Assembly: GCA_964598205.1 (NCBI GenBank)
Contig: CAZRBB010000003.1
Coordinates: 115,186 to 179,185, forward strand
Direction of reading: 5' to 3'
Length of the DNA: 64,000 bases
Source of the DNA: an uncultured Candidatus Saccharibacteria bacterium
GTDB lineage: Bacteria > Patescibacteriota > Minisyncoccia > CAIUEV01 > JAHKAQ01
In this document: piece by piece, positions 1-64,000 of the stretch
Layout of the letters: each line of letters opens with the position of its first letter
Position numbering within the stretch: position 1 is the stretch's first letter
The notes under the pieces: model-generated
Databases searched by the model: none
Seen by the model: the letters and a program-made list of their open reading frames with translations, nothing else
Told to the model about the DNA's origin: nothing
Translations under genes and position numbers: made by a program

Positions 1-772
1 ACGGTTTCTGAGTATTTTTATCTATAATAATATCCGATCGAGACCAGGATAGCCCCAATGCGTTACTGGTATTAATGGCTATTTGTTTTATATGTTTGGG
101 GATTTTGATTGGATCAACAAATATTTCTTCTGCTCCATTACAGGTATTGTTGCGAAATTCTCCTTTGCAAGGATAACTTTTTTCACCAGAAACAACTACT
201 CCATTGGCAACCATTATTCCCCAATCGTATTCATTGGGAATGTATTTTTGAAAAATAAATTTCTTGTGCCCTGGAAGGTCTTTTATTTTTCGGAGAAGTT
301 CCTTTTTGGTGGCCACTTTTACCGAATGTGTTCCTCGCGATCCTCTAATATCTTTAATTACCAGCGGGTATCCGCAAATTTTTTGGATTTGGAGGAGTTT
401 TTTTTCTACTTCCTCGTTGCCAACAAACAGCGTGCTTGGAGTAGGGATTCCTTTTAAGGCAAAGAACATGTGGTCGGTTATTTTTGATGTACCTTTTTCT
501 ACATGAGTGTGGGGAACTTGATATTGTTCTAAATACAATTGAATAGCATAAGCTAAATCTCTTGAACTCCAAGAAGAGCAAAGCCAAACAAAAGAAAATT
601 CACGAATATCCACTCCTTTGTGGGTAATCGCTACTTTTCCATTTTGAAAAATGATTTCTAAGTTTTTGTATCGACCCTTGGTTAATGCTATGGGAAAGGA
701 GAACCTGTCTACTACTTGTTGCATATTAAGCACTGATGGCAGTACTAATAATTTGAATATTTTTTTTTGCAT
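1..772 (-). CDS. ATP-grasp domain protein (RimK/DdlA-like fold), partial. The C-terminus runs off the window start, so it is absent from the ORF track because no stop lies in the window.
   Basis: Manual minus-strand translation from ATG at 772-770 gives an uninterrupted ~257-codon frame (MQKKIFKLLVLPSVLNMQQVVDRFSFPIALTKGRYKNLEIIFQNGKVAITHKGVDIREFS...KKELLRKIKDLPGHKKFIFQKYIPNEYDWGIMVANGVVVSGEKSYP...). This matches an ATP-grasp-like layout: pre-ATP-grasp region, K-rich ATP-binding stretch, then an E/N-containing C-terminal region. Confidence 0.5.
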   Translation of the reverse strand, partial: MQKKIFKLLVLPSVLNMQQVVDRFSFPIALTKGRYKNLEIIFQNGKVAITHKGVDIREFSFVWLCSSWSSRDLAYAIQLYLEQYQVPHTHVEKGTSKITDHMFFALKGIPTPSTLFVGNEEVEKKLLQIQKICGYPLVIKDIRGSRGTHSVKVATKKELLRKIKDLPGHKKFIFQKYIPNEYDWGIMVANGVVVSGEKSYPCKGEFRNNTCNGAEEIFVDPIKIPKHIKQIAINTSNALGLSWSRSDIIIDKNTQKP

Positions 773-870
773 ATAAAATGAATAGTGATGAAATATTTTC
801 AATATTTGAACGCTTAAAAACCAAAAACATTGAATTTTTGGAGCCAAAATCCAACACTTAATTATTTTTT

Positions 871-1638
871 TTAAACTTCGATTTTAGAAAAAAGATAACT
901 GCCGATTGCTAAGGCAATGACCGTGAAGGAAAGTAGCACGAAAAAATCGGTTTGGAAAGTAAAGTGCATTTGAGCAGAAAGAATTCCTCGAATACCATCC
1001 ACTCCATAAGACAGGGGGTTAATATAGGTGATTGTCTGAATTGCTGGCGGAAGGCCGCCTAATGGGAACAAGGCTCCAGAAAGAAAGAAAAGGGGCATAA
1101 TCAGAAAATTGATAATCAACGGAAAAGCTTGCATGTCTTCCATTCGAGAAGCAATGGCTGTTCCAAAGGCGGTAAAAAAGGTGGCCATTAAAATCATATA
1201 AACAATTGCTAAAGGAGCAGTAAGAACATTTTCTGGCCGAAAGCCAACTAAAAGCGCAATGAAGAAAACCACAATTCCTTGGATAGTAGCAACGGTGGCT
1301 CCTCCAAAAGTTCGGCCAAGCATAATTGTCCAGCGAGGAACAGGAGCGACTAAGGTTTCTTTAAGAAAGCCAAACTGCCTGTCGTAAATAACTTCTATTC
1401 CAGCAAACATAGCGGTAAAAATAATGCTCATGGCAATAATTCCAGGGGCAATAAACTGAATGTAATTACCTTCGCCAGCTTTTTGGTAGATTGGTCCAAA
1501 GCCAAAACCTAGGGCCACCAAAAAAAGAACTGGTTGAGCCAAGGAGCCGATCATTCTGGCTCGGGAACGAGAGTACCTTTTAAGCTGGCGAAGCCAAAGG
1601 ATGTAAATGACTTTTGAATATTTTTTTATTTTTTCCAT
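871..1638 (-). CDS. ABC-2 type transporter permease
   Basis: 255 aa with 6 predicted TM helices. ABC-2 permease-like sequence directly downstream of, and overlapping, an ABC ATPase gene. Confidence 0.75.
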   Translation of the reverse strand: MEKIKKYSKVIYILWLRQLKRYSRSRARMIGSLAQPVLFLVALGFGFGPIYQKAGEGNYIQFIAPGIIAMSIIFTAMFAGIEVIYDRQFGFLKETLVAPVPRWTIMLGRTFGGATVATIQGIVVFFIALLVGFRPENVLTAPLAIVYMILMATFFTAFGTAIASRMEDMQAFPLIINFLIMPLFFLSGALFPLGGLPPAIQTITYINPLSYGVDGIRGILSAQMHFTFQTDFFVLLSFTVIALAIGSYLFSKIEV

Positions 1639-2417
1639 ACGCGTCTCATGTCTCTTAATTTATCTATTCCCTTGGCGCTTTCTTCTCGGATCTGTTTACC
1701 AGTAAGCAAAAGAAAAGCTTCTTCCAATGTCTTAGTGGCAGTTTTTTCTTGAAGTTCCTTGGCCGTTCCTTGGGCCACGATTTCCCCATTATCTATAATA
1801 GCGATTTGGTTGGCCATTCTTTGGGCCTCTTCCATGTAATGAGTGCTAAAAAAAACGGTAATGCCTTCTTTTTGGTTCATGTCTTTGATGTAGCTCCATA
1901 AGTGGTTTCTAGTTTGTGGGTCTAGTCCAATAGTTGGTTCATCTAGGAAAATTATTTTTGGGTGATGAAGCAATCCCCTGGCAATTTCGAGGCGCCTCTT
2001 CATGCCTCCAGAAAATTCTTTTACTAGATCGTTGCGACGATTTTCTAGTTCTACTATTTGCAAGAGTTCATCGATTCTTAATCGGCGGATCTTTCAGCGA
2101 ACATCATAAAGAACCCCATGGAATTCTAGGTTTTCAAAGGCAGTTAGTTCGTCGTCTAAACTTGGGTCTTGAAAAATTATACCAAAAGAACGACGGACAT
2201 CGTCTGGGTTAGTTACCGGATCAAAACCATTGATTAGAATTTTTCCACTAGTTGGCTTAAGGAGGGTGGTGAACATTTTAATAGTAGTGGTTTTTCCGGC
2301 ACCATTGGGACCAAGGAACGCAAAAATTCCTCCTTTTTTTACACTAAAAGAGATGTTATTAACGGCGGTAATGTCGTTGAATTTTTTTGTTAGATTTTTA
2401 ACTTCGATAATATTCAT
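1626..2417 (-). pseudogene. ABC transporter ATP-binding protein interrupted by one in-frame TGA (stop at 2094-2096). The N-terminal part is 2097-2417 and the C-terminal part 1626-2093, in the same frame.
   Basis: Walker A GPNGAGKTT lies in the 2094..2417 fragment. ABC signature LSGGMKRRLEIARGL and Walker B IIFLDEPTIGLD lie in the 1626..2063 fragment. Reading through gives ...YDVR*KIRRLRIDELLQIVELENRR..., and 2063 and 2096 are in the same frame. Confidence 0.6.
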
Positions 2418-2787
2418 TTTTCAATTAAACTACATAAACGGTGATGGGGCAATTTGTTCGTGGAAGGCTTTATCTTACTGGATTTATGCCACTTTTTATT
2501 TTGCGTGGTAGAATTAAGACATGAAAAATAGGATAAAAATATTTTTTGGTGTTTTGGGAAAAGGAGGAAGCGCGGAGATTGATGGAGAAAGAAAGCATTT
2601 GCATTCGGTTAGTTTGGCACAAAAATAAGTGACGCCATTTGTCTTTGGATTATATTTGGGGGTATGAGAGAGCGTTCAAAAATGGAATTGCTCTTGAACT
2701 ACTGGAAAAAAACCGTTGTTATGTTAAAATGGCGATTATAATAGGAATAGATAAGAAAAAATTTAAGGCGCATTTACGCTGGCTGTT

Positions 2788-4368
2788 GTGGTTTTGTTTT
2801 TTATTTGCTTGCGGTTTTGGCGTCAATTAAACATTGAATTGGTGAGTATAGGACTTGTTTTGGTCTTTCTCTTTATCTTGATAGCATCGATCATTACACC
2901 TCAATTTGTGGTTTTTTTTCTTGTTCTAAATTTGTTTTTGGGATTTTCTTTGTCTTTGTTTCAGATGGTGATTGTTTTTCTTCCAAAATTTAAAGCAAAA
3001 TACGGTAAAGTTAAAAATCAACCATTTGTTTCGGTTTTTGTTCCCGCCTACAACGAACCTCCAATTATCTTGATGCATGTTTTGGATATGCTATCTCAAA
3101 TGGACTATAAGAGATTCGAAGTGTTGGTAATAGACAATAATACCGAGGACCCCGATATTTGGAAGCCTGTTTTATCTTTTGTAAAGACATTGGGTCCCAA
3201 ATTTAAATTTTTTCATGTAGATGGTCTTCCTGGATTCAAGGCGGGAGCTCTTAATTATCTTCTGGATCACATTAATCCCAAATCAAAATATGTAGCGGTA
3301 ATTGATGCTGATTATGTTGTAAAAAGGGATTTTTTAAAGAAATCTTTGGCCTATTTTACGGATAATAAAACGGCTTTTGTGCAGTTTCCTCAACGATATA
3401 GAAATATTGCTAACGGAAACAAATCAATTGCCGACGAGTATCGACATTTTTTTTGTGTTTATATGAATATGGCTAATCATTTAGATTGTGTGCCGTCAAC
3501 GGGAACGGTGAGTGTTTATAAATTAGCTGTTTTGCGTCAAATAGGAGGATTTCATGGTGATGTATTGACCGAGGATGCTGATTTTGGATTAAGGATTTAT
3601 GGTGCTGGGTATCAAGGTTTATATGTTGATCAATCGATGGGCTATGGTCTTATGCCTTATGATCTGGAAGCTTATAAAAAACAAAAGTGGCGCTGGGCTT
3701 TTGGAAATGCGCAAACATTAAAAACTCTTTTTTTATTGCTTCCTAAAATTCCATTTAAATCTTGGATTGGTTTTCTTTCTCATCTTACAGCTTGGCATCA
3801 TTTTAATTTTTTGCCTTTTGCTACAATAGCCGCTTTTCCGGTAATTCTATTTTTAAAGATTCCGATTGTTCATTCCTATGAGCAAATTTTAATGTTTGCT
3901 TCCCTGTCTATTCTTATAACACTAGTGTCTAAGATGTTTCTTTTTTGGGCATCGCTAAGGAAGCAAAAAAAATGTTTTATTCGAGCTATTCGAGCATTCA
4001 TTGTCCATATGGGCATGACGCTAGTGTATTCTGGAGCTTGGATTTCTTATGCTTTTCAGAAAAACTTTTCTTTTGAAAGAACTAATAAATTTGTTTTAGA
4101 AAAAAAGCCAAGCCTACTAAAGAATACATATAGCGAGTTTTTTCTTGGAAGCTGGTTTCTTGTCGGCGCGGTTTTATCGGCGTATTATGGTTACGCAATG
4201 GAGACGATTGTTTTTTTACTTTCTGCTTCTGCGCTGTTTTCTATTTACTTTGTTTATTGGAAGATAGTTCCAACAAAAAAATACTCCAAGGATATTCTTT
4301 TTGGGTTGGAAAATAAATATCAAGCGTTTATTGACAAAAATACAGGGAAAATTCGGGGTAGCGGTTGA
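2788..4368 (+). CDS. Family 2 glycosyltransferase, membrane-bound processive type (cellulose/chitin synthase-like). The start codon is uncertain (TTG/GTG).
   Basis: VPAYNEPP, DADY(V), and Q(K)xRW as KQKWRWAFG; N- and C-terminal TM helices. Confidence 0.75.
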   Translation: MVLFFICLRFWRQLNIELVSIGLVLVFLFILIASIITPQFVVFFLVLNLFLGFSLSLFQMVIVFLPKFKAKYGKVKNQPFVSVFVPAYNEPPIILMHVLDMLSQMDYKRFEVLVIDNNTEDPDIWKPVLSFVKTLGPKFKFFHVDGLPGFKAGALNYLLDHINPKSKYVAVIDADYVVKRDFLKKSLAYFTDNKTAFVQFPQRYRNIANGNKSIADEYRHFFCVYMNMANHLDCVPSTGTVSVYKLAVLRQIGGFHGDVLTEDADFGLRIYGAGYQGLYVDQSMGYGLMPYDLEAYKKQKWRWAFGNAQTLKTLFLLLPKIPFKSWIGFLSHLTAWHHFNFLPFATIAAFPVILFLKIPIVHSYEQILMFASLSILITLVSKMFLFWASLRKQKKCFIRAIRAFIVHMGMTLVYSGAWISYAFQKNFSFERTNKFVLEKKPSLLKNTYSEFFLGSWFLVGAVLSAYYGYAMETIVFLLSASALFSIYFVYWKIVPTKKYSKDILFGLENKYQAFIDKNTGKIRGSG

Positions 4369-4397
4369 AAACTGAGATATAAAATTACAACATATTT

Positions 4398-5432
4398 ATG
4401 AAGATAGCTCTATTGGCCCCTCTTTGGAAAAAGATTCCACCAGATAAATATGGAGGTTCGGAGTTGGTGGTTGCTAATTTGGCCAAAGGGCTAACAAACC
4501 TTGGGCACGAAGTAACAACCTTTGCTTGTGCTGGATCAAATGTTTCTGGGAAACTTATTCCGGTGATCCCAGAGCCAATGTACGATTTAGTTGGTGGATT
4601 TGATTGGAACGGGATTAAGCAGTACGAATTTTTATCTTTTTTTGAATTAGGGAAACATATTGGGGATTTTGATGTGGTACATAACCACATGGGGTTTCAT
4701 CCTGTTGCGCTTGCTCCTTTTATTTCCATTCCTTTTGTAACAACTCTGCACAGCAGTTTACCACCAGACTTTCCTTTTTTGGCTGAAGCTTTCCGGGAGT
4801 ATCCTTTTATTTCGATTAGTAATTCTCAACGGAATTTGGCTCCTAAATTAAATTATGTAGAAACGGTTTATCATGGAATTGATACAGAGGCTTTTCTAAA
4901 AGATTTTAGAAAACATGACAATGAATTTTTCTTTTTAGGGACTCTTTCTAAAAATAAAGGAATTGATATTGCAGTGCGAGGAGCTAAGGCATTGGGTGCG
5001 CGACTCACCATTGCTGGAGAGATCCGTGAGGAGGATAAGGCGTTTTTGGAAAGCGAGGTTCTCCCTTTTGTTGATGGGGAACGGATTCGTTTTATAGGAG
5101 AGGTTTCTCATGCGGAAAAAATGAAGCTTCTTAATAATTCTTCGGCGCTTCTTTTTCCATCGCGCTGGAGTGAAGCTTTTGGCTTGGTAATGGTTGAGGC
5201 TCTGGCTTGTGGTACGCCGGTAGTGGCCTTAAACAACGGGGCGGTATCCGAGGTTTTGCGTCACGAGAAAACTGGTTTTATTGCGGAAAACGAAGATCAA
5301 TTCATTGAATCAATGAAGCGAGTAGGAGAGATTTCTCGGGAAGCGTGTCGTGATGAGGCTGAAAAGAGATTTGATATTTCGGTTATGGCAACTAATCATT
5401 TAGAGGTATATAAAAAATTAATAACAAAATAA
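4398..5432 (+). CDS. Glycosyltransferase family 4 (GT-B)
   Basis: C-terminal EAFGLVMVEALACGTPVVA motif typical of GT4 and a GT-B fold layout. Tandem paralog of the next gene. Confidence 0.8.
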   Translation: MKIALLAPLWKKIPPDKYGGSELVVANLAKGLTNLGHEVTTFACAGSNVSGKLIPVIPEPMYDLVGGFDWNGIKQYEFLSFFELGKHIGDFDVVHNHMGFHPVALAPFISIPFVTTLHSSLPPDFPFLAEAFREYPFISISNSQRNLAPKLNYVETVYHGIDTEAFLKDFRKHDNEFFFLGTLSKNKGIDIAVRGAKALGARLTIAGEIREEDKAFLESEVLPFVDGERIRFIGEVSHAEKMKLLNNSSALLFPSRWSEAFGLVMVEALACGTPVVALNNGAVSEVLRHEKTGFIAENEDQFIESMKRVGEISREACRDEAEKRFDISVMATNHLEVYKKLITK

Positions 5433-5434
5433 CA

Positions 5435-6496
5435 ATGAAAATAGCTATTGTTTCTCCGGTAATGGTTGTGGTCCCTCCTATAAAATATGGTGGGATCGAA
5501 AGAATAATCGATGAATTGGCTCAGGGATTAGCTCAAAGAGGGCACGAAGTAACGGTTTTTTGTGCTGGAGGCTCTACTCTTACGGGAGAAAATATTACTC
5601 GAGTTGAATGTTCGCCGTATCCTACTAAAGATCGATTAGAGGAAAATCGTGCTTGGGAAATTCGGCAATTACTTTTGGTACTTGGTCGGCAAGGTGAATT
5701 CGATGTGATCCATTTTAATTATGAACCGCTGGTGTGCCGATTGAATGCCGAGGGAACAAGTGTGAATTTGCTTGATTTTTTCACCACTCCGGTGGCGGCG
5801 ACTTTTCACAATACAACGCATATTCCCGAGCATGTGGAATATTACAAAAAAACTGAATCGCTATATCGTCATAACATGATATTGATCAGCGAAAATCAGC
5901 GACAACCGGTATCGTTTTTTCCCAACTCTAGCGTGATCTATAATGCTTTGGCCCTAAAGGAGTATCCCTTTGAAGAAAAAAAGGAAGATTTTTTGTTGTT
6001 TCTTGGAAGAATTACTCCCTTTAAGGGAATTATTGAAGCAATAGAAGTGGCTAAGAAAACAAAGATTCCTCTAAAAATTGTAGCAAAGGTAGATCCTGTT
6101 GATAAAGAATTTTACGAAAAAGAAGTGGCGCCATTGATTGATGGAGAATTAGTGCAGTATATGGGGGAAGCGGATTTTAAAGAAAAAATTGAATATTACA
6201 AGAAGGCGCGTTGTCTTTTGTTTCCTATTCTTTGGGAAGAGCCGTTTGGCTTGGTAATGATTGAAGCCTTGGCTTGTGGTACGCCGGTAATTGCTTTCCG
6301 TCGGGGATCGGTTCCAGAGATTATTCAAGACGGTGTTAATGGGTTTGTGGTGGAGAATACGGAAGAAATGATAGAGGCGCTAGACAAGTTGAAGAATATA
6401 TTGCCAGTTAATTGTAGGAAAAGTGTAGAAGAACGATTTACGGTGGAGCGAATGGTGGGAGAATACGAAAATCTTTTAATTAAAATTGCTAAATAG
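5435..6496 (+). CDS. Glycosyltransferase family 4 (GT-B), paralog
   Basis: EPFGLVMIEALACGTPVIA motif. N-terminus shares KYGG(S/I)E with the upstream GT4. Confidence 0.8.
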   Translation: MKIAIVSPVMVVVPPIKYGGIERIIDELAQGLAQRGHEVTVFCAGGSTLTGENITRVECSPYPTKDRLEENRAWEIRQLLLVLGRQGEFDVIHFNYEPLVCRLNAEGTSVNLLDFFTTPVAATFHNTTHIPEHVEYYKKTESLYRHNMILISENQRQPVSFFPNSSVIYNALALKEYPFEEKKEDFLLFLGRITPFKGIIEAIEVAKKTKIPLKIVAKVDPVDKEFYEKEVAPLIDGELVQYMGEADFKEKIEYYKKARCLLFPILWEEPFGLVMIEALACGTPVIAFRRGSVPEIIQDGVNGFVVENTEEMIEALDKLKNILPVNCRKSVEERFTVERMVGEYENLLIKIAK

Positions 6497-6508
6497 GGCT
6501 AAAAAATG

Positions 6509-6545
6509 AAAAGGCTTTTAGATTTTTTTCTAAAAGCCTTTTTAA
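6509..6545. terminator. Bidirectional rho-independent terminator between convergent genes
   Basis: 12-bp stem aaaaggctttta/taaaagcctttt with a T-run on the plus side and an A-run read as U on the minus side. Confidence 0.6.
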
Positions 6546-6592
6546 GATTGTTGGTTTATTTGATTCAAAACTTAACTCCTTCTTTGTATTTG

Positions 6593-7180
6593 TTAGGAAA
6601 TAAGCCGAAGGCCGATGGCAACGGCTTCTTCTATGGTGGTGTTAAAGGCGGTGGCGATTTTTTTAGCCTTTGCCAGTGATCCTTGTTGGCGATTTTTTAA
6701 GCCAACAAACCAGGCCGAGGAAACGCCAGTGTCTTTAAAGAAGGCGAGTTGGTTGGTAGGTTTACCTTCTTTTTTTGCTCTCTTCTTCCATTCTTCGATT
6801 TGGATTTTTATAAAAGTGGCAAAGGCCTTGGCCGCCTGAGGATCCTCTCGGAGATTTCTTTTGATCCCAGAGAGTATTCTGGCGGTTTCCTTTTTGGGAT
6901 CGGGTCTGATGAAAAACTTAATCCCTAGAGCGGTGGGAAAAACTTCTTTTCTTCTATTTCCTGCCTCTCCCCATTTGTAGTAGCAATCAAGACATGCCCA
7001 ATAAAGGGGATCTTTTTTACTGGAACAGATTGGACAGATTATGGCCGACCATTTGGTGTAAGCCATTAGGTCTAGAGCCCCGTAGTCAATACTAACAGGC
7101 ACTTCCATTCCTAGTTGCATTTTTTTTATTTCTCCTTCCTTTTTTAAATTCGGTTGGTAAAGATCCTGTTTAAAAAACAA
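6593..7180 (-). CDS. Hypothetical protein with a zinc-ribbon (CPIC...CLDC) and a basic C-terminal region
   Basis: 195-aa ORF. The Cys pattern is CxxC-(12)-CxxC, and no enzyme motif was recognised. Confidence 0.4.
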   Translation of the reverse strand: MFFKQDLYQPNLKKEGEIKKMQLGMEVPVSIDYGALDLMAYTKWSAIICPICSSKKDPLYWACLDCYYKWGEAGNRRKEVFPTALGIKFFIRPDPKKETARILSGIKRNLREDPQAAKAFATFIKIQIEEWKKRAKKEGKPTNQLAFFKDTGVSSAWFVGLKNRQQGSLAKAKKIATAFNTTIEEAVAIGLRLIS

Positions 7181-7530
7181 ACAGGTCTATTAGTTCTGCG
7201 TTTTAAAAACTTAGAGTGAGCCTAACGAATTGATTTTTTAAAAGCAAAGGATTTTAACTGGTAATGATTGACAATGCTGGCGGGTTTTAATAGCTTACAA
7301 TGAAGGTTCAGAGGGAGTAGGGGCGCTTTACCATGAAAAGAAAACGATAGAGGAACTTCATGGCACGAGATGTTTAAGGCCTTGTATTGGGGTCGCCGAA
7401 GCCTGTGGTCTTGAGGCTAAGGCGATTGGTCGGGTAAATTCCTGCCGATACCGAGAAGAATCAGGTTCTGATTAGGGTTGATGGTACCTGGTACGATTAT
7501 TAAGATCTTTTTCATAATGATTTTGAATAT

Positions 7531-8505
7531 ATGTTAATTGACGAAGTAACAATTAGAGTTTTTTCTGGTAAGGGCGGTGACGGCCGAGCGGCTTTTAATA
7601 AAACCAAAATGAATTTGGGTCCGACTGGGGGCAATGGTGGTGCTGGCGGTAGCGTTTATTTGGAAGGAACGGCAGATATTGGTGCTCTTTCTAGGTTTAG
7701 AGGGGTAAAAGTCTTTAGAGCGGAGTCGGGTCAGCCGGGCGGAACCAAGAATGACGAAGGTAGCGATGGCGATGATTTGATTTTAAAGGTTCCTACGGGA
7801 ACGGTGGTACATTTTTTATCTCCACTAAAAGAAGAGGCGGAAATTACCAAAATCGGTCAAAGATTGTTAGTGGCAGAAGGAGGACGCGGTGGGCGAGGGA
7901 ATTTTCTTTTTCGTTCAGCTCAAAATACTAGCCCTAAAGAATTTGAAAAAGGCACTGAAGGTCAAGAAGTGGAAACTTGTTTGGAATTGAAGTTAATTGC
8001 CGATGTAGGCTTTATTGGTTTTCCCAATGTGGGAAAGTCGAGTCTTTTAAACGAGCTGACCAATGCTAAAAGCAAGGTGGCGAATTATTCTTTTACAACG
8101 CTAGAGCCTAATCTGGGAGTTTTTTATGAATTAATTTTAGCAGATATTCCTGGACTAATAGAAGGAGCCGCTGGTGGCAAGGGGCTGGGAGTAAAGTTTT
8201 TAAGACACATTGAGCGGACAAGTGTTTTTTTCCATTTTGTTTCGGCGGAAACAGCAGATCCAGTTAGTGATTACAAGGCGGTAAGAAAGGAATTAGAGCT
8301 GTATAATTCTAAGCTTTTAGAAAAAAAGGAATATATTTTTCTTTCTAAAAGCGACATGATAGAGCCAAAGGAATTAGAAAAAAAGATTAAGGAATTAAAG
8401 AAAATTAACTCTCAGATATTTGCACTTTCCGTTTTGGACGAAGAAAGCTTAGAGACAGTTAGAAAGATTCTAAGAGAAATTATTAAAGAAAAGAAGGCAA
8501 AATAA
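7531..8505 (+). CDS. obg: GTPase Obg (short form without the C-terminal TGS domain)
   Basis: Gly-rich Obg fold at the N-terminus (GKGGDG, GGNGGAGG), then G motifs GFPNVGKSS and DIPG. Confidence 0.9.
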   Translation: MLIDEVTIRVFSGKGGDGRAAFNKTKMNLGPTGGNGGAGGSVYLEGTADIGALSRFRGVKVFRAESGQPGGTKNDEGSDGDDLILKVPTGTVVHFLSPLKEEAEITKIGQRLLVAEGGRGGRGNFLFRSAQNTSPKEFEKGTEGQEVETCLELKLIADVGFIGFPNVGKSSLLNELTNAKSKVANYSFTTLEPNLGVFYELILADIPGLIEGAAGGKGLGVKFLRHIERTSVFFHFVSAETADPVSDYKAVRKELELYNSKLLEKKEYIFLSKSDMIEPKELEKKIKELKKINSQIFALSVLDEESLETVRKILREIIKEKKAK

Positions 8506-8618
8506 TTGACATATTTTTATTTTTGTGGCAGACTGAGTTTTCATTAAAGACCGTGGGCTCTTAACCAGATAAAGAGTCTTGGTTGAGAGGCAGTAAATTG
8601 AATTTTGTCATTCTTTAT

Positions 8619-8642
8619 AACCGCCTTTTGAGCGGTTTTTGT
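8619..8642 (+). terminator. Rho-independent terminator
   Basis: aaccgc-cttttga-gcggtt followed by tttttgtt. Confidence 0.55.
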
Positions 8643-8651
8643 TATGAAAAA

Positions 8652-8770
8652 AGCACTTTCGCACTCGGCACATTTCTTTGTTAAAATCTTCGTCGTTTGC
8701 TTACCGTAACTTAATTACGCTTGGCTTGCTTCCTTGGTTTTGTTTCGAACTGTGCCAAATGTGAAAGTAC
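8652..8770 (+). repeat. Dispersed TIR repeat family, copy A (diverged termini gcactttcgcac / gtgaaagtac, still mutually complementary)
   Basis: Shares the core cacatttctttgttaaaa...ccgtaac(t)taattacg...ggttttg..tcgaact with copies C and G. Confidence 0.8.
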
Positions 8771-8861
8771 TTAAGAGGCGATGCTTTGCTTGGTTTATAT
8801 TTAAACAAGTAAGCGCTGAAGAATTTAAGAAAATTTTTAGATAATAATAATATTTTTTCCA

Positions 8862-10100
8862 ATGTTTAACACAGGTTACAGAACAGGTACTGATAGTCGT
8901 CGTTCATCTTCTCGCCCGGGGTCTTCTTTTAGAGGAGCCAGAACAGGTTCTTCTTTTAGGGGCGGCGGTCGTTCTCGCTTTGGTCGGGCCAGAAAGGCGC
9001 CACGGTTTTTTGATCCGTCTCTTTTAACTCGCAAGGCTCAGGTTACAAAATCTGAGATATATGTTCCTAAGCATGTATTTGCCGATTTTGATTTGGCGCC
9101 AGAATTAAAAAAGAACATTGAACACAAAGGATACGAAAAACCAACGCCAATTCAGGATCAAGTAATTCCGCTTTTAATTCAAGGTAAAGATGTGATTGGC
9201 TTGGCCAACACTGGTACCGGAAAAACGGTGGCTTTTTTACTGCCATTGATCAACAAAGTTTTAAATAATAGAAATCAAAAATCATTAATTATTGCTCCAA
9301 CCAGAGAACTGGCCGTGCAAATAGACGAAGAATTGCGGTCTTTGGTGCACAATCTGCGGATTTATTCCACGGTTTGTATTGGTGGAGTTTCTTTGGGTAG
9401 GCAAATGAGCGAACTTAGAAGAGGTCCTAATTTTACCATTGGTACCCCGGGAAGATTAAAGGATTTAGCCCAAAGACGAGCGATTAATTTTAAAGAATAC
9501 CGATCAATCGTATTAGACGAAGTGGACCGAATGTTAGACATGGGATTTTTGCCAGAAATGCAAAAAATTGTTGAAAGCTTGGCTTTTCCTAGGCAATCGC
9601 TGTTTTTTTCGGCAACCTTGCCAGAAAAAACAAAAGTAATTACCAAGGATTTCCTAAAGGATCCGGTTTTTGTTTCGGTAGGAACTAAAGTGGCGGCGGA
9701 AAATGTGGATCAAGATGTAGTGCGGGTTCGTGGAGCGGTCAAGATTGACTTGCTTCATGATCTACTTTTAAAGGAAGGTTTTGACAAAGTGCTTATTTTT
9801 GGCCGGACCAAATGGGGAATAGAAAAGCTAACCGAGGATCTTTCCGTAAGAGGATTCAAGGTATCTTCTATTCATGGAAATAAAAATCAGAGTCAACGGC
9901 AAAGAGCTTTGGCACAATTCAAAGAAGGTAGAATTCAAGCGCTTTTGGCTACAGATATTGCTTCTAGAGGCTTGGATATTAGCGATGTGACTCATGTGAT
10001 TAACTATGAATTGCCAGAATCTTACGAAGATTATATTCATCGAATTGGAAGAACTGGTCGGATTGGTAAAAAAGGAACGGCACTTTCTTTTATAGATTAA
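8862..10100 (+). CDS. DEAD-box ATP-dependent RNA helicase with an N-terminal Arg/Gly/Ser-rich tail
   Basis: Q-motif, ANTGTGKT, DEVD, SAT, HRIGRTGR. Confidence 0.9.
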   Translation: MFNTGYRTGTDSRRSSSRPGSSFRGARTGSSFRGGGRSRFGRARKAPRFFDPSLLTRKAQVTKSEIYVPKHVFADFDLAPELKKNIEHKGYEKPTPIQDQVIPLLIQGKDVIGLANTGTGKTVAFLLPLINKVLNNRNQKSLIIAPTRELAVQIDEELRSLVHNLRIYSTVCIGGVSLGRQMSELRRGPNFTIGTPGRLKDLAQRRAINFKEYRSIVLDEVDRMLDMGFLPEMQKIVESLAFPRQSLFFSATLPEKTKVITKDFLKDPVFVSVGTKVAAENVDQDVVRVRGAVKIDLLHDLLLKEGFDKVLIFGRTKWGIEKLTEDLSVRGFKVSSIHGNKNQSQRQRALAQFKEGRIQALLATDIASRGLDISDVTHVINYELPESYEDYIHRIGRTGRIGKKGTALSFID

Positions 10101-10150
10101 TTGGCAAAAATTAGCTGTGATTGGGTTTAAATTTTTCTTATTGATTTCTA

Positions 10151-10178
10151 AACCGCTCCTTTGGGAGCGGTTTTTTTA
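10151..10178 (+). terminator. Rho-independent terminator after the helicase gene
   Basis: accgctcc-tttg-ggagcggt + TTTTTTT. Confidence 0.7.
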
Positions 10179-10246
10179 TTAAACAATTTGTTTGACTAGG
10201 CGAGGCCGGTTTGTTAGCTTAGAAGGAGAATTTTTTAACTCTTTTT

Positions 10247-11653
10247 ATGAAGCTAGACATTGCCGAGCTTAATTGTAAGATTGGGGAGAAAATTATTTTT
10301 TTAGGTTGGGCGGAAAGGATTAGAAGCCATAAGAATGTGGCTTTTATTGACTTAAGAGATCGTTCGGGAGTGGTTCAGGCAGTGGTAACTGGTGGAGAAA
10401 AGCTGGATTTTTTAAACAAGGAAATAAAAACAGAAAGTCTTTTAAAGATAGAGGGATTAGTCAAAGAGCGGCCAGAAAAGTTGGTGAATCCTAAATTGGT
10501 TACGGGAGGAATAGAGGTGGATGTAGAAAAGTTAGAAATTTTATCTAGCACTCTCGATCTACCATTTGTAATCAATGAGGACACCAAGGAGGTTTCAGAG
10601 GCTTTGCGCTTAAAATATCGTTATCTAGATTTACGATCAGAACGAATGCGGCGCAATTTAGAATTTAGACATAAGTTTAATCTTTTTTTAAGAAACTATT
10701 TTTCTAGGGAAGGTTTTTGGGAAATAGAGACACCTTTTTTGGCCAAGGGAACGCCAGAAGGATCACGGGAGTATATTGTTCCTTCTCGTTTGCATCAGGG
10801 AGAATTTTTCGTTTTGCCTCAGTCGCCGCAGCAGTTTAAACAGCTGTTAATGGTGGGAGGAGTAGAGAAATATTTTCAGATTGTTCGTTGTTTTAGGGAT
10901 GAAGACCAAAGAAGCGATCGTCAGCCAGAATTTACTCAATTGGATTACGAAATGTCTTTTGTGGAAGAAGAAGATGTGCTGGAATTTACAGAAAAAGTAG
11001 TTTTAGCTTTACTAAAAGAGTTAGTGCCAGAAAAAAATATTCTTAAAACGCCATTCCCGCGGTTAACTTATGCTGAGGCAATGGCTAAGTATAAAACCGA
11101 TAAGCCCGATCTTCGCTCCGATGGAGAAAAAGACATGCTGGCTTTTTGTTGGATAACGGATTTTCCTTTGTTCGAAGAAAGCGAAGAAGAAGGTAGGTTG
11201 GTTTCGGCGCACCATCCCTTTACAGCTCCAAAAGAAGAAGATGCAAAATTTTTAGAAAAAAATCCCGAAAAAGCGCGGGCCAAAGCTTATGATTTAGTGT
11301 TGAATGGTTATGAAGTGGGTGGAGGAAGTATTCGGATTTTTCAAAGAGAATTACAGGAAAAAATATTTAAGGTTTTAGGTCTTTCCGAAGAAGAAACAAA
11401 AGAACGCTTTGGCCATATGTTAGAAGCTTTTGAATTTTCTCCACCACCGCACGGAGGAATGGCTTGGGGACTGGATCGATTTATTGCCTTGTTGATGGGA
11501 GAGGAAAATATTAGAGAGGTAATTGCTTTTCCAAAAACTGGCGACGCTAAGGATTTATTAATGGGAAGTCCTTCACCGCTTCCAGAAAAGGCGTTGAGAG
11601 AGGCGGGAGTGGAACTGAGGAAGAAAAAATTAACTGGGAAATCTTCTCTTTGA
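10247..11653 (+). CDS. aspS: Aspartyl-tRNA synthetase, short archaeal/eukaryal-like type without the GAD insertion
   Basis: Class II motifs: FRDED...QPEFTQLD (motif 2) and GGGSIRIF (motif 3), plus an N-terminal OB-fold anticodon-binding domain. 468 aa. Confidence 0.8.
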   Translation: MKLDIAELNCKIGEKIIFLGWAERIRSHKNVAFIDLRDRSGVVQAVVTGGEKLDFLNKEIKTESLLKIEGLVKERPEKLVNPKLVTGGIEVDVEKLEILSSTLDLPFVINEDTKEVSEALRLKYRYLDLRSERMRRNLEFRHKFNLFLRNYFSREGFWEIETPFLAKGTPEGSREYIVPSRLHQGEFFVLPQSPQQFKQLLMVGGVEKYFQIVRCFRDEDQRSDRQPEFTQLDYEMSFVEEEDVLEFTEKVVLALLKELVPEKNILKTPFPRLTYAEAMAKYKTDKPDLRSDGEKDMLAFCWITDFPLFEESEEEGRLVSAHHPFTAPKEEDAKFLEKNPEKARAKAYDLVLNGYEVGGGSIRIFQRELQEKIFKVLGLSEEETKERFGHMLEAFEFSPPPHGGMAWGLDRFIALLMGEENIREVIAFPKTGDAKDLLMGSPSPLPEKALREAGVELRKKKLTGKSSL

Positions 11654-11659
11654 TTTTCT

Positions 11660-13414
11660 ATGAAGAAAAAGACAGTACAAATTAAAAAATCCTCTCCAAT
11701 TTTAGTAACGGCAGCGTTGCCTTATATTAATAATGTTCCCCATTTGGGGCATATTGCTGGTTCTCATTTGCCGGCGGATATTTTTACTCGTTATCTTCGG
11801 GCTACTGGCAAGGAAGTATATTTTGTAGGTGGTTCGGATGAGCATGGAACGCCTTCGGTAATCGCTGCTAAAGAATTGGGAGTTCCGGTACAGGTTTTGG
11901 CTGATCGATTGCACGCTATTCATAAAAAAGTTTACCAGAAATTGGGGATTAGTTATGACAATTACTCCCGGACTTCTTTAGCTAAACATCATTTAGTAAC
12001 ACAGGATTTTTTTAGGGAGATCAAGAAGAAATCTGAATTGATATTAGAAAAAGAAGCGGAAATGTATTACTGCGAAACGGATAAGATGTTTTTGCCGGAT
12101 CGTTTTGTGGTGGGGGTTTGCCCAAAGTGTGGCTATGATTCGGCGAATGCCGATCAATGCGAGGTTTGTAGCCAAGTGATTGCACCAGGAGAATTAATTT
12201 CTCCTTGTTGTAAGGTTTGTGGCTTGCCGCCAATAATGAAAAAAACTAAACATCTCTATCTTGATTTAGAAAAACTCTCTCTGTTATTGAATCGTTGGAT
12301 TGAAGGCAAAAAGAAAATATTTAGGCCATATGTTTATAGTTCGGCTAAAAAGTGGATTAACGAAGGGCTTAGAGCCCGATCTATTACTAGAGATCTTACC
12401 TGGGGAGTGAAGGTGCCCCAAGAAGGATTTTTAGATAAGGTTTTTTATGTTTGGTTTGATGCGCCGATTGGTTATTTAACTTTTACCAAAGAGATAAAAG
12501 AAGATTTAGAAAAAAGACTGTGGCAAGATAGAGAAGCGCGCATTTATCATTTTGTAGGGAAAGACAATATTCCTTTTCATACTATTTTTTGGCCAGCATT
12601 ACTTTTGGCGGAAGGCAAACATAATCTTCCTTATAATGTGATTGGACTGAATTATTTGAATTACGGTGGCAAGAAATTTTCTAAAAGCAAGGGGGTAGGA
12701 GTGTTTTGTTTGAACTTGCTTGATTCGCCTATTAACATTGATACTTTGCGAGCGTATTTGGCAACAGTGATTCCCGAAACCAAGGATTCTGATTTTAAAT
12801 GGGAAGAGTACCAAGAACATACCAACAGTGAGGTGATTGGAAAGTTGGGTAATTTTCTGAATAGAACTCTTTCCATGATAGATAATTATTTTGGCGGAAA
12901 GTTAGAAGCGGATTTGGGGGCTAAGAAAAGATTAACGGACCTAGATAAAAAAATTCTAAAAGAAATCAAAAATTCTTCTAAAAAGGTAGGCGGATATTTA
13001 GTAAAGGCAGAAATTCGGAAGGGATACAGGGCGGTAATGGATTTAGCACGGGCAGGGAATGTTTATTTTGATCGCTCCAAGCCGTGGGAATTAATGAAGT
13101 TAGGAAAAAGGGAAGAGGCAAAATTGGTATTGCGCTTGGCTTTCTTTTTGGCAAGATCACTGATGATTACGGCAACGCCTTTTATGCCGGAAGGAATGGC
13201 GGAAATTTGGCAAAAGCAGTTTGGCTTTTTGGGATCGCCGGGAGATTGTGGTCGGTGGGAGGAGGCAGGCGAAGTAGATTTTTCTGTGACTTACCGAACC
13301 AAAAAACCCAAGCCTTTTTATTCTAGAATAGAGGATAAAGATTTAGAGGAATTAGAAAAAGATTTGGGACAGAAGCCGGCTTTAAGAGAAATAGTAGGCT
13401 CAATTAAGAATTAG
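11660..13414 (+). CDS. metG: Methionyl-tRNA synthetase
   Basis: HIGH-type motif PHLGHIAG, KMSKS as KFSKSKG, and zinc knuckle CPKCGY...CEVC. Confidence 0.9.
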   Translation: MKKKTVQIKKSSPILVTAALPYINNVPHLGHIAGSHLPADIFTRYLRATGKEVYFVGGSDEHGTPSVIAAKELGVPVQVLADRLHAIHKKVYQKLGISYDNYSRTSLAKHHLVTQDFFREIKKKSELILEKEAEMYYCETDKMFLPDRFVVGVCPKCGYDSANADQCEVCSQVIAPGELISPCCKVCGLPPIMKKTKHLYLDLEKLSLLLNRWIEGKKKIFRPYVYSSAKKWINEGLRARSITRDLTWGVKVPQEGFLDKVFYVWFDAPIGYLTFTKEIKEDLEKRLWQDREARIYHFVGKDNIPFHTIFWPALLLAEGKHNLPYNVIGLNYLNYGGKKFSKSKGVGVFCLNLLDSPINIDTLRAYLATVIPETKDSDFKWEEYQEHTNSEVIGKLGNFLNRTLSMIDNYFGGKLEADLGAKKRLTDLDKKILKEIKNSSKKVGGYLVKAEIRKGYRAVMDLARAGNVYFDRSKPWELMKLGKREEAKLVLRLAFFLARSLMITATPFMPEGMAEIWQKQFGFLGSPGDCGRWEEAGEVDFSVTYRTKKPKPFYSRIEDKDLEELEKDLGQKPALREIVGSIKN

Positions 13415-13486
13415 TAATTCAGTATTGTTCGGTTTGTAATCGAGTTTGAGGGAGGGGGCACCTTAAAAAAACAGGAGGATCGCCTA

Positions 13487-13837
13487 ATGAGAAAGAAAAA
13501 TGGTGGAAATGGAAGGAATGGAAAGGGAAGTGGCGGTGGAATATCGTTGATTCGTTGCCTAGTTTGCTTGGATATCCATGGTTGTTCTTCTGAAAAATGG
13601 GGAGTTTGCTTTTGTGGGCTACTGTGCCGGCGTCGTCGTCGCTGTTTAATCCCATGGAGAAAAGATCTTATTTTTGTTTATCAAACTTGTATTCTATGTG
13701 CCGTTAAAAGTCAGATTCTTTTTAAAGGAACCAGTTTTTTAAACCCATTGGACGAACTCTTTCAATTATTGCCACCGGACTTTTCGGAAATTGTACCGGT
13801 AGAAATTGAAGCGGCGAAATTAAAAGAGTGCTGTTGA
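13487..13837 (+). CDS. Small Cys-rich protein (116 aa, 13 Cys, Gly-rich N-terminus); hypothetical
   Basis: Complete ORF with a strong SD aggagg 8 nt upstream, inside a GC-rich islet. The competing antisense ORF has no SD. Confidence 0.35.
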   Translation: MRKKNGGNGRNGKGSGGGISLIRCLVCLDIHGCSSEKWGVCFCGLLCRRRRRCLIPWRKDLIFVYQTCILCAVKSQILFKGTSFLNPLDELFQLLPPDFSEIVPVEIEAAKLKECC

Positions 13838-13904
13838 TTTTGGTGGAAGCGAAGTTTTTTGTTGAATCAGACCTTTTGTTGATCAATACGAGGGAGGTGA
13901 TTCG

Positions 13905-13973
13905 ATGAGCAAAGGGATGAAAAAATGGTTGAAATCTAAATGGTGGAGACAGGCAAAGAAAAGAAAATGTTAA
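13905..13973 (+). CDS. Candidate 22-aa cationic Trp/Lys-rich peptide MSKGMKKWLKSKWWRQAKKRKC
   Basis: Perfect SD gagggaggtga 4-5 nt upstream of the ATG. No homology claimed. Confidence 0.3.
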   Translation: MSKGMKKWLKSKWWRQAKKRKC

Positions 13974-14077
13974 TAATAAACGGAACGGCTCAAAATGAGC
14001 GCAAGACGGCCATCAATTGGAGAAGATGGTCGTTTTAATTTTGTTTTGATTTCTGTCTTTAATTATTTTGGCGGAAA

Positions 14078-14125
14078 TTGAAAAGAGACCCAAGGAAGCA
14101 AATTATAAGCTTTCTGGGGTCTCTT
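14078..14125 (-). terminator. Rho-independent terminator for the minus-strand secreted-protein gene
   Basis: 9-bp stem aagagaccc/gggtctctt, followed on the minus strand by TTTT. Confidence 0.55.
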
Positions 14126-14141
14126 GTTGGGGGTTATTGGG

Positions 14142-15281
14142 TTAGTTGCCGATACACTGGCAATTTAAAAATTTCCACTCTACCGTTTCCCAGCTATAAG
14201 CGCCATTTCTGCTGGGAATAGGAACGGTTCTGGCGTGGACTTCGGCGCTGTGTCCGGAGCAAGGAGTGGGCGTGGTGTTGTAATAAATCACTTTTGCCTC
14301 CCACTTCATTCTGCCTTGGTTCCATTGCAAGGAACCGGAGACATCGCAATTCCCCTTGGTACTATCATTTTTCTGCTGGAAAATAGGGGTTAGCCCATTG
14401 TTGCAGCCGTCCAAGACACTCCAATATTGGGTGTTCCGGATTTCCAGTTCTGCTCCCGGAGTGCCTGGTATCCCCAATTCCCAGAAATATCCAAAAATCG
14501 GGTGCGTTGGACATGGTTCTGGTGCGCCATTGTAAGTCAAGATCAAGCGCAGCCAGCCCCAATGGGAGGTGTAGACCAATGATCCCGAAATGTATTCGTT
14601 GCTTTCGGTGCTTACCGGACATTGAAGCATGGCCGGATAATTTTCGCATCCGGTAATGCATTCAAATTTTTTCCACTCCACTGTCTCCCAGGCAGAAGTG
14701 CCAGGGCGATTTGGGATGCGGATGTTTTGGGAGTGTTTCCCAGCCGGATGAATCTCGCAGGGTGGCGGTGCCCCATTGTAAGAGATAGCTTTCGCTTCCC
14801 ATTTTTGAGTACCCGCATTCCACTGCAAGGAACCGGAAACATCGCAGCCACTTTTCTGGGAATCATTTTGGGCTTCAATAATTACTTGGAGCCCGTTGGT
14901 GTATGTTCCGCAATTGGTACTTTCATCACAGGTGAATCTTTTCCACCGTGTGGTTTCTCCTATTTCCGTCCCTGGTCCAGGAGGAAGATTCTGTAAATAT
15001 ATCCAGGCCTCATGTTCCGGGCAAGGGACTGGCGTTTGATAGTACAGGAGAAGCCCGGCAATCCATTTTTCTCCTGACCACCAAAAGCCTGCGTCCATTT
15101 GGCAACTGTTCCAGCTGCCATCCGTTACTCCTGTATGAACTTCGGGGTAGGTAGCGGTGGTGGAATTTATTGTTTTGGCGGTCGTATTGGCCGCGGCCAT
15201 GTTAGTGTTTAAAAAACTTGCTCCAATCAAAAAAACGATCAGGGCGACTAATACGGTGAAACCGGCTGTTCTTTTTTCCAT
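14142..15281 (-). CDS. Secreted Cys/Trp-rich protein with internal tandem ~60-90 aa repeats; function unknown
   Basis: N-terminal signal/TM segment. Repeats of type CDVSGSLQWN.G..KWEAK.I.YN..P.PC..H......IP.R.G..WETVEWK.F.C, containing (QxW)-like motifs. Coding sequence is ~50% GC versus ~35% for the flanks. Confidence 0.7.
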   Translation of the reverse strand: MEKRTAGFTVLVALIVFLIGASFLNTNMAAANTTAKTINSTTATYPEVHTGVTDGSWNSCQMDAGFWWSGEKWIAGLLLYYQTPVPCPEHEAWIYLQNLPPGPGTEIGETTRWKRFTCDESTNCGTYTNGLQVIIEAQNDSQKSGCDVSGSLQWNAGTQKWEAKAISYNGAPPPCEIHPAGKHSQNIRIPNRPGTSAWETVEWKKFECITGCENYPAMLQCPVSTESNEYISGSLVYTSHWGWLRLILTYNGAPEPCPTHPIFGYFWELGIPGTPGAELEIRNTQYWSVLDGCNNGLTPIFQQKNDSTKGNCDVSGSLQWNQGRMKWEAKVIYYNTTPTPCSGHSAEVHARTVPIPSRNGAYSWETVEWKFLNCQCIGN

Positions 15282-15459
15282 GGGTCTCTCCTTGTCTCTT
15301 CTTGGTTGTGGTTTGGTGCATCAAAAAATATCCGTGAACATTCTAGATATTGGTAAGGGGCTGAGAACTCGGTATTTAATAACAAAAAAGCGATTATGTC
15401 AAGCTAAGCTGCCGATTTTCACAGGCATTTTCCGATTTTTGGGTGTTTGTTTTTTGATT

Positions 15460-17133
15460 TTAGAACAATCCGGTAATTTCTCCGTTTTTATCTAAATCTA
15501 TTTTTTCGGCCGCAGGAATGGCAGGGAGTCCGGGCATAGTCATGATTTCTCCGGCCAAAGCTACAATAAAGCCAGCACCGCTAGAGATTCTTAACTCTTT
15601 AATGGTTAAATCAAAATCGGTGGGTGCTCCTAGGAGAGTGGGGTTGCCGGAAAAAGAATATTGATTTTTAGCAATACAAACCGGAAGCTCTCCCAGTCCC
15701 TGAGCCTCTATCTTTGCTAGTTGTTTTTGAGCTTTTTCTTCCAAAACTACTTTTTGGGCGTGGTATATTTTTTGGCCAATGGCTTCTATTTTTTGGGGAA
15801 TGCTCATTTTTAGAGAGTAGGAAAAATTTAGCCGGGGATCGGGATTATTTTTAATGGATTGAAGTGCTTTTTGAGCCAAATCCAATCCACCTGCACCACC
15901 AAGTTCCCAAACGCGACTTTCGGCAAACTCAGCGGTTAATTTTTGGCAGGTTCGGGCAATCAAATTTATTTCCTGGGGTCTATCGTTTTGAAAACGATTT
16001 ACTGTTACTACTACTGGTAAGCCAAAACTTTGAAGATTTTCTAAGTGTTGTTTAAGATTGGCAATTCCTTTTTCTAATCCCGCTTGATCTTCTTTCCCAA
16101 CATCTTCTAAGAGAACGCCACCATTGTATTTCAGCGAACGAACAGTGGTCACAATAACTACTAGGCTTGGTTTTAATTTAGCCAAGCGACATTTAATATT
16201 TAAAAACTTCTCTGCTCCCAAGTCGGCACCAAAGCCGGCTTCTGTAACCAAATAATCGCCAAGCTTTAAGCCATAACGGGTGGCTAGAACACTATTGCAA
16301 CCGTGAGCAATATTGGCGAATGGTCCTCCATGAATAATGGCAGGGGTATTTTCCAGGGTTTGAACTAGGTTGGGTTTTAGGGCGTCTTTTAACAGAACGG
16401 CTAGCGGACCTTCGGCCTTAAGGCTTTCGGCATAAACTGGTTCATTGTTGTAGGTGTAAGCAATACAGATTTTCTTAAGGCGTTTTTTAAGATCGGCTAA
16501 ATTTTCTGACAAACAAAGAATGGCCATGATTTCTGAGGCCACTGTAATGTTAAAGCCGTCTTCTCGTGGCATTCCCTGGAGCTTGCCACCAAGGCCGATG
16601 ATTACTTGCCGTAAGGCGCGATCGTTCAGATCTACTGCTCGCTTCCAAAGAATTTGGCGAGGATCAATGTTTAATTTGTTGCCAAAAAACAGATGGTTGT
16701 CTATTAAGGTGGCTAGCAGATTGTTGGCAGTAGTAATGGCGTGCAGGTCGCCGGTAAAGTGAAGGTTAATATCTTCCATTGGGGCGACTTGGGAGAAGCC
16801 ACCACCACAGGCGCCACCTTTAATGCCAAAACAGGGACCCAATGAAGGTTCGCGGATGGCTAGAACAGTCTTTTTTCCTAAACGATTTAGGGCCATAGCT
16901 AGGCCAATAGAAGTAGTGGTCTTGCCTTCTCCTAGAGGAGTAGGGCTGGTAGCGGTAACCAAAATTAATTTGCCATCTGGTTTATTTTTGATTCTTTCCC
17001 AAAGCTTGGGACTGAGCTTGGCTTTATCTTCCCCATAGAGTGTTAATTCTTGGGCTTTGATTCCCAATTTTTCGGCAATTGTTTTTATGGGAAGGAGTTT
17101 AGATTTACGAGCGATTTCTAGGTCAGATTTCAT
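15460..17133 (-). CDS. fhs: Formate--tetrahydrofolate ligase
   Basis: TPLGEGKTTT P-loop and full-length FTHFS-like sequence (557 aa). Confidence 0.9.
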   Translation of the reverse strand: MKSDLEIARKSKLLPIKTIAEKLGIKAQELTLYGEDKAKLSPKLWERIKNKPDGKLILVTATSPTPLGEGKTTTSIGLAMALNRLGKKTVLAIREPSLGPCFGIKGGACGGGFSQVAPMEDINLHFTGDLHAITTANNLLATLIDNHLFFGNKLNIDPRQILWKRAVDLNDRALRQVIIGLGGKLQGMPREDGFNITVASEIMAILCLSENLADLKKRLKKICIAYTYNNEPVYAESLKAEGPLAVLLKDALKPNLVQTLENTPAIIHGGPFANIAHGCNSVLATRYGLKLGDYLVTEAGFGADLGAEKFLNIKCRLAKLKPSLVVIVTTVRSLKYNGGVLLEDVGKEDQAGLEKGIANLKQHLENLQSFGLPVVVTVNRFQNDRPQEINLIARTCQKLTAEFAESRVWELGGAGGLDLAQKALQSIKNNPDPRLNFSYSLKMSIPQKIEAIGQKIYHAQKVVLEEKAQKQLAKIEAQGLGELPVCIAKNQYSFSGNPTLLGAPTDFDLTIKELRISSGAGFIVALAGEIMTMPGLPAIPAAEKIDLDKNGEITGLF

Positions 17134-17168
17134 TGGTAGAATTATGACTTATATACCGGGTATTGATT

Positions 17169-18572
17169 TTAGTAGCGATAGTTTTCTGGTTTATAAGGAC
17201 CGCTAACTTCTACGCCTAAGTATTGAGCCTGGCTTTTGGTAAGTTTGGTTAATTTAACTCCAAGACTGGCTAGGTGATAGCGGGCAACGGTTTCGTCTAA
17301 TTTTTTTGGTAGCAGATAAACTCCTGGTGAATAATTTTTTTGCCAAAGTTCTATTTGTGCCAGTACTTGATTGGAAAAGGAAGAAGACATAACAAATGAA
17401 GGGTGGCCGGTGGCACAACCTAAATTAACTAAACGGCCTTCGGCTAAGAGAAGAATAAAACGACCGTCTGGAAAAATGTATTTGTCTACTTGAGGTTTAA
17501 TGTTTATTTTTTTGATTTTTTTATCGGCGTTTAATTTGGCGACTTCTATTTCGTTATCAAAGTGGCCAATATTACAAACAATAGTACCAGATTTCATGCG
17601 GGTTAGGTGTTGATAGGTAATTACCGCTTGATTGCCGGTGGCGGTGACAAAGATATCGGCTTCCTTTAGTATTTCTTCTACTGTTTTAACCGGATAGCCT
17701 TCCATGGCTGCTTGTAGGGCGTTGATGGGGTCAATTTCTGTAATAATTACTTTAGCTCCTAAGCCACGCATTGATTGAGCACAGCCTTTACCAACATCAC
17801 CATAACCGCAGATTACAACGGTCTTTCCGGCGATCATAATATCTGTGGCTCTTTTAATGCCGTCGGCCAAAGACTCCCTACAACCGTAAATGTTGTCGAA
17901 TTTAGACTTGGTAACTGAATCGTTAACATTGATGGCAGGGAAAAGCAGTTTTCCTTCTTTTTCTAGTTGATAAAGGCGATGAACACCAGTGGTGGTTTCT
18001 TCGGAAACTCCTTTAATTTGAGAAGTTATTTTTTGAAAGTATTCTTTGTCTTTTTGGTAAGTGGATTTTAAAAGTTTAAAGAATTCTTGAGTGTCGGCCG
18101 GTTCTTTTGAATAATCTTTTTTAAGTAGTGCTGGATTTTTAGTAATAGCCATTCCCTGATGAACAAAGAGAGTGGCGTCGCCGCCGTCGTCCACGATTAA
18201 ATTTGGTCCTTGGCCATTACCAAAATCAAAAGATTGTTTAAGGCACCACCAATATTCGGCGAGGGTTTCTTCTTTCCAGGCAAAAACAGGAATTCCGGCT
18301 TGGGCAATAGCGGCGGCAGCATGGTCTTGAGTGGAAAAAATGTTACAGGAGCTCCAGCGAATGACGGCACCAAGGGCAACTAAGGTTTCTATAAGGACGG
18401 CGGTTTGAATAGTCATGTGGAGCGAGCCGGTAATTCGGGAACCTAAAAGAGGTTTCTTTTTTTGATACTCGGCGCGAATGGCAATTAATCCTGGCATTTC
18501 TTTCTCTGCTAATTCAATTTCTTTTCTACCCCATTCGGCTAATTTTAGATCTTTAACTTTATATTTTTCCAT
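17169..18572 (-). CDS. ahcY: Adenosylhomocysteinase
   Basis: NAD-binding [10 protein letters not shown] and conserved SAHH core (467 aa). Confidence 0.9.
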
Positions 18573-18661
18573 GGTGGTTTTTAAAAATTAAATGATGGGC
18601 ACTTGAGTCTGTTATTTTATTGCAAAATCAAGGGGTAGGCAATTATTGAACGGTAAGGTAA

Positions 18662-19399
18662 TTATTTTTTAATCAGTTTTTTTAAAGAAGGACCAAAGAC
18701 TAAAGAGCCTAACAATAAAAAAGAAATTAAAAAAATAAAAATCAGGAAATTAAATTCAAAAAGGGAAGCGCCTAAGAGTACATAAAAAATAGTTCCGGGA
18801 ATAATTCCTAGGGCAGTAGCAAAAAAATAATCACGAAAACTGATTTTAAAAAGTCCTAAAGAAAAATTAAGAGGGGCAAAGGGGAGGAAGGTGAGTAACC
18901 TTAGAACGACAATGGTTTTAAAGCTGTCTTTTTCTAGTCTTATTTTATAAGGGTTAATTTTTTTTAATTGTTTTTGGAATAGTTTGTTCAACCAGGTGGA
19001 TCCTAGATATTTAGCAACGCCAAAAGAAATGATTGCTCCTAAAAGTGCTCCTGTAAAAGTCCAAAGAAGGCCACCGAGAGTACCAAAAAGAGCAACAGCG
19101 GAAAGACTTAGCGGGTAAACTGGAACAAATAGAATAGAAACAAAAGCGAATAATAAAACAAAAAAGAGTGGTGCCAAAAAACCAAACTCAGTTATTCTTT
19201 CTTTTAGATTAAGGCTTTCTTGCCAGTTGGTTTGGGAGAGAAAAAAAGAAAAGATTCCTAAAATAAAAATGAGCAGAATGAAAAGAAATATTCTAACGGA
19301 GCTATGATTAGTGGAAAGCTTGGACATATAAATCAAAAACTTCTTAATCGGAACTGTTCTTGGTAGTATTGAAAATGCTGGGTGTCTCTTTTCCCCCAT
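18662..19399 (-). CDS. DedA/TVP38 (VTT domain) family membrane protein
   Basis: Polytopic membrane protein, 245 aa, with a VTT-like core. Confidence 0.55.
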   Translation of the reverse strand: MGEKRHPAFSILPRTVPIKKFLIYMSKLSTNHSSVRIFLFILLIFILGIFSFFLSQTNWQESLNLKERITEFGFLAPLFFVLLFAFVSILFVPVYPLSLSAVALFGTLGGLLWTFTGALLGAIISFGVAKYLGSTWLNKLFQKQLKKINPYKIRLEKDSFKTIVVLRLLTFLPFAPLNFSLGLFKISFRDYFFATALGIIPGTIFYVLLGASLFEFNFLIFIFLISFLLLGSLVFGPSLKKLIKK

Positions 19400-19531
19400 A
19401 GTATTCGGCTAACCGAAAGATGGTTTCTAAATGCTCTTTCGGCTTTGGCTATTTTTTTTAATCTAAAAAGAGAACGCCTAAGTTATTATAGTGGATTTTT
19501 TTTCCAGGAGAAATTTTTATCTATTTACAAA

Positions 19532-20488
19532 ATGTGGAAATATTTTAAATTTTTATTGCTGGGGCTTGTTTTGCTGGGAATTGCTAGCTTGATGATGTTT
19601 TGGATGCGATTTTCCAAAGAAAAAGCTCGTTTATTGGCGGTTCGCAATGATTTAAAAGAAGTTGTTTTTTGCCAAGATGGGCTTTGTGTTCCAACAGAAA
19701 CAAAGAAGGCTTTTCTAGCTGATTTTTTAGAGGAAAAAAAGATCAAAAAGGAAGAAGGGGACTATCTTTTTCCGCGAGTGGAATCGGCGCTTTATTCAGG
19801 AGCAACGGTCTTTTTGAATCGAAAAGTGCCAGTAGAAATCTTAGCTGACGGTCAGAAGAGAGAGGTAAAGACATTTGGATTAACGGTAGCCGATGTTCTG
19901 GCGGAAGAAGGGGTGGTTTTAAGCCATTTAGACTTAGTTTTACCTGGGAAAGAGGTGCGGCCGTTTTTGGGGATGAAGGTGGAAGTGGTGAGGATTAATG
20001 TAGAAGAAGTGGCGGAAAAAGAGGCAATTCCCTTTAAAACACAGGAAAAAGAGGACAATACGCTGAAATGGAGGACTACCAAGATAGGGACAGAAGGGCA
20101 AAATGGGGAAAAAGAGATTATTTACCGCATTACTTATACCAATGGAAAAGAGAGCAAGAGAGAGAAAATTGCCACTAAAACAACAAAAGAACCAGTAAAT
20201 AAGGTGATATTAAATGGTACAAAATTAGTTTTGGCTCCGGCTTACAAGGGAAGGGCTAGTTGGTATGCTTTTAATGGAGAAATGAGCTGTGCTTCACTAA
20301 AACATCCTTTTGGAACTTGGCTTAAGGTAACTAATCGAATTAATGGGAAAAGTGTTTTAGTGGAGGTAAAAGACAGCGGTCCTTATTCGCCAGACAAAAT
20401 CATAGATCTAGACAAAACAGCCTTTAAAAAGCTGGGCGATTTGGGTCAAGGGGTAATGGATGTGAAAATAGAAGAAATTTTGGACTAA
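19532..20488 (+). CDS. rlpA: RlpA-like lipoprotein (double-psi beta-barrel) with an upstream G5-like domain and N-terminal TM. The start is placed at ATG 19532 rather than the track's 19382.
   Basis: C-terminal GRASWYAF...HPFGTWLKVTNRINGKSVLVEVKDSGPY..KIIDLDKTAFKKLG matches the RlpA DPBB signature. Confidence 0.75.
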   Translation: MWKYFKFLLLGLVLLGIASLMMFWMRFSKEKARLLAVRNDLKEVVFCQDGLCVPTETKKAFLADFLEEKKIKKEEGDYLFPRVESALYSGATVFLNRKVPVEILADGQKREVKTFGLTVADVLAEEGVVLSHLDLVLPGKEVRPFLGMKVEVVRINVEEVAEKEAIPFKTQEKEDNTLKWRTTKIGTEGQNGEKEIIYRITYTNGKESKREKIATKTTKEPVNKVILNGTKLVLAPAYKGRASWYAFNGEMSCASLKHPFGTWLKVTNRINGKSVLVEVKDSGPYSPDKIIDLDKTAFKKLGDLGQGVMDVKIEEILD

Positions 20489-20516
20489 TTTACTGGTATT
20501 TTAAGGCTTTTGGCGA

Positions 20517-21533
20517 TTAATCTAGGGAAATTGTTTTTGGGGCCTTCTTCCAAGGCTTGTTTTTTTGCCAATTTTTAATCCAAGATTCGGGGATTACTAG
20601 GCTTAAAGCGGCTAAATCGGGTAAATGTTCGCCTAAAGCGGTGGGCAGGATCTCTACTTTTTGAGCAAGAGCGGGGAAAGATTCGTCTAAAAATGTCTTT
20701 TTTACAAGGGGTAAGAGGATTTTTTGGTTATTAGCAAAGACACTACCTCCTAAAATAAAGACTTTAGCGTCTAAGATGGCGTTTAGAGCAGAAAGGGCGC
20801 GACCAAAGTATTTAGCGGCTTCTTGCACTACTTTTAGGGCTTTGGGGTCCTTTTTTTGATAAAGCGTAAAGACTTCGGCGGTAGTTTTCCCTTGGCCATA
20901 GTCTCGAGCAATGGCTACCCCAGAACTCAAGGCTTCTAGGTGTCCTGTTTTACTACAGCCACATTGAGGACCGTTTTCTTTCATTAAAAAGTGGCTAAAA
21001 TGAGGAGCATTGCCATCTTTTCCGTCTATTAAGTGGCCATCTACAAAGGCGCCGGCACCAATTCCGGTGCTCCAAGTAGAATAAACTAGGTTATTTTCTC
21101 CTTGATGGGAGCCAAAAAGTCGCTCGGCAGCTACGGCAGCTACGCAATCGTTTTTGATTACTAGAACAGGAAAGGCTTTTTTTAGCTCAGTTTCTAGTGG
21201 AATATAGGTCCAATTGTTGGGAATAATACCCCTCTTTTTAGCTAAGCCACCGCAAAGATTAGGAGCAACTAGCACTCTTTCTTTGCCTTTTTGGGCAAAG
21301 GGACTGCAAGTACTGACTCCTAGGGCCTTAATTTGGGACTTTGAGACGCCGATTTTTTTAGCCAGAAAGGTGATTAATTCAATGGCCTGAGTGGGGATAG
21401 CGTTGTTTTTACCAGTGTTTTTAACCTTTTGGAAGACTTTTCCTAGAATACCGGATTCATTGATTAGGCTGGCGGTTATTTTAGTACCACCAATGTCTAG
21501 GGCAGCAATAAGAGGGTTTTTGGGAGAGTTCAT
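20517..21533 (-). CDS. ROK-family sugar kinase (glucokinase/fructokinase-like)
   Basis: N-terminal ALDIGGTK and the ROK zinc motif CGCSKTGHLEA. Confidence 0.8.
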   Translation of the reverse strand: MNSPKNPLIAALDIGGTKITASLINESGILGKVFQKVKNTGKNNAIPTQAIELITFLAKKIGVSKSQIKALGVSTCSPFAQKGKERVLVAPNLCGGLAKKRGIIPNNWTYIPLETELKKAFPVLVIKNDCVAAVAAERLFGSHQGENNLVYSTWSTGIGAGAFVDGHLIDGKDGNAPHFSHFLMKENGPQCGCSKTGHLEALSSGVAIARDYGQGKTTAEVFTLYQKKDPKALKVVQEAAKYFGRALSALNAILDAKVFILGGSVFANNQKILLPLVKKTFLDESFPALAQKVEILPTALGEHLPDLAALSLVIPESWIKNWQKNKPWKKAPKTISLD

Positions 21534-21759
21534 AGGGGAAAGTTAAGAATTATGATGTTATTATAGCGGAAAGAGGTGGTTAATCAATTGTGGATGGAGA
21601 ATAATGAATAATTGACTAGCAGCAATATTAAAATTCTAAGGAATACATTCTAACGGGCTTAGCTTTTAGGAGTACGCTACGCTTCGCCCAGCGGCTTCGC
21701 TTGCTCGAGTTGGCTTTCTTTGATTTATAATCGATTTTTGGAAAATTGGGTGGAAGGGG

Positions 21760-21788
21760 TTGCCAGAAAGTGTTATTTATGATATAGT
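21760..21788 (+). promoter_or_regulatory. Sigma70-like promoter TTGCCA-N17-TATAGT with extended -10 TG
   Basis: Hexamers at 21760-21765 and 21783-21788 with an exact 17-nt spacer. A near-identical promoter lies at 24330-24358. Confidence 0.6.
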
Positions 21789-21892
21789 ATGATGTTGTAT
21801 TACGGAGAGGCAGATTAAGAAAGAATCGGAAAGAATGAGAGAACTTTAAAAATCTGCCGAATAAAAATCAATTACCTTGAGGGAGGTCAAAC

Positions 21893-22828
21893 ATGTTTGG
21901 AATTGCAAGAGGAAGAAAACGGGAAAGAAGTTTGGCTATTGGGGCGACTGGCAGTAACGGTCGCCAGGTGTCCGGTATTTTTACGGACATCGATAATACA
22001 TTTGTTTATGATGGCTGCAAAGCGGCTACAGTGGCTGTTCTGGGCCTGGCGTGCAAACGCCGGATGCCCGTAGTTGCAGTGACCGGGGCGGATTTAAATT
22101 CGGTTTTTTCACGAATCATGGCAGACGAACTGCCATACTTTAGGGCCCTGGCTACTTCTTGCGGAACGGAGATTTATTTTTTGTCCAAAGGAGGGTATTA
22201 CCAGGATCATCATTGGGATAACCAGCTCCGAAGCAGGTTCAACCGGAAAGAAGTTTTTTTCCGGGCGGAGAATTTGGCAAGGGAATGGGCTGTAACAAGC
22301 CCAGGCTGTGAACTGGAAATTCAGAAGAAGAAGGTTACCGAGAAGTACAAGGTAAGCTTCTATTTTAAAGCCAGCGACGGCTTGGTAGCGTCGATGGCGG
22401 CAGAGGAAATTTTAAGCTACTTTTCTGAGTACCAGTTGGCTTGGTGTGAGGATATTACTTGGGAACCGAAAGACGGTTTGCGGCGGTACTGTGTGGATGT
22501 GTTAGCCGCAAACAAGCAAGACGCGGTAGAATACATTACGGAGCAACTTGGGATCACTGATGGCATTGTAGCTGGAGATTCTGGCAACGATGCCGAAATG
22601 GTTCTGGATTGCGATCGGCGTTTTGTCGGAGTAGTTGTTGGCGGTGCGAGGGAAGAGCTGAAAGAAGCGCTCCGCAAGCGTGATCCGCGGCCAGTCGGCA
22701 AAATCCAGGACAGCAGAGGTTTTTCTCGGTACTACCTTGACGGACGCTTTGTCCTGGTGGACGAACATCCGGACAGGAGAGGGCCGGAGTCAATTTTAGC
22801 AGCTCTGGAGGTGCTTTACAGCGCTTAA
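21893..22828 (+). CDS. HAD-IIB phosphatase, sucrose-phosphate phosphatase-like
   Basis: Motif I TDIDNTF and motif IV AGDSGNDAEM. SD gagggagg. GC-rich coding sequence. Immediately upstream of the SPS-like gene. Confidence 0.75.
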   Translation: MFGIARGRKRERSLAIGATGSNGRQVSGIFTDIDNTFVYDGCKAATVAVLGLACKRRMPVVAVTGADLNSVFSRIMADELPYFRALATSCGTEIYFLSKGGYYQDHHWDNQLRSRFNRKEVFFRAENLAREWAVTSPGCELEIQKKKVTEKYKVSFYFKASDGLVASMAAEEILSYFSEYQLAWCEDITWEPKDGLRRYCVDVLAANKQDAVEYITEQLGITDGIVAGDSGNDAEMVLDCDRRFVGVVVGGAREELKEALRKRDPRPVGKIQDSRGFSRYYLDGRFVLVDEHPDRRGPESILAALEVLYSA

Positions 22829-22897
22829 GGAGTAAAAATCAAAAAAACCAAAAAACAGAAGCAGGCTCTGGGGCGACTTGGGGCCGAGGAGTGGATA

Positions 22898-24268
22898 ATG
22901 GAAGCGACAGCAAAAACAGCGACAGGACGGCAAGAGGCGGGGAAAGCCATTTACGTGGTTAGTACCCATGGTTACTTTGACCTGAGTTCGGAGACCGGCA
23001 GTGTATCGACAGCCGGTCGGCCGGACACCGGTGGGCAGACGGTATATACCGTCGAGCTTGCCAAGGCGTTGGGCCGGCTGGGCTACCTGGTATTTCTCGT
23101 GGTCCGGTGGTTTGACCCGTCCAAAAGAGAGTTGCAAAAGCTGGGCGATAATGCCTGGTTGCTGCGACTTCGGGGCGGACCTTGGGGATTCGTTCCCAAG
23201 GAAAGGATCTACTCGTTACTTCCGGAAATTTCCGACAATCTGGTCTCCTTTATAGAGGATGACTGGAAGGAAATGTTTAGGGAAGCAGGCGATAAGGCAC
23301 CAGAAAATGTAGATCCGGCACTGATCCATGGCCACTACATCGATGGCGGATTAGTAGCCGTTTCCGTGGCCCGCCATTTCCGTTGTCCGGTTTTTTGGAC
23401 CAGTCATTCGCTGGGTGCATTGAAAAGAGAGCGGATGGGTGGTGATCCCGAAAAGATGGAAACGGAGTTCAACTTTCGTCATCGGATAGAACAGGAAGTA
23501 GCGGTGATGAAGAAGGTCGCTAAACATGGCGGACAAACAGTGACCGCCAAAACAGAACCGGGGGACATTGAGCGCCTTTATGGGCTTGAGTTGCCGGATC
23601 TGCAGTTTATTCCGCCGGGGGTGGACACAAAAAAGTTTCATCCACTGCCATGTGGGAAAGAGATTGATCCGATTCCCGGTTGGCCAGCAGTTGGTGGACC
23701 TGTTGTCTTAATGGGTGGCCGGATTGCTAAGACCAAGGGCTATGAGCTAGCGCTCTATGCGTTTCACCGAGTGTTGCGTGAATTTCCAGACGCAAGCTTG
23801 GTGATATTTGGTGGATCGGATAACCCGTCTGGAGAGGAACAAGCTGTTCTCCAGGTAATGGACGATTACCGGGAAAAAAAAGGGATTGCCCGGCGCGTCT
23901 TTTTTCTTGGTGGCTTGACCCATGACCAGCTTCCAAAAGTTTACCGGCGAGCAGACTTGTTTTTGCTGCCGAGCAAGCACGAACCTTTTGGGATGGTACC
24001 GCTGGAGGCAGCAGCTTGCGGAACACCGGTAGTGGTCAGTTGCCATGCCGGGATTGCTTCGGAACTGAAGGACGGCGAGAATTGTTTGATCGTTGATCCC
24101 GAGGATACCCACGAGTTGGCAGAAGCGATGGCGACGCTGTTGCGCTCTTGCGAATGCGCCAAAAAAGTCGCTAAAAACGGTCACTTGACCGTCACCCGGG
24201 ATTATTCTTGGGAAGGCATCGCCAGGAGGCACTTAATTTTTTGGCGCGCCAATGGCGCCGTGATTTGA
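22898..24268 (+). CDS. Sucrose-phosphate synthase-like GT4 glycosyltransferase (GT domain only)
   Basis: GRPDTGGQTVYTVELAKALG, IHGHYIDGG, SHSLGALKRERM, PPGVDTKKF and EPFGMVPLEAAACGTPVV align with the SPS/sucrose-synthase family signatures. Confidence 0.85.
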   Translation: MEATAKTATGRQEAGKAIYVVSTHGYFDLSSETGSVSTAGRPDTGGQTVYTVELAKALGRLGYLVFLVVRWFDPSKRELQKLGDNAWLLRLRGGPWGFVPKERIYSLLPEISDNLVSFIEDDWKEMFREAGDKAPENVDPALIHGHYIDGGLVAVSVARHFRCPVFWTSHSLGALKRERMGGDPEKMETEFNFRHRIEQEVAVMKKVAKHGGQTVTAKTEPGDIERLYGLELPDLQFIPPGVDTKKFHPLPCGKEIDPIPGWPAVGGPVVLMGGRIAKTKGYELALYAFHRVLREFPDASLVIFGGSDNPSGEEQAVLQVMDDYREKKGIARRVFFLGGLTHDQLPKVYRRADLFLLPSKHEPFGMVPLEAAACGTPVVVSCHAGIASELKDGENCLIVDPEDTHELAEAMATLLRSCECAKKVAKNGHLTVTRDYSWEGIARRHLIFWRANGAVI

Positions 24269-24329
24269 ACCTTATAGCAGGGAGGAAGAAGAGAAGCCTA
24301 ATTGCTTTTACTTCTACCTCCCTTTTTTG

Positions 24330-24358
24330 TTACCAATAAAATAAAAGTATGATATAGT
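24330..24358 (+). promoter_or_regulatory. Sigma70-like promoter TTACCA-N17-TATAGT with extended -10 TG
   Basis: Shares the 15-mer tatgatatagtatga with the promoter at 21760-21788. Confidence 0.6.
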
Positions 24359-24429
24359 ATGAAAAATAGATCGGAGCACCTTACCAAAAACAAACAACCC
24401 CCAACATCTGGTTGAGGGAGGTACTTTAC

Positions 24430-25191
24430 ATGGGAACTCTTGTATTCGATATCGACGGAACATTGACTAAGGCAGGAGGGTTCGCGGCCGTTCCATGTGA
24501 ACCTCCAACAGAAGTAAAAACCGCTATCCAAGCACAGCAACGAAAGCATCAGATCGTGCTGTTAACTGGACAACCTTTGCGCGTGGCTACCGGGATGGCT
24601 AGAATGCTGGATCTTCCGCATTGTTTGGTAGCACCAGACTATGGGGCGTTCGTTTGTAGCCCAAGAAATCTGGCAGAAAAGGAGTTTCTGATTAATAGAA
24701 AGGCTTTAGAGGCTTTAATGTTGGTTAAGAATTTTTTAGTGCCGTCGTTTCAAAAATTAGGAGGCAGAATTGACTCCCGCGACGGCATCGGCATTATCAG
24801 TTTTATTTGGGAGTGTCGAGATGGTTGGGCCGATGCTCAGCGGCTCGTGGTCTCTTCTGCCTACGACAAGTTTGTGGCTAATAACGGTTTACGGTTTCAG
24901 TGGAACAGGATTGATTTGTCCATGAATGTAATGCCGGCCGAGCTTTCAAAGGGACTGATTGCTTCCAGGTATTCCGATATTCTGGTGGCAGCCGGAGACA
25001 CCAGCAGCGATCTGCCGGTAATTCAAAAAGCTCTTTTTCCCATAGTTACCCATGACGAGGGAATGTCGATTCATCCTGATCTTGCGGCAGTCGCTGTGGA
25101 TCGGGGATATATCGCTTCCCCAGAAGAACATCATGGATGGGGGTTGATTTCAGGACTCCAAGCTGCACAAGCGGCTGGGATACTGAATTAA
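24430..25191 (+). CDS. HAD-IIB phosphatase (second SPP/Cof-like paralog). The start is placed at ATG 24430.
   Basis: FDIDGTLT and AAGDTSSDLP motifs. SD gagggagg 8 nt upstream. Confidence 0.7.
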   Translation: MGTLVFDIDGTLTKAGGFAAVPCEPPTEVKTAIQAQQRKHQIVLLTGQPLRVATGMARMLDLPHCLVAPDYGAFVCSPRNLAEKEFLINRKALEALMLVKNFLVPSFQKLGGRIDSRDGIGIISFIWECRDGWADAQRLVVSSAYDKFVANNGLRFQWNRIDLSMNVMPAELSKGLIASRYSDILVAAGDTSSDLPVIQKALFPIVTHDEGMSIHPDLAAVAVDRGYIASPEEHHGWGLISGLQAAQAAGILN

Positions 25192-25333
25192 AACTAGGAG
25201 CGGCTTTGCCTTTGGGCAATCGCCGCTTCTTTTAGTTTTGGTGATTTGTTATTATTATGGGGTTCATGCATCTTTGATTAGATGAATTTTGCACTAATTT
25301 GTTGTTTGTAGATTTAAAACATAATTAAAAACT

Positions 25334-26404
25334 ATGAGTCGACACAACTATGGAGTGCGGATCGATGCTAGCGGGACATATCACGGTATGCGTTCTCTTG
25401 TTTTGGAAAACGAAAAATTACGGATTACTGTATTGTTAGATAAGGGAACGGATATTGTTGAGTTTTTGCATAAGCCAACAGATACTGATTTTATGTGGAA
25501 ATCACCACTGGATTGGCATTCGGCCGGTCAATTTTTGCCTACTACTCATAGTTCTATTAGCAGTTTTATGGATTCTTTTGGCGGTGGGTGGCAAGAATGT
25601 TTTCCTAGCGGTGGTCCGCATACTCAATACAAAGGCACAGAGATTGGTTTGCACGGTGAGGTGTGCACTATTCCTTGGGACTGCATTATTACTAAGGATT
25701 CTCCGGAAGTTGTGGAAGCGGTTTGTACTGTTAGAACTTATCGCACCCCTTTTATAATCAAAAAAACATTGAGACTAAAACGGGAAAGTTCAGTGCTAGA
25801 AATGGACGAAGAAATTACCAATGAAGGAAAGGAAGATTTACCTTATATGTGGGGACATCACCCTTCTTTTGGCGAAAATATTTTAGATGATTCTTGCCGA
25901 ATTGATTTACCGGCCGGCAAGGTAGAAACTTACAGTAAAGTTCAAGATAAAATTTCTTCCCAGTTTGCTCCGGAAACTAAGGGTAAGTGGCCGTTTTTAA
26001 AAAACATTAAAGGGGAGCTGATTGACAATTCAAAGGTTCTTCCGGCTAGTAAAAAAACGCACGATCTTTTATTTATCTCTGGATTAAAAGCGGGTTGGTA
26101 CGCCTTGACTAACACCAAGAAAAAATTGGGCATTGGAATGAGTTGGGATGAAAAACTTTTTCCCTATGTGTGGTTTTGGCAAGTTTATGGTGGAGGAAGC
26201 GGTTATCCTTGGTATGGTCGAACTTATAATATTGCGCTTGAACCTTGGACCAGCTGGCCCAACGATGGGGTGGAGGTGGCGGTAAAAAATGGAACAGCCC
26301 CTATTCTAAAAGCGGGGAAAACGATTAAAACTAATTTTTCAGCGGTTGTTTATTGTGGGAAAAAAAAGGTTAGTTTAATCGATAGAAAAGGGAATGTTAA
26401 ATAG
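25334..26404 (+). CDS. Aldose 1-epimerase (mutarotase) superfamily protein, DUF4432-like
   Basis: WGHHPSFGEN resembles the mutarotase HPYFN motif. 356 aa. Confidence 0.55.
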   Translation: MSRHNYGVRIDASGTYHGMRSLVLENEKLRITVLLDKGTDIVEFLHKPTDTDFMWKSPLDWHSAGQFLPTTHSSISSFMDSFGGGWQECFPSGGPHTQYKGTEIGLHGEVCTIPWDCIITKDSPEVVEAVCTVRTYRTPFIIKKTLRLKRESSVLEMDEEITNEGKEDLPYMWGHHPSFGENILDDSCRIDLPAGKVETYSKVQDKISSQFAPETKGKWPFLKNIKGELIDNSKVLPASKKTHDLLFISGLKAGWYALTNTKKKLGIGMSWDEKLFPYVWFWQVYGGGSGYPWYGRTYNIALEPWTSWPNDGVEVAVKNGTAPILKAGKTIKTNFSAVVYCGKKKVSLIDRKGNVK

Positions 26405-26508
26405 ATTCTGCTAGGATTCATCTTTTTTCTTGGTGGGCAAGGTTTTTACGACTTATTCATTTGTATTTTTGTTCCTTAAATTCTGTATGATACAATATCT
26501 GTACCGTT

Positions 26509-26604
26509 CGCTTACCGTAATCTAATTACGCCCCGCCTCGGACGGCGGGTATGCTCACTTACTTCTCCGGCTTTGCCTTGAACTATAACCAAATGTGTAA
26601 GTCC
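26509..26604 (+). repeat. Dispersed TIR repeat family, copy B (5'-truncated; carries the GC-hairpin insert ccgcctcggacggcggg)
   Basis: cgcttaccgtaatctaattacgcc...ggctttgccttgaactataaccaaatgtgtaagtcc. Confidence 0.8.
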
Positions 26605-26634
26605 TAATTTTCATAAAATAATTAAAATAAAATT

Positions 26635-28194
26635 ATGTCCATTCCATCTTCTGGCCTAAAGAATAAAGTACAATTGATTACTTATGCCGACAGTCTTGGT
26701 CGGAATTTAAAGGAACTAAATATTGTTTTAGATAATTATTTTAAAGGGGTTGTTTACGGGGTGCATATTCTACCTTTCTATCCGTCTTCTTCGGATCGCG
26801 GCTTTTCTCCTTTAACGCATTTTAAAGTAGATTCGGCTTTTGGAGATTGGGAAGATGTAGAAAGAATCGCTAAAAAGTACGATCTAATGTGCGATTTTAT
26901 TCCGAATCATGTTTCTGCTAAGTCTGATTGGTTTTGTGATTTTTTAGAAAAAGGAGACAAGTCTCTTTATAAAGATTATTTTATTACGGCGGAGAAATTT
27001 TCTAGGCGAATCAAAAAAAATCGAGAAATTTTTCCAGCACTGACCGATTACCTAGAAAGAATTGCTAATAAATTAAGGCGATTAGATATTGTTTTTCATA
27101 AAGGGGGTGTTAATCGTTTTGTGCTAAAAAAAATTTATCGTCCTCGTCCGGGAACACCGTTTGTGGAGTTTAAGTTAAAAGATGGCACAATAAGAAATAT
27201 TTGGTGTACTTTTTCTGCTGATCAGATTGATCTAGATATCAACAATCCCGAAGTTAAGAATCATTTTAAAAAAACTTTAATTTTTTTGGCTGAAAGGGGA
27301 ATAAGATTAGTGCGCTTGGATGCGGTGGGTTATGCAGCCAAAGAGAGAGGAACTAATAACTTTTTAATTCCCGAAACTTATCAGTTGATTGAAGATCTGA
27401 CTAGAATTGCGCATCAGCGAGGAATAAAAATTCTTCCAGAAGTCCATAATCATTACACTTTCCAAATGCAGTTGGCGCGGGCTAAGGGAGTGGATTATAT
27501 TTACGATTTTGCTTTGCCTCTTTTATTAATGAATGCACTTTTTACCAAAAATGTTAAAAATTTAAAACACTGGATTAAGATTAGACCCAAAAAGGCGATT
27601 ACCACCCTAGACACGCACGACGGCTTGCCAGTGCCAGATGTAGAAGATTTAATGCCAGAAGAAGAACGAAAGATGGTGATTAAAAGAATTCGGGAAAATG
27701 GTGGGAATGATGCATTGCGGGCTTCTGGGGCCAATTCCAACAATGTGGATGTTTATCAGATTAATTGCACTTATTATTCTGCTCTAGGGGAAGATGATAA
27801 TAGTTATATTATTGCGCGGGCGGTGCAATTTTTTGTGCCGGGAATTCCCCAAGTTTATTATGTGGGACTTTTGGCTGGCAAAAATGATGCTCAAAGATTA
27901 AATAAAACCGGTATTGGTCGAGACATTAATCGTCATGCTTATACTATTGCTGAAGTAGCGGAAGAAATGAAACGGCCGGTGGTGGAGCGGTTGTTTTGGT
28001 TGATTCGTTTCCGGAATCGCTATCCAGCATTTAATGGTCGATTTTATACCAAGAAAACGGAAGAATCTGCTTTGGTTATAGGATGGAAAAAGGAAACCTG
28101 TTATTGTGAGCTGAGAGTGGATTTTTTAACCAAGAGAGCAATCGTGGAATATAGGGAGAAGAAGTCGGGTAAGCGTCGTCGCCATGAGCTTTAG
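26635..28194 (+). CDS. GH13_18 sucrose phosphorylase family (sucrose, glucosylglycerol or glucosylglycerate phosphorylase)
   Basis: KNKVQLITYADSLG...GVHILPFYPSSSDRGFSP...IPNHVS, RLDAVGYAAKE, LDTHDG, and YQINCTYYSALG...QFFVPGIPQVYYVGLLAGKND closely follow sucrose phosphorylase signatures. Confidence 0.9.
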   Translation: MSIPSSGLKNKVQLITYADSLGRNLKELNIVLDNYFKGVVYGVHILPFYPSSSDRGFSPLTHFKVDSAFGDWEDVERIAKKYDLMCDFIPNHVSAKSDWFCDFLEKGDKSLYKDYFITAEKFSRRIKKNREIFPALTDYLERIANKLRRLDIVFHKGGVNRFVLKKIYRPRPGTPFVEFKLKDGTIRNIWCTFSADQIDLDINNPEVKNHFKKTLIFLAERGIRLVRLDAVGYAAKERGTNNFLIPETYQLIEDLTRIAHQRGIKILPEVHNHYTFQMQLARAKGVDYIYDFALPLLLMNALFTKNVKNLKHWIKIRPKKAITTLDTHDGLPVPDVEDLMPEEERKMVIKRIRENGGNDALRASGANSNNVDVYQINCTYYSALGEDDNSYIIARAVQFFVPGIPQVYYVGLLAGKNDAQRLNKTGIGRDINRHAYTIAEVAEEMKRPVVERLFWLIRFRNRYPAFNGRFYTKKTEESALVIGWKKETCYCELRVDFLTKRAIVEYREKKSGKRRRHEL

Positions 28195-28223
28195 GAAATA
28201 AATGCCTTATTAATCAAAATAAA

Positions 28224-29054
28224 ATGACCAGAGAAAGGCTAACTATTACACTAAAAAAAGATATCATCGGTTTTTTGGATCGTTTTGTAGATGGGGCACG
28301 GATTAGAAACCGTTCTCATGCCATAGAATATATTTTGGCTAAGCATTTTTTACCGGAATCGGTTAAGGTGTTGATTCTAACAGGGGGAGAGGGGATAAAG
28401 TTGCGACCAATAACTTACGAAATTCCTAAAGCATTGATCCCGATTCATAATCGACCGCTTTTGGAATACACGCTGGAATTTTTAGCTAAGGCGAATTTAA
28501 AAGACTTAATTTTTGCGACTGGTCACTTGGGAGAAAAAATAGAAGCTCACTTTTTAGATGGGACTCGGTTTGGAGTAAAAATAAGTTATTCCAGAGAGAA
28601 AGAAAAAAATTCAGGAACAGTAGTGCCGCTTTTAGAAGCGCGTTCTCAATTGGAAGGTGGGACTTTTTTGGTAGTTTATGGCGATGTTCTAGCTGATATT
28701 GATTACTTGGATCTTTTAGAGTTTCATAAAAAAAATAAGGGATTGGCAACGGTGGCTTTGACTTCGGTAGATCGACCGGCGGAATGGGGAGTAGCAAGTT
28801 TGCAGGGTAATCGGATTACGCAGTTCGAAGAGAAACCAAAAACTAAAGTTTCTTCTCACTTGATTAATGCTGGGGTTTATGTTTTTGATTCGCGGATTTT
28901 TGATTATTTGAGCCCAGACCAGCGAAGTTTGTCTGGGGATGTTTTCCCTCTTTTGGCTCAAAAAGGTGAATTGTTGGGATATTCTTTTTTTGGTCGGTGG
29001 CACGATGTTGGTTCGCCACGGGCCTATACTCAGGCGCTTAAGGAATGGCGGTAA
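28224..29054 (+). CDS. Fusion protein: N-terminal ribbon-helix-helix (CopG/Arc/MetJ-like) domain plus a sugar-1-phosphate nucleotidyltransferase (RmlA/GalU/GlgC-like NTP_transferase)
   Basis: Residues ~4-42 RLTITLKKDIIGFLDRFVDGARIRNRSHAIEYILAKH fit the RHH beta-alphaA-G-x-(S/N)-alphaB pattern. They are followed by LILTGGEGIKLRPITYEIPKALIPI, the G-rich NDP-sugar pyrophosphorylase motif. Confidence 0.7.
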   Translation: MTRERLTITLKKDIIGFLDRFVDGARIRNRSHAIEYILAKHFLPESVKVLILTGGEGIKLRPITYEIPKALIPIHNRPLLEYTLEFLAKANLKDLIFATGHLGEKIEAHFLDGTRFGVKISYSREKEKNSGTVVPLLEARSQLEGGTFLVVYGDVLADIDYLDLLEFHKKNKGLATVALTSVDRPAEWGVASLQGNRITQFEEKPKTKVSSHLINAGVYVFDSRIFDYLSPDQRSLSGDVFPLLAQKGELLGYSFFGRWHDVGSPRAYTQALKEWR

Positions 29055-29413
29055 TTCAATTACGAATAAAGAATAAAGAATTACGAATAAAATTAGAATT
29101 GAGAGTTTTAAATTATTTTGGAATTCAGAATTAACAAGAAGGGATTCTTCGCTTCGCTCAGTATGACAAAAATAATTTGTAATTTAGAATTAAAAATTTA
29201 TTCGAAATTCAAAACTCGAAATTAAGAATTATATGTCTTGGTAAATTTGACAGTACAAAAAAAAGGCTTATGATAAAGCCATAAATTATTCAATGATTTT
29301 AAGACAAACCACAATCTGTTCCGCAGTAAAAAAGGCAGGGTCTACCCCAGCCGGTTTTGGTTTGTTCTTAAGAAGTAACGGATGATCTAAGGAAAAAATC
29401 TAAGAGCAAACCA

Positions 29414-29448
29414 AAATCGGCAATCAAAAAGCCGATTTTTTGTTTTTT
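29414..29448 (+). terminator. Rho-independent terminator at the end of a 360-nt noncoding stretch
   Basis: aaatcggc-aatcaaaaa-gccgattt + TTTTTGTTTTTT. Confidence 0.5.
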
Positions 29449-29570
29449 GAACCTTTTGGTCGGAAGATAAACTTCTCCCAAACGGCTCAAAATGAGTCGG
29501 AAAGAACATTACAAACCAATCAACAAAAAATCCAAATGGGTAAGAACCAATAACCGAGGGAGGTTAAAGC

Positions 29571-31142
29571 ATGGAAGCACAAGCACAAACATTACAGAGT
29601 CAGGGGCAGACTGTTGCCAGCATAGCGACGGTCAAAGAATTACAACTTTTTAATGCACCGGTAGTAAATTGGGTGCGCGGCTGGCCGGCAATTAGTTTTG
29701 AGCCGGAGTTTTCCAAAGAAGGCAACCAGATTGCGGATATTATTCACGCGGGATGTTATGCTAAGCGAGTGCCAGTGGAAGTAGTGAAAGAGCTGGTGAA
29801 GATTGCTTACGCAACTGGCTTAGTTGCTGGTAGTGATGGGCATCGGATCGGTTACGACGGTTCTTGTATTGCACAAATTGCCCCGGAGTGCGCAGGTCGG
29901 AACGGTGACGGAATTTTTCTGGCTGATCTTGACCGGTTACGGAGCCAAAAGCCGGCGAGCGTTCCGGAATTTGTGACGCAGAGCGTAAAGTTTTTTCAGC
30001 GGAACGGAGATTTATTTTCCGGATTCTCCGGTTGCAATGGCGACTTTTCCAAAAAGTTTAAGTATGGAGTTTTCCGGATGGAATCGCTTTATTCCATTCC
30101 GCCGGGATTTAGGGAAATGGGACTTGAGGATTTTTTCCGCTTCGTGGCGATAAATCTTTGGGAGCGAAAAGAATTGTTTGGGGAGAATTTTGTGGAGGTG
30201 CATCGATCTTCTACAATTCCAAAGGACGACGACCCCGAAAGATGTTTATTCGAAACCTTTGGTCACTGGGAACAACTGGAAGGCGTCCTGGACACACAGC
30301 AGTGGGGGAAGGTGCCGCTTTTCTGCCGCATTGCTCCGTCTTACGGTGAGTGCTGTTTGGGGTGGGAACTGGCAATCACGGTGACCGATCCTCGGTCCAA
30401 CCTGTTTACCGTTGGGGTAAATATGGTGTGGGACAGTGTGCGGCATCAGTTTGTGCCGATTATCAACAAGATCCAGACCATGGTGCTTCACCTCGACAAG
30501 TGTCTTCGGTATTGGGGGCAGGAAATGCTTTCTGACGACGAGCTCTTGAGCCGAAAACTGTTCTTGGAGCTTCAGGGGGAAATCAACAAGTTTTTGGGTG
30601 GTGACCTGTTTTACACCATGATCGCCGCGATTGTTTCTTTCTATCGGTTGCGAGAGTATCCAGCAATCAAGGGGATTTGCGGTCGGGATAATCTTTGGCT
30701 GAAGTATCACGCCAAAGAAGTTCTGGCCAAGAAGGGTGTGGCGGCGGCAGAACAGGTACGGAAACGATCGGAGGAGATTTACGACAAGAAATTTGCTCAC
30801 CTGGGATTTGCCCGAACGCACGGTTGCTGGGAATTGCCGCAGGAGAGCTATGCTAAATTTCTTCGGCGAGCACTGGTTCCATATCAACTGGCACAAAACG
30901 AGATCATAAGGGTAGAGGTGGAGCGAGGCGGTCGGATTCAGCCAAAGAACATTAGTCTTCCGACTTATGCGGAAAAAACAACGCCGAATGGGTTGGGAGC
31001 GGTTTTAAAGGTGATGGACAATTGTTTTTGTTCCGTCCCCTTGGAGATTGGTTCCTTTCAGGGGATAGGCGAAGTTCTCCAGGAACGGCGGAACGAGCGT
31101 TCAAGAATCAAAAAAGAGAGGGAGGCCCTGTTGATTGGTTAA
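29571..31142 (+). CDS. Hypothetical protein, 523 aa, GC-rich, with no recognisable motif
   Basis: Long clean ORF with SD gagggagg 6 nt upstream, ~50% GC, and a terminator at 31180-31212. Confidence 0.6.
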   Translation: MEAQAQTLQSQGQTVASIATVKELQLFNAPVVNWVRGWPAISFEPEFSKEGNQIADIIHAGCYAKRVPVEVVKELVKIAYATGLVAGSDGHRIGYDGSCIAQIAPECAGRNGDGIFLADLDRLRSQKPASVPEFVTQSVKFFQRNGDLFSGFSGCNGDFSKKFKYGVFRMESLYSIPPGFREMGLEDFFRFVAINLWERKELFGENFVEVHRSSTIPKDDDPERCLFETFGHWEQLEGVLDTQQWGKVPLFCRIAPSYGECCLGWELAITVTDPRSNLFTVGVNMVWDSVRHQFVPIINKIQTMVLHLDKCLRYWGQEMLSDDELLSRKLFLELQGEINKFLGGDLFYTMIAAIVSFYRLREYPAIKGICGRDNLWLKYHAKEVLAKKGVAAAEQVRKRSEEIYDKKFAHLGFARTHGCWELPQESYAKFLRRALVPYQLAQNEIIRVEVERGGRIQPKNISLPTYAEKTTPNGLGAVLKVMDNCFCSVPLEIGSFQGIGEVLQERRNERSRIKKEREALLIG

Positions 31143-31179
31143 TAAACAAATAACGGCTAGAGAACTAGCCACAACAAGA

Positions 31180-31212
31180 AGGACAAAAGCTTTACGCTTT
31201 TGTCCTTCTTTT
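31180..31212 (+). terminator. Rho-independent terminator
   Basis: aggacaaaagc-tttac-gcttttgtcct + TCTTTT. Confidence 0.65.
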
Positions 31213-31273
31213 AATTTAGGAGAGAAAATTTTAGATTTATGCTAAATTGGCGAATCTTAAAATTGTTTTTGAT

Positions 31274-32365
31274 TCAAGCTAAATGGTCAGAGGTAATGAT
31301 GTCTAGTAGAATTTTGGTGAATTTAGAAAATTGAGAAATATTTAATTTTTCTTTAGTGGTATGGCAACCAGTATAGCCTAAGCCTAGATTCAAAGATTTA
31401 ATTTCTTTTTCTTCTAAGCAATTATTGCTACTGATTAGGAGTTTTTTTTGCAACTTTAATTTGATGCCATTTTTTTGGTAAGCGACAACAATTTTTTGAA
31501 CAAATGGGCTTTTGGGGCCGGCGTTTGTACCGGTGTAGGTTTCTAAAATTTCTACTTTGGTTTTGGTTTTGAATTTTTGATCGGCCAAATGGGCTTCTTT
31601 TTTTATTTTTTTTAAAAAGGTAGTAACATCTTTTTCTTTAAAGCAATAGATGTTGCCTTTTAATTCGGCGGACTTGGGAACCATGGTGGTGGCGGTGCCA
31701 CCAGTAATAATGCCGGTATTAGCTATGCAACCTTTTTGGTAAAATCCCCAAGGCAAACGGCTAATAATTTGAGTTAGGGCGGTAATGGCGTTAGCTCCTT
31801 TAGGGTAGTCCATTTGAGCGTAAACTTCTTTACCTAAAACTTTAATCAAGAAAACTTTAGCAAAAGGTCCTTGGGCAATGGCTTCGTTAATTGGGGCGGC
31901 ATTATCTAGCACCAAAGAAAGTTTTGATTCTGGCTGGGCATAATTTAGTGTATGATCGCCAGCTTCTTCGTTGGTGGAAAAAATAAATTCCAAATTTTTT
32001 AATTCTTTTTTTTGATTGCGGAAAAAATCCAAAACAAAAAGAATGGCGGCGATGCCAGACTTGGGGTCGGCGCCGAGAATAGTAGTGCCATCGCTAGTAA
32101 TAAAACTTCCTTTTATTTTTGGTTTAATATTTTCTCCGGGAGAAACGGTATCTAGGTGGGTGGTCAGGAGAAGAGCTTTTTTAGCGTCAAATTTTTTAGT
32201 CTTAAAAACTAAATTACCAAATCGGTCTAGTTTTCCTTTTAGATTTCTTTTTTTTAATTCTTTTTTTAGGTGATTTTGAAAACGCTCAACTCTACCAGTA
32301 GGACTGCCAATTCTTACCAGTTCTAAAAAAATCCTTATCAATTGATTTTGGAATACTTGATTCAT
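31274..32365 (-). CDS. M20-family metallopeptidase (PepT/ArgE/DapE-like)
   Basis: THLDTV, GADPKSGIAA and NEEAGD metal-ligand motifs. Confidence 0.55.
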   Translation of the reverse strand: MNQVFQNQLIRIFLELVRIGSPTGRVERFQNHLKKELKKRNLKGKLDRFGNLVFKTKKFDAKKALLLTTHLDTVSPGENIKPKIKGSFITSDGTTILGADPKSGIAAILFVLDFFRNQKKELKNLEFIFSTNEEAGDHTLNYAQPESKLSLVLDNAAPINEAIAQGPFAKVFLIKVLGKEVYAQMDYPKGANAITALTQIISRLPWGFYQKGCIANTGIITGGTATTMVPKSAELKGNIYCFKEKDVTTFLKKIKKEAHLADQKFKTKTKVEILETYTGTNAGPKSPFVQKIVVAYQKNGIKLKLQKKLLISSNNCLEEKEIKSLNLGLGYTGCHTTKEKLNISQFSKFTKILLDIITSDHLA

Positions 32366-32501
32366 AAAGTGAATTTACTGGTTTGTTTAAAAAAATGGAA
32401 GAGGGTGTTTTTTTATATTGATCTAGTTATTAAAATAAAAGTTTGAGCTTTGGAAAGAGTTGTTGTATATTAAAGAAGAAATTTAACCATTAACAAAAAA
32501 A

Positions 32502-32735
32502 ATGGGTCTTAAAGAACTCTTGCAAAAATGGGGTCTAATGAAAAAAGATGAATCAGTGGAAGGTGGAGAAGTGCAAAGCAACAACGAAGAAGAAGTTGCT
32601 ACACCAACAGAGACCGAAGAAGACTCAGAGGTAACAGTGGTGGACGATGATTCGGAAACCGAAACAGAAGAAGCCCCTGTTTCAACAGAGATGCCTACCA
32701 AAGAAACAGACGAAACAGACGAAACAAACAATTAA
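32502..32735 (+). CDS. Small acidic protein (77 aa, E/D/T-rich tail); hypothetical
   Basis: Complete ORF followed by a strong terminator. Confidence 0.45.
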   Translation: MGLKELLQKWGLMKKDESVEGGEVQSNNEEEVATPTETEEDSEVTVVDDDSETETEEAPVSTEMPTKETDETDETNN

Positions 32736-32754
32736 AACTGTTTTTTCAAGTCAA

Positions 32755-32780
32755 AAAGCGCGCCACTGGCGCGCTTTTTG
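32755..32780 (+). terminator. Rho-independent terminator
   Basis: agcgcgcc-actg-ggcgcgct + TTTTT. Confidence 0.8.
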
Positions 32781-32790
32781 ATATTTAAAT

Positions 32791-32932
32791 GGACTTACGC
32801 GTAGCCGCATATTTCTTTGTTAAAACCTGCGCCACTCGCTCACCGTAACCTAATTACGTCCCGCCTCGGACGGCGGGCATGCTCGCTCGCTTGCTCGGTT
32901 TTGCCTCGAACTATACTCAAACGCGTAAGTCC
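32791..32932 (+). repeat. Dispersed TIR repeat family, copy C (full length, 142 bp, 12-bp perfect TIR ggacttacgcgt/acgcgtaagtcc, with GC-hairpin insert)
   Basis: Reference copy. Convergent intergenic region between the small acidic ORF and zupT. Confidence 0.85.
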
Positions 32933-32947
32933 TAATTTTTAAGAGAA

Positions 32948-33685
32948 TTATTTGAAAAGGAACATTAATAATATACCAGCAATAATCCCCAAGAGTTGTA
33001 AGAATGATTTAGGGAAACTAATTTCTTTTTGGAGTTCTGGAATTAAATCAGCGGTGGCGATGTAGATAAAGCCACCGGCGGCCAGGGGAAGAAGGTTGGC
33101 AGTAATAGTGGTTGATCCTTGGAAAAGAAAAAATATTGTCCAAAAGCCTAAAAAAGCGGTTAAAGAGGTTAGAAAATTAAGCCAGAGAGCCTTTTTGGGA
33201 GAGAAGCCGGCATGAATTAAAACTCCAAAGTCGCCGATTTCTTGAGGAACTTCGTGAAGGGCAATGGCAATGGTAGAAGAAATTCCCAGAGCTGGATTGG
33301 CCAAAAAGGAGGCAGCAATAATGGTGCCATCTATAAAATTGTGAATTAAATCTCCAATAATATTCATTAGCCCTAGGTGGTGAGGGTGTTTGGGGCCCGT
33401 AGTAATGTGACAGTGGCGCCAGCAGATTAGTTTTTCCAAAATAAAAAAAAGGATGATTCCCGCTAAGACTCCTATAAACAAGTGTTCTTTGTTGGTGGAT
33501 ATTTCTAGGGCTTCTGGAATAAGATGTAAGAAGGCTCCCCCTAAAAGGGTTCCAGCAGAGAGAGAAACGAGTAAAAAAATTAATTTATTAAGAACGGTTC
33601 TTCCTAGAAGCAAAGTTAAAGCGCCACCTAGAGAAATTAGGGAAATAATAAAAATAGAAATTGACCCTTGAATAAATGGAGACAT
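32948..33685 (-). CDS. zupT: ZIP-family zinc transporter
   Basis: HEVPQEIGDFGVL motif and 8 TM helices. Confidence 0.85.
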   Translation of the reverse strand: MSPFIQGSISIFIISLISLGGALTLLLGRTVLNKLIFLLVSLSAGTLLGGAFLHLIPEALEISTNKEHLFIGVLAGIILFFILEKLICWRHCHITTGPKHPHHLGLMNIIGDLIHNFIDGTIIAASFLANPALGISSTIAIALHEVPQEIGDFGVLIHAGFSPKKALWLNFLTSLTAFLGFWTIFFLFQGSTTITANLLPLAAGGFIYIATADLIPELQKEISFPKSFLQLLGIIAGILLMFLFK

Positions 33686-33734
33686 TGGTTCTTTTAATGA
33701 CTTGTAGTATACACATAATATACTAGAAAAATAA

Positions 33735-34829
33735 ATGAGTTATAAAATTGTTTTAAATTCTAAGTTAAGTGGGGCGCGCTTGGGTCGACTCAAAACTGCA
33801 CATGGGGTTTTAGGGACGCCTTTTTTTATGACGATTGCTACACGAGGAGTGGTAAAGGGGATTACGGTGGAAGAATTAAAAGAAGCGCAGACGGAAATCG
33901 TTTTAGGGAATACTTATCATTTAATGATTCGACCGGGTCGAAAATTTTTAAAAGAGAAAGGCGGTCTGCATCAATTTATGAACTGGGACGGACCGATTCT
34001 AACGGATAGTGGTGGGTATCAAGTGTTTAGTCTTAAGGATCATCGGAAGATAACTGAAGAAGGGGTGGAGTTTAAAGATCCTCGGGATGGCAAGAAATAT
34101 TTTTTAAGTCCCAAAGAATCTATTTTGGTACAAAAGGCGATTGGTTCGGATATTATTTTAGCACTCGATGAATGTACGCCTTATTCTCCCCAGAAAGAAA
34201 AAGTGGCCGAAGCGGTAAGAAGAACAATCAAGTGGGCTCATGAAAGTTACAAAGAGCACGCTAAAAATCCTAATGGTCAGTTGATTTTTGCGGTTGGCCA
34301 GGGCGATCGTTTCCTAGATTTGCGGGAAGAGTGTTTGGCGAGATTAAAAGAAATTCCTTTTGACGGTTTTTGTTATGGAGGGATGGCGCCTTTAAAAACG
34401 GTTTATAAAATGTTAGAAAAAACCACGCCTTTTTATTCGGTGGATAAGCCAAGGTATTTAATGGGAGTAGGCTATCCAGAAGACATTGTAGAAGCGGTAA
34501 GACGAGGGATCGATATGTTTGATTGCGTAATTCCCACCAGAGAAGGTCGTCATGGCAGGGTTTTTGTGCGGGATAAGAAGGTTAAGTTGGGGGATCCTGG
34601 ATTTTATAAAAGATTGAATTTTTATAATGCCGAATGGCAAAAGGAAACTGCTTCTATTGCCAATGATTGTGCTTGTCCGGCCTGCCGGATGTATGGTAAA
34701 GATTATATAAATTACTTATTCAAAATGGAGGATTATTTGGGGCCAAGATTGGCTAGTTTGCACAATATTTATTTTTACCAATCTTTAATGCGGGAAATTC
34801 GGAGAGAAATTCAGCAGGGTAATTTTTAA
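33735..34829 (+). CDS. tgt: Queuine tRNA-ribosyltransferase
   Basis: LGTPFFM, DSGGYQV, LDEC, and zinc site CACPACRMY...H. Confidence 0.9.
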   Translation: MSYKIVLNSKLSGARLGRLKTAHGVLGTPFFMTIATRGVVKGITVEELKEAQTEIVLGNTYHLMIRPGRKFLKEKGGLHQFMNWDGPILTDSGGYQVFSLKDHRKITEEGVEFKDPRDGKKYFLSPKESILVQKAIGSDIILALDECTPYSPQKEKVAEAVRRTIKWAHESYKEHAKNPNGQLIFAVGQGDRFLDLREECLARLKEIPFDGFCYGGMAPLKTVYKMLEKTTPFYSVDKPRYLMGVGYPEDIVEAVRRGIDMFDCVIPTREGRHGRVFVRDKKVKLGDPGFYKRLNFYNAEWQKETASIANDCACPACRMYGKDYINYLFKMEDYLGPRLASLHNIYFYQSLMREIRREIQQGNF

Positions 34830-34871
34830 CATCAGCAAGGCTTGGGGGCGGTAAGATACCGAAACTATAAT

Positions 34872-34944
34872 GGGCCAATAGCTCAGTTGGTAGAGCGCAG
34901 CATTCGCATTGCTGAGGTCAGGGGTTCGATTCCCCTTTGGTCCA
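34872..34944 (+). tRNA. tRNA-Ala (anticodon CGC)
   Basis: GGGCCAATAGCTCAGTTGGTAGAGCGCAGCATTCGCATTGCTGAGGTCAGGGGTTCGATTCCCCTTTGGTCCA. G3:U70 Ala identity pair; anticodon loop TTCGCAT; CCA not encoded. Confidence 0.9.
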
Positions 34945-35003
34945 CAATTTTAAAAATTCCCTTCCGGTTTTTTACGCGGTAGAGACATATCTTAAAATGA
35001 GCG

Positions 35004-36182
35004 TTACGATACTTTGTTTTCGGTGTCTATGGCTTTTTGATAAAGCGATTCGTACTTTTTAATTATCTTATTAATATCGTGCTCTTCTATTATTTTTAAA
35101 CTTTCTTCTGACATTTTATTTCTTAACTCTTTGTCAGAAAAAATACTAACAATATGCTTGGCAACGGATTCTGTTTGACCTTCTTGGAACAAAAACCCAT
35201 TTTTTCCATGCTTAACTAGATGAGGCAGTGCCATGGCATTAACTGCAATAATCGGCAGACCAGAGGCCATGGCTTCCATGGTGGCAATGCTTTGCAGTTC
35301 TACGGTGCCAGCAATTAGAAAGCAATCGGCGACTCGATATAAATTGGGCTTGTCTTTGTCGGGTACAAAACCAGTAAAGGTAACAGATTTCTCTATTCCC
35401 AAATCGGTTACTAATTTTTTTAAATTAGCTTCTTCGGCGCCAAATCCAGCGGTCACAAAATGAGCATCAATTTTTTTTGTGGCAATAGCAAATGCTTTTA
35501 AAAGAAAATCAACATACTTTTCCTTATCTAGCCTTCCTAAATACATTAAAGTTGGTTTGTTTGGAAGGTGGTATTTCTTTCTAAGATAATCGCTGTTGTT
35601 TTTGTTGTTAAAGATCTCAAGATCGATTCCATTGGAGATTGAGCTGATTGGTTTTTTGAGGCCGATTTTAGTTAATATTTGGGCTCCGGTTTCGGTGGGG
35701 GCAGTAACGGCGTTTAATTTTTCAAAGACTCTTCTAAAATCATTCCAGGCTAATCGAATAATATAAGCTTCTATTTTTTTGGGTAAATGCAGATAATGGG
35801 TTAAGTTTTCTGGCATAAAGTGATTGGTTCCTACTACGGGGATTCCAAGCTCTTTGGCAACTTTTATAATTGTATTGCTGAAGGCGAGATGGCTTTGAAG
35901 GTGAATAATATCTGGTGAAAATTCTTTGATAATTTTCTGAATAGTGTTTTTTATAAAAAAAGATTGAGCGATTCTAACCCCGTTGATAAATATTGAGAAA
36001 GATCGAATTCCCAAAACCGAAACGCCATTTAGTTTATAGGTTTCATGATGTAGGAATCGAGAAGGGGCAATCACCAAGACGGAATGTCCTCTTTTATTAA
36101 GATAGTGGGCTAGTCTTTGGGTAAAGTAAGAGGCGCCATTAACATTGGGATAAAAAGTAGGACCAGCAATGAGAATCTTCAT
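35004..36182 (-). CDS. Glycosyltransferase family 4
   Basis: GT-B layout; E...EAMASGLPIIA motif near the C-terminus. Confidence 0.8.
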   Translation of the reverse strand: MKILIAGPTFYPNVNGASYFTQRLAHYLNKRGHSVLVIAPSRFLHHETYKLNGVSVLGIRSFSIFINGVRIAQSFFIKNTIQKIIKEFSPDIIHLQSHLAFSNTIIKVAKELGIPVVGTNHFMPENLTHYLHLPKKIEAYIIRLAWNDFRRVFEKLNAVTAPTETGAQILTKIGLKKPISSISNGIDLEIFNNKNNSDYLRKKYHLPNKPTLMYLGRLDKEKYVDFLLKAFAIATKKIDAHFVTAGFGAEEANLKKLVTDLGIEKSVTFTGFVPDKDKPNLYRVADCFLIAGTVELQSIATMEAMASGLPIIAVNAMALPHLVKHGKNGFLFQEGQTESVAKHIVSIFSDKELRNKMSEESLKIIEEHDINKIIKKYESLYQKAIDTENKVS

Positions 36183-36194
36183 TTTATTGGCGGA

Positions 36195-36785
36195 TTAAAG
36201 GTCTTTGCTCCCATATTTTGCACTGACCCTTTTTAGCGTTAAGTGGATTACAATAAATATAATGCTCAGTCCGATTGTGATGATTGCCGTATAATCTAAA
36301 TATGTATTGATCTTGTTATAGGTTTCACCAAAAAAGTAACCAATAAGCAAAAGAATTAACGATTTTGGTAGGGTAGGAATAAAGTTATACCAAATAAACT
36401 TTCTAAAGGGTATCCTAGCTACTCCGGCGGCCACCAACAAAACAGCACCAATGGCATTAGTTAGCTTTCCAATGATTAATGTTTTGCCACTATGTTTTTT
36501 AAAATGTTTTTCTAATCTTTCTATGCGCTTTACTGTGATGCCTAGAAAATGCCCCCAGCGTTCAATAAAGTTTTTTCTGCCATAATATCCTAATGCGTAA
36601 TAAAGACTATCTCCTACTAAATCACCAACTACTACCACTGCATATACGGCAAAAAGATTAAGATGACCAATAGAAGATAGGAATCCTGCAATAACGGTAA
36701 TAATCGGTCCTTCAACAATGACCATTGGAAAAAGGAAAAAATAGGTATAGGTATTTAGGAGAAAAATAATTTCTTGAAACGACAT
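36195..36785 (-). CDS. DedA family (VTT domain) membrane protein
   Basis: 196 aa polytopic. GKLTNAIGAVLLVAAGVARIPFRKF is DedA core-like. Confidence 0.65.
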   Translation of the reverse strand: MSFQEIIFLLNTYTYFFLFPMVIVEGPIITVIAGFLSSIGHLNLFAVYAVVVVGDLVGDSLYYALGYYGRKNFIERWGHFLGITVKRIERLEKHFKKHSGKTLIIGKLTNAIGAVLLVAAGVARIPFRKFIWYNFIPTLPKSLILLLIGYFFGETYNKINTYLDYTAIITIGLSIIFIVIHLTLKRVSAKYGSKDL

Positions 36786-36938
36786 TAAGTTTGTATAGTT
36801 TTTTCTGGCTATAAACGCTATTAAGGTTCGTTTATAATATCTCTATCCTTAATTAATTCCAACTATAAAAAGCCCCTGCTTTGGCAGGAGCTTTTTATGC
36901 TGATAATAAAATAAATAAGGCCGAGCGAGTAAAAAATG

Positions 36939-37982
36939 CTACTCGCCAATTCCTTTAAATAACGGCATGCCAGAAGCAGGGTTAATTGGAATATAGATGG
37001 TTCCTTGGCGATCCTTTAGTTCTTTAATGTAAAGGTATTTTAAATATTCATTGGTCAAGCTTTCGTTGATTATTTTTTGGGCATCTCGTTGACCTCCGGC
37101 TTCAATAATTTTTCTTTCGGCTTCTTTCTTTTCTTTGGCTAAAAGAAATTCATAGGTTTGTGATTCTTGCTCAGCTTTTAATTTTTCTTGAATGGCTTGG
37201 GTAAGATTGGCTGGAAGAAGGACATCGCGAATTACCACATCTTCGGCAATAATGCCACGGGGATCTAGCTTGCTTTTTAGGTAGTCCAAAATTTCCTTAC
37301 CGGCAACTTGTCTTTTTTCTGAATAAACTTCTTTTGCATCATAACGGGCAACAATTTCTCTAATGGCGCCTCTAATTTCTGGGCGGATTATTTTTTCTTC
37401 GTAGTCAATACCTAATTCTCGGTAAACATCAGAAGCCTTGGTTTCTTCGAGGTGGTAAAGGGCGGTAATGTCTAGACTAACATTCAAACCTTCTTTAGTA
37501 AGTGCAGTAATGGAATCGTCGTTTTTTCTTTGACCCTCACCAATGGCGCGACTCATGGTGTATTGTTCAGTGCGGACGCTTAATTTTTGAACCTTTCCAA
37601 AGGGATTAATAATATGGAATCCAGAGCGGAGCTCAGTGTCTTTGACTTTACCAAATAAGGAATAAATACCGGTTTGTCCAGCGTCTATAATAACAAAAGA
37701 AGCAGAGGCCAGCCAAACAAGCAAAAGGACAACGACAATACTCAAAAATATCTTCTTGGAACTTCCAGGGAGGTTTACGGTAGCGGATTTGTAAAGGTTG
37801 GTTGGCTCACTCATTTTTTTATTGAACAAATTATTAAGGGGTAATCTTTTTCTAAAAACTTTAAAAATCAGGAATAAAAGAACTAGAATAAAAAACCAGC
37901 TTTTGGAAGCAACAAGAAAGAGGAAGATAATTATTGAAAAAACAATCAATACCAATTTTGTCTTGAGATTTGCTTCGTTCAT
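36939..37982 (-). CDS. SPFH/band-7 domain protein (HflK/HflC-like)
   Basis: N-terminal TM, SPFH core, and a C-terminal coiled coil rich in E/K/Q. Confidence 0.7.
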   Translation of the reverse strand: MNEANLKTKLVLIVFSIIIFLFLVASKSWFFILVLLFLIFKVFRKRLPLNNLFNKKMSEPTNLYKSATVNLPGSSKKIFLSIVVVLLLVWLASASFVIIDAGQTGIYSLFGKVKDTELRSGFHIINPFGKVQKLSVRTEQYTMSRAIGEGQRKNDDSITALTKEGLNVSLDITALYHLEETKASDVYRELGIDYEEKIIRPEIRGAIREIVARYDAKEVYSEKRQVAGKEILDYLKSKLDPRGIIAEDVVIRDVLLPANLTQAIQEKLKAEQESQTYEFLLAKEKKEAERKIIEAGGQRDAQKIINESLTNEYLKYLYIKELKDRQGTIYIPINPASGMPLFKGIGE

Positions 37983-38803
37983 TATTTTACTTCGTAGCTA
38001 ATATTAACATCAATAATAATCTCTTCTTTGCCGGGGGTAATTTGTGGAGTACCAACGCCTCCGTCCACGGCCATTCCGCTATAAGCAACATTATTTAGAT
38101 CTGGTGATTGAATTAAGTTTTCGTACCAGCCGGTTATTTTGCCCAACTTAACGCCTGCTGTTTTGGCTGTTTCTTGAGATTGCTTTTTAGCATCTTGAAT
38201 TGCCAAGAGTCGAGCCCTTTGTTTTAAATCACTTAGCTTAGAAGAAGTAAAAGCAACGCCTTTTATTTGGTTGGCGCCAGCTTCTGTGGCTTTGGCAACG
38301 GTTTTATTAACTAAATCTTTTCCAACTGAAAGGTCTTTAATAGAAACAATGACCATTTGATCGGCGTTATAGCCAGAAATAGTACTTGGTTCTCCGGTTT
38401 CTGTGACAAAGCTTTGCTTGGGATAAAGATTGTAAGCTAATGTCCGAATATCTTTTTTGGGAATACCAAGAGATTCTAGGGCAGGAATTATTTTCCCAAT
38501 GGTTGTATTTAGTTCTTGAATGGCAACATTGGCTGTGCTGGCATTATCAATACTTACCCCCAATGTAACTTCGGCAGTGTCAGGATCTAAAAGGACTTTT
38601 CCTTGTCCGGTAACATTAACTTGGTAATTGTTTTGGGACACCAAGCGCTCTCTTAAAATAGAGATAACAATAATTCCAAAAAAAAGAACGACTCCCAGAA
38701 TGAGCAGAACTTTTTTGAATTTGTTTTGACAACAGCAACTGGATCCGCAATTACACTGGGAATCGGTTTTTGTGGTATCGGACTTTGAGTCGAAGTTTTT
38801 CAT
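37982..38803 (-). CDS. SIMPL/DUF541 (BP26-like) periplasmic protein with a Cys-rich N-terminus
   Basis: TM anchor then DUF541-like YNLYPKQ...ISGYNADQMV. CNCGSSCCC lies near the N-terminus. Confidence 0.6.
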   Translation of the reverse strand: MKNFDSKSDTTKTDSQCNCGSSCCCQNKFKKVLLILGVVLFFGIIVISILRERLVSQNNYQVNVTGQGKVLLDPDTAEVTLGVSIDNASTANVAIQELNTTIGKIIPALESLGIPKKDIRTLAYNLYPKQSFVTETGEPSTISGYNADQMVIVSIKDLSVGKDLVNKTVAKATEAGANQIKGVAFTSSKLSDLKQRARLLAIQDAKKQSQETAKTAGVKLGKITGWYENLIQSPDLNNVAYSGMAVDGGVGTPQITPGKEEIIIDVNISYEVK

Positions 38804-39138
38804 GATAGATTTTAAAAATAATTGTTTTTTATTTTAGCATATTCTGTTTCATTGGGAATGATTTGTAAAGAAAGTAAAATTTAGAAATTGTTGAACAGCC
38901 ATCTTCTATGGAGCTCACTTGGACAGACAAGGCTCTGAGTCTGTCTACGCGAGCTCCATGGAAAATGGCCAGGGAAATATTGGTTGATTTTCAGAAGAAT
39001 TGTTCAGGCAAAAAGCCTCTTAAGCTTGCTTACACAAGCCCTCTAACTGATGTTAAATTTCTTTTTAAAAAATTATTTATATAATCTTTTAATTTAAGAG
39101 AAGCAAAGGTATAGTAGAAGAAGGTTTTTAAAAACAAA

Positions 39139-39894
39139 ATGAAAAAGATAGTTATTTTAATAGGACTTATTTTTGTACTGCTTTTAGTGGTGATGATTGG
39201 GCGTTTCTTTTATTTACGGGTGACTAATTCTCCTAAAATTATTCCAAGAATTGTGACCAAAGAAACTGGCAAGGTCGGGGAGCTAGAAAGTATTGAAGTT
39301 TTTAGGAAATCTATTTTGCAGAAAGAAACGGAAGAAAGAGAAAAGATAACCAAAGAAGACGAAAAGATAAAAGATTTTTGGCCTTATATTCCGTTATTTT
39401 TTAATAACGGATTTAGTTATTTAACGGTAGCGTCCGTTTCGCCGGATCCTGATTTTGGGACAGTTTTTACTCCTCACGGATCAGAAAAGATAGGGTCTTT
39501 GGCTGGATACGAAACAACTTATTGTCATCCAGAGAAGGGTTGTATTGTTCGGGTTAAAACAGAAAAACTAAATCCGGACACTTACGAAGGAGATAGGGTA
39601 AAGTTTTTTTATTCTTTAATGGTACTAACGAATTCTGGACAAAGGGAAGATGTAAAAAAGGAGCGGTATAATGGGTTGGAGTGTGAGTATGTGGAGAATG
39701 GAAACCTTGAAGATCTTCTTTTAGGTGTGACGGTGATTTATCTTCCAAGGGAAAAAATGATCACCACGGTTTCTTTTTTGGGAGAAATTTCTGAAGATAA
39801 GAAATTTAGAAACTGGGAAGAATTTTTAGATTTTAAGGTGAAATTTTTAAAAGAATTAACCAGTTACTACACTCGTCAGGGAGAGATAAAGTAA
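39139..39894 (+). CDS. Hypothetical membrane-anchored protein
   Basis: 251-aa ORF with an N-terminal TM; no motif recognised. Confidence 0.5.
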   Translation: MKKIVILIGLIFVLLLVVMIGRFFYLRVTNSPKIIPRIVTKETGKVGELESIEVFRKSILQKETEEREKITKEDEKIKDFWPYIPLFFNNGFSYLTVASVSPDPDFGTVFTPHGSEKIGSLAGYETTYCHPEKGCIVRVKTEKLNPDTYEGDRVKFFYSLMVLTNSGQREDVKKERYNGLECEYVENGNLEDLLLGVTVIYLPREKMITTVSFLGEISEDKKFRNWEEFLDFKVKFLKELTSYYTRQGEIK

Positions 39895-39988
39895 GAAAAG
39901 TCAGGTCAACTTGAATTTTCTTAGGAATTAACAAAAGCAACTAGAAAGTTGAAAATCAGTTTTTATTTTCTATTGAAGATGTTTAAGT

Positions 39989-40065
39989 TGGTCGGGGCAG
40001 CCGGACTTGAACCGGCGACCTCACGCACCCCATGCGTACGCGCTAGCCAACTGCGCTATGCCCCG
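39989..40065 (-). tRNA. tRNA-Pro (anticodon GGG), CCA encoded
   Basis: Reverse complement CGGGGCATAGCGCAGTTGGCTAGCGCGTACGCATGGGGTGCGTGAGGTCGCCGGTTCAAGTCCGGCTGCCCCGACCA. Anticodon loop ATGGGGT with G37. Confidence 0.85.
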
Positions 40066-40210
40066 ATAGGAACTATATATGTTTAACAAAAAGCATATAG
40101 GTTCTTAAATTAATGGATTTTCTTGATTGCTGCAACCAGAAAGAAAAATTTTAGTGGGCTGGGGGAATTTTTTTTGTTACAATCAGTAGTAAATCAATTA
40201 ATAAATTTCT

Positions 40211-41053
40211 ATGGAAGAGAAACAAGCGCTAAACAAAGAAATTTGGTCAGATCTATCTAAAATTTGGGCGGTAGGGATTCCTCCTTGGCGACCATCTAAG
40301 ATGGAAGTTGATATTTACAGGGAATGCTTAGAAAATATAAAACATAAAACGGGAAATAAAATAAAAGCCTTGCTTTTAGGAGCAACGCCGGAGTTGAGAG
40401 ATCTTTTGGCAAAACAAGATATTGAAACAACAATTGTGGATATTAATCCCAATATGGTTCGGGCCATGGAGGAACTTTTGGAGTATTCTAATGGTAAAGA
40501 AGAAGTAGTAATTGCCAATTGGTTAAGCATTCCCTTAGAAGCCGAGCAATTCGATTTAGTGCTTTGTGATCAAGGCTTGCACCATATTTTCTTTGAACAA
40601 TGGGATGATTTTTTTAGGGAGATTTCTCGCTTGCTAAAAAAAGACGGCTCTTTTTTATTGGGAATAGTTACAGTAAACAAGGCAGAGGGGGTAACGGCAG
40701 AGCAAGTAATTGATTCTTACAAAAAGTCTATCTTTACCAAAGAAGACTCTTTTTATTTTAATTATCGCTTTTGGGTGAACTTGAAAGATATAGAAGGAAA
40801 AAAGCATTATAAGTTCGTAGAAGATATTAACACTGCTTTAGAGGAGTTTGTAAAAAAAGGACAAATCAAGAGAGAGGAGCTTGAATTTTTAAAGTTGCCG
40901 GGACCGGCAGCGAACTTTAAAGTAGTAATGCCTCCCAAAGAAGTGATAGACGAAGTTTTTTCAAAACATATGCTTATTAAAGCAGTGAAAAGCGATTTTA
41001 CTCATCCGGTTTTTTCTTGTCATAAAATCTATTTTGGAAAAGTAAAAAAATAA
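40211..41053 (+). CDS. Class I SAM-dependent methyltransferase-fold protein with a degenerate Gly loop
   Basis: LLGATPE (motif I-like), acidic residue in IVDIN, FDLVLCDQGLHH, and LLKKDGSFLL (motif III). Confidence 0.5.
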   Translation: MEEKQALNKEIWSDLSKIWAVGIPPWRPSKMEVDIYRECLENIKHKTGNKIKALLLGATPELRDLLAKQDIETTIVDINPNMVRAMEELLEYSNGKEEVVIANWLSIPLEAEQFDLVLCDQGLHHIFFEQWDDFFREISRLLKKDGSFLLGIVTVNKAEGVTAEQVIDSYKKSIFTKEDSFYFNYRFWVNLKDIEGKKHYKFVEDINTALEEFVKKGQIKREELEFLKLPGPAANFKVVMPPKEVIDEVFSKHMLIKAVKSDFTHPVFSCHKIYFGKVKK

Positions 41054-41064
41054 TTTTTAAAAAA

Positions 41065-41781
41065 ATGTCGAGCTTAGTTTTTGATATTGAAACAGTGGGA
41101 GAGGATTTTAAAAAGATGGATAAAGAAACCCAAGAGGCGCTGACTTATTGGATAGAAAGGGAGTCGATGGGGGAAACGGAATATAAAAAAAATGTGGATC
41201 GGGTAAAAGAACGCTTAGGGCTTTCTCCCTTAACTGGAAGAGTGGTTTCGGTGGCCTTGGTGAATCCCGACACTAATAAAGGGGCAGTTTATTTTTCTGC
41301 TCCTAATCAAAAAATTAAAGATTTTAAAAAGGGAGAAGTAGAGTTTGTGGTTACTACGGAGAAAGGAATTTTGGAAAGGTTTTGGGCAGCGGCAGAAAAA
41401 TACGATGAATTTGTAACTTATAACGGTCATTCTTTTGATGTGCCTTTTTTGATTATGCGTTCCATGGCACACAAAATAAAACCCACTAAGAATATTATGT
41501 CTAACCGTTATTACCGAAGCCAGGATCCCAAGGCACGCCATGTGGATTTAATGGACCAGTTTACTTTTTACGGAGCAGTACCTAATCGACCGAAGCTACA
41601 CTTGGTTTGCCGGGCCCTAGGAATCAAGAGTCCTAAGGAAGAAGGTATTTCTGGTGCGGATGTGGCAAAATTATTTGCCAAAGGTTACTACAAAAAAATT
41701 GCTGAGTATAATTTACGAGACACATTGGCTACGGCTAGTGTTTATCGGGCTTGGAGGGAGTATCTTCGTTTCGGCTATTAG
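41065..41781 (+). CDS. DEDDy 3'-5' exonuclease, RNase H-like (PolB-exo/YprB-like)
   Basis: Exo I FDIETVGE, Exo II YNGHSFDVPFL, Exo III YNLRDTLATASVY. Confidence 0.65.
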   Translation: MSSLVFDIETVGEDFKKMDKETQEALTYWIERESMGETEYKKNVDRVKERLGLSPLTGRVVSVALVNPDTNKGAVYFSAPNQKIKDFKKGEVEFVVTTEKGILERFWAAAEKYDEFVTYNGHSFDVPFLIMRSMAHKIKPTKNIMSNRYYRSQDPKARHVDLMDQFTFYGAVPNRPKLHLVCRALGIKSPKEEGISGADVAKLFAKGYYKKIAEYNLRDTLATASVYRAWREYLRFGY

Positions 41782-41786
41782 GGGAG

Positions 41787-41854
41787 GGCTTATGCGGTTG
41801 GCACATTTCTTCGTTAAAACCTCCGTCGCTTGCTCACCATAATCTAATTACGCC
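41787..41854 (+). repeat. Dispersed TIR repeat family, copy D (3'-truncated)
   Basis: ggcttatgcggttggcacatttcttcgttaaaacctccgtcgcttgctcaccataatctaattacgcc. Confidence 0.75.
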
Positions 41855-42762
41855 AAAGTTTCTTTGGTTACTTCTTTTTTATTTATCTTAAAAAGGCCGA
41901 CTAATCTCCCTAGCCAAAAAATAATTTCCATTAAAAGGAAGAAGGGGAGTTCAAAAAGAAAGGCAACGGTTTTTAAAGTTAAAAACAAACCAAGGGCTAA
42001 GCCAAAAGCGGAAAGAGGGTTTGTTTTTTCTAAGGAATTTAAATAATCTTCTATTTTTTGATTAATAATTTGGTTAAATATTTCTGAAATTTTTAGTTGG
42101 GGATCAAGCTCCATTTTCCAAGATTTTTCTAAAGTAGCGAGATATTTATTTACTTCTAGGGCAGAAGGTTCTTGGGAGGACTCTTCTTTTAATGATTTAG
42201 AAATTGCTTGTTCTAAGGAAAGCGAAGAATCATAGCCGATTACTCCTAATTGGGAGAAGCTTTTGGTTTTTTTCAGAATAAAATCGGTAGTTTTTTGGGT
42301 TAAGGCTAAGCGAAGCGGTGGAAGGTGTTTGTTTTCGTGTTTTTTCGTTAGCTCAGAAAAGTAGAGACCGGATCCAGCAAGGAAAAGAGATGTGGTAATT
42401 AGAGAATAGCTTACCAAAAGGGTGGCACTGACCTTTATTTTAACGGAATTTTTAAGATGTCTTTTTGTTTTCTGGGCTCCAGCAGCAAAAAAGATAATAG
42501 CCAAAATTAAGGCGATAGAGGAAATAAGGCCAAAGCTGATAATTAATATAGGAAGGAAACTTAGGACAGAAATAAAAAGGGCAAAGCGGAAAGAAAGAAA
42601 AATTACCCAAAAAATAGCGATCAGGAAAATAAGAAAATAACCAAGAAGGGAAGCCCAGCTAAAACGCTGCCCTTTAAGGAATGAAAAGGCACAGAACCAA
42701 CCGGCTCCGGAGCCAAAGAGAGCAGCTAAAGAAAAAAACCAAAGACTAAGCTTGTTGGTCAT
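41848..42762 (-). CDS. Hypothetical polytopic membrane protein
   Basis: 304-aa ORF with multiple TM segments; overlaps the next gene. Confidence 0.5.
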   Translation of the reverse strand: MTNKLSLWFFSLAALFGSGAGWFCAFSFLKGQRFSWASLLGYFLIFLIAIFWVIFLSFRFALFISVLSFLPILIISFGLISSIALILAIIFFAAGAQKTKRHLKNSVKIKVSATLLVSYSLITTSLFLAGSGLYFSELTKKHENKHLPPLRLALTQKTTDFILKKTKSFSQLGVIGYDSSLSLEQAISKSLKEESSQEPSALEVNKYLATLEKSWKMELDPQLKISEIFNQIINQKIEDYLNSLEKTNPLSAFGLALGLFLTLKTVAFLFELPFFLLMEIIFWLGRLVGLFKINKKEVTKETLA

Positions 42763-43315
42763 AAGAAGTCTTTTGGGTAGAAGAGGGAATAACTTTTAAA
42801 ACCGCTAAGGCTAAAAGTCCTCCGGTAAGAGCGGTGATTAGTTGAGGCCATTGCATTATGGTGGCGATTGGTTGGGGGAGATGAAAAAATAGGGCGCTAG
42901 CGCCAGCAATTATTATTGATTTAGAAACGGCACTAATAATTACTGCTCCTAATTGATTTTTAGAAAATAATTTAGAAAAAATAAAAGCAAGAACAATGTT
43001 TCCCAAGATAATAAAAGGAATCATTGGAACTAATGGTATTGGCAAAAGACCACGGGTGGCGGCGATTAGCGAAGGAATTGTGGCGGGAAGAAGGGAGCCA
43101 ACGGTCTTGATTTTAGCGGCGGCTAAGAAAATAATTAGATTAACCAAAATACCGGTAATCCATTGATTGTGAGGAGTATGCGCTAAAATTGCGGGAATAA
43201 TTAAGGCCAAAAGAGTAAAACCAAAAGACAGAGCGATATTTTTTACAAAGACTTTTTGCAAAAGAGAGGCGCCGTAATTTTTTTGTGTAGCGACTTTTAT
43301 TTGAGACTCATTCAT
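42746..43315 (-). CDS. Small polytopic membrane protein (possible transporter substrate-capture component)
   Basis: 189 aa with 5-6 TM segments. Confidence 0.45.
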   Translation of the reverse strand: MNESQIKVATQKNYGASLLQKVFVKNIALSFGFTLLALIIPAILAHTPHNQWITGILVNLIIFLAAAKIKTVGSLLPATIPSLIAATRGLLPIPLVPMIPFIILGNIVLAFIFSKLFSKNQLGAVIISAVSKSIIIAGASALFFHLPQPIATIMQWPQLITALTGGLLALAVLKVIPSSTQKTSYDQQA

Positions 43316-43328
43316 TTTTATTTTTTAT

Positions 43329-43357
43329 ATTATTATAAGGATTTACGCGTAGCCGCA
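43329..43357 (+). repeat. Dispersed TIR repeat family, fragment E (left end only)
   Basis: ggatttacgcgtagccgcatatttcttt. Confidence 0.6.
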
Positions 43358-43470
43358 TATTTCTTTCTCATCTTACATTTTTGGAGATAAAATTTCAATC
43401 AATTGAGTTCTCTCGGTACAACGACTTGTTTCTCTTTTGTTAGAAAGTATAGAATGAAGAAAATATTACT

Positions 43471-44688
43471 ATGAACAATAAAAAACAATCAGCAGAAATT
43501 CCTTGGGCTGACCGCTTTCGTCCTCAAGAGATGTCAGAAATTGCAGGCCAGGAAGTCGTTTTTAAAAAAGGAAGTTTTTTGCACGGAATGATAGAAAAGG
43601 ATGCTCTTTTCTCTCTTATTTTTTGGGGTCCACCGGGGTCGGGGAAAACTAGTTTAGCTTTTGTGATTGCGAACAAAACAGGAGGGCGGTTTATTAATTT
43701 TTCGGCGGCTACTTCTGGTGTGCCAGAAATGAAAAAGGAAATAGAAAAGGCAAAAAAATTTTTAGAAGAGGAAAATCAAAAAACTATTCTTTTTATAGAT
43801 GAAATTCATCGCTTTAATAAAAGACAACAAGATGTTCTTTTACCTTATGTGGAAAAAGGAACGGTAATTTTAGTGGGAGCAACAACGGAAAATCCTAGCT
43901 TTGAAGTTAATGCGGCACTTTTGTCTCGGTCCAAAGTAGTGGTGTTAAAAAGAATAGATTCAGAATCAATGATTAAGATTTTGGATAGGGTTTGGGGAAT
44001 GGTTAAAAAAGAAAAACTTGCAGAATCAAAAAATAAAATTCGGCCGGAAGTTTTTAAACTAATTGCCTCCATGGCCAATGGGGATGCGCGGACGGCGATT
44101 AATACTCTGCAAATGGCTGTTCAAAGTGGCAAAGAAATCAGTTTGGAATTGATTAAGGAAATCTTTCAAAAGAGTCATTTATTTTACGATAAATCTGGAG
44201 AAGAACATTTTAATATTATTTCTGCATTGCATAAATCAATGCGTGGTGGTGACGCTGATGCTGCTGTTTATTGGCTTGCTAGAATGCTAGAAGGAGGGGA
44301 AGAGCCACTCTATATTGCTCGGCGCCTGGTACGGTTTGCTTCTGAAGATATTGGAATGGCTAATAACAGTGCTTTAATGCTGGCTGTTTCTGTTTACCAG
44401 GCATGTCACTTTTTAGGTCTTCCGGAATGCAATGTTCATTTGGCCCATTGTGTTATTTATTTGGCCAAATCTAAAAAAAGTGTGGCGGCTTATAAGGCAA
44501 TTAAAAGTGCTAAGGACGATGTGGTTCGTTTTGGAAATTTACCGGTGCCGCTTCATATTAGAAACGCACCAACCAAGTTAATGCGGGATCTTGGCTACAG
44601 TAAGGGTTATCAATATTCTCCGGATCATGATTGGAAAGAAAATCAAGATTATTTTCCTGACCGCTTAAAAAAAAGAAAGTATCTTTAA
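43471..44688 (+). CDS. rarA: Replication-associated recombination protein A (MgsA/RarA AAA+ ATPase)
   Basis: GPPGSGKTS, DEIHRFNK, and C-terminal MgsA domain ARMLEGGEEPLYIARRL. Confidence 0.9.
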   Translation: MNNKKQSAEIPWADRFRPQEMSEIAGQEVVFKKGSFLHGMIEKDALFSLIFWGPPGSGKTSLAFVIANKTGGRFINFSAATSGVPEMKKEIEKAKKFLEEENQKTILFIDEIHRFNKRQQDVLLPYVEKGTVILVGATTENPSFEVNAALLSRSKVVVLKRIDSESMIKILDRVWGMVKKEKLAESKNKIRPEVFKLIASMANGDARTAINTLQMAVQSGKEISLELIKEIFQKSHLFYDKSGEEHFNIISALHKSMRGGDADAAVYWLARMLEGGEEPLYIARRLVRFASEDIGMANNSALMLAVSVYQACHFLGLPECNVHLAHCVIYLAKSKKSVAAYKAIKSAKDDVVRFGNLPVPLHIRNAPTKLMRDLGYSKGYQYSPDHDWKENQDYFPDRLKKRKYL

Positions 44689-44762
44689 TGGCTAGCTTAT
44701 TAAACCAAAAGTTGTGTCTAGAAGTGTGCTATAATCGCCAAGAATAAGGATAAGTTTTTTAA

Positions 44763-45887
44763 ATGGAGCCTTTGACTATTTTTTTTGTTGTTTTAATTGT
44801 TGGCCTTTTGGGCTTGTCTTTTTATTTTTACCAAAAGCTAAAAGAGTTAGAGATTAAAAAGGAAGTAGGAAGAGGCGAGGAGCAGAGAACGCTTTTGTCT
44901 TTAATGAATGAAATTAGGAGAGATATTGCGGATTCTGCCGGAGTGAATCGAAGAGAACTTCAGGGAAGATTAGATAAAATCGGTGACAATCTTACTAGGG
45001 GTATTAGTCATTCTACTGATTCTGTGGAGCGGCAGTTTAAAGAAAGTCGAGCATTAATTCAGGAGACAGCTAAAAAAATAGCCGAGTTTGAACGGACTAA
45101 CGAAAAGATTGCTGGTTTTGCTGGACAGTTGCAGAGTTTAGAAAATATTCTTTTGAATCCTAAACAAAGAGGAGTGTTAGGAGAATATTATTTGGAAACA
45201 ATGCTTAAAAATGTTTTTGAACCAGGGCAATACCAAATGCAGTATAAATTTCCCGATGGAGAAATTGTTGATGCGGTGATTTTTTATCAGAAAAAGATTT
45301 TGCCAATAGATTCTAAATTCTCCATGGAGAACTATAACAAAATGATTTCCGAAAGAGATCCAGAAAGGAAAAAACTTTTAGGAAAAAAATTAGTTGCCGA
45401 TTTTAAAAACCGAATTCAAGAAACAGCACGCTATATTAAGGTCAAGCACAATACATTTGATTTTGCTTTTATGTTCATTCCTTCAGAAGGAGTTTTCTAT
45501 GATGTTTTGGCTGCTAGGGTCGGTTCGCTAAAGGAAACTTCTTTTAGTTTAATGGAGTATGCTCACCAAAGGAAGGTGATCATTGTTTCTCCTAGTTCCT
45601 TTTTTGCCTACTTACAAACAATTCTTCACGGTCTTCGTGCTGTTGATTTAAGAGAGTCGGTGGATTTTATTTTAAAAAGAATAGAACAATTAAATCGGCA
45701 TCTTGTTTCTTATGAAGTTTATTTTTCTAAGCTAGGAAAAAGTCTTTCTTCTTCAGTAATTGCTTATAATCAGTCTTCAAAGGAATTTGCCAAAATTGAT
45801 AAAGATATATACCGTATTACAGAGGGTCGTGAAGGCGGTAAGCTTAATTTAGAAGAGCTGGAAAGGCCCTCTGCCATTGATTCTTAG
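44763..45887 (+). CDS. rmuC: DNA recombination protein RmuC
   Basis: N-terminal TM plus coiled coil, then the RmuC core FMFIPSEGVFYDVL. Confidence 0.8.
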   Translation: MEPLTIFFVVLIVGLLGLSFYFYQKLKELEIKKEVGRGEEQRTLLSLMNEIRRDIADSAGVNRRELQGRLDKIGDNLTRGISHSTDSVERQFKESRALIQETAKKIAEFERTNEKIAGFAGQLQSLENILLNPKQRGVLGEYYLETMLKNVFEPGQYQMQYKFPDGEIVDAVIFYQKKILPIDSKFSMENYNKMISERDPERKKLLGKKLVADFKNRIQETARYIKVKHNTFDFAFMFIPSEGVFYDVLAARVGSLKETSFSLMEYAHQRKVIIVSPSSFFAYLQTILHGLRAVDLRESVDFILKRIEQLNRHLVSYEVYFSKLGKSLSSSVIAYNQSSKEFAKIDKDIYRITEGREGGKLNLEELERPSAIDS

Positions 45888-45973
45888 CCGATATGGTGAA
45901 ATTGGTAGACACGCGACACTCAAAATGTCGTGGACTTCGGTCCATGTCGGTTCGACTCCGACTATCGGCACCA
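45887..45973 (+). tRNA. tRNA-Leu (anticodon CAA), class II long variable arm, CCA encoded
   Basis: GCCGATATGGTGAAATTGGTAGACACGCGACACTCAAAATGTCGTGGACTTCGGTCCATGTCGGTTCGACTCCGACTATCGGCACCA. Confidence 0.9.
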
Positions 45974-46026
45974 GGATTCTTGCCCCTCTTGGCGGGTCTA
46001 TGCTAGAATAGACCGACAGGAGCAGG

Positions 46027-46097
46027 AGAATTACGAATTACGAATTACGAATTACGAATTACGAATTACGAATTACGAATTAGTTAATTAGTTAATA
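46027..46097 (+). repeat. Tandem heptamer (GAATTAC)x8 followed by (TTAGTTAA)x2
   Basis: Read directly in the sequence, between tRNA-Leu and hup. Confidence 0.9.
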
Positions 46098-46106
46098 AAA
46101 ACAGTA

Positions 46107-46376
46107 ATGAACAAAGGAGAACTGATTGAGGTTGTGGCTAAGAAGCTTAAAATGCCTAAGGCCCAGGTTCAAAGAGTGATTGACGAGACTCTAGGGCTCG
46201 TTAAAAAGACAATGAAGATTAAGAAGGTTCAATTGATTGGGTTTGGAACCTTCCAAGCGGTCAAGAGAAAGAAAAGAGAAGGAGTTAATCCAGCCACTGG
46301 TAAAAAGATTACTATTCCTGCCAAAAGAGTTCCTAAGTTTAAGGCTGGTCAAGCAATGAAAGACGCTGTTAAATAG
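46107..46376 (+). CDS. hup: DNA-binding protein HU
   Basis: MNKGELIEVVAKK...GFGTF...R.GVNPATGKKI.IPA HU/IHF fold. Confidence 0.9.
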   Translation: MNKGELIEVVAKKLKMPKAQVQRVIDETLGLVKKTMKIKKVQLIGFGTFQAVKRKKREGVNPATGKKITIPAKRVPKFKAGQAMKDAVK

Positions 46377-46405
46377 ACAACTATTCCGGTTCATTTTTAG
46401 GTAAA

Positions 46406-46437
46406 ACACCGCGGAATTATTCTGCGGTGTTTTTTTG
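46406..46437 (+). terminator. Rho-independent terminator after hup
   Basis: acaccgc-ggaattattct-gcggtgt + TTTTTTT. Confidence 0.75.
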
Positions 46438-46470
46438 ACAGAGAGAGTGTTTTTTTGGTTAAATGAGTTA

Positions 46471-46560
46471 GAACTTACACGCTTGGCACATTTCTTTATT
46501 AAAACCTGCGTCACTCGCTTACTCGGTTTTGCCTAGAACTGTGCTCAAGCGTGTAAGTCC
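46471..46560 (+). repeat. Dispersed TIR repeat family, copy F (internally deleted; 15-bp perfect TIR acttacacgcttg.../...caagcgtgtaagt)
   Basis: gaacttacacgcttggcacatttctttattaaaacctgcgtcactcgcttactcggttttgcctagaactgtgctcaagcgtgtaagtcc. Confidence 0.8.
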
Positions 46561-46584
46561 TATAAGTTTAAACTAAATAAAAAA

Positions 46585-47523
46585 ATGTTGAGTCAATTGA
46601 AATTTGGGGGTGTGGTTTTTTCCTTGGGTATTTTGTTTATTGGCTTAACCACTCCAGTAAAGGCAGCGAACTATGATCTTTTTGTGGATGCTAATGCTAC
46701 TGCTAGAGGGAATGGTAGCGAAGCTCTTCCTTATCTAACAATTACTCAGGCTCTAACAGCGGCAGTTGAGGGGGATAAGATATTAATCAAAGATGGAACT
46801 TATGAAGAAAGTCTTAATGTTCCCGAAAGAGTGGAATTATATGGAGAAAGTAAAAGTGGGGTGGTAATAGATGGGGGAGAAGATGGAATAACAGTTACTT
46901 TAAGTCATAAGTCAAAGTTAAAAAAATTAACAATTACAGGAGGAGATACTGGTGTTTTAGTTCCAGAAAGAGCGGGGGCGACTTTAAGTAATGTAAAAAT
47001 TAAGAAGGCTGATCATGATGGACTAGTCTTAGAAGGAGACCAAAAAACTAGAGAATCAGAAAAATACAAGAGGACGATTAAGGACTGTACAATTAAAGAC
47101 AATGACAATAAAGGAATTTATGCTAAAAAGAGCCAGCTTTCTATTGATGATTCAGAAATTTCGGAAAATGGCGAAGAGGGCGTTGATCTAAGAAAAGGGA
47201 TAAAGGTGGAAATGAAGAATAACGAACTCAGTGGAAATGGTGAAGGAAATTTGGAATTTAAAATAGATGAAGCGGATCTAGATATTAAGAGTAACTCTTT
47301 TTTGAAAGCCGGATCGAGTTCTATTGGTGCTCAGTCTTATCAGGGAAGAGGCGGAGAAATTTTAATAGAGGGGAATAAAATAAGCGGCAGTAAGCATTTT
47401 GGTTTGCGGTGTTCTGTTCAGCAAGTAAAGCCTCAAGGAGGATGGGCAAACCAGCTGTTTCTTGTAAACAATTCTTTCTCGAATAACAACAAAGGAAACA
47501 TCTCTCCTGATTGTGGTTTTTAG
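46585..47523 (+). CDS. Secreted right-handed parallel beta-helix repeat protein
   Basis: Signal peptide, then repeats of the G..G..I.N..I..N-type characteristic of the pectin-lyase fold. Confidence 0.6.
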   Translation: MLSQLKFGGVVFSLGILFIGLTTPVKAANYDLFVDANATARGNGSEALPYLTITQALTAAVEGDKILIKDGTYEESLNVPERVELYGESKSGVVIDGGEDGITVTLSHKSKLKKLTITGGDTGVLVPERAGATLSNVKIKKADHDGLVLEGDQKTRESEKYKRTIKDCTIKDNDNKGIYAKKSQLSIDDSEISENGEEGVDLRKGIKVEMKNNELSGNGEGNLEFKIDEADLDIKSNSFLKAGSSSIGAQSYQGRGGEILIEGNKISGSKHFGLRCSVQQVKPQGGWANQLFLVNNSFSNNNKGNISPDCGF

Positions 47524-47538
47524 TTTTTAATTAAATAA

Positions 47539-48021
47539 ATGATAGCCAAAAATAAAAATAAAAAAGAAAAAGTTTGCGTAATAGACGATGAGCCGGCTTT
47601 TAGGGAAATTTACGGAAGAAAGTTTAGGGATTCTGGTTACGAGGTGGTTTCCGCTAAAGATGTTGGAGAAGGTTTTAAGGTAATTTTGGATGAAATGCCA
47701 GATATTGTTTTTTTGGATATTATTTTACCGAATGGAGAAAGCGGAATGGATCTTTTAGCCAAGCTTAAATACAATCAAAGAACCAGAGAAATTCCCGTGG
47801 TTCTTTTGACTAACATGGATTCCAGTGAATTGCGCGAACAGGGTTGTCGAATAGGGGCTTTATATTTCCTAACCAAGGCGAATTTTTTGCCATCAGAATT
47901 AGTTGAATTGACTAGGGAAATTTTGGCGGTTAGAGATTATGAAAAAAATTATTCAAAAAATGTGATCAACGATAAGCCTTACATTAATAATTTTAATAAT
48001 GTTACTCCATCCCAGCATTAA
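47539..48021 (+). CDS. Stand-alone response-regulator receiver (CheY-like) domain protein
   Basis: VCVIDDE, phospho-acceptor in FLDIILP, T/K positions conserved. Confidence 0.75.
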   Translation: MIAKNKNKKEKVCVIDDEPAFREIYGRKFRDSGYEVVSAKDVGEGFKVILDEMPDIVFLDIILPNGESGMDLLAKLKYNQRTREIPVVLLTNMDSSELREQGCRIGALYFLTKANFLPSELVELTREILAVRDYEKNYSKNVINDKPYINNFNNVTPSQH

Positions 48022-48144
48022 TGGACTAGTTGCTTCCCAAAACGGTTGGTTGTAAAATGAAAAGTGCGCAAAAATAAAATACAAAAATTAAAATAAAAAG
48101 AAAATAAAAAGAAAATCGAGTTCTACTCTTGCAAGAGTCAAAAA

Positions 48145-48170
48145 CAGCCCCAGGGTGACTTCAGGGGCTG
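48145..48170. terminator. Bidirectional hairpin terminator between convergent genes
   Basis: cagcccc-agggtgacttca-ggggctg, with a U-run on the minus-strand side. Confidence 0.5.
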
Positions 48171-48191
48171 TTTAATTTCTGCCCCAATCTG

Positions 48192-49178
48192 TTAAAACTC
48201 GACACGATTAGGAACGCTAGCGATTTTTTCTTTCCCTAAAGTCTTAATAATGATTGAAATGTTTTTATGGTTTCTAATCCGTGGATAGTAGTGGCCAAGA
48301 ACCCCACCGATTTTTTTAAGATCTTGAAAATTTAGAAAAGACTTGTCAAAGTTTCGCACTAAAAGAAATGGTCCAAGAAAATCTTTTAAGGAAATTAAAA
48401 TATCTTTTTGGGAATTGTAGCTTTGAATAAGTTTTTCATTTTCTTCTTTATTTCTTCCAATAATCACTAATCTTTTTTTAAAGAAAAAAACTCGTCCAAG
48501 TTTTAACAAGGAAACATCGGAAAGATTAGTTTTTGGACTATTCTTTAAAAGGGCGGTTAATCTTTCGCTGTAACCAGGGTCGGTTAAGAGACATCCGCCA
48601 GCAGGAGAGGGATAATATTTTACTCCGTAGCGGTGGGCAAGTTCTAGTTGGTGCTTCCTTCCGCGACCACGAATATTTAGTAGATTTTTAGGACTTATTA
48701 ATTTTTCTTTTTCATATATGGTTGTTGGGAGGATTTTGGCAGAGAGAGGCCGGAGAATTTTTCCCTTAAGACCGCTTTTTCTTTCTATTAATTCTAAAGC
48801 GTTTTTGTTTTGGGACATTGGTCGTTGTCCTAAGACTTCACCACTGGCTAGAATATTAAAATTTTTCTCTTTGAATATTTTAGTTGCTGCCCGGAGCATT
48901 GCTAGTCTACAGTCTAGGCAGGGATTAAGATTTTTACCATAACCAAAGTGAGGATTCTTAATAAGAGTAAGGTGTTTTTTAGAAAAATCAGAAGAAAGAA
49001 GCTTTATTTTATTTTTTTTGGCGTAGAGGTGAGCTTTTTGGGAATCAAGAAAAATACTTTTAAGATAAAAAGCGGTAACAATTATACCGGAAGCTTCTAA
49101 GATTTTGCACGCCAAAATAGAATCTAATCCTCCAGAAAAAAGTACAAGTGCGCTCGGCGAATTATTTTTATTGTTCAT
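48192..49178 (-). CDS. THUMP-less ThiI-like PP-loop ATPase (tRNA sulfurtransferase family)
   Basis: PP-loop SGGLDS at residues 15-20, ThiI-like GEVLGQRPMSQ, and CxxC (CLDC). Confidence 0.55.
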   Translation of the reverse strand: MNNKNNSPSALVLFSGGLDSILACKILEASGIIVTAFYLKSIFLDSQKAHLYAKKNKIKLLSSDFSKKHLTLIKNPHFGYGKNLNPCLDCRLAMLRAATKIFKEKNFNILASGEVLGQRPMSQNKNALELIERKSGLKGKILRPLSAKILPTTIYEKEKLISPKNLLNIRGRGRKHQLELAHRYGVKYYPSPAGGCLLTDPGYSERLTALLKNSPKTNLSDVSLLKLGRVFFFKKRLVIIGRNKEENEKLIQSYNSQKDILISLKDFLGPFLLVRNFDKSFLNFQDLKKIGGVLGHYYPRIRNHKNISIIIKTLGKEKIASVPNRVEF

Positions 49179-49249
49179 TAGTTTCTTTACAAGCGGTTTA
49201 TCAAAAACTATACTCTTTTAGAGGAGGTGGCTTATTTTTAAATAGTATT

Positions 49250-49861
49250 ATGTCCGAATCTCTAGAATATCTTTTTGGCTCCAAGTTAAAATTAAGGATC
49301 CTAAAGACTCTGATATTAAACTCAAGTTTGAGTTTTACGGCAAGCGAAATAGCAGGAAGAATTAAATGTCCAATGGCTTCGGTAAGAAGCGAGCTTGAAA
49401 AAATGAAAAAGGTAGAGTTGGTTTTGTGTAAAATAAAAAAGAAAAAAAAGAACTATACTATTAATCGGGATTTTCCTTTTTACCCGGAAATAAAAAAAGT
49501 TGTTAGTAAATGTACAATTACTCCAGAAAGCAAAACATTAAAAGGGATAAAAACGGCGGGTTCGATTATTTATGCTGCTCTAACTGGAATTTTTACCGAT
49601 AATCGGAAGGCAGTAGTAGATTTGTTGGTGGTAGGAGACAGCTTAAGAAAGACCAAGATTAGAAAAATTGTGGCAGAGTTAGAAGCGGAAACGGGTAAAG
49701 AAATTCGTTATTCTATTCTTTCGTCTAAAGAAATGTTTTATCGAATGGAAATGTTCGATAAATTTATTACAGAAATTATGGGTGGCCCTAAATTGGTTTT
49801 AGTGGATAAAATTCAACAGGCCAAGAAAAAGCTGAGGAGTAATTTTCATAATGGTCAGTGA
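49250..49861 (+). CDS. Hypothetical protein with an N-terminal winged-helix-like segment; start uncertain
   Basis: ORF frame 49148..49861 with first ATG at 49250; LRILKTLILNSSLSFTASEIAGRIKCPMASVRSELEKM resembles a wHTH. Confidence 0.4.
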   Translation: MSESLEYLFGSKLKLRILKTLILNSSLSFTASEIAGRIKCPMASVRSELEKMKKVELVLCKIKKKKKNYTINRDFPFYPEIKKVVSKCTITPESKTLKGIKTAGSIIYAALTGIFTDNRKAVVDLLVVGDSLRKTKIRKIVAELEAETGKEIRYSILSSKEMFYRMEMFDKFITEIMGGPKLVLVDKIQQAKKKLRSNFHNGQ

Positions 49862-50198
49862 GATTAGAAAAGGAGCGATTAATCGTTTTTTATTTTTTGG
49901 GTCAGCCCTGATTAATCTTTCGGCCTTTTTTTTGGTTTTAGGAAAGTTAATGATTTTGCCTGAGCCGATCATTCTTAAATACAATGCTTTTTTGGGAGTT
50001 AGTTTGGAGGGAGATAAAAGAGAGGCACTGGTACTTCCCTTTTTGGGGCTGGCCGTGTTTTTGATTGATTGGTTTTTGGTTCTTTCCCTAGGAAAAGATA
50101 ACAAGATTGCTTTGCGAATACTCTTGAGTAATAGTTTTTTGTTTAATTTAATTATTTTGATTGCTGTTTTTTCTTTGGTTTTAGTAAATGGAATATGA
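49851..50198 (+). CDS. Small membrane protein (3 TM)
   Basis: 115-aa ORF overlapping its neighbours in operon style. Confidence 0.4.
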   Translation: MVSEIRKGAINRFLFFGSALINLSAFFLVLGKLMILPEPIILKYNAFLGVSLEGDKREALVLPFLGLAVFLIDWFLVLSLGKDNKIALRILLSNSFLFNLIILIAVFSLVLVNGI

Positions 50199-51721
50199 AA
50201 TATCCTTCTTTGCCTGAGCCGGGAATGCCGGAATATAAGTTACAGCGCTGGTTAGCAATGGTCCCCGGGGTTCTAACTTGGTCGACCTTGATTGGTGCTT
50301 TTGTTTTTTCTTTTTGGCAGCCAGTTTGGGTGGCAGTTTTTGTAATTATTTATGATCTTTATTGGTTATTTAAAGCATTGGTGATTGGTGGTCACTCCAT
50401 TTTGGCTTATAGAAGAATGAGACGAATAGTAAAAATCAATTGGCTTAGAAAATGCCAGAATATTAAGAATAGTCATGGTCTTGATCTTAAAGAAATAGTT
50501 CACTTAATTGTGATTCCTTATTGTCAGGAGGGTTTAGAGATCTTAGAGCCCACGATTAAGGCAATTGCAGATTCTAATTTTTTACTTGATCAGGTAGTCG
50601 TGGTAATGAGCGGAGAAAAAAAGGCAGGACCAGGAGTGGGGGAAAGAGGATTAATTTTGAAGGAAAAATACGGTCGATTTTTTAGGACTTTTTTAACCAC
50701 TGTTCATCCTGTTTCTTCTGGAAAAATGAGCAATAAATCGGCTAACGCTAATTGGGCGGCCGAAAAAGGAATCGCTTATTTGAAAAAAGAAAATATTGAT
50801 TCGGATCGAGTAATTGTTTCTAACTTTGACTGCGATACTTGCATTCACAAGCAATATTTGGCGAATGTGACTTATCGGTTCTTGGCTAGTAAAAATCGTT
50901 ATCGTGAAAGCTACCAACCTCTGCCAATGTATAACAATAATATTTGGGATACGATCGCCATTGTTCGTGTAGTTTCCTTAGGCTGTTCTTTTTGGCACAT
51001 GATAGAAAGCACGCGTCCAGAAAGATTAATCACTTTTTCATCTCACTCCATGAGTTTAAAGGCTCTTTTGGATGTTGGTTTGTGGCAAAGAGATGTAATT
51101 AGTGACGACTCGGCTATTTTTTGGCAGTGCTATATTTTTTATGATGGCGACTATCGTAGCGTTCCTCTTTACATTCCAGTCTCTATGGATGCCACTCTTT
51201 CTACTAGTGTAAAGAAAACAATTATCAATGAGTACAAACAAAAAAGGCGCTGGGCTTACGGAATTGAGCATTTTCCAAGAGTGACTCGGGCCTTTCTTCG
51301 CAATAAAAAAATCCCTTTTGGTGAGCGATTGCGACATTTGGGGATTATCTTGGGTGGACATTATTCTTGGGCCACTTCTTCTCTGTTAATTATGATTTTG
51401 GGTTGGCTGCCTTTGTTTATAGGGGGGTCAAAATTCAATGAAACGGTCTTGGCTCATTATTTGCCTCTTTTAACAAGAAATATCTTGATAATAGCGATGC
51501 TAGGACTTTTGGTTTCTACTTTTTTAAGTTTCTTTCTGCTTCCTCCTAAACCCAAGCGCTACGGGAAGGCAAAGTATATTCCAATGGTTTTTCAATGGGC
51601 ACTGGTTCCTGTGATTGCTTCTTTAATGGGTTCTATTCCCGCAATAGATTCCCAAACTCGCTTAATGTTGGGGAAATATGTTAATCGGTTCTGGGTAAGC
51701 GAAAAGATAAGAAAAAAATAA
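50195..51721 (+). CDS. Membrane-bound family 2 glycosyltransferase
   Basis: DCD (DxD), QKRRW (QxxRW), and N- and C-terminal TM helices. Confidence 0.65.
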   Translation: MKYPSLPEPGMPEYKLQRWLAMVPGVLTWSTLIGAFVFSFWQPVWVAVFVIIYDLYWLFKALVIGGHSILAYRRMRRIVKINWLRKCQNIKNSHGLDLKEIVHLIVIPYCQEGLEILEPTIKAIADSNFLLDQVVVVMSGEKKAGPGVGERGLILKEKYGRFFRTFLTTVHPVSSGKMSNKSANANWAAEKGIAYLKKENIDSDRVIVSNFDCDTCIHKQYLANVTYRFLASKNRYRESYQPLPMYNNNIWDTIAIVRVVSLGCSFWHMIESTRPERLITFSSHSMSLKALLDVGLWQRDVISDDSAIFWQCYIFYDGDYRSVPLYIPVSMDATLSTSVKKTIINEYKQKRRWAYGIEHFPRVTRAFLRNKKIPFGERLRHLGIILGGHYSWATSSLLIMILGWLPLFIGGSKFNETVLAHYLPLLTRNILIIAMLGLLVSTFLSFFLLPPKPKRYGKAKYIPMVFQWALVPVIASLMGSIPAIDSQTRLMLGKYVNRFWVSEKIRKK

Positions 51722-52707
51722 TGCTTCCTCTTTTTTTTATTTTTTTTGGATCTTTTATTTTTGTTGTTTCTGCTCTGCAATTTTTTAAGAGAAGAAAAGA
51801 AAATAAAGGTTTTTTCCCGCGTGGTGGTGGGTTAGTGTTGAGTCTGGTCTCTCTTTTTATTTTGACTGTTATTTTTTTTGGAGGAAATTTTTTTGGAATT
51901 AGAGCTAAGGATTATTGGAGTATTTTGATTGCTCAACTAATAATTATTGGTGGGGGATCCTGGGATGATAGGCGAGGACTTTCACCGATTTATCAGTTGG
52001 GGTATCAGGTATTGGCGATTCTTTTTTTGGTTTTGGCGGGAGACCTAATAAATCATGTGCAAATTCCTTTATTGGGAATTACGGAGCTTCCTTTTTGGAT
52101 AAACATTTTATTAACTTTTTTTTGGTTTTTAGTGGTGTTGAATTCTTTTAATTGGTTTGATGGTTTAAATGGCTTGGCTGGTGGATCGGCAGTGCTAAGT
52201 TTAGCTGCTCTTTTTTGGATTAACTTTTTTTCTTTGACTTCTCAAGCCGATGTAACGGCGATGATTGCTGTTACTGTTGGAGTAACGGCTGGTTTTTTAC
52301 TTTTTAATTTTAAAGGAGAGATTCAACTAGGAACTGCTGGAAGTGGATTTTTGGGTCTTTTACTGGCGCTTTTTTCTGTTTATTTAGGTGGCAAGGTGGC
52401 GGCAGCAGCTTTTATTTTAGCGCTTCCCGTTTTGGATTTTTTCTGGGTTTGTTTTTTGAGGATTAAAAATGGGGAAAGACCTTGGCAGGGAGGTGATCGT
52501 CGACATCTGCATTATTATTTAATAGATAAAGGATGGAGAAAGGATAGCGTGGTATCGTTTTTTTATTTTGGGAATTTTATTTTGGGAATTTTAGCTTTTT
52601 TGATTCAAGGAATTTTGAATTGGAGTTCTTTTTTCTTTTTGGTGGCTGTTTTGGGTCTAATTTTAGGAGGGCAAGCAACGAGAGATTGTTTGAGATTTAA
52701 GAAATAA
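51721..52707 (+). CDS. MraY/WecA-family polyprenyl-phosphate N-acetylhexosamine-1-phosphate transferase
   Basis: NSFNWFDGLNGLAGG motif; 10+ TM helices. Confidence 0.8.
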   Translation: MLPLFFIFFGSFIFVVSALQFFKRRKENKGFFPRGGGLVLSLVSLFILTVIFFGGNFFGIRAKDYWSILIAQLIIIGGGSWDDRRGLSPIYQLGYQVLAILFLVLAGDLINHVQIPLLGITELPFWINILLTFFWFLVVLNSFNWFDGLNGLAGGSAVLSLAALFWINFFSLTSQADVTAMIAVTVGVTAGFLLFNFKGEIQLGTAGSGFLGLLLALFSVYLGGKVAAAAFILALPVLDFFWVCFLRIKNGERPWQGGDRRHLHYYLIDKGWRKDSVVSFFYFGNFILGILAFLIQGILNWSSFFFLVAVLGLILGGQATRDCLRFKK

Positions 52708-52775
52708 AACTGTTCTTTGTTGACCAGTTTTTTTCTTAATGCTTTAATGGCGGGATAAAGAATTAAAAGAAAATA

Positions 52776-53096
52776 ATGCTGGCAGTTATAAAAACAGGCG
52801 GAAAACAATACTTAGTAAAAGAAGGTGATAAAGTTAAAATAGAAAAAGTTTCTCTAAAAGAAGGGGAGAGTATTTCTTTCGGTGAAGTGCTTTTGGCTTT
52901 TGGAGAAGATGAGAAAAATTTGAAACTGGGAAAGCCATTTTTAAATGGGGCAGAAGTTCAAGGAAAGGTAGTCAAACAAGGATTTAAAAAGAAAGTCACT
53001 ATTCTTAAAAAGAAACCCAAGAAACGCTATCAACTTAAAAAAGGTCATCGGCAACCTTATTCAGAGGTGGAGATTTCTAAGATTAAGATTGGCTAA
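52776..53096 (+). CDS. rplU: 50S ribosomal protein L21
   Basis: MLAVIKTGGKQYLVKEGD... bL21 N-terminus and a basic C-terminal tail. Confidence 0.9.
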   Translation: MLAVIKTGGKQYLVKEGDKVKIEKVSLKEGESISFGEVLLAFGEDEKNLKLGKPFLNGAEVQGKVVKQGFKKKVTILKKKPKKRYQLKKGHRQPYSEVEISKIKIG

Positions 53097-53100
53097 TTTT

Positions 53101-53126
53101 AGAACTTATGCGCCTGGCGTAGTCCT
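53101..53126 (+). repeat. Dispersed TIR repeat family, minimal ends-only copy H
   Basis: gaacttatgcgcc|tggcgtagtcctaa, i.e. left-end and right-end motifs joined. Confidence 0.5.
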
Positions 53127-53130
53127 AAAA

Positions 53131-53727
53131 TTAGAATCCTGATCGATTATTAAAAGATTCTCTCATTGATTCGGTGTCGGCATAGCCGATTTCTCCTCCA
53201 GTTGGAAGGCCTCGTCCGAGGCGGGTTATTTTTAGTTTAGGGAATTGTTCTAATATTTCTTTGATTAGGGTGGCGGTGGCTTCTCCGGTGGAAGTAAAGT
53301 TGGTGGCAATAATTACTTCTTTAATTTTTTCTTTTAAGATCCTTTCTTTTAGTTCAGTGATTTTTAACTTATTTAGATTGTTTTTTCCGCCGATTCCTAG
53401 CGTTCCTCCTAGAACATGGTAGGTTCCCTTGTAGATTGCTTTTTCTTCTATGGCCATTAAATCTAGAGGGCTTTCTGTTACGCAGAGCAGTTCCTTGATT
53501 CTTTCTGGATCTTGACAGATAGAGCAAAGATGATCTTCTGTTAAATTAAAACAAATTGGGCAAAATTTCCCCAATCGTAAGTGATCTAAGGCTTCTTTAA
53601 AGCCTTCTAATTCAGTGGCTGGTTTTTTGATTAGGTAAAGGGCTATTCGTTCGGCGCTTTTGGGGCCGATAGCTGGAAGTCTAGATAAAAGCGAAATTGC
53701 TCTTTGGATATTTCTAGGAAATGGCAT
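53131..53727 (-). CDS. recR: Recombination protein RecR
   Basis: HhH N-terminus, C4 zinc finger CPICFNL...CSIC, and a Toprim domain. Confidence 0.9.
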   Translation of the reverse strand: MPFPRNIQRAISLLSRLPAIGPKSAERIALYLIKKPATELEGFKEALDHLRLGKFCPICFNLTEDHLCSICQDPERIKELLCVTESPLDLMAIEEKAIYKGTYHVLGGTLGIGGKNNLNKLKITELKERILKEKIKEVIIATNFTSTGEATATLIKEILEQFPKLKITRLGRGLPTGGEIGYADTESMRESFNNRSGF

Positions 53728-53733
53728 AAAAAT

Positions 53734-55155
53734 TTAAAAACTGATTTCTTGTTTAGTTGGTGTCGGTGTGTTGTGTCGGGCGTCTATTTCCATGAACTTT
53801 ACTGAGTTTTCATTGAAAAAGAGCTCTGCTTTACCAATAGGGCCATTACGATGCTTGGCGATGTGAATTTCAGCGATATTTTTATTAGTAGAGTCTTGTT
53901 TTTCTCGGTCTTCTCGGTAAATAAACATTACTACATCTGCATCTTGTTCAATGGAGCCTGACTCGCGTAAATCGGAAAGCTTGGGAATTTGTGGGGAACG
54001 GCTTTCTACTGCTCTAGAAAGTTGGCTTAGGGCAAGAACGGGGACATTTAACTCTCTCGCCAGTTGTTTTAGTGAACGAGAAATTTCGGAAATTTCTTGG
54101 ACACGATTTTCGGTGTTGCCACGGCCTTCCATTAACTGAAGATAGTCAACAATAATTAAGCCCAAATTTTGTTCTGCTTGCAGGCGTCTAGCCATTGCTC
54201 GAATTTGCATAATATTGGTAGTACCGGAGTCGTCAATAAAAATCGGTGCTTCTGAAAGAAAACCCATGGCGTCTCCAAGTCTTTGAAAGTCGCTGTAGTC
54301 ACCTTTGTCAGAGAGCTTTCCCGTTCTTAATTTCCAAAGATCAACCTCTGCTTCCGAAGAAAGCATACGATCGACTAGTTGGTCCTTGCTCATTTCCAAA
54401 GAAAACATAGCCACTGGCTTTTTTTGCTTAACGGCAACATCGCGCATTATGTCTAAGGAAAGAGTGGTTTTTCCAAGACTGGGTCTGGCGGCTAAAATAA
54501 TCAAGTCGGATTTTTGGAAACCAGCTAAAATATTATCTAGGCTTTTAAATCCCGAAGACACTCCTCGCAAAGAACCCTTGTTTTTATGAAGTTCGTCAAT
54601 GCGATTAAAAGCATCTTCTAAGATATCTTTAATGGGGACAAAATCTTGTTTTAAAAAGTTTTGACTAACGGAAAATAATTTTCTTTCTGCCTCGTCTAGC
54701 ATTTTTTCTACATCTTCGTTTTCCTGGTAGGCCATTTCTGCTATTTGGGAAGCTGATTCTATTAAGCGCCTAAGAGTGGCTTTTTTAGCAACGGTTTTGG
54801 CGTAGAAAGCAGCATTGGTAGCAACGGGCATTTCGTTGGCTAGTTCTGTTAAGTAGGTGTTTCCGCCAATTTCTTGAAGAATTTTTTTTTCTCGTAACCG
54901 ACCGGCAACACTGATTAAATCTATAGGGTCGTTTTTTTCGTAAAGTTCCAGCATTGTTTCGAAGATGAGCTGGTTTTTTCGGCCGTAAAAGTCTTGGCTT
55001 CGAAGAATGTCTACTACTTTATTAGCTGCCTTTTCTTCGATCATCAAAGAGCCAAGAACGCTTTGTTCGGCGATTAAATCGTGAGGAGGGATGCGGAGAT
55101 TTTCTGTGGGAGCATTTTTTTGAATGGTGTCCCGTTTAATTTTTTTAACCATCAA
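53734..55155 (-). CDS. dnaB: Replicative DNA helicase DnaB
   Basis: Walker A ARPSLGKTT and the DnaB C-terminal RecA-like domain with IIVDYLQLM. Confidence 0.9.
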   Translation of the reverse strand: MMVKKIKRDTIQKNAPTENLRIPPHDLIAEQSVLGSLMIEEKAANKVVDILRSQDFYGRKNQLIFETMLELYEKNDPIDLISVAGRLREKKILQEIGGNTYLTELANEMPVATNAAFYAKTVAKKATLRRLIESASQIAEMAYQENEDVEKMLDEAERKLFSVSQNFLKQDFVPIKDILEDAFNRIDELHKNKGSLRGVSSGFKSLDNILAGFQKSDLIILAARPSLGKTTLSLDIMRDVAVKQKKPVAMFSLEMSKDQLVDRMLSSEAEVDLWKLRTGKLSDKGDYSDFQRLGDAMGFLSEAPIFIDDSGTTNIMQIRAMARRLQAEQNLGLIIVDYLQLMEGRGNTENRVQEISEISRSLKQLARELNVPVLALSQLSRAVESRSPQIPKLSDLRESGSIEQDADVVMFIYREDREKQDSTNKNIAEIHIAKHRNGPIGKAELFFNENSVKFMEIDARHNTPTPTKQEISF

Positions 55156-55166
55156 AGAGTGAAAAA

Positions 55167-56222
55167 TTAGTTGTTTATTTCTTTCATTAGGCTGGCGATT
55201 TCGGCAAGAGAATTGATGCTAGTAATTCTGTGCCTGAATTCTTTAGCTCCAGGAAAGCCTTTAAAATACCAAAGGAGATGCTTCCTTGATTCTAAGAGGC
55301 CATGTGTTCCTTTTAGTATATGCGAATAACGAGCGTGCTCCAAGGCAGTTTCTTTGACTAGTTGCCAAGGTGGTTTTTTTTCTGAAAGATTTGGATTTTT
55401 ATTTTTCAAACAAAGAAGCTCTAGAAAAATAAATGGTTGGCCTAGGCTTCCCGCACCTATTCCTAAGCCGTCGGCCCCAGAAGCTTGAAGCATTCTTTGG
55501 CCACTAGAAAGACTATTAATTCCGCCATTGGCAATGATAGTCCCTTTAAAAATAGAACGAGCTTCTTGGAATGCGGTGTAGTCTGGGTTTCCTTGAAACC
55601 CTTGCTCATAGGTTCGACCGTGAATCATCAGTGCCTGAATGCCAAGAGAATTTATTTTAATTCTTTTTAGAAAATCCGCCAGTCGGAATCCTTTAACCCC
55701 GGCGCGAACTTTAATGGAAAGAGGGAGATTGGTATTTTTTCTGACAGTTTGAATAATATTTTTTGCAAGTTCCGGATCAAGCATTAGAGCACAACCCGAT
55801 CCATGACTAAAAACTTTTTTTGCCGGACAACCGAAATTAATATCAATGCCTGCCGGAGGGGTAAGGGTTTCTGGGGAAGAAGGTGATGATTTTGAAGAAT
55901 AATTAATTGTGGGGACTCCTTTGCTAATAATTTGGGCGGCTTTGGCAAAATGTTCTGGAGTTTTTCCAAAAAGCTGAACAACATAGGGCTGTTCTTCTAT
56001 GGAAAAGCGGAGAAGGTTTAAGGTGCGCTCGGGCTTAAAATAGAGGGCGGAGGCGGAGGCCATTTCTGAATAAACAATGTCGGCACCGTTTTTTTTGCAA
56101 ATTAAACGAAAAGCGGAATCGGTAATACCAGCCATAGGAGCTAGGCAGAGAAGGGGCTTGGGACCGGTCCAAAAGTTAGAGTTATTTTTTACAGAGTTCA
56201 TAGGCGCCGTCTTTTTGGTCAT
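55167..56222 (-). CDS. dus: tRNA-dihydrouridine synthase
   Basis: LAPMAGITD; TIM-barrel FMN motifs. Confidence 0.8.
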   Translation of the reverse strand: MTKKTAPMNSVKNNSNFWTGPKPLLCLAPMAGITDSAFRLICKKNGADIVYSEMASASALYFKPERTLNLLRFSIEEQPYVVQLFGKTPEHFAKAAQIISKGVPTINYSSKSSPSSPETLTPPAGIDINFGCPAKKVFSHGSGCALMLDPELAKNIIQTVRKNTNLPLSIKVRAGVKGFRLADFLKRIKINSLGIQALMIHGRTYEQGFQGNPDYTAFQEARSIFKGTIIANGGINSLSSGQRMLQASGADGLGIGAGSLGQPFIFLELLCLKNKNPNLSEKKPPWQLVKETALEHARYSHILKGTHGLLESRKHLLWYFKGFPGAKEFRHRITSINSLAEIASLMKEINN

Positions 56223-57645
56223 TGATTTGGTATCCTTGTTTCTCTATTGTTTGCCGCAAAAGATCGGCAGCTTGAAATTGTTTTTTTTCTTTTAAGGACT
56301 TTCTTTCCTGGGCCATTCTTTTAATGGTGATGGGGATTTTTTCTATTTTTTCTTCCAAAAGAAGGGCGAAAATTTGATCAAAATATTTTAGAGTTTCTTT
56401 GGTTTCTTTTTTATTTTGAAGTTTATTTTGGGAGAGTAGTTGATTTCCTTTTTTTACTAGGGCAAGAACAATCTTTAGGGCTTCTGGAGTGTTCAAGTCG
56501 TTAGCCATGGCTTTTTGGAACTGATGACGATAGGAATCAAGATCTATTTTTTTGGAATCGGAAAGAGGAGAAACGGTACATTTTTTTTGGAGGTTTCTGT
56601 AAAAATCGTTAAGACGCTCCCAGTTAGTTTGGGCTTGACGCATTGCGGCTAAGGTAAAATTAGCTTGGCTTCGATAATGGGAAGCTAGCTTTAAAGTCCT
56701 AAAAGCTAAAGGGTGAAAGCCTAAAGTTTCCAAATCTTGGCAGTGACCGCTGGGAGTGGGGGAAACGGTTAGGATATTGCCCAATGACTTAGACATTTTT
56801 TGTCCATCCATTAAGAAATGGCGAACATGAAGCCAATATTTAACAAAGGGTCGATTGGTGTAGGCTTCGCTTTGAGCGATTTCACATTCGTGATGAGGAA
56901 AAATATTATCTTCGCCACCAGTATGAATATCTAAGGAGTCTCCTAAATAGCGAGTGGCCATGGCGGTGCATTCAATGTGCCAACCAGGGAAGCCTTGACC
57001 CCAAGGACTATCCCAATGTAAAGAATGTTTTTTGTTTTTGCCAACTTTTTTAATCCAGAGCGCAAAGTCGGCAGGATTTTTTTTAGCTTCATTAATAGCA
57101 ACTCTAGCTCCAGAACGAATCTTTTTCAAGGTGTTTCCGGAAAGTTTTCCATAGTTAGGAAATTTTTTAACAGCAAAATAAACACCATCCTTGGTTTCGT
57201 AGGCAAACTTTTTTTTAATCAAGTCTTTTATAATGGTAATGATGGCGTCTATTTCCTGGGTAGGGCGAGGACGGAAGTGAGGCGGTTTAATGTGGAGCTT
57301 TTTTTCGTCTAATAGGAAGTATTTTATATAGTGTTCGGCGATTTTTAGTGGAGTCTTTTTTTCTCTTTTGGCGGCCTTATCCATTTTGTCCTCTCCACTA
57401 ACGCAAAGGTCTTCGTCGTCTGTAAAATGGCCAACATCGGTAATGTTTTTGATTTGCTTTACTTCGTATCCAGAAAACTCTAAGAAACGGCGTAAAATAT
57501 CGGCGGTTAAGTAGGCCCACATATTGCCAACAGAAGCGTAGTCATAAACGGTGGGACCGCAGGAATACATTTTGACTCGGCCTTTTTCTAATGGGGTAAA
57601 GGTTTCTTTTTTCTTAGAAAGGGTGTTGTAAAGCTTAATTGCCAT
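56182..57645 (-). CDS. cysS: Cysteinyl-tRNA synthetase
   Basis: MYSCGPTVYD (HIGH region) and KMSKSLGN. Confidence 0.9.
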   Translation of the reverse strand: MAIKLYNTLSKKKETFTPLEKGRVKMYSCGPTVYDYASVGNMWAYLTADILRRFLEFSGYEVKQIKNITDVGHFTDDEDLCVSGEDKMDKAAKREKKTPLKIAEHYIKYFLLDEKKLHIKPPHFRPRPTQEIDAIITIIKDLIKKKFAYETKDGVYFAVKKFPNYGKLSGNTLKKIRSGARVAINEAKKNPADFALWIKKVGKNKKHSLHWDSPWGQGFPGWHIECTAMATRYLGDSLDIHTGGEDNIFPHHECEIAQSEAYTNRPFVKYWLHVRHFLMDGQKMSKSLGNILTVSPTPSGHCQDLETLGFHPLAFRTLKLASHYRSQANFTLAAMRQAQTNWERLNDFYRNLQKKCTVSPLSDSKKIDLDSYRHQFQKAMANDLNTPEALKIVLALVKKGNQLLSQNKLQNKKETKETLKYFDQIFALLLEEKIEKIPITIKRMAQERKSLKEKKQFQAADLLRQTIEKQGYQINDQKDGAYELCKK

Positions 57646-57654
57646 GTTTGAATT

Positions 57655-58551
57655 TTAAAGCCACTTTTTTATCTTAACAAGAAGAAATGTTAGGAGCATT
57701 AAGGAAAAAACTATTCCTAAAATTAGAGCATAACTATTTATAGGAATCTTGGTGTTCATGCCAAAGATTCCTGTGACTAAGGTGCCGGGAAGTAAAACAA
57801 TAGAAAAAATGGTTAATGTTTTAATGGTTTCATTTAATTTGTAAGAAAATAAAGAATCATTGGTGGCTTCCAGCGAGTCAATGGTTTCCTTGTGGTTTTC
57901 TAAGATATGCCAAACGCGGATGTTGGCACCGATTATATCGGCAGTTCTAATTTTTAAATCTTGATCCGACTGAAATGTTTTATTAGAAGCTAAGGACTCC
58001 AAGATAGTTCTCTGTGGTTGAACAATGCGTCGAAAATTCTGAATATTTCTTTTTACAATAGATATTTCTTTAACCATTTCTTTTTCGTTGCCCAAAAAGA
58101 TTTCTGATTCTATTTTGAAAAGGTTATCTGTAATATGGTCTAATTTGGGAAAACAGGCGCTCCAAAGGTGGTCAATGAGTTTTAAGAGAAGAAGATAGGG
58201 ACTGCGGAAAGATTCATTGTGAATATCTTTTTGTTTTTGCTGTTCTTCCTGAAAAAAATAATCTAAGACTTCTTGATGTTCTAGACAGCTAGTAACTAGG
58301 TATTCATTATTAATAAGAATGTCTATTTCTCCAGTTTCTATTCGCCTATCTTGGCGATTAAAGAGAGGGAAGTGAAGTACCATGGAAATATAGTTGAGAT
58401 GTTGTTCTACTTTTGGTCGATAGGTTGGAAGATTGAATTCTCCTAAGACAATAGGATGTAGGTTGAATATTTTTTGTAAGGCTTCTAGGTCTTGGTGATC
58501 TGGTTTTTCAAAGTAGAGCCAAGTGTAGTGGGGGGTTTTAATAGATTTCAT
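57655..58551 (-). CDS. corA: CorA-family magnesium transporter
   Basis: GMN motif (GIFGMNTK) before the two C-terminal TM helices. Confidence 0.85.
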   Translation of the reverse strand: MKSIKTPHYTWLYFEKPDHQDLEALQKIFNLHPIVLGEFNLPTYRPKVEQHLNYISMVLHFPLFNRQDRRIETGEIDILINNEYLVTSCLEHQEVLDYFFQEEQQKQKDIHNESFRSPYLLLLKLIDHLWSACFPKLDHITDNLFKIESEIFLGNEKEMVKEISIVKRNIQNFRRIVQPQRTILESLASNKTFQSDQDLKIRTADIIGANIRVWHILENHKETIDSLEATNDSLFSYKLNETIKTLTIFSIVLLPGTLVTGIFGMNTKIPINSYALILGIVFSLMLLTFLLVKIKKWL

Positions 58552-58616
58552 TTTTTTAAATTTGAATAATTGAACAGTTTGGAAGATGATACTAAATATA
58601 TCATAATCTTAACAAT

Positions 58617-58699
58617 TATGAATTACGAATTTTTAATTTCGAAATAATTTTAAATTTTAAATTAAGAATTTAATCGAAATTAAAAATTCGTAATTCATA
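58617..58699. repeat. Perfect 26-bp inverted repeat (tatgaattacgaatttttaatttcga / tcgaaattaaaaattcgtaattcata) with a 31-nt AT spacer
   Basis: Read directly; the arms are exact reverse complements. Lies in the divergent corA/yidD intergenic region. Confidence 0.9.
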
Positions 58700-58713
58700 A
58701 TTCAATCTTTCTT

Positions 58714-58941
58714 ATGAATCGTGGACAAAAAGTAATTATTTTTTTAATTTCGTTTTACCAAAAAACGCTTTCGCCGGATCATAGTTGGATTAAGGTATTT
58801 TTTCCTTTTGGAGTTTGCAGATTTCATCCTACTTGTAGCGACTATACAAAAGATAAAGTAACTCGATTGGGTGCTCTCCGTGGTCTTTTTTTGGGTTTTA
58901 AAAGGATTCTTAAATGCCATCCTTTTTATAAGCCTCGCTAG
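58714..58941 (+). CDS. yidD: Membrane protein insertion efficiency factor YidD
   Basis: CRFHPTCSDY motif. Confidence 0.8.
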   Translation: MNRGQKVIIFLISFYQKTLSPDHSWIKVFFPFGVCRFHPTCSDYTKDKVTRLGALRGLFLGFKRILKCHPFYKPR

Positions 58942-58964
58942 CACTCTATCTTGACGAGTGCTAA
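58938..58964 (+). promoter_or_regulatory. CIRCE operator (HrcA binding site) upstream of hrcA
   Basis: cTAGCACTC-tatcttgac-GAGTGCTAA against consensus TTAGCACTC-N9-GAGTGCTAA. Confidence 0.85.
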
Positions 58965-58994
58965 TAGATGTTTTAAAATGATGGTAGTAAATTT

Positions 58995-59762
58995 TTGGCA
59001 ATGCTTACCACCCGTCAGGAAAAAATTTTAGAATGTGTTGTTAAGGAATATACCCGTACTGCACAGTCGGTAGGATCAAAGAACCTTTTAAATCGATACA
59101 AGTTTGGTGTGTCTCCGGCAACAATGAGAGCGGAAATGTTTGAGCTAGAAAGATTGGGATATTTATATCATCCACACACTTCTTCGGGGAGAATTCCAAC
59201 AGACAAGGGTTATCGTTTCTTTGTGGCTTCTTTAATGAAAGATAAAGAACTTTCCCGGAAGGACCAGATATCTCTCCAAGAGGAGCTTTGGAAGTTAAGA
59301 GCCAAAAGCAATCGAATGGCGCGAACAGCGGCAAAGATGTTGTCTGTTCTAAGTCATAATTTGGCAATTTCTGGAGTGGTAGAAGAAGAGGAATACTTTC
59401 AATCGGGAATTAAGGAATTACTTTCTCAGCCAGAGTTTACAGATATCGATGGAATTTGCCGTATAGTAGAAGTGTTGGATTATTTAGATCAGAATATAGC
59501 CGATCTCTTGGTTGATTTAAAGCAGGGAGAGGTTAAGGCCTTGATTGGTAAAGAGAATCCATTAGTAAAGGGCGAGCAGTGTTCTATCGTGGTGGCTCGT
59601 TGTCGGTTGCCAGAGGGAGAAACTGGCATAATTGCAATCATGGGACCTAAAAGAATGGAATATGCAAAGAATATTTCTTTGGTGCGTTATGTTTCAGAAG
59701 TCTTGGAAGGAAGGGCAGAATTAAGCGGACCGTTGTCAATTAAAACAGAGGACAACAGCTGA
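58995..59762 (+). CDS. hrcA: Heat-inducible transcription repressor HrcA (short form)
   Basis: LTTRQEKIL...VGSKNL...SPATMRAEMFELERLGYLYHPHTSSGRIPTDKGYRFFV. Confidence 0.8.
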   Translation: MAMLTTRQEKILECVVKEYTRTAQSVGSKNLLNRYKFGVSPATMRAEMFELERLGYLYHPHTSSGRIPTDKGYRFFVASLMKDKELSRKDQISLQEELWKLRAKSNRMARTAAKMLSVLSHNLAISGVVEEEEYFQSGIKELLSQPEFTDIDGICRIVEVLDYLDQNIADLLVDLKQGEVKALIGKENPLVKGEQCSIVVARCRLPEGETGIIAIMGPKRMEYAKNISLVRYVSEVLEGRAELSGPLSIKTEDNS

Positions 59763-59776
59763 TTCTAAATTATTAT

Positions 59777-59895
59777 GACTTACGCGTAGCCACATATTTT
59801 TTCGTTAAAATCTGTGCCATTCACTCACCGTAACCTAATTATGCCTTACTTGCTTTTCCGGTTTTGCCTTGAACTATAATCAAACGCGTAAGTCC
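59777..59895 (+). repeat. Dispersed TIR repeat family, copy G (full length without GC insert) between hrcA and grpE
   Basis: gacttacgcgtagccacatattttttcgttaaaatctgtgccattcactcaccgtaacctaattatgcc...ggttttgccttgaactataatcaaacgcgtaagtcc. Confidence 0.85.
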
Positions 59896-59912
59896 TAATA
59901 ATATTAAAGATT

Positions 59913-60467
59913 ATGTGGAATAAAAAGAAGAAAAAAGAAACAACTAAAGCACCAGAGTTAAAGGAGCTCAAAAAAGAAAAGAAAGCAGAAAAAATAGTAG
60001 AGGAGAAGGCAGGGGAAGCGGTAAAAGAGGAGGTGCTTAGGGAACAAGAGGATTACTTGGCTGGCTGGCAAAGGTGCAAGGCTGACTTTGAGAATTATCA
60101 AAAAAAAGTTTCCCAATTGTTGTTTGATTCCCAGCAGAAAACAAAGGAGCGCTTAATTACAGAAGTGATCGGGGTTTTGGACAATTTTAATTTGGCGGTG
60201 GGGTATATTCCAAAGGATCAAATGAAAGAAGGCTGGGTGATTGGAGTAATCTACATTAAAAAGCAGTTAGAGGATTTTTTAAAGAAAGAAGAAGTAGAGG
60301 AAATTTTGATTTTAGGAGAAGATTTTAATCCGGAATTTGCCGAATGTTTAGAAGAACTCCCTGAATCGGGTAAAGATAATAAAGGTAAAGTAATGGAGAT
60401 TATTCAAAATGGGTATCGTTTAAATGGGAGAGTAATTAGAGCAGCCAAGGTTAAAATAGGTGGTTAA
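59913..60467 (+). CDS. grpE: Nucleotide exchange factor GrpE
   Basis: K/E-rich N-terminus, DFENYQKK, and GrpE C-terminal beta domain. Confidence 0.85.
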   Translation: MWNKKKKKETTKAPELKELKKEKKAEKIVEEKAGEAVKEEVLREQEDYLAGWQRCKADFENYQKKVSQLLFDSQQKTKERLITEVIGVLDNFNLAVGYIPKDQMKEGWVIGVIYIKKQLEDFLKKEEVEEILILGEDFNPEFAECLEELPESGKDNKGKVMEIIQNGYRLNGRVIRAAKVKIGG

Positions 60468-60531
60468 ACAGAAACCGATTCTTAAATAATTTTTAAGAAT
60501 CAATTTCTTTTTAATTAATAATCAAAAAAAG

Positions 60532-62478
60532 ATGAGTAAGATATTAGGCATTGATCTTGGCACTACTAACTCCTGCATGTCGGTAATGGAGGGAGATAAG
60601 CCAGTAGTATTAGAAAACAAAGAGGGCAATCGAACGCTGCCTTCTATGGTGGCGTTGAGCAAGTCAAAGGAAAGATTAGTGGGTCTTTTGGCTAAAAGAC
60701 AAGCGGTAACTAATTCCGCGAACACTATTTTTTCGGCTAAACGATTGATTGGTCGAAAATTTTCGGACGCTGAGGTTCAAAGAGACAAAAAGCTTTTGCC
60801 TTATGAAATTAGAGAAGGAGCGGATGGCTCAGTAGAAATTAAACTGGGAGAAGAATGGAAAAAGCCAACAGAAATTGCGGCAATGATTCTTCAGAAAATG
60901 AAAGTTGACGCCGAAGAAAAGCTGGGAGAAGAAATTAAAAAGGCAGTAATTACTGTGCCGGCTTATTTTGACGACTCTCAAAGAAAGGCAACTAAGGATG
61001 CTGGGAAAATTGCTGGGCTGGAAGTGGAACGAATTATTAACGAACCAACAGCAGCTGCCCTGGCCTATGGTTTTGACAAGCTTAAAGATGAGCAGATTGC
61101 TGTCTACGATTTAGGTGGCGGTACTTTTGATATTTCTATTTTGGAAGTAGGAACAGGCGAGGAAAAATCTATAGAAGTAAAATCCACCAACGGTGATACT
61201 CATTTAGGAGGAGATGATTTTGATCAGAAGATTATGGACTGGATTGTGACTGAGTTTAAAAAAAGTGAAGGGATAGATCTTTCTAAAGACGGGATGGCAC
61301 TGCAAAGGATTAAGGAGGCGGCAGAAAAAGCCAAGATTGAACTTTCTACTGCAGAAGAAACAGAAATCAACCAACCTTTTATCACTACTAGTAATGAAGG
61401 GCCAAAGCATTTGGTTTTAAAAATGACTAGAGCTAAATTGGAAGAATTAGTAAGTGATCTAGTGGAGAAAACTTTAGAACCTTGCCGAAAGGCGGTGGCC
61501 GATTCTGGATTAAAGACTTCTGAAATAGAAGAGGTGATTCTAGTCGGTGGTCAAACACGGATGCCTTTTGTTCAAAAAAAGGTAGAGGAATTTTTTGGTA
61601 AAAAACCAAATGTCACCGTGAATCCAGACGAAGTAGTAGCAATGGGAGCGGCAATTCAAGGAGGTGTTCTAAGAGGAGATGTAAAAGATGTACTACTCTT
61701 AGATGTAACGCCTTTGACTTTAGGAATTGAAACATTGGGTGGTGTTCGCACTCCATTAATAGAAAAGAACACTACGATTCCAACTTCTAAGAATCAAATA
61801 TTTTCTACAGCGTCGGACAGTCAGCCTTCTGTAGAAATTCATGTTTTGCAAGGAGAGCGATCAATGGCATCAGACAATAAAACTTTAGGTCGATTTCATT
61901 TGGACGGCTTACCACCAGCTCCACGAGGTATTCCTCAAATAGAAGTAGTTTTTGATTTAGACGCGAACGGAATTTTAAATGTGAAAGCCAAAGATAAAGC
62001 GACCAACAAAGAACAGTCGATTAGAATTGAAGCCTCTGGTGGATTATCTAACGAAGAAATAGAGAGAATGAGAAAAGAAGCCGAAGTTCATGCTGAGGAA
62101 GACAAAAAGAAGAAAGAAAAAGTAGAAACACTCAATTTGGCGGATAGTCTTATTTTCACCACAGAAAAAACATTAGAAGAGGCAGGAGATAAAGTTTCCG
62201 AAGAAAATAAAAAACCAGTAACTGAAAAGATAGAAGAATTGAAAAAAATAAAGAACGGTGAAGACACGGAAGCAATCAAAAAAGCGGTGGAGGCTTTGAA
62301 TCAGGAAATTTCTAAAATAGGAAAAGAGCTTTACGAAGCGGCCCAAAAGGCGGAAGCGGAAAAAACGGCTGGTAGCGAAAAACCAAAAGAAGAAGGAAAG
62401 GTAGAAGACGCAGAAGTAGAAGAAAAAGATACAAAAAAGGAAGAACCAAAAGAGCCGGAGGTGGATTCAAAAGAATAA
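60532..62478 (+). CDS. dnaK: Chaperone DnaK (Hsp70)
   Basis: [29 protein letters not shown]; 648 aa. Confidence 0.95.
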
Positions 62479-62481
62479 TTT

Positions 62482-63567
62482 ATGGAAAAAGATTACTATC
62501 ATATTTTGGGGATTTCTAAAGATGCGAATGCGGCAGAGATTAAGAAAAGTTTCCGAAAATTAGCACATCAGCACCATCCCGACAAAAAAGGAGGAGATGC
62601 TGAAAAGTTCAAGGAAATCAACGAGGCGTATCAGGTACTTTCCAGTCCAGAAAAAAGAGCCCAGTATGATCGATTTGGCTCTGGCTCTTTTTCTGGTGGT
62701 GGAGGTGGGAGAGGTGGTTTTGAGGGATTTTCTGGCGGTGGTGCCGGTGATTTTGGTTTTGATTTTTCTTCTGGAAATTTTTCGGATATTTTTTCTGATT
62801 TTTTTTCAGGGTTTCAAGGAGAAGAGGAAGTGGGTGGCCGTCAGGGAGCGGATGTTGGAGTAGACTTAGAGATTACTTTTTTGGAAATGGCCACCGGAGC
62901 GGAAAAAGAATTGGAGATTTTTAAAGGAATGATTTGCTCTTCTTGCGGTGGATCGGGAGCGGAAAAAGGTAGTGGATTTAAAGATTGCTCTTCTTGCGGT
63001 GGATCAGGGAAAATAAGAACAGAGCGAAGAACAATTCTAGGGTCTATTGCTCAGGTGATTATTTGCCCAGAATGTAAGGGGAAGGGGAAAATTCCCGCCA
63101 AACCCTGTTCTTCTTGCCGAGGAAAAGGAATTCAAAAAGGAAAAGATAGAATTAAAATTACCGTTCCTGCTGGGATTAAAGATGGTCAAACTCTGAGTAT
63201 TAGCGGGAGAGGAGAGCCAGGGGAATCGGGAGGAAGAGCTGGCGACCTCTATGTTAATATTCATGTTAAGCCGCATCCGTTTTGGGAAAGAAAGGGTGAC
63301 GACATTTATTATCAGGCGGAAATTCCTTTTTCTTTAGCGGTACTGGGAGGAAAAATAGAAGTGCCGACTCTTTTTTCTAAAGTTAAAATAAAAATTTCTT
63401 CGGGAACACCGAATGCTAAAATTTTTAGGCTTAGAGGAGAGGGAGTTAAGCGCCTTTCTAATTACGGTTCTGGTGACTTGTTTGTTAAAATAAAGGTAGA
63501 GGTGCCAAATCGCTTGACTTTTGGTCAAAAAAAACTGATAAAAGAGCTCAAGGAAAAAGGTTTATAG
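62482..63567 (+). CDS. dnaJ: Chaperone DnaJ
   Basis: J-domain with HPD, a G/F-rich region, and CxxCxGxG zinc repeats. Confidence 0.9.
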   Translation: MEKDYYHILGISKDANAAEIKKSFRKLAHQHHPDKKGGDAEKFKEINEAYQVLSSPEKRAQYDRFGSGSFSGGGGGRGGFEGFSGGGAGDFGFDFSSGNFSDIFSDFFSGFQGEEEVGGRQGADVGVDLEITFLEMATGAEKELEIFKGMICSSCGGSGAEKGSGFKDCSSCGGSGKIRTERRTILGSIAQVIICPECKGKGKIPAKPCSSCRGKGIQKGKDRIKITVPAGIKDGQTLSISGRGEPGESGGRAGDLYVNIHVKPHPFWERKGDDIYYQAEIPFSLAVLGGKIEVPTLFSKVKIKISSGTPNAKIFRLRGEGVKRLSNYGSGDLFVKIKVEVPNRLTFGQKKLIKELKEKGL

Positions 63568-63588
63568 TTATTTAGTTCTTTTACTATA

Positions 63589-63947
63589 CCAAAAGAGGAC
63601 GGATGGCCGCTTGCTTTTATTAGCAAGAGGAAAGTCCGGACATCCCTTAGACTTGATTTAAGGAAAAGAGTAGTGGGTAACACCCACCTTTTTTAGGAGC
63701 GATCCTTAAAACGGGATAGTGCCACAGAGACAATACTAGTTCCACCTTGGTGGGACGAAAGGTGAAAAGTGAATTGGTTTTGTTTACAAAATACGATTCT
63801 CGGGCGCTAGTGATAGCGTTTGTGGAAAACCCTACTTGATGCAAGGCTGGGCCTTTTTTAAAAGGAATGCCGCTTGAGCCCACTGGTAATGGTGGGTCTA
63901 GATAAATGGTCATCGATTACAGAATCCGGCTTATAGTCCTCTTTTGG
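63589..63947 (+). ncRNA. rnpB: RNase P RNA (bacterial type A)
   Basis: P1 ccaaaagaggac/gtcctcttttgg; GAGGAAAGTCCGG (P4 5' strand); GTGCCACAGAGA; ACAGAATCCGGCTTATAG (P4 3' strand). Confidence 0.85.
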
Positions 63948-64000
63948 TATAGTAGAAGAAGGGGTGTTTTTAAAAATGTTTATTCGTTATATGATAAAGG

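Follow-up and report, generated by a model that had tools for sequence, protein, structure and literature searches.

Dispersed foldback repeats with jointly changing ends in an uncultured Candidatus Saccharibacteria bacterium

Copies, loci and anatomy of the repeat

The window analysed here is a stretch of 64,000 nucleotides from an uncultured Candidatus Saccharibacteria bacterium, a member of the CPR/Patescibacteria with a Moranbacteria-like chromosome; genomes in the CPR/Patescibacteria are small and streamlined. The window contains seven copies of one non-coding repeat, all on the + strand, four of which are full length (copies A, C, F and G; 90-145 bases, each folding back on itself) and three truncated (B, D and E). 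Two further truncated copies, H and I, are found on DNA neighbouring the window, so that nine copies of 26-145 nt lie in about 88 kb, all of them intergenic (9/9) and at dispersed, unrelated loci. On average a copy occurs every 9 kb or so in the window, a density that would scale to roughly a hundred per megabase.

Copy A (8653-8772, +; full length, medium form of 120 nt, 125 bits) lies just 3′ of the obg terminator (8619-8637) and before a DEAD-helicase gene. Copy B (26494-26611, +), upstream of an alpha-amylase-family gene at 26635, is 5′-truncated; it is without the 5′ terminal arm, begins near the AAAAYC stem, carries a 22-nt GC-hairpin insert (26532-26549) and has a 3′ arm ending in CAAATGTGTAAGTCC. 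Copy C (32791-32935, +; full length, long form of 145 nt, 166 bits) has the GC-hairpin insert CCCGCCTCGGACGGCGGG at 32860-32877 and a terminal stem paired perfectly over 12 bp, GGACTTACGCGT/ACGCGTAAGTCC. The terminator of a 77-aa ORF precedes the copy, a convergent ZIP gene adjoins it with its 3′ end, and the assembly contig L128 terminates within it. Copy D (41786-41853, +) begins 5 nt past the stop codon of the gene at 41065-41781 and extends to the 3′ end of the convergent gene at 41848-42762; this 3′-truncated copy keeps the 5′ arm, the centre and the CGTAA/TTACG hairpin, and its 3′ arm is gone. Copy E (43341-43366, +), in a divergent intergenic region, consists of only the 5′-terminal 26 nt (GGATTTACGCGTAGCCGCATATTTCT) and belongs to the C/G subtype. 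Copy F (46471-46560, +), between the HU gene terminator and a beta-helix gene at 46585, is the short form, of 90 nt, and has lost the internal sequence between CTCGCT direct repeats. Its stem, ACTTACACGCTTG/CAAGCGTGTAAGT together with GCACA/TGTGC, is the longest of the family and includes two compensated pairs, and no other copy folds as strongly (z about -8). Copy G (59776-59895, +; full length, 120 nt) has the same terminal stem as copy C and occupies the hrcA-grpE spacer of the heat-shock operon (hrcA-grpE-dnaK). Four copies (D, G, H and I) begin 0-15 nt past a stop codon, copy I sitting between the stop codon and an intrinsic terminator, and intrinsic terminators stand upstream of copies A, C and F.

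The full copies share one anatomy. From the ends inward there is a conserved outer end (GGACTTAC...GTAAGTCC), an inner terminal stem that is variable yet complementary, and a second stem (GCAYA/TRTGC). Next come the unpaired blocks TTTCTTTGTT and GCCTNGAAC, which are conserved and include a T·C mismatch that never varies, then a stem of AAAAYC/GGTTTT, and finally an asymmetric centre with a CGTAA/TTACG mini-hairpin, with or without the 22-nt GC-hairpin insert. The terminal inverted repeats are perfect over 12 bp in C and G, span 13 bp and a further 5 bp in F, and are imperfect in A. Two subfamilies can be distinguished, a C/E/G type with AGCC...CATA and an A/D/F/H type with TTGG...CACA. Internal-deletion, insertion and truncated variants are all present, and B, D, E, H and I, five of nine, have lost one arm. 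A profile of the open frame, matched against 1.84 billion representatives, hit P0121, a spurious ORF over a new copy.

All nine copies are oriented along positive GC skew, which is strong here (two-sided p about 0.004), and 8/9 sit 3′ of a co-oriented gene. Since the whole window is also one replichore, polarity relative to replication is inseparable here from polarity relative to transcription. Orientation bias has been reported also in several DDE-type IS families (PMC3971601). The flanks of copies F and G are TA...TA, as would fit an IS630/Tc1-type enzyme, but a target-site duplication is not consistent across the family, as copies A, C, D, E and H are without TA on the left, and the left flanks (AAAAAA, TTAAAT, GAGTTA, TTATTA, TATAA, CTAAAA and AATAG) share no common motif. 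At one locus, the hrcA-grpE spacer, the length here, copy G included, is 150 bp compared to 10-55 bp without a copy in three relatives (55 bp at 88% HrcA identity; 35 or 10 bp at about 65%). A covariance model found no copy in the syntenic 20 kb of the relatives, in which no empty site could be aligned at the nucleotide level for the copies' sites. No strain-level insertion polymorphism was seen; the contigs from other samples were all identical at every copy.

Database searches gave no relative of the repeat. Rfam 15 had no match up to E = 5 at any copy, and only RNase P and three tRNAs reached the gathering score. The conserved 5′ block gave 84 single matches in GTDB species representatives, in unrelated taxa and all attributable to chance (nhmmer at most 18 bits), and 0 matches in JGI metagenome contigs, where the 3′ block gave 1 chance match; the 16 matches in IMG/VR were likewise all chance, and plasmids searched with blastn in distant mode gave none. 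Six-frame translations of all copies, concatenated as a protein query, had no match at E up to 10. Three other roles were considered and rejected. As a promoter, the TGnTAAAAT-like box of copy A is not conserved (TAAAAC in C, D and F) and scans stayed at background. As an intrinsic terminator, the stems are without a following T-run, and separate hairpins further upstream form the terminators by A, C and F. As a coding sequence, one frame is open over most 5′ halves, but it is without a start codon and is frameshifted between copies.

Pairing and covariation of the two ends

Each full copy forms a long imperfect foldback with a terminal stem of 12-18 bp, in which the two ends of the element pair together over about 40 nt. 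The foldback is found on both strands (z = -3 to -8 for RNA), and DNA parameters give the same fold; RNA of the minus strand folds at least as stably (-60.6 kcal/mol compared to -47.2 kcal/mol for the + strand in copy C). An earlier note on this DNA had quoted the ends of copies A, C and F as complementary pairs that changed together. For copies C and F these are indeed present on both strands: CTTACGCG lies at 32794-32801 (+) and 32922-32929 (-), and also at 59779/59885 (4 matches compared to 0.6 expected), and CTTACACGCTTG lies at 46474-46485 (+) and 46546-46557 (-), with 0 expected. The quoted ends of copy A are present too, but they are less clean than the note had it: at the 5′ end CTTTCGCA stands opposite TGTGAAAG with a G·T wobble, and C·A mismatches occur at two nearby positions. 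The terminal stem of copy A (ACTTTCGCA/TGTGAAAGT) has the double changes A-U to U-A and G-C to A-U, as well as C·A mismatches and a single G·U.

The covariation set consists of the four full copies only, of which C and G are near-identical. In this set, 88.4% of the cells scored for pairing were paired, compared to 84.8% in shuffles (0/500 shuffles reached the observed value) and 20-42% with the partner slid. Five stem pairs changed on both sides (17/500 shuffles), and the covariation score was 0.045 compared to 0.030 (6/500 shuffles). RNAalifold, run on the four full copies, independently predicted these helices together with all 5 compensated pairs, and with copy I added, the pair 16/135 appears as U-A, C-G and A-U. 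The 5′ arms paired best with their own 3′ arms, the true assignment being the top of 24 permutations, though by a narrow margin, with a sum of 98 compared to 97 for the runner-up. The inner terminal stem had a mean pairwise difference of 0.33, about that of the unpaired centre (0.30-0.38), and 23/24 of its cells still pair, while conservation is seen in the outer 8 bp, GGACTTAC/GTAAGTCC (0.07-0.23). Thus the two ends of a copy changed together beyond what independent decay would give, as had been claimed, and terminal mismatches are not as frequent as internal divergence. The covariation signal is real, and it rests on about five events.

Some asymmetries are kept. Every two-sided copy retains the T·C mismatch between helices two and three and the unlike internal loops TTTGTT and GCCTN, and copies C and G retain the unpaired AGCC/TCAA block. 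Copy I has an extra A in its 5′ arm facing the T left as a bulge by C, F and G, resulting in a perfect stem of 10-11 bp. On the + strand, 6 cells are G·U and 10 are A·C, which gives no strand signal, so the counts do not show that the stem acts as RNA.

Explanations for the kept pairing

The joint change had been attributed to selection on base-pairing, in an RNA stem or a DNA structure, rather than to decay of a dead repeat. The joint change is real, but selection on pairing is one of several processes that could produce it, because template-switch correction or element-level selection in transposition would yield the same pattern. Similarly, the contrast with decay is half right: the intact copies keep their pairing, but five of the nine have lost an arm. 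The explanation that we tentatively prefer is that these are lineage-specific, non-coding, miniature mobile foldback repeats, MITE- or REPIN-like, whose hairpin is the propagated unit. It draws support from the dispersal of the copies, the spacer lengthened at copy G, the foldback on both strands, the compensated pairs, the common polarity, the contig break in copy C and the compensatory changes reported for REPINs. The folded single strand would be what is copied. If propagation is limited to copies with pairing arms, new copies would inherit matched arms, which would amount to selection at the level of the element, and the arm-less copies B, D, E, H and I would be dead remnants. Any effect on mRNA, as a hairpin in a 3′-UTR or between cistrons, would then be secondary. 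With one polarity throughout and no target-site duplication that recurs consistently, a replication-coupled mechanism that recognises a hairpin (single strand) is favoured over a classical double-strand cut-and-paste enzyme. Against the mobile-repeat explanation, no transposase domain was found with Pfam in the window or its 10-kb flanks (about 84 kb), no strain-level insertion polymorphism was seen, the full copies number only four, and the polarity may follow transcription as well as replication and has parallels in DDE-type IS families. We consider it doubtful, though conceivable, that the strand-polar foldback is read as a single-stranded hairpin and spreads with replication through a tyrosine (HUH) transposase, or an enzyme not yet tied to such repeats, with possible host co-option as a 3′-end or intercistronic RNA hairpin.

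It is unlikely that the host maintains the stem as an RNA, that is, as a 3′-UTR or intercistronic hairpin in which selection at the RNA level keeps the pairing. Exonuclease protection or an RNase III site has been proposed for REP, ERIC and Correia elements, and such a role would suit the co-orientation of all copies with at least one adjacent gene, the starts of D, G, H and I just past a stop codon, the position of G within hrcA-grpE-dnaK and of I before a terminator, the strong RNA folds and the covariation. However, the G·U and A·C counts have no wobble asymmetry, the minus-strand RNA folds at least as well, and copies A, C and F are downstream of intrinsic terminators. In addition, an arm is lost in more than half of the copies, the repeat is absent at the orthologous sites of the relatives, and Rfam has no match. 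The stem suggested by the earlier note is therefore unsupported as RNA specifically.

A process at the DNA level could also keep the arms alike without any selection on pairing. Template switching at imperfect inverted repeats (quasipalindromes) is known to perfect them, raising the complementarity of the arms without selection (PMC7202029). Whether the repeat is still mobile or once was, intramolecular template switching or mismatch repair of the hairpin would carry a change from one arm over into the other. The added A of copy I opposite the bulged T resembles such a perfecting event, and the symmetric G·U and A·C counts fit a DNA-level process. This explanation seems to us improbable: frequent correction should have erased some of the T·C mismatches and unlike loops that persist, and C and G still have their unpaired block.

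A classical DDE-type MITE (e.g., IS630/Tc1-like) with several subfamilies, whose ends track transposase specificity or master copies and whose pairing is irrelevant, is the reading to which we give least weight, since, although the conserved outer 8 bp resemble a cleavage or binding end, subfamilies are seen, TA...TA flanks F and G, and the short form F is like the internal-deletion variants of Correia elements, there is no consistent target-site duplication (the left TA is missing at five copies), at least three or four inner-stem variants among five copies are hard to square with one or two sequence-specific enzymes, the orientation is the same in 9/9 copies, and the roughly 84 kb contain no transposase.

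The repeat family, if confirmed genome-wide, would provide a marker for within-genome replicators of CPR bacteria, a natural data set separating pairing kept by selection from pairing kept by template switching, and a handle on insertion polarity, replication-linked or transcription-linked. If the strand-polar, single-strand hairpin reading is true, the family would become the first replicator system of REPIN type on record for the candidate phyla radiation. The repeats are also an annotation problem, as they break assemblies (L128 in copy C) and generate spurious ORFs (P0121).

Comparison with known repeat systems

The repeat family is previously undescribed; in the literature searched, we found no dense family of intergenic repeats described for CPR/Patescibacteria. 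Ends that change together are known for bacterial miniature mobile repeats. REPINs, which depend on RAYT tyrosine transposases and are found in Pseudomonas, E. coli and others, are similarly non-coding and intergenic, about 100 nt long, and form a long hairpin in ssDNA or RNA. Their ends are conserved and their spacer less so, and compensatory changes in their hairpins are reported to be common (PMC3116915). Their half-elements ("singlets") are read as remnants and resemble copies E and H. In contrast to REPINs, the arms here do not fold as separate REP hairpins and seem not to be REP palindromes, the GTAG-type 5′ tetranucleotide that REPINs conserve on both arms is confined to one arm of one subtype (the 5′ arm of C/E/G), the asymmetric and conserved centre gives the repeat a clear polarity, and the host is a CPR bacterium. 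No RAYT gene was found within the about 84 kb read.

Correia elements/NEMIS in Neisseria and ERIC/YPAL in enterobacteria are intergenic repeats of 100-160 bp with long inverted ends, found as full-length and internally deleted size classes; they are often co-transcribed with adjacent genes, and RNA hairpins are possible. The repeat described here has the length range, inverted ends, size classes and potential RNA hairpins in common with them. In Correia elements the TA duplication is regular and either orientation is found, whereas the TA flanks here are inconsistent and all copies have one orientation, and there is no sequence similarity in the collections searched.

The miniature elements derived from IS200/IS605 (PATEs) share with our repeat a uniform orientation relative to the replication strand. 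In IS200/IS605, however, the ends are separate subterminal hairpins in direct orientation without a terminal inverted repeat, and insertion occurs 3′ of a fixed 4-5-nt target at the left flank, whereas here the ends pair mutually over about 40 nt and the left flanks are unconserved. Recognition of a hairpin rather than of double-stranded DNA, as in IS200/IS605, would explain why the ends covary and why a target-site duplication is lacking.

Copies of the repeat and their anatomy

The paired ends of copies A, C and F quoted in the earlier note were all located where it placed them, far above chance, and all belong to one repeat family. The seven copies in the window lie on the + strand. Copies A (8653-8772), C (32791-32935), F (46471-46560) and G (59776-59895) are full, while copies B (26494-26611, without the 5′ arm), D (41786-41853, without the 3′ arm) and E (43341-43366, the 5′ 26 nt only) are truncated. 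Copy H is a 5′ 30-nt fragment on the same contig, 9 kb upstream of the window (L088 12962-12993), and copy I (L142 2349-2483) is on a different contig from a sister sample; B, D, E, H and I, five copies out of nine, are fragments. Trained on the whole set of nine, a covariance model scored the + orientation at 104-166 bits versus 34-41 bits for the palindromic mirror match, and it found no further copies in the window or its flanks. Another assembled contig (L128) breaks off inside copy C, and the repeat behaves as a multicopy element in assemblies.

Every full copy folds as a single long imperfect hairpin on either strand (RNA z-scores -3 to -8), and DNA folding parameters give the same fold for the full copies. 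From the outside inward, the hairpin begins with a terminal stem made of GGACTTAC and 4-10 further pairs that vary. After a short block, also variable, come a second stem (GCAYA/TRTGC), a T·C mismatch that is invariant, TTC/GAA, conserved unlike loop sequences (TTTGTT versus GCCTN) and an AAAAYC/GGTTTT stem. The centre is asymmetric and holds a mini-hairpin, CGTAA-N5-TTACG. The repeat comes in three size classes. Copy F has lost its centre by a deletion between two direct repeats of CTCGCT, and an extra 22-nt GC hairpin is found in copies B (26532-26549), C (32860-32877) and I (L142 ~2409-2427) and nowhere else in the window. This insert holds a 6-bp GC stem (CCCGCC-loop-GGCGGG), which is unchanged in copy I while the loop reads TCTGGGC instead of the TCGGAC of B and C; it may mark a subfamily or be a mini-insertion nested in the repeat.

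Copy I was noticed through P0121, a 58-aa "hypothetical protein" in the JGI annotation (L142 2357-2533), which is a spurious ORF running through the repeat. In copy I, an intrinsic terminator (AAAAAACCCCTGTCGTTGCAGGGGGTTTTT) takes the place of the 3′ terminal arm, and the GGACTTGC motif recurs 75 nt further along (L142 ~2558). Boxes resembling a -10 element adjoin two truncation points, each directly upstream of the next gene: TGATACAAT beside copy B (26470-26500) and TTGTACAAT beside copy H (L088 12930-12960, minus strand). They may be coincidence, or promoters that arose at repeat breakpoints.

Covariation of the two arms

Under the structure proposed here for the four full copies, both sides have changed in 5 of the 23 pairs of the terminal helix. 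Numbered by the alignment columns of the 5′ and 3′ arms, copy A has 11/140 (A-U to U-A) and 15/136 (G-C to A-U), copy F has 13/138 (G-C to A-U) and 16/135 (U-A to C-G), and the fifth, 24/127, is C-G versus U-A, with A and F on one side and C and G on the other. A blind RNAalifold run on the four full copies agreed on the helices and on all five pairs. At 16/135, copy I has a third Watson-Crick type, A-U, and it carries an extra A inserted opposite a T that bulges out in C, F and G.

Counting each pair in each copy as one cell, 88.4% of cells are paired compared to 84.8% in shuffles (0/500 reach the observed value), and sliding the partner column reduces this to 20-42%. The covariation score was 0.045 versus 0.030 in shuffles (6/500), from a tiny sample of four full copies in which C and G are almost one sequence. 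The best partner for each 5′ arm is the 3′ arm of the same copy; of 24 permutations the true one ranks first, though narrowly (98 versus 97). Divergence per site is 0.33 in both arms for the inner half of the terminal stem, as fast as in the unpaired centre (0.30-0.38); the most conserved parts are the loop blocks and the AAAAYC/GGTTTT stem (0.07-0.18). The earlier note proposed a selected stem because the paired ends had changed together, and it named terminal mismatches as frequent as internal divergence as the contrary outcome. The covariation, pairing and permutation results are not of that kind, since 23 of 24 inner-stem cells form standard pairs despite the 0.33 divergence and covariation lies above the shuffles.

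Insertion, polarity and host

Copy G makes up 120 nt of the 150-bp hrcA-grpE spacer in the window. The spacer measures 55 bp in the sole close relative (88% HrcA identity) and 35 and 10 bp in two relatives at ~65%, with synteny otherwise kept, and the covariance model found no copy in the syntenic 20-kb regions of these relatives. This comparison, made at one locus, marks the element as an insertion. In some relatives, GrpE is a 300-aa protein with an N-terminal NUDIX hit (L106 10728-11630), and the window encodes a plain 184-aa GrpE (59913-60467). No transposase domain was found in the window or flanks. The copy flanks hold no consistent target-site duplication, as TA...TA flanks just these two copies, F and G; on the right, four of five copies have TA(A/T), which may be part of the element itself. 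The family has no sequence relative in any collection searched: Rfam, GTDB representatives, JGI metagenome contigs, IMG/VR and plasmids gave no match, and no description of such repeats in Patescibacteria/CPR was found in the literature.

The window is bacterial chromosome (39% G+C), with housekeeping genes and the genes for RNase P RNA and three tRNAs. Proteins it encodes, DnaK and HrcA among them, have exact matches in a 106-kb JGI metagenome contig (3300044991) and in Logan assemblies, and the closest named relatives of HrcA are Moranbacteria and "Patescibacteria group" MAGs (53-66% identity), which makes the host a CPR bacterium. GC skew across 1-64000 is strongly positive in every 4-kb bin (+0.10 to +0.29) whatever the gene strand, so the entire window is one replichore with + as the leading strand. 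All nine copies share one orientation relative to positive skew (two-sided p ~0.004), a polarity that may be linked to replication or to transcription, the two being inseparable within one replichore. The copies' own skew is negative (-0.10 to -0.29), opposite to the genome trend. Eight of nine lie after a gene of the same orientation; the start is 0-15 nt past a stop codon in D, G, H and I, and 6-25 nt past an intrinsic terminator in A, C and F. Many IS families have a documented bias, particular to each family, in their orientation relative to replication (PMC3971601). What deserves following up with a complete genome is the shared polarity and the occurrence in a CPR host.

Other features were noted in the window. 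Between tRNA-Leu and the HU gene (46028-46082), the heptamer GAATTAC is repeated perfectly in tandem, and several assemblies break there; the array has 7.9 units here versus 9.9 in an otherwise identical JGI contig (L132 12558-12626), so its copy number varies, and degenerate relatives of the motif lie at 29053-29093 and 58609-58649. A highly acidic 77-aa ORF (32502-32735) with its own terminator, called as a gene in JGI data, has no Pfam match and contains a 9-nt tandem repeat (GAAACAGAC x2.7) encoding ETDETDET. The D5 direct repeats (5148-5230, 6215-6297, 23957-24039) were rejected as mobile repeats, being a conserved motif of paralogous GT4 glycosyltransferase genes.

Readings of the paired arms

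The best-supported reading, which we place a little short of an even chance, is that the element is a miniature mobile foldback repeat, recognized and copied in the form of its folded single strand. A hairpin selected by the host as RNA is doubtful. The + strand has 6 G·U versus 10 A·C cells (A·C being G·U on the opposite strand) and the minus-strand RNA folds equally well or better, which leaves no strand-specific wobble signal, and an RNA stem is not favoured over a DNA hairpin by the evidence here. The element was also tested as a promoter and as a terminator, and both were rejected. Arm-to-arm correction by template switching, a described mechanism (PMC7202029), would make the matching arms purely mutational; it is unlikely, as all copies have kept mismatches and loops that speak against it. 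Also improbable is a classical MITE of the DDE type with subfamilies, against which stand the many inner-stem variants, the single orientation of the copies and the absence of a regular duplication.

For the mobile foldback repeat, recognition and copying would act on the folded single strand, only copies with matching arms would leave descendants, and one-armed copies would be remnants. The element works like a REPIN or a Correia/ERIC-type palindromic unit, but it lacks those of their defining features for which the comparison gave a clear answer. The logic of the mechanism is the one proposed for REPINs, in which compensatory changes across the hairpin are reported to be common (PMC3116915).

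What the first reader, a model, noticed from the sequence alone, without database searches (positions are those of the whole stretch)
13419..15300. GC-rich (~50%) islet between metG and fhs with atypical genes
The composition shifts abruptly from the ~35% GC host background. The islet holds a secreted Cys/Trp repeat protein on the minus strand and two small plus-strand ORFs with unusually strong SDs (aggagg; gagggagg). The same GAGGGAGG SD recurs on GC-rich genes in the 21.5-31 kb island (21893, 24430, 29571). This suggests a common foreign donor or a shared expression signal.
Basis: seen in the sequence. Interest (0 to 1): 0.55.

Follow-up and report, generated by a model that had tools for sequence, protein, structure and literature searches.

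The report
Atypical secreted repeat-protein gene islet
The GC-rich patch between metG and fhs is one self-contained gene for a secreted, cysteine/tryptophan-rich protein made of four copies of an undescribed small domain, in a candidate-phyla-radiation (Parcubacteria-like) genome; it belongs to a small class of GC-shifted genes with strong ribosome-binding sites in a genome that otherwise hardly uses them, and is most likely a laterally acquired accessory gene.

Summary
Only 14142-15281 (one minus-strand gene, "CW379") is GC-rich: 0.49 against a host gene mean of 0.384. The 13419-14141 part is 0.40, and the background is 39%, not 35%.

About two thirds of the gene's GC excess comes from its amino-acid make-up. 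The rest is a significant synonymous shift (GC3 0.52 against 0.34 for same-strand host genes, z about 5).

CW379 has its own promoter block, SD and terminator. It encodes a Sec-exported protein of four ~80-residue beta-beta-beta-alpha-beta repeats. The domain has no Pfam, NCBIfam or PDB match, but is homologous (hhalign 97%) to the N-terminal domain of proteobacterial PL14 polysaccharide-lyase proteins.

The few multi-repeat homologues sit in other SD-poor Parcubacteria-like contigs, in different contexts, always with a strong SD.

In this window, strong SDs occur on all 5 GC-rich genes, on the 2 small ORFs, and on 1 of 48 host genes. Native rplU and dnaK have neither an SD nor raised GC3.

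Best reading: a laterally exchanged accessory cassette, probably a glycan-binding surface protein. A donor shared with the 21.9-31 kb islands is not supported for this gene. The metG/fhs adjacency test could not be run because no close relatives exist.

The parts
14142..15281 (-). CDS of the 379-aa secreted Cys/Trp-rich protein ('CW379'). It has a signal peptide (residues ~1-31), a low-complexity Thr/Asn/Ala linker, and four ~80-aa repeats in an A-B-A'-B' arrangement (R2 and R4 are 55% identical). This is the only GC-rich part of the finding.
   Evidence: ORF and translation. GC 0.491, GC3 0.516. Homologues P0008, P0009 and the L171 fragment. AF2 models. The 379-aa start, rather than the 352-aa NCBI call, is supported by the conserved N-terminus and SD in L171.
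15282..15419 (-). Promoter and ~95-nt 5' leader of CW379. A perfect -35 TTGACA lies at 15402-15397 and TTAAAT at 15379-15374, 17 nt apart. The same block can also be read as an extended -10, TGnCATAAT. The SD AAGGAGA is at 15293-15287, 5 nt before the ATG.
   Evidence: Sequence. A 31-nt block including TTGACATAATCGC...TTAAATA is 100% conserved, and the whole leader ~80% conserved, in the independent contig L171. The leader is less structured than shuffles (z +1.4). No Rfam match. TTGACA-17-N6 also precedes the homologues in L168 and L172.
14083..14125 (-). Intrinsic terminator hairpin of CW379, followed by UUUUCAAUUU on the minus strand.
   Evidence: Fold -20.6 kcal/mol, z -5.9, 0 of 200 shuffles as stable.
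14003..14048 (+). Plus-strand intrinsic terminator (12-bp stem, then UUUUAAUUUUGUUUUG). It ends the aspS-metG transcription unit ~590 nt after the metG stop, so the two small ORFs lie on that transcript. It converges with the CW379 terminator.
   Evidence: Fold -15.6 kcal/mol, z -3.3. Sequence.
13487..13837 (+). 116-aa ORF preceded by AGGAGG (13473-13478) and, further up, GAGGGAGG (13448-13455). It is Cys-rich (13 Cys) with a low-complexity N-terminus. Whether it is a real gene is unresolved.
   Evidence: SD duplex -10.3 kcal/mol. GC3 0.308 is host-like. The coding score of 0.035 is ambiguous. No Pfam, NCBIfam, PHROG or PADLOC hit. JGI called this ORF and Logan called the opposite-strand 78-aa ORF.
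13890..13973 (+). GAGGGAGG SD (13890-13897), a 7-nt spacer, then a 22-codon ORF (13905-13973) encoding MSKGMKKWLKSKWWRQAKKRKC. It ends in TAA TAA TAA. Status unresolved.
   Evidence: SD duplex -12.7 kcal/mol, the strongest in the window. Coding score -0.195.
14060..14077 (+). 18-nt exact direct repeat of metG 12883-12900 (TAATTATTTTGGCGGAAA), just outside the CW379 terminator. It could be a recombination scar or chance.
   Evidence: blastn-short E 5.9e-4 within the window.
21893..25191 (+). Not part of the islet, but the same class. This GC-rich, SD-led island holds a HAD-IIB/S6PP-like phosphatase (21893-22828), a GT4 SPS/MshA-like glycosyltransferase (22898-24268) and a second HAD-IIB (24430-25191).
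   Evidence: GC3 0.45-0.55. SDs. Pfam and NCBIfam. Observed-minus-expected GC +0.04 to +0.08.
29571..31142 (+). Not part of the islet, but the same class. A GC-rich, GAGGGAGG-led gene for a 523-aa protein that matches no family.
   Evidence: Its dinucleotide signature is close to that of the 21.9-25.2 kb island (delta* 55).

Best explanation
The GC-rich tract is a single, self-contained expression cassette. It consists of a conserved promoter block, an unstructured ~95-nt leader, SD AAGGAGA, a 379-codon ORF and a strong terminator. It sits between fhs and the aspS-metG operon of a Parcubacteria-like (CPR) bacterium.

Shown: the product has a Sec signal peptide and four tandem, Cys-bearing copies of an ~80-residue beta-beta-beta-alpha-beta domain. 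The domain has no described family or solved-structure neighbour. It is homologous to the N-terminal accessory domain of proteobacterial PL14 polysaccharide-lyase proteins.

Inferred function: an exported, disulfide-stabilised, multivalent glycan-binding or adhesive surface protein.

Inferred origin: an accessory gene of the CPR gene pool that reached this genome laterally, probably from another, GC-richer SD-using bacterium. It keeps its own expression signals. It belongs to a discrete class of SD-led, GC-shifted genes in a genome whose native genes, including rplU and dnaK, are translated without an SD. This is likelier than its being a native gene or part of the same transfer as the 21.9-31 kb sugar-metabolism islands.

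The two SD-led small ORFs lie in host-like DNA on the metG transcript. They are not demonstrably part of the cassette.
For: Composition:
- GC3 is 0.516 against a same-strand host mean of 0.338 (sd 0.035). G at four-fold sites is 0.20 against 0.06.
- After fixing the amino-acid sequence and same-strand host codon usage, the GC residual is +0.038 (host sd 0.010, max 0.027).
- Dinucleotide delta* to the host is 135, in the top 2.2% of host segments.
- The synonymous-codon likelihood ratio lies outside all 48 host genes.

SD class:
- Strong SDs occur on 5 of 5 GC-rich genes against 1 of 48 host genes. This holds when alternative starts are allowed.
- Native rplU has duplex energy -0.9 kcal/mol and GC3 0.271. 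dnaK has no SD and GC3 0.308.
- In related SD-poor contigs, rplS, rpsB and tsf lack strong SDs and rpsO has only a moderate one (-7.8); the strongest SDs sit on orphan genes.

Cassette:
- The promoter and leader are conserved in L171.
- The terminators are strong.

Patchy family and varied contexts:
- Only 12 hits among 1.84 billion representatives.
- Homologues sit next to G5-DPBB/GH1 in L168, next to iPGM/aspS in L172, and next to fhs/metG here.
- No homologue lies next to fhs in the three nearest fhs relatives.
- Three independent short contigs break at 15372-15422, the outer edge of the promoter block.

Protein:
- Repeats.
- Full-length model pLDDT 72.9. Domain model pLDDT 94.4, pTM 0.82.
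- hhalign to the PL14-protein N-termini gives 97%, E 9e-11, and PL14 is confirmed by Pfam.
- The P0008 homologue is followed by GH1 and GH42-like genes.
- The same junctions appear in three or more independent assemblies.
Against: - About 65% of the GC excess is simply amino-acid composition.
- No mobility gene, tRNA or convincing flanking repeat borders the gene.
- The multi-repeat family is so far seen only in Parcubacteria-like contigs. CW379/P0008 divergence (40% aa) is similar to that of the nearby G5-DPBB protein (46%), which fits vertical descent.
- Homologues also show raised GC3 in their own genomes: 0.41 against 0.21-0.30 in L172, and 0.35 against ~0.30 in L168. The 77%-identical L171 copy has diverged at four-fold sites (59% identity) yet is equally GC-rich. 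This suggests a maintained, gene-specific bias rather than un-ameliorated foreign DNA.
- No donor was identified.
- Glycan binding is inferred only from domain association and neighbours. No fold match to any CBM was found.
Confidence: 0.5

Rival explanations
1. Old resident. CW379 is a vertically inherited, lineage-specific Parcubacterial surface-protein gene. Its GC-richness comes mainly from a Thr/Gly/Ser/Pro/Ala/Trp/Cys-rich sequence, plus a gene-specific synonymous bias and an SD kept by selection, for example for strong or regulated translation of an abundant exported protein.
For: - Amino-acid content explains 65% of the GC excess.
- In three SD-poor contigs the family member carries the strongest SD of its locus.
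- In L172 and here, and only marginally in L168, the family member also has above-background GC3.
- The L171 copy keeps ~0.5 GC at four-fold sites despite 41% divergence there.
- The SD and promoter are conserved between the window and L171.
- CW379/P0008 divergence is similar to that of the neighbouring G5-DPBB protein.
- No mobility signatures were found.
Against: - Native high-expression genes in the same genome (rplU, dnaK) have neither an SD nor raised GC3.
- The shift is a general GC increase, including G at four-fold sites against the strand skew. It is not only the NNC preference seen in dnaK.
- Genomic contexts differ in every genome.
- The family is extremely sparse.
- Contigs break at the cassette edge.
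Confidence: 0.3
2. Common donor, single source. CW379, the small ORFs and the 21.9-25.2 and 29.6-31.1 kb islands all came from one foreign donor that uses the GAGGGAGG SD.
For: - All are GC-shifted and SD-led.
- GAGGGAGG is enriched, confined to the + strand, and placed before ATGs in the spacer and in both islands.
- A 16-nt exact match links 13984 and 29481.
- The three GC peaks lie within 17 kb.
Against: - CW379's own SD is AAGGAGA, not GAGGGAGG.
- Its dinucleotide signature is not closer to the islands than host segments are, whereas the two islands resemble each other.
- Its synonymous shift is about half theirs.
- The GAGGGAGG-bearing spacer is host-like in GC (0.398).
- CW379's homologues are in Parcubacteria-like genomes, whereas the island genes are sugar-phosphate enzymes of unknown source.
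Confidence: 0.1
3. Artefact: a chimeric assembly or binning contaminant produced the GC-rich patch.
For: There is a sharp GC step at the gene borders. Short contigs end in the fhs-CW379 spacer.
Against: Identical junctions on both sides appear in independent assemblies: a 20-kb Logan contig, a 106-kb JGI contig, and NCBI and JGI contigs of 205 and 198 kb that carry the same proteins. The flanking promoter and terminator fit the gene.
Confidence: 0.02

Closest known systems
N-terminal accessory domain of proteobacterial PL14 (Pfam PF21294) polysaccharide-lyase-like proteins
   Same: Homologous ~65-residue core with the same conserved W, N, P, H, P, G/E positions (hhalign 97%, E 9e-11). Both occur in exported proteins.
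   Different: In those proteins it is a single copy fused to a catalytic lyase domain and lacks the cysteines. Here there are four tandem Cys-bearing copies and no catalytic domain. The domain has no name, structure or assay in either setting.
Tandem-repeat carbohydrate-binding or adhesin proteins (multivalent CBM/lectin-like surface proteins)
   Same: Signal peptide, flexible linker, and repeated small aromatic-rich, disulfide-bearing domains. There is an association with glycan-active enzymes, through the PL14 fusion and the GH1/GH42-like neighbours of P0008.
Small compositional genomic islets (single-gene horizontal acquisitions)
   Same: Atypical GC, codon and dinucleotide usage confined to one gene with its own promoter and terminator. 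It lies near other atypical islands.
   Different: There is no integrase, tRNA target or flanking repeats. Most of the GC excess is amino-acid driven. Absence from relatives could not be tested.
SD-poor translation initiation in Parcubacteria (Tsurumaki et al. 2022, PMC9297842: the anti-SD motif was detected in only 48% of Parcubacteria)
   Same: Native genes here and in four related contigs almost all lack an SD.
   Different: A minority class of accessory, GC-shifted genes carries very strong SDs. Whether this organism's 16S rRNA keeps the anti-SD is unknown, because there is no rRNA in the window.

Membership tests
Horizontally acquired genomic islet | Base composition and codon usage deviate from the host after controlling for strand and amino-acid content | tested here: met
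   The GC residual is +0.038 (3.8 host sd), and GC3 is 0.517 against 0.394 expected. Dinucleotide delta* is 135, in the top 2.2%. About 65% of the raw GC excess is amino-acid composition.
Horizontally acquired genomic islet | Absent from the same locus in close relatives, or a presence/absence polymorphism | not testable with these tools
   The nearest fhs relatives are <=68% identical with a different gene order. The nearest metG relatives are <=55% identical with no synteny. The only other copies of this genome are ~100% identical strains.
Horizontally acquired genomic islet | Mobility signatures (integrase or transposase, tRNA target, flanking direct repeats) | tested here: not met
   There is no tRNA within 19 kb and no mobility domain in the neighbours. 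The only repeat is an 18-nt match to metG at one edge.
Horizontally acquired genomic islet | Phylogenetic incongruence, or an identifiable donor | not tested
Same-donor class as the 21.9-25.2 and 29.6-31.1 kb islands | Shared oligonucleotide signature and shared SD motif | tested here: not met
   Delta* from CW379 to the islands is 99 and 117, no closer than host segments, while the islands are 55 from each other. The SD is AAGGAGA rather than GAGGGAGG.
PL14-associated N-terminal domain family (unnamed) | Profile-profile homology over the domain core | tested here: met
   hhalign probability 97%, E 9e-11, 64 aligned columns. W33, P46, H50, P62 and E71 are invariant across 15 domain copies.
Known carbohydrate-binding modules or lectins | Sequence or fold similarity to a characterised CBM; demonstrated glycan binding | tested here: not met
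Type IV pilin or pseudopilin | Prepilin motif G|F(T/S)L(I/V)E with Glu at +5 | tested here: not met
   The N-terminus reads ..RTAGFTVLVAL.. with Val, not Glu, at +5. The homologues P0008 and L171 lack the GF motif and have ordinary AXA signal-peptide ends.
Phage or defence-system protein | Match to PHROGs or PADLOC models, or presence on viral or plasmid records | tested here: not met
   No PHROG or PADLOC hit. No tblastn hit in phage or plasmid collections. No relative in IMG/VR contigs.

The most novel reading that the evidence does not exclude
In SD-poor Parcubacteria there may be a discrete, recurrent class of accessory genes that carry very strong SDs and GC-shifted codons. This would reflect gene flow from SD-using donors, possibly the organisms these episymbionts live on. 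Such genes would be initiated by a route different from that of native leader-poor genes. CW379 would be one of them: a new-fold, multivalent glycan-binding adhesin used for attachment to the partner cell.
Probability: 0.15. Interest if true: 0.65.

Novelty: new member of a known kind. Interest (0 to 1): 0.35.

Why it matters
It matters modestly, for three reasons.

1. It defines an undescribed small extracellular domain with a confident model and no solved-structure neighbour. The domain is shared between CPR repeat proteins and proteobacterial PL14 lyases. That makes it a candidate new carbohydrate-binding module and a candidate attachment factor for an episymbiotic lineage whose surface biology is poorly known.

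2. It gives a clean local example in which a strong SD and raised GC3 together mark a minority gene class in a genome whose native genes, ribosomal protein genes included, lack SDs. If this holds genome-wide, SD presence could be a cheap marker of accessory or foreign genes in SD-poor CPR lineages. It also raises the question of how such genes are translated where the anti-SD may be missing.

3. It is a caution for composition-based island calls. Strand asymmetry and amino-acid content explained most of the apparent signal here.

Tried and rejected
- **metG as anchor for relatives** (genome and metagenome scans). The best hits are only 45-55% identical, from Clostridia/Christensenella MAGs and DPANN archaea, with no shared neighbours. 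metG does not track the organism, so the adjacency test failed.
- **fhs as anchor**. The nearest hits are <=68% identical and labelled Moranbacteria or Parcubacteria. Their order is DXS-fhs-(MgsA)-folD-rluD-rplS, unlike the window.
- **Word-based homologue searches** with CW379 and with alignment A1 returned essentially only the query itself. The exhaustive HMMER search was needed.
- **'C3-only codon signature means translational selection'**. I rejected this once host genes were split by strand. The window has a strong strand asymmetry at synonymous sites.
- **'SD plus high GC3 marks native highly expressed genes'.** This was suggested by rpsO in L168. I rejected it for this genome because rplU and dnaK have neither, and rplS, rpsB and tsf in relatives lack strong SDs.
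- **Rfam on the spacer and on the leader.** Nothing was found.
- **ORF22 as a Trp attenuator leader.** I rejected this because no plus-strand gene follows its terminator.
- **Homology between the small ORFs and the small SD-led ORFs in L168 and L174.** None was found.
- **Phage, plasmid or defence origin.** No hits.
- **Strain variants** (L178, L164, L165). They are ~100% identical and say nothing about evolutionary depth.
Full report
**1. What is in the sequence**

The window is 39.1% GC. In the flagged interval only the minus-strand ORF 14142-15281 is GC-rich, at 0.491. The 727-bp stretch 13415-14141 (metG stop to that ORF) is 0.396 (13419-14141: 0.398). It is the longest spacer in the window, but not GC-rich.

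Sliding 1140-bp windows reach 0.49 GC at three places only: 14.1-15.3, 21.8-24.6 and 29.6-31.1 kb.

The ORF encodes a 379-aa protein. It has a basic and hydrophobic N-terminal signal sequence, a Thr/Asn/Ala-rich linker, 15 Cys and 18 Trp (4.0% and 4.7%, against 0.9% and 1.1% in the other proteins), and four internal repeats.

Both small plus-strand ORFs and their SDs exist as described.

**2. How much of the GC signal is real**

Host genes show a strong strand asymmetry at synonymous sites. For plus-strand genes, C at four-fold sites is 0.11 and G is 0.23. For minus-strand genes, C is 0.33 and G is 0.06. An initial impression that the gene has a 'C-ending only' bias was therefore a strand effect.

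Against same-strand host genes, GC3 is 0.516 against 0.338 +/- 0.035. The largest departure is G at four-fold sites, 0.20 against 0.06.

I then kept the amino-acid sequence fixed and applied same-strand host codon usage. This predicts GC 0.455, against 0.493 observed and a host gene mean of 0.384.
- About 65% of the excess is amino-acid composition.
- About 35% is codon choice, a residual of +0.038. Host residuals have sd 0.010 and max 0.027.
- The four other GC-rich genes have larger residuals, +0.04 to +0.08.

The dinucleotide signature is also atypical: delta* is 135, in the top 2.2% of host segments. A synonymous-codon likelihood ratio places the gene outside all 48 host genes, but below the other GC-rich genes.

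**3. The SD association**

I scored the 20 nt upstream of each start against the canonical anti-SD. Eight of 55 ORFs are at or below -8.5 kcal/mol:
- the five GC-rich genes (14142, 21893, 22898, 24430, 29571);
- the two small ORFs (13487, 13905);
- one host gene (49851).

The other 47 host genes are at or above -6, and most are near 0. Allowing any alternative start in the first 40 codons does not change the picture. The association has P about 2e-6, or 9e-5 under the lenient count.

GAGGGAGG occurs six times, all on the + strand, against 1.86 expected. Four sites are 6-8 nt before an ATG.

Native highly expressed genes do not belong to this class. rplU (52776-53096) has duplex energy -0.9 kcal/mol and GC3 0.271. 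dnaK has no SD and GC3 0.308.

Published work reports the anti-SD motif in only 48% of Parcubacteria (PMC9297842). Whether this organism has it cannot be told from the window.

**4. Who the organism is, and the relatives test**

The nearest fhs proteins are <=68% identical. Where named, they are Moranbacteria, Parcubacteria or Patescibacteria. The window holds ordinary bacterial housekeeping genes.

metG is an outlier. Its best hits are 45-55% identical, in Clostridia/Christensenella MAGs and DPANN archaea, and share no neighbours.

The three nearest fhs relatives share the order DXS-fhs-(MgsA)-folD-rluD-rplS. None of that is found here, and none has a CW379 homologue beside fhs.

All other contigs carrying these exact proteins are ~100% identical strains with the same junctions. 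The same result does rule out an assembly chimera.

**5. The gene as a cassette**

Upstream of the ATG lie SD AAGGAGA (15293-15287) and a block with TTGACA (15402-15397), 17 nt, then TTAAAT.

A 537-bp contig from an unrelated assembly (L171) matches window 15419-14897 at 77% nucleotide identity.
- The promoter block is 100% conserved over 31 nt.
- The leader is ~80% conserved and the SD is conserved.
- The protein is 77% identical.

The leader is unstructured (z +1.4) and matches no Rfam family.

Downstream, a -20.6 kcal/mol hairpin (14083-14125, z -5.9) terminates the gene. A convergent plus-strand terminator (14003-14048, -15.6 kcal/mol, z -3.3) ends the aspS-metG unit. This places the two small ORFs on the metG transcript.

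Short contigs from two other samples end at 15422 and 15372, and L171 starts at 15419. These breaks cluster at the outer edge of the promoter block. This suggests a variable junction but does not prove one.

**6. The protein family**

There is no Pfam, NCBIfam, PHROG or PADLOC match. There is no hit in plasmid, phage or IMG/VR collections.

An exhaustive HMMER search of 1.84 billion representatives found 12 hits. The informative ones are:

| Hit | Description |
|---|---|
| P0008 | 364 aa, 41% identical, four repeats |
| P0009 | two repeats, annotated 'Patescibacteria group bacterium' |
| P0010, P0016 | fragments |
| P0017, P0011 | single-domain proteins |
| P0013, P0014 | domain precedes a PL14 polysaccharide-lyase domain |

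P0013, P0014 and their cluster mates sit in a proteobacteria-like context with FimV, BCCT and UmuDC. A profile of the CPR repeats aligns to the N-terminus of the PL14 proteins with 97% probability, E 9e-11. Across 15 domain copies, W33, P46, H50, P62 and E71 are invariant.

**7. Homologues in their own genomes**

- P0008 lies in a 34.5%-GC, SD-poor contig (L168), directly after a G5-DUF348-DPBB gene and before GH1, EamA and GH42-like genes. Its GC3 is 0.35, near native. Its SD, AAGGAGG, is the strongest of 22 genes.
- P0009 lies in a 34%-GC contig (L172) between iPGM and aspS. Its GC3 is 0.41, against 0.21-0.30 for the neighbours. Its likely true start (Met31) follows GGGAGGAA; the annotated TTG start is the TTGACA -35 box.
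- In four related contigs the native rplS, rpsB and tsf genes lack strong SDs. rpsO has a moderate one (-7.8). The strongest SDs are on orphan ORFs.

**8. Interpretation**

Shown:
- a self-contained gene for an exported four-repeat protein of an undescribed domain family;
- a significant but modest synonymous GC shift;
- membership of a strong-SD minority class in an SD-poor genome;
- a sparse family placed in different contexts in different genomes.

Inferred:
- lateral acquisition from the CPR accessory gene pool (about 0.5);
- a glycan-binding or adhesive role, based on the PL14 fusion, the glycosidase neighbours of P0008, and the aromatic and disulfide-rich tandem architecture.

The main rival (about 0.3) is an old resident with a gene-specific bias. 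Three observations favour it. The family shows raised GC3 in several genomes. The L171 copy stays GC-rich despite 41% divergence at four-fold sites. CW379/P0008 divergence is similar to that of the neighbouring G5 protein.

A single donor shared with the 21.9-31 kb islands is unlikely for this gene (about 0.1). The two large islands resemble each other (delta* 55) but not CW379 (99 and 117). The SD motifs also differ.

The small ORFs remain unverified. Their SDs are among the strongest in the window, but they lie in host-like DNA, have no homologues, and have ambiguous or negative coding scores.

**9. Verdict**

It over-extended the coordinates, understated the background GC and over-linked the gene to the larger islands. 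The thing itself is an ordinary kind of object, a single-gene accessory islet encoding an orphan secreted repeat protein. Two points are mildly interesting: an uncharacterised extracellular domain shared with PL14 lyases, and a clean association between strong SDs and GC-shifted genes in an SD-poor CPR genome.

Noticed in passing
window 21893-25191 and 25334-29054: The GC-rich island encodes an S6PP-like HAD-IIB phosphatase, a GT4 sucrose-phosphate-synthase/MshA-like glycosyltransferase and a second HAD-IIB phosphatase. Host-like-GC genes follow directly: DUF4432, a sucrose phosphorylase (TIGR03852, E 1e-159) and an NTP-transferase. Together they look like a sugar or compatible-solute module, part foreign and part native.
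   Followed up: partly
window 29571-31142: A 523-aa GC-rich, GAGGGAGG-led protein has no Pfam, NCBIfam, PHROG or PADLOC match. Its dinucleotide signature is close to that of the 21.9-25.2 kb island (delta* 55). A 99.97% identical strain (L178) has the same context.
   Followed up: partly
window 21778-21792 and 24348-24362: An exact 15-nt repeat, TATGATATAGTATGA, lies about 100 and about 65 nt upstream of the GAGGGAGG SDs of the 21893 and 24430 genes. It looks like a shared -10-region or promoter element within the island.
   Followed up: partly
whole window: There is a very strong strand asymmetry at synonymous sites of host genes. At four-fold sites, plus-strand genes have C 0.11 and G 0.23, and minus-strand genes have C 0.33 and G 0.06. 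Cumulative GC skew rises across the whole 64 kb. Any codon-usage comparison here must be made per strand.
   Followed up: yes
window 11660-13414 (metG): MetRS is phylogenetically odd for a Parcubacteria-like genome. Its best matches, 45-55% identical, are Clostridia/Christensenella MAGs and DPANN or other archaea. Yet its GC3 and upstream region are host-like. It may be an ancient, fully ameliorated transfer.
   Followed up: no
window 14060-14077 vs 12883-12900; 13984-13999 vs 29481-29496: An 18-nt exact direct repeat links the spacer next to the CW379 terminator with the inside of metG (E 5.9e-4). A 16-nt exact match, AACGGCTCAAAATGAG, links the spacer with the region upstream of the 29571 gene (E 0.009). 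Their significance is unknown.
   Followed up: partly
L171 positions 291-293 (orthologous to window ~15131-15129): The 77%-identical relative has an in-frame TGA where the window has GGA (Gly), splitting its CW gene call into 47-aa and 79-aa pieces. The cause could be a pseudogene, a sequencing error or a UGA=Gly recoding lineage. One codon cannot distinguish these.
   Followed up: no
window 15201-15281; L172 10001-10093: There are two annotation issues. The NCBI-derived call for CW379 starts at Met28 (352 aa) and drops the signal peptide, while JGI aa. The annotated TTG start of P0009 is the -35 TTGACA box, and the likely start is Met31, after GGGAGGAA.
   Followed up: yes
window 14622-14996(+), 15157-15495(+), 22796-23137(-), 23747-24232(-), 30246-30896(-): All the long spurious ORFs that overlap another gene on the opposite strand fall inside, or (15157-15495) partly over, the GC-rich genes. 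This is expected when stop codons become rare. They are a trap for gene callers.
   Followed up: no
L174 10048-10251: In a Moranbacteria-like relative, the position just downstream of fhs holds a 67-aa orphan ORF with the strongest SD of that locus (ATAAGGAGGTGG, -13.5 kcal/mol). It is unrelated in sequence to anything in the islet.
   Followed up: partly
window 52776-53096: rplU (ribosomal protein L21, 106 aa) fell below my ORF length cut-off. It has no SD and GC3 0.271, and served as a native high-expression control.
   Followed up: yes
window 63591-63949; 34872-34945; 39989-40065; 45887-45973: RNase P RNA class A (177 bits) and tRNA-Ala(CGC), tRNA-Pro(GGG) and tRNA-Leu(CAA) are present. None is adjacent to any GC-rich island.
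   Followed up: no

What the first reader, a model, noticed from the sequence alone, without database searches (positions are those of the whole stretch)
13905..13973. 22-aa cationic Trp/Lys peptide ORF with a perfect Shine-Dalgarno
The ORF atg agc aaa ggg ... tgt taa encodes MSKGMKKWLKSKWWRQAKKRKC, which is 10 K/R and 3 W in 22 residues. It lies 4-5 nt after GAGGGAGGTGA, the best SD in the window. The composition is that of amphipathic antimicrobial or membrane-active peptides. It does not fit ribosomal L34 or L36. It could be a small toxin or bacteriocin, or a regulatory upstream ORF. The neighbouring 116-aa Cys-rich ORF (13487-13837) could be a partner.
Basis: seen in the sequence. Interest (0 to 1): 0.5.

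Follow-up and report, generated by a model that had tools for sequence, protein, structure and literature searches.

The report
Unannotated 22-codon cationic ORF, strong RBS
A 22-codon reading frame for a very basic, tryptophan-containing peptide sits behind an unusually strong ribosome-binding site and ahead of a terminator, so it is probably translated, but it has no detectable relative anywhere and nothing supports the proposed antimicrobial role.

Summary
ORF 13905-13973 (+) encodes MSKGMKKWLKSKWWRQAKKRKC, four bases after GAGGGAGGTGA.

The ribosome-binding site is more than chance. The 9-mer GAGGGAGGT occurs four times against 0.45 expected. The other three copies start real long genes. 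About 80% of genes here have no Shine-Dalgarno (SD). An ATG ORF of at least 20 codons behind an SD of 8 or more bases arose in 0.7% of simulated intergenic sets.

The ORF ends in TAA TAA TAA. An intrinsic terminator follows 30 bases later. Codon usage is gene-like, and the net charge of +10 is the highest of 424 small ORFs.

I read it as a probably translated last cistron of the aspS-metG-orf116 unit, with P about 0.6.

Conservation could not be shown. No family, PDB, phage, plasmid or metagenome-pattern match appeared. All other copies are 100% identical, and both neighbours are strict orphans.

The antimicrobial reading is weak. The peptide is not an amphipathic helix, and there is no leader, exporter or immunity gene. 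The upstream-ORF reading fails because no gene lies downstream on that strand. A resemblance to ribosomal peptide bTHX failed a profile test.

Function stays inferred: polyanion binding is the likeliest. Interest is modest.

The parts
13890..13901 (+). Shine-Dalgarno element GAGGGAGGTGAT. GAGGGAGGT is the window's recurrent RBS 9-mer, and GGAGGTGAT is a 9-nt complement of the canonical anti-SD.
   Evidence: The other three GAGGGAGGT copies (21879, 24414, 29556) lie 5-7 nt before the ATG of ORFs of 311, 253 and 523 aa.
13905..13973 (+). 22-codon ORF ending in TAA, encoding MSKGMKKWLKSKWWRQAKKRKC (net charge +10, 3 Trp, C-terminal Cys).
   Evidence: Codon score is 0.315 bits/codon against a real-gene mean of 0.29, in the top 7% of 260 spurious ORFs. 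It is the most cationic of 424 small ORFs.
13974..13979 (+). Two further in-frame TAA codons, giving the triple stop TAA TAA TAA.
   Evidence: It is the only triple stop among 53 ORFs, and 4 of 53 have a tandem stop.
13872..13916 (+). Predicted hairpin (-14.7 kcal/mol). GAGGGAG sits in the 7-nt loop and the AT of the start codon is paired in the stem.
   Evidence: Folding of -30..+30 is -7.9 kcal/mol against a gene mean of -5.1 (sd 3.1), and 24% of genes are at least as structured.
13984..13999 (+). 16-nt motif AACGGCTCAAAATGAG, containing the small hairpin GCTCA-AAA-TGAGC. It is repeated exactly at 29481-29496.
   Evidence: Meaning unknown.
14003..14048 (+). Intrinsic terminator of the + strand unit. 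It has a 12-bp stem with a 10-nt loop (14003-14036, -15.6 kcal/mol) and runs into TTTTAATTTTGTTTTG.
   Evidence: The consensus scan missed it because the loop is longer than 8 nt.
13487..13837 (+). Upstream 116-aa Cys-rich orphan ORF (orf116) with its own SD (AGGAGG at 13473-13478). It lies in the same transcription unit.
   Evidence: JGI called it as a gene. It is not in the NCBI set, and the Logan annotation calls an antisense 78-aa ORF there instead.
13448..13455 (+). Second GAGGGAGG 8-mer, 31 nt before the orf116 ATG, with no start codon at SD spacing.
   Evidence: There is a weak sub-threshold preQ1-I-like hit at 13448-13480 (14.2 bits against a gathering score of 39).
14083..14125 (-). 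Strong hairpin (-24.1 kcal/mol) followed on the minus strand by TTTTCAATTT. It is the terminator of the convergent 379-aa gene and closes the locus.
14142..15281 (-). Convergent 379-aa orphan gene. It is SD-led, 49% GC against 38% for the SD-less genes, with an N-terminal hydrophobic helix and three Cys-containing repeats.

Best explanation
The frame is most likely a genuine, translated small cistron that gene callers missed because it is too short.

It is the last ORF of the co-directional aspS-metG-orf116 unit. It has its own very strong ribosome-binding site, an ATG at 6 nt, a triple TAA stop and an intrinsic terminator 30 nt further on.

The product is a 22-residue peptide with net charge +10. 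It has no acidic residue, no signal peptide, no hydrophobic segment and no amphipathic-helix pattern.

The most likely mode of action is therefore electrostatic plus Trp-stacking binding to a polyanion inside the cell. RNA or the ribosome is the leading candidate, then DNA or the inner face of the membrane. This is how the tiny basic ribosomal peptides work. A secreted bacteriocin is less likely.

The ORF belongs to a strain-specific islet of orphans (orf116, peptide, 379-aa gene) between housekeeping genes. It is either young or horizontally acquired.

Shown: the ORF, the RBS and its non-randomness, the terminator, the composition, and the absence of detectable homologues. Inferred: that it is translated. 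Speculative: the polyanion-binding function.
For: RBS:
- GAGGGAGGT occurs 4 times against 0.45 expected. All four copies are on the + strand, 5-7 nt before an ATG, and three start long genes.
- Nothing else is shared around the four copies, so they are independent sites and not a repeat.
- The genome is SD-poor. 42 of 55 starts have at most 3 nt of SD match, so a 9-nt match before an intergenic ATG is unlikely by chance (0.7% for at least 8 nt, 0 of 300 for at least 9 nt).

Gene-like anatomy:
- Triple stop.
- A terminator hairpin plus U-tract follows, and the convergent gene has its own separate terminator.

Coding signal:
- Codon score is typical of real genes and in the top 7% of spurious ORFs.
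- The charge is extreme, 1 of 424.
- In 1.4 Mb of unrelated DNA (both strands), none of the 29 ATG ORFs with charge >=+7 and at least 2 Trp had an SD match of 6 nt or more.

Against export:
- Low hydrophobic moment.
- Housekeeping neighbourhood.
Against: - No homologue was found. Pfam, NCBIfam, PHROGs, PDB, and phage and plasmid tblastn were all empty.
- A degenerate K6-R15 pattern gave only out-of-frame or low-complexity noise in viral and metagenome contigs.
- All other copies of the locus are 100% identical, so there are no informative substitutions.
- There is no paralogue in about 84 kb of the same genome.
- The start codon is partly buried in a -14.7 kcal/mol hairpin.
- The other long genes carrying an SD are GC-rich and compositionally foreign. 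The RBS could therefore be an imported relic rather than a site under selection in this host.
- A purine-rich stretch gives Lys/Arg-rich frames by itself.
- The functional inference rests on composition alone.
Confidence: 0.5

Rival explanations
1. Incidental ORF. The SD-like element is a relic of imported DNA, or a chance match, in the 3' untranslated region of orf116. The 22-codon frame has no selected product, and any translation is noise.
For: - There is no conservation of any kind.
- The adjoining ORFs are orphans with poor codon scores.
- Every long gene with an SD match of 6 nt or more, plus one with 5 nt (22898-24268), is GC-rich and compositionally foreign.
- GAGGGAGG also occurs at 13448 with no start codon at SD spacing, so the motif can exist without serving initiation.
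- The A/G-rich DNA explains the Lys/Arg content.
Against: - An exact 9-nt SD, an ATG at ideal spacing, an open frame, a triple stop and a terminator together are rare by chance.
- Codon usage is gene-like.
- The ORF is AT-rich (33% GC), unlike the GC-rich foreign genes, so it is not an obvious stump of one of them.
- No other-frame ORF in the region matches any Pfam family.
Confidence: 0.27
2. It is a membrane-active antimicrobial peptide, a leaderless bacteriocin or a small toxin, and it kills by disrupting anionic membranes.
For: - The Lys/Arg plus Trp composition, with WW next to basic residues, resembles Trp-rich cationic antimicrobial peptides (my own knowledge of indolicidin, tritrpticin and lactoferricin).
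- It also resembles Trp-rich leaderless bacteriocins such as aureocin A53 (PMC10354048).
- The RBS is strong.
- The gene content looks like a small-genome, possibly episymbiotic bacterium with many glycosyltransferases and DUF4012, where an attack peptide would be plausible.
Against: - It is not amphipathic as a helix.
- 22 aa is shorter than the leaderless bacteriocins I recall, which are about 30-55 aa (my own knowledge).
- No transporter, immunity or processing gene lies within about 10 kb.
- It has no hydrophobic segment, which type I toxins have.
- No antisense promoter or RNA is evident.
- There is no PADLOC-type or phage context, though PADLOC itself was not run (for PHROGs).
Confidence: 0.12
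3. RNA-level element. The hairpin that displays GAGGGAG in its loop is a binding site for 30S subunits or for an RNA-binding protein. It may be part of a 3'-end-derived small RNA, possibly dual-function. The peptide would be secondary.
For: - The + strand 13838-14141 folds far better than shuffles, with z = -5.15.
- The SD lies in a hairpin loop.
- Several GGA motifs lie in or near loops.
- Ribosomes bound at strong SDs are known to protect mRNA (B. subtilis hbs, PMC5737220), and UTR motifs can control translation (icaR, PMC3868564).
Against: - Most of the folding energy comes from the two terminators.
- A ribosome parked here would protect only the last ~150 nt, not the upstream genes.
- No promoter was found.
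- No Rfam family matches.
- No relatives are available to test covariation.
Confidence: 0.08
4. Leader peptide or attenuator that senses Trp (tandem Trp codons) or Lys supply.
For: The ORF has tandem TGG TGG codons at positions 13-14 and a third Trp codon. It is short and is followed by a terminator.
Against: - No gene follows on the + strand. The next features are a convergent terminator and a convergent gene.
- By eye, no segment upstream is complementary to the terminator's 5' arm, so no antiterminator is apparent.
- Rfam Trp_leader and other leader models gave nothing here at E<=10.
Confidence: 0.03

Closest known systems
Tiny basic ribosomal peptides, e.g. bTHX (Thermus Thx, 27 aa, Pfam PF17070); also the Bacteroidia-specific bL38 (PMC11851116) and, from my own knowledge, bL36, bL34 and mycobacterial bL37/bS22
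   Same: The size is similar (22 against 24-45 aa). The charge is extreme, with no hydrophobic core, signal peptide or transmembrane segment. An ungapped alignment with Thermus Thx shares M-x-K-G...K-x-W-R, and the local score of 33 compares with 21.6 +/- 4.2 for shuffles (p about 0.016).
   Different: It fails the family test. There is no hit to Pfam Thx at E<=10. It scores -2.3 bits against a profile of four PDB bTHX sequences, and 61% of shuffles score as well. It lacks the conserved G-[KR]-G-D...T...G-K...G...R-P positions. It is not in a ribosomal-protein operon, and no conservation is known.
Trp-rich cationic antimicrobial peptides and leaderless class II bacteriocins (e.g. aureocin A53, PMC10354048)
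   Same: It is cationic and Trp-containing, would be made without a leader, and sits behind a strong RBS.
   Different: It is much shorter, is not amphipathic, and has no dedicated exporter or immunity genes. It is chromosomal, among housekeeping genes, with no sequence match.
Extended SD on rpsU in SD-'blind' Bacteroidia (Flavobacterium johnsoniae; PMC9976891, PMC13000453, PMC7797042)
   Same: It is an unusually long SD in front of a gene for a small, very basic protein, in a genome where most genes lack an SD.
   Different: In this window several other genes also carry strong SDs, and they are the GC-rich foreign-looking ones, so the ribosome is not shown to be SD-blind. The peptide is unrelated to bS21. 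The organism is not identified as Bacteroidia. Autoregulation is pure conjecture.
Peptide-coding small RNAs and 3'-end small ORFs (RNAIII/delta-haemolysin, SR1/SR1P, SgrS/SgrT; my own knowledge) and catalogued unannotated small ORFs (GMSC, PMC11364881; sORFdb, PMC11796252)
   Same: It is a short frame with its own RBS in a structured, terminator-ended RNA segment that gene callers miss.
   Different: No evidence exists for a separate transcript or for RNA-level regulation. I could not query those catalogues.

Membership tests
bTHX / Thx (PF17070) | Significant match to the family profile (Pfam gathering score 29.7 bits) | tested here: not met
   There is no Pfam hit at E<=10, whereas Thermus Thx scores 64.6 bits. 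An own profile from four PDB bTHX sequences gives -2.3 bits, and 61% of shuffles score as well.
bTHX / Thx (PF17070) | Conserved G-[KR]-G-D-x-[KR]-T-x-[KR]-G-K ... G ... R-P positions | tested here: not met
   The peptide has S2, M5, W8, S11, Q16 and K19, and no Pro. Only K3, G4 and K12 agree with positions kept in all four PDB bTHX sequences. W14 and R15 match Thermus Thx alone.
bTHX / Thx (PF17070) | Physical presence in the 30S subunit | not testable with these tools
   This needs ribosome purification or cryo-EM from this uncultured organism.
Leaderless class II bacteriocin / cationic antimicrobial peptide | Amphipathic structure (helical hydrophobic moment above the composition-matched expectation) | tested here: not met
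   The moment is 0.136 against a shuffle mean of 0.22, and 76% of shuffles are as high or higher. Non-helical Trp-rich peptides are not excluded by this test.
Leaderless class II bacteriocin / cationic antimicrobial peptide | Linked exporter and/or immunity genes | tested here: not met
   The neighbours are aspS, metG, orf116, the 379-aa orphan, fhs, AdoHcyase and a VTT-domain protein. The nearest ABC-2 permease is at 871-1638.
Leaderless class II bacteriocin / cationic antimicrobial peptide | Antimicrobial or membrane-permeabilising activity | not testable with these tools
   This needs synthetic peptide assays.
Transcription-attenuation leader peptide (Trp-leader type) | Regulatory codons in a short ORF upstream of a terminator | tested here: met
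   TGG TGG lie at codons 13-14, and the terminator is at 14003-14048.
Transcription-attenuation leader peptide (Trp-leader type) | Regulated genes downstream on the same strand, and an alternative antiterminator | tested here: not met
   Only a convergent terminator and gene follow. No complementary antiterminator segment was seen by eye in the sequence, and no Rfam leader hit appeared.
Type I toxin | Hydrophobic membrane-spanning peptide with an overlapping antisense RNA | tested here: not met
   There is no hydrophobic stretch (mean Eisenberg hydrophobicity -0.55). No minus-strand promoter or convincing terminator was found in 13000-14400.
Translated bacterial small ORF (generic) | RBS at proper spacing, a start codon and an open frame inside a transcription unit | tested here: met
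Translated bacterial small ORF (generic) | Conservation of the frame in relatives | tested here: inconclusive
   No homologue was found. The only other copies are identical, and the relatives I fetched were chosen with MetRS, which is an unreliable marker here.
Translated bacterial small ORF (generic) | Direct evidence of translation | not testable with these tools
   This needs Ribo-seq, metaproteomics or a reporter fusion.

The most novel reading that the evidence does not exclude
The peptide is a real, lineage-specific polycationic effector in an SD-poor, small-genome (candidate-phyla-like) bacterium. One form is a new ribosome- or RNA-associated micro-protein whose over-long SD gives feedback of the kind seen for rpsU in Bacteroidia. 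The other is a leaderless Trp/Lys peptide used against a host or competitor.
Probability: 0.1. Interest if true: 0.55.

Novelty: new member of a known kind. Interest (0 to 1): 0.3.

Why it matters
If it is translated, this is one more of the very short proteins that annotation pipelines cannot see. It lies in an uncultured lineage where such genes are essentially unexplored.

Its pairing of an over-long SD with an SD-poor genome offers a concrete test case for how such organisms use SD-led initiation.

As it stands it is a single orphan frame with no conservation or expression data. Its value is as a well-defined candidate for metatranscriptomic or proteomic checking, not as a discovery.

The side observation may be of more general use. 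In this genome SD-led genes coincide with GC-rich, compositionally foreign genes.

Tried and rejected
A tripled-peptide work-around on viral contigs used the patterns MSKGMKKW and KWWRQAKK and found nothing.
- Degenerate DNA patterns for K7-R15 (viral contigs, 53 hits) and K6-R15 (metagenomes, 76 hits) gave only out-of-frame or low-complexity noise. The best-looking hit, L181, lies inside a 381-aa ORF in another frame. The metagenome collection did not return the source contig.
- The synteny route via MetRS failed. The best GTDB hits are 51-55% identical and the best of 5.8 billion proteins is 59%. Their contigs are not syntenic, and one carries diphthamide synthase, so it looks archaeal. This MetRS is therefore a poor marker. 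My early inference of an 'isolated lineage' rests only on the orphan neighbours and on single-member 90% clusters.
- Population variation gave nothing. All JGI and Logan copies fetched as DNA are 100% identical. An NCBI record also carries the same neighbouring proteins.
- bTHX was an attractive lead from the pairwise alignment but was rejected by profile tests.
- Rfam shows nothing in 13380-14200. Other-frame ORFs have no Pfam match.
- AlphaFold models of orf116 (pLDDT 44.6) and of the 379-aa protein (pLDDT 36.7) were too poor to search with.
- Searches for paralogues in the window and 10 kb beyond each end found none.
- Phage and plasmid tblastn, and plasmid blastn, found nothing.
- The four GAGGGAGGT sites share no wider similarity, so a repeat-element explanation is rejected.
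- An alternative genetic code is rejected. TGA ends 6 of 53 ORFs, and the peptide stops at TAA in any case.

Full report
**What is there.** The + strand carries aspS (10247-11653), metG (11660-13414) and a 116-aa Cys-rich ORF (13487-13837). After 67 nt comes ATG 13905 ... TGT TAA 13973, encoding MSKGMKKWLKSKWWRQAKKRKC. The count of 10 K/R (8 K + 2 R) and 3 W is correct, and there is no acidic residue. GAGGGAGGTGA lies at 13890-13900, four bases before the ATG.

The stop is followed by two more in-frame TAA codons. This is the only triple stop among 53 ORFs examined.

Thirty bases after the stop a 12-bp hairpin (14003-14036, -15.6 kcal/mol) runs into TTTTAATTTTGTTTTG. This is an intrinsic terminator that the consensus scan missed because its loop is 10 nt.

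A separate, stronger hairpin (14083-14125) has its T-run on the other strand. It terminates the convergent 379-aa gene (14142-15281).

The small ORF therefore sits inside the + strand transcription unit, as its last frame. No promoter-like site precedes it.

**Is the ribosome-binding site more than chance?** Yes.
- The exact 9-mer GAGGGAGGT occurs four times against 0.45 expected, and 0 of 100 shuffles reached four.
- All four copies are on the + strand, 5-7 nt before an ATG. The other three start ORFs of 311, 253 and 523 aa.
- The four sites share nothing beyond the motif, so they are independent sites and not a repeat.
- The peptide's copy extends to GGAGGTGAT, nine bases complementary to the canonical 16S tail. 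This is the longest match before any start codon in the window.
- The genome is SD-poor. 42 of 55 starts have at most 3 nt of match and lie behind A/T-rich leaders.
- In Markov simulations of the 7.7 kb of intergenic DNA, an ATG ORF of at least 20 codons behind at least 8 nt of SD arose in 0.7% of runs. Behind at least 9 nt it arose in none of 300.

**Other intrinsic evidence.**
- Codon usage scores 0.315 bits per codon. Real-gene segments average 0.29, and the value is in the top 7% of 260 spurious ORFs of 20-30 aa. This is weak support.
- Net charge +10 is the highest of 424 ORFs of 18-30 aa.
- In 700 kb of unrelated loci, 29 ATG ORFs had charge >=+7 and at least 2 Trp. None had an SD match of 6 nt or more.

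One point counts against easy initiation. A -14.7 kcal/mol hairpin (13872-13916) puts GAGGGAG in its loop and pairs the AT of the start codon. However, 24% of real genes are as structured over -30..+30.

**A qualification found on the way.** Five long genes carry an SD match of 5-6 nt and form one class: 14142-15281, 21893-22828, 22898-24268, 24430-25191 and 29571-31142. All five are GC-rich (48-53%, GC3 45-55%), with codon scores of 0.08-0.16. The 46 remaining genes, nearly all SD-less, have 33-43% GC and a mean score of 0.31 (sd 0.06). GC rises exactly at their start codons.

These genes look horizontally acquired. Three of them form a sugar-phosphate synthase/phosphatase cluster.

So the recurrent RBS marks foreign-looking genes. 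The peptide ORF (33% GC, score 0.29) and orf116 (40% GC, score 0.13) are SD-led but not GC-rich.

This weakens the argument that 'the host uses this RBS for its own genes' and keeps open that the site is an imported relic. It does not remove the fact that three of three other copies initiate real genes.

**Conservation.**
- The peptide is too short for the large protein searches.
- Pfam, NCBIfam, PHROGs, PDB, and phage and plasmid tblastn gave nothing.
- Exact 8-mer patterns found nothing in viral contigs.
- A degenerate pattern for residues 6-15 gave 76 metagenome hits. They look like out-of-frame or low-complexity matches, and none has the Met + SD + ~22-aa architecture. The closest-looking one was checked and lies inside a 381-aa ORF in another frame.
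- The other copies of the locus that I could fetch as DNA (JGI and Logan) are 100% identical. An NCBI record carries the same neighbouring proteins.
- Both flanking ORFs are strict orphans. orf116 matched only itself among 5.8 billion proteins and 1.84 billion representatives. The 379-aa protein matched only itself.
- My attempt to reach relatives through MetRS was a poor choice. Its nearest homologues are 59% identical at best, are not syntenic, and one sits on a contig with diphthamide synthase, so it looks archaeal.
- No paralogue exists in about 84 kb of the same genome.

The result is 'no conservation detected, with low power'. It is not 'shown to be unconserved'.

**What it is not.**
- It is not a known RNA. 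Rfam has nothing in 13380-14200.
- It is not a leader or upstream ORF. It has tandem Trp codons and a terminator, but no gene follows on that strand and no antiterminator is apparent.
- It is not a type I toxin, because it has no hydrophobic segment.
- It is not bTHX. The ungapped similarity to Thermus Thx (p about 0.016 against shuffles; sequence verified in PDB) disappears against the family. There is no Pfam Thx hit. It scores -2.3 bits against a profile of four PDB bTHX sequences, no better than 61% of shuffles.
- It is not a convincing bacteriocin. The helical hydrophobic moment (0.136) is below the shuffle mean, it is shorter than the leaderless bacteriocins I recall, and no exporter or immunity gene is nearby.

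**Most likely explanation.** I think it is a real, translated, unannotated last cistron (P about 0.6 for translation). It would yield a polycationic peptide that acts by binding a polyanion inside the cell. The functional part is inference from composition and from the lack of export features.

The main rival (about 0.27) is an incidental frame behind a relic or chance SD. The antimicrobial reading keeps about 0.12. An RNA-level role for the SD-in-loop hairpin keeps about 0.08, with precedents for ribosome-protected or UTR-controlled mRNAs in PMC5737220 and PMC3868564. The attenuator reading keeps about 0.03.

**Comparison with known cases.** The nearest functional analogues are the tiny basic ribosomal peptides. 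These include bTHX, the lineage-specific bL38 of Bacteroidia (PMC11851116) and the extended-SD rpsU case in SD-blind Bacteroidia (PMC9976891, PMC13000453, PMC7797042). None is a family match.

It is best filed as a new, orphan member of the general class of unannotated bacterial small ORFs (PMC11364881, PMC11796252).

**Verdict.** Novelty and interest are modest unless expression is shown.

Noticed in passing
window 14142-15281, 21893-25191, 29571-31142: Five SD-led long genes are GC-rich (48-53% against 33-43%) with atypical codon usage, and GC rises exactly at their start codons. About 80% of genes have no SD and sit behind A/T-rich leaders. In this genome, SD-led genes coincide with compositionally foreign genes.
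   Followed up: partly
window ~32760-32935 and ~59770-59905: Two copies of a ~150-nt intergenic element have a conserved core about 80-85% identical, with inverted termini GGACTTACGCGT / ACGCGTAAGTCC and a 15-16 codon frame MAQ(I/V)LTKKY(V/A)ATRKS. One copy lies between hrcA and grpE-dnaK-dnaJ. No Rfam family matches.
   Followed up: partly
window 13448-13480: A GAGGGAGG 8-mer lies 31 nt before the orf116 start with no start codon at SD spacing, followed by an A-run and a second SD. There is a weak sub-threshold preQ1-I-like hit (14.2 bits against a gathering score of 39).
   Followed up: no
window 13984-13999 and 29481-29496: The exact 16-nt repeat AACGGCTCAAAATGAG contains a small hairpin. 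One copy lies just after the peptide's stop codons, and the other lies about 60 nt upstream of the SD of the 523-aa gene.
   Followed up: partly
window 14142-15281 (-): This 379-aa orphan has an N-terminal hydrophobic helix and three ~100-aa Cys-containing repeats (SGSLQWN...KWEAK...YNG.P.PC). It has no homologue among 5.8 billion proteins except itself, and the AlphaFold model was poor.
   Followed up: partly
window 11660-13414; loci L226-L228: The MetRS is only 59% identical or less to anything public. Several of its nearest homologues share a metG-decarboxylase arrangement, and one of their contigs carries diphthamide synthase. The enzyme looks archaeal-type or horizontally transferred.
   Followed up: partly
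window 1626-2063 and 2094-2417 (-): Two adjacent short ORFs (145 and 107 aa) both hit the ABC_tran ATPase domain, next to an ABC-2 permease. This may be a split or frameshifted ATPase gene.
   Followed up: no
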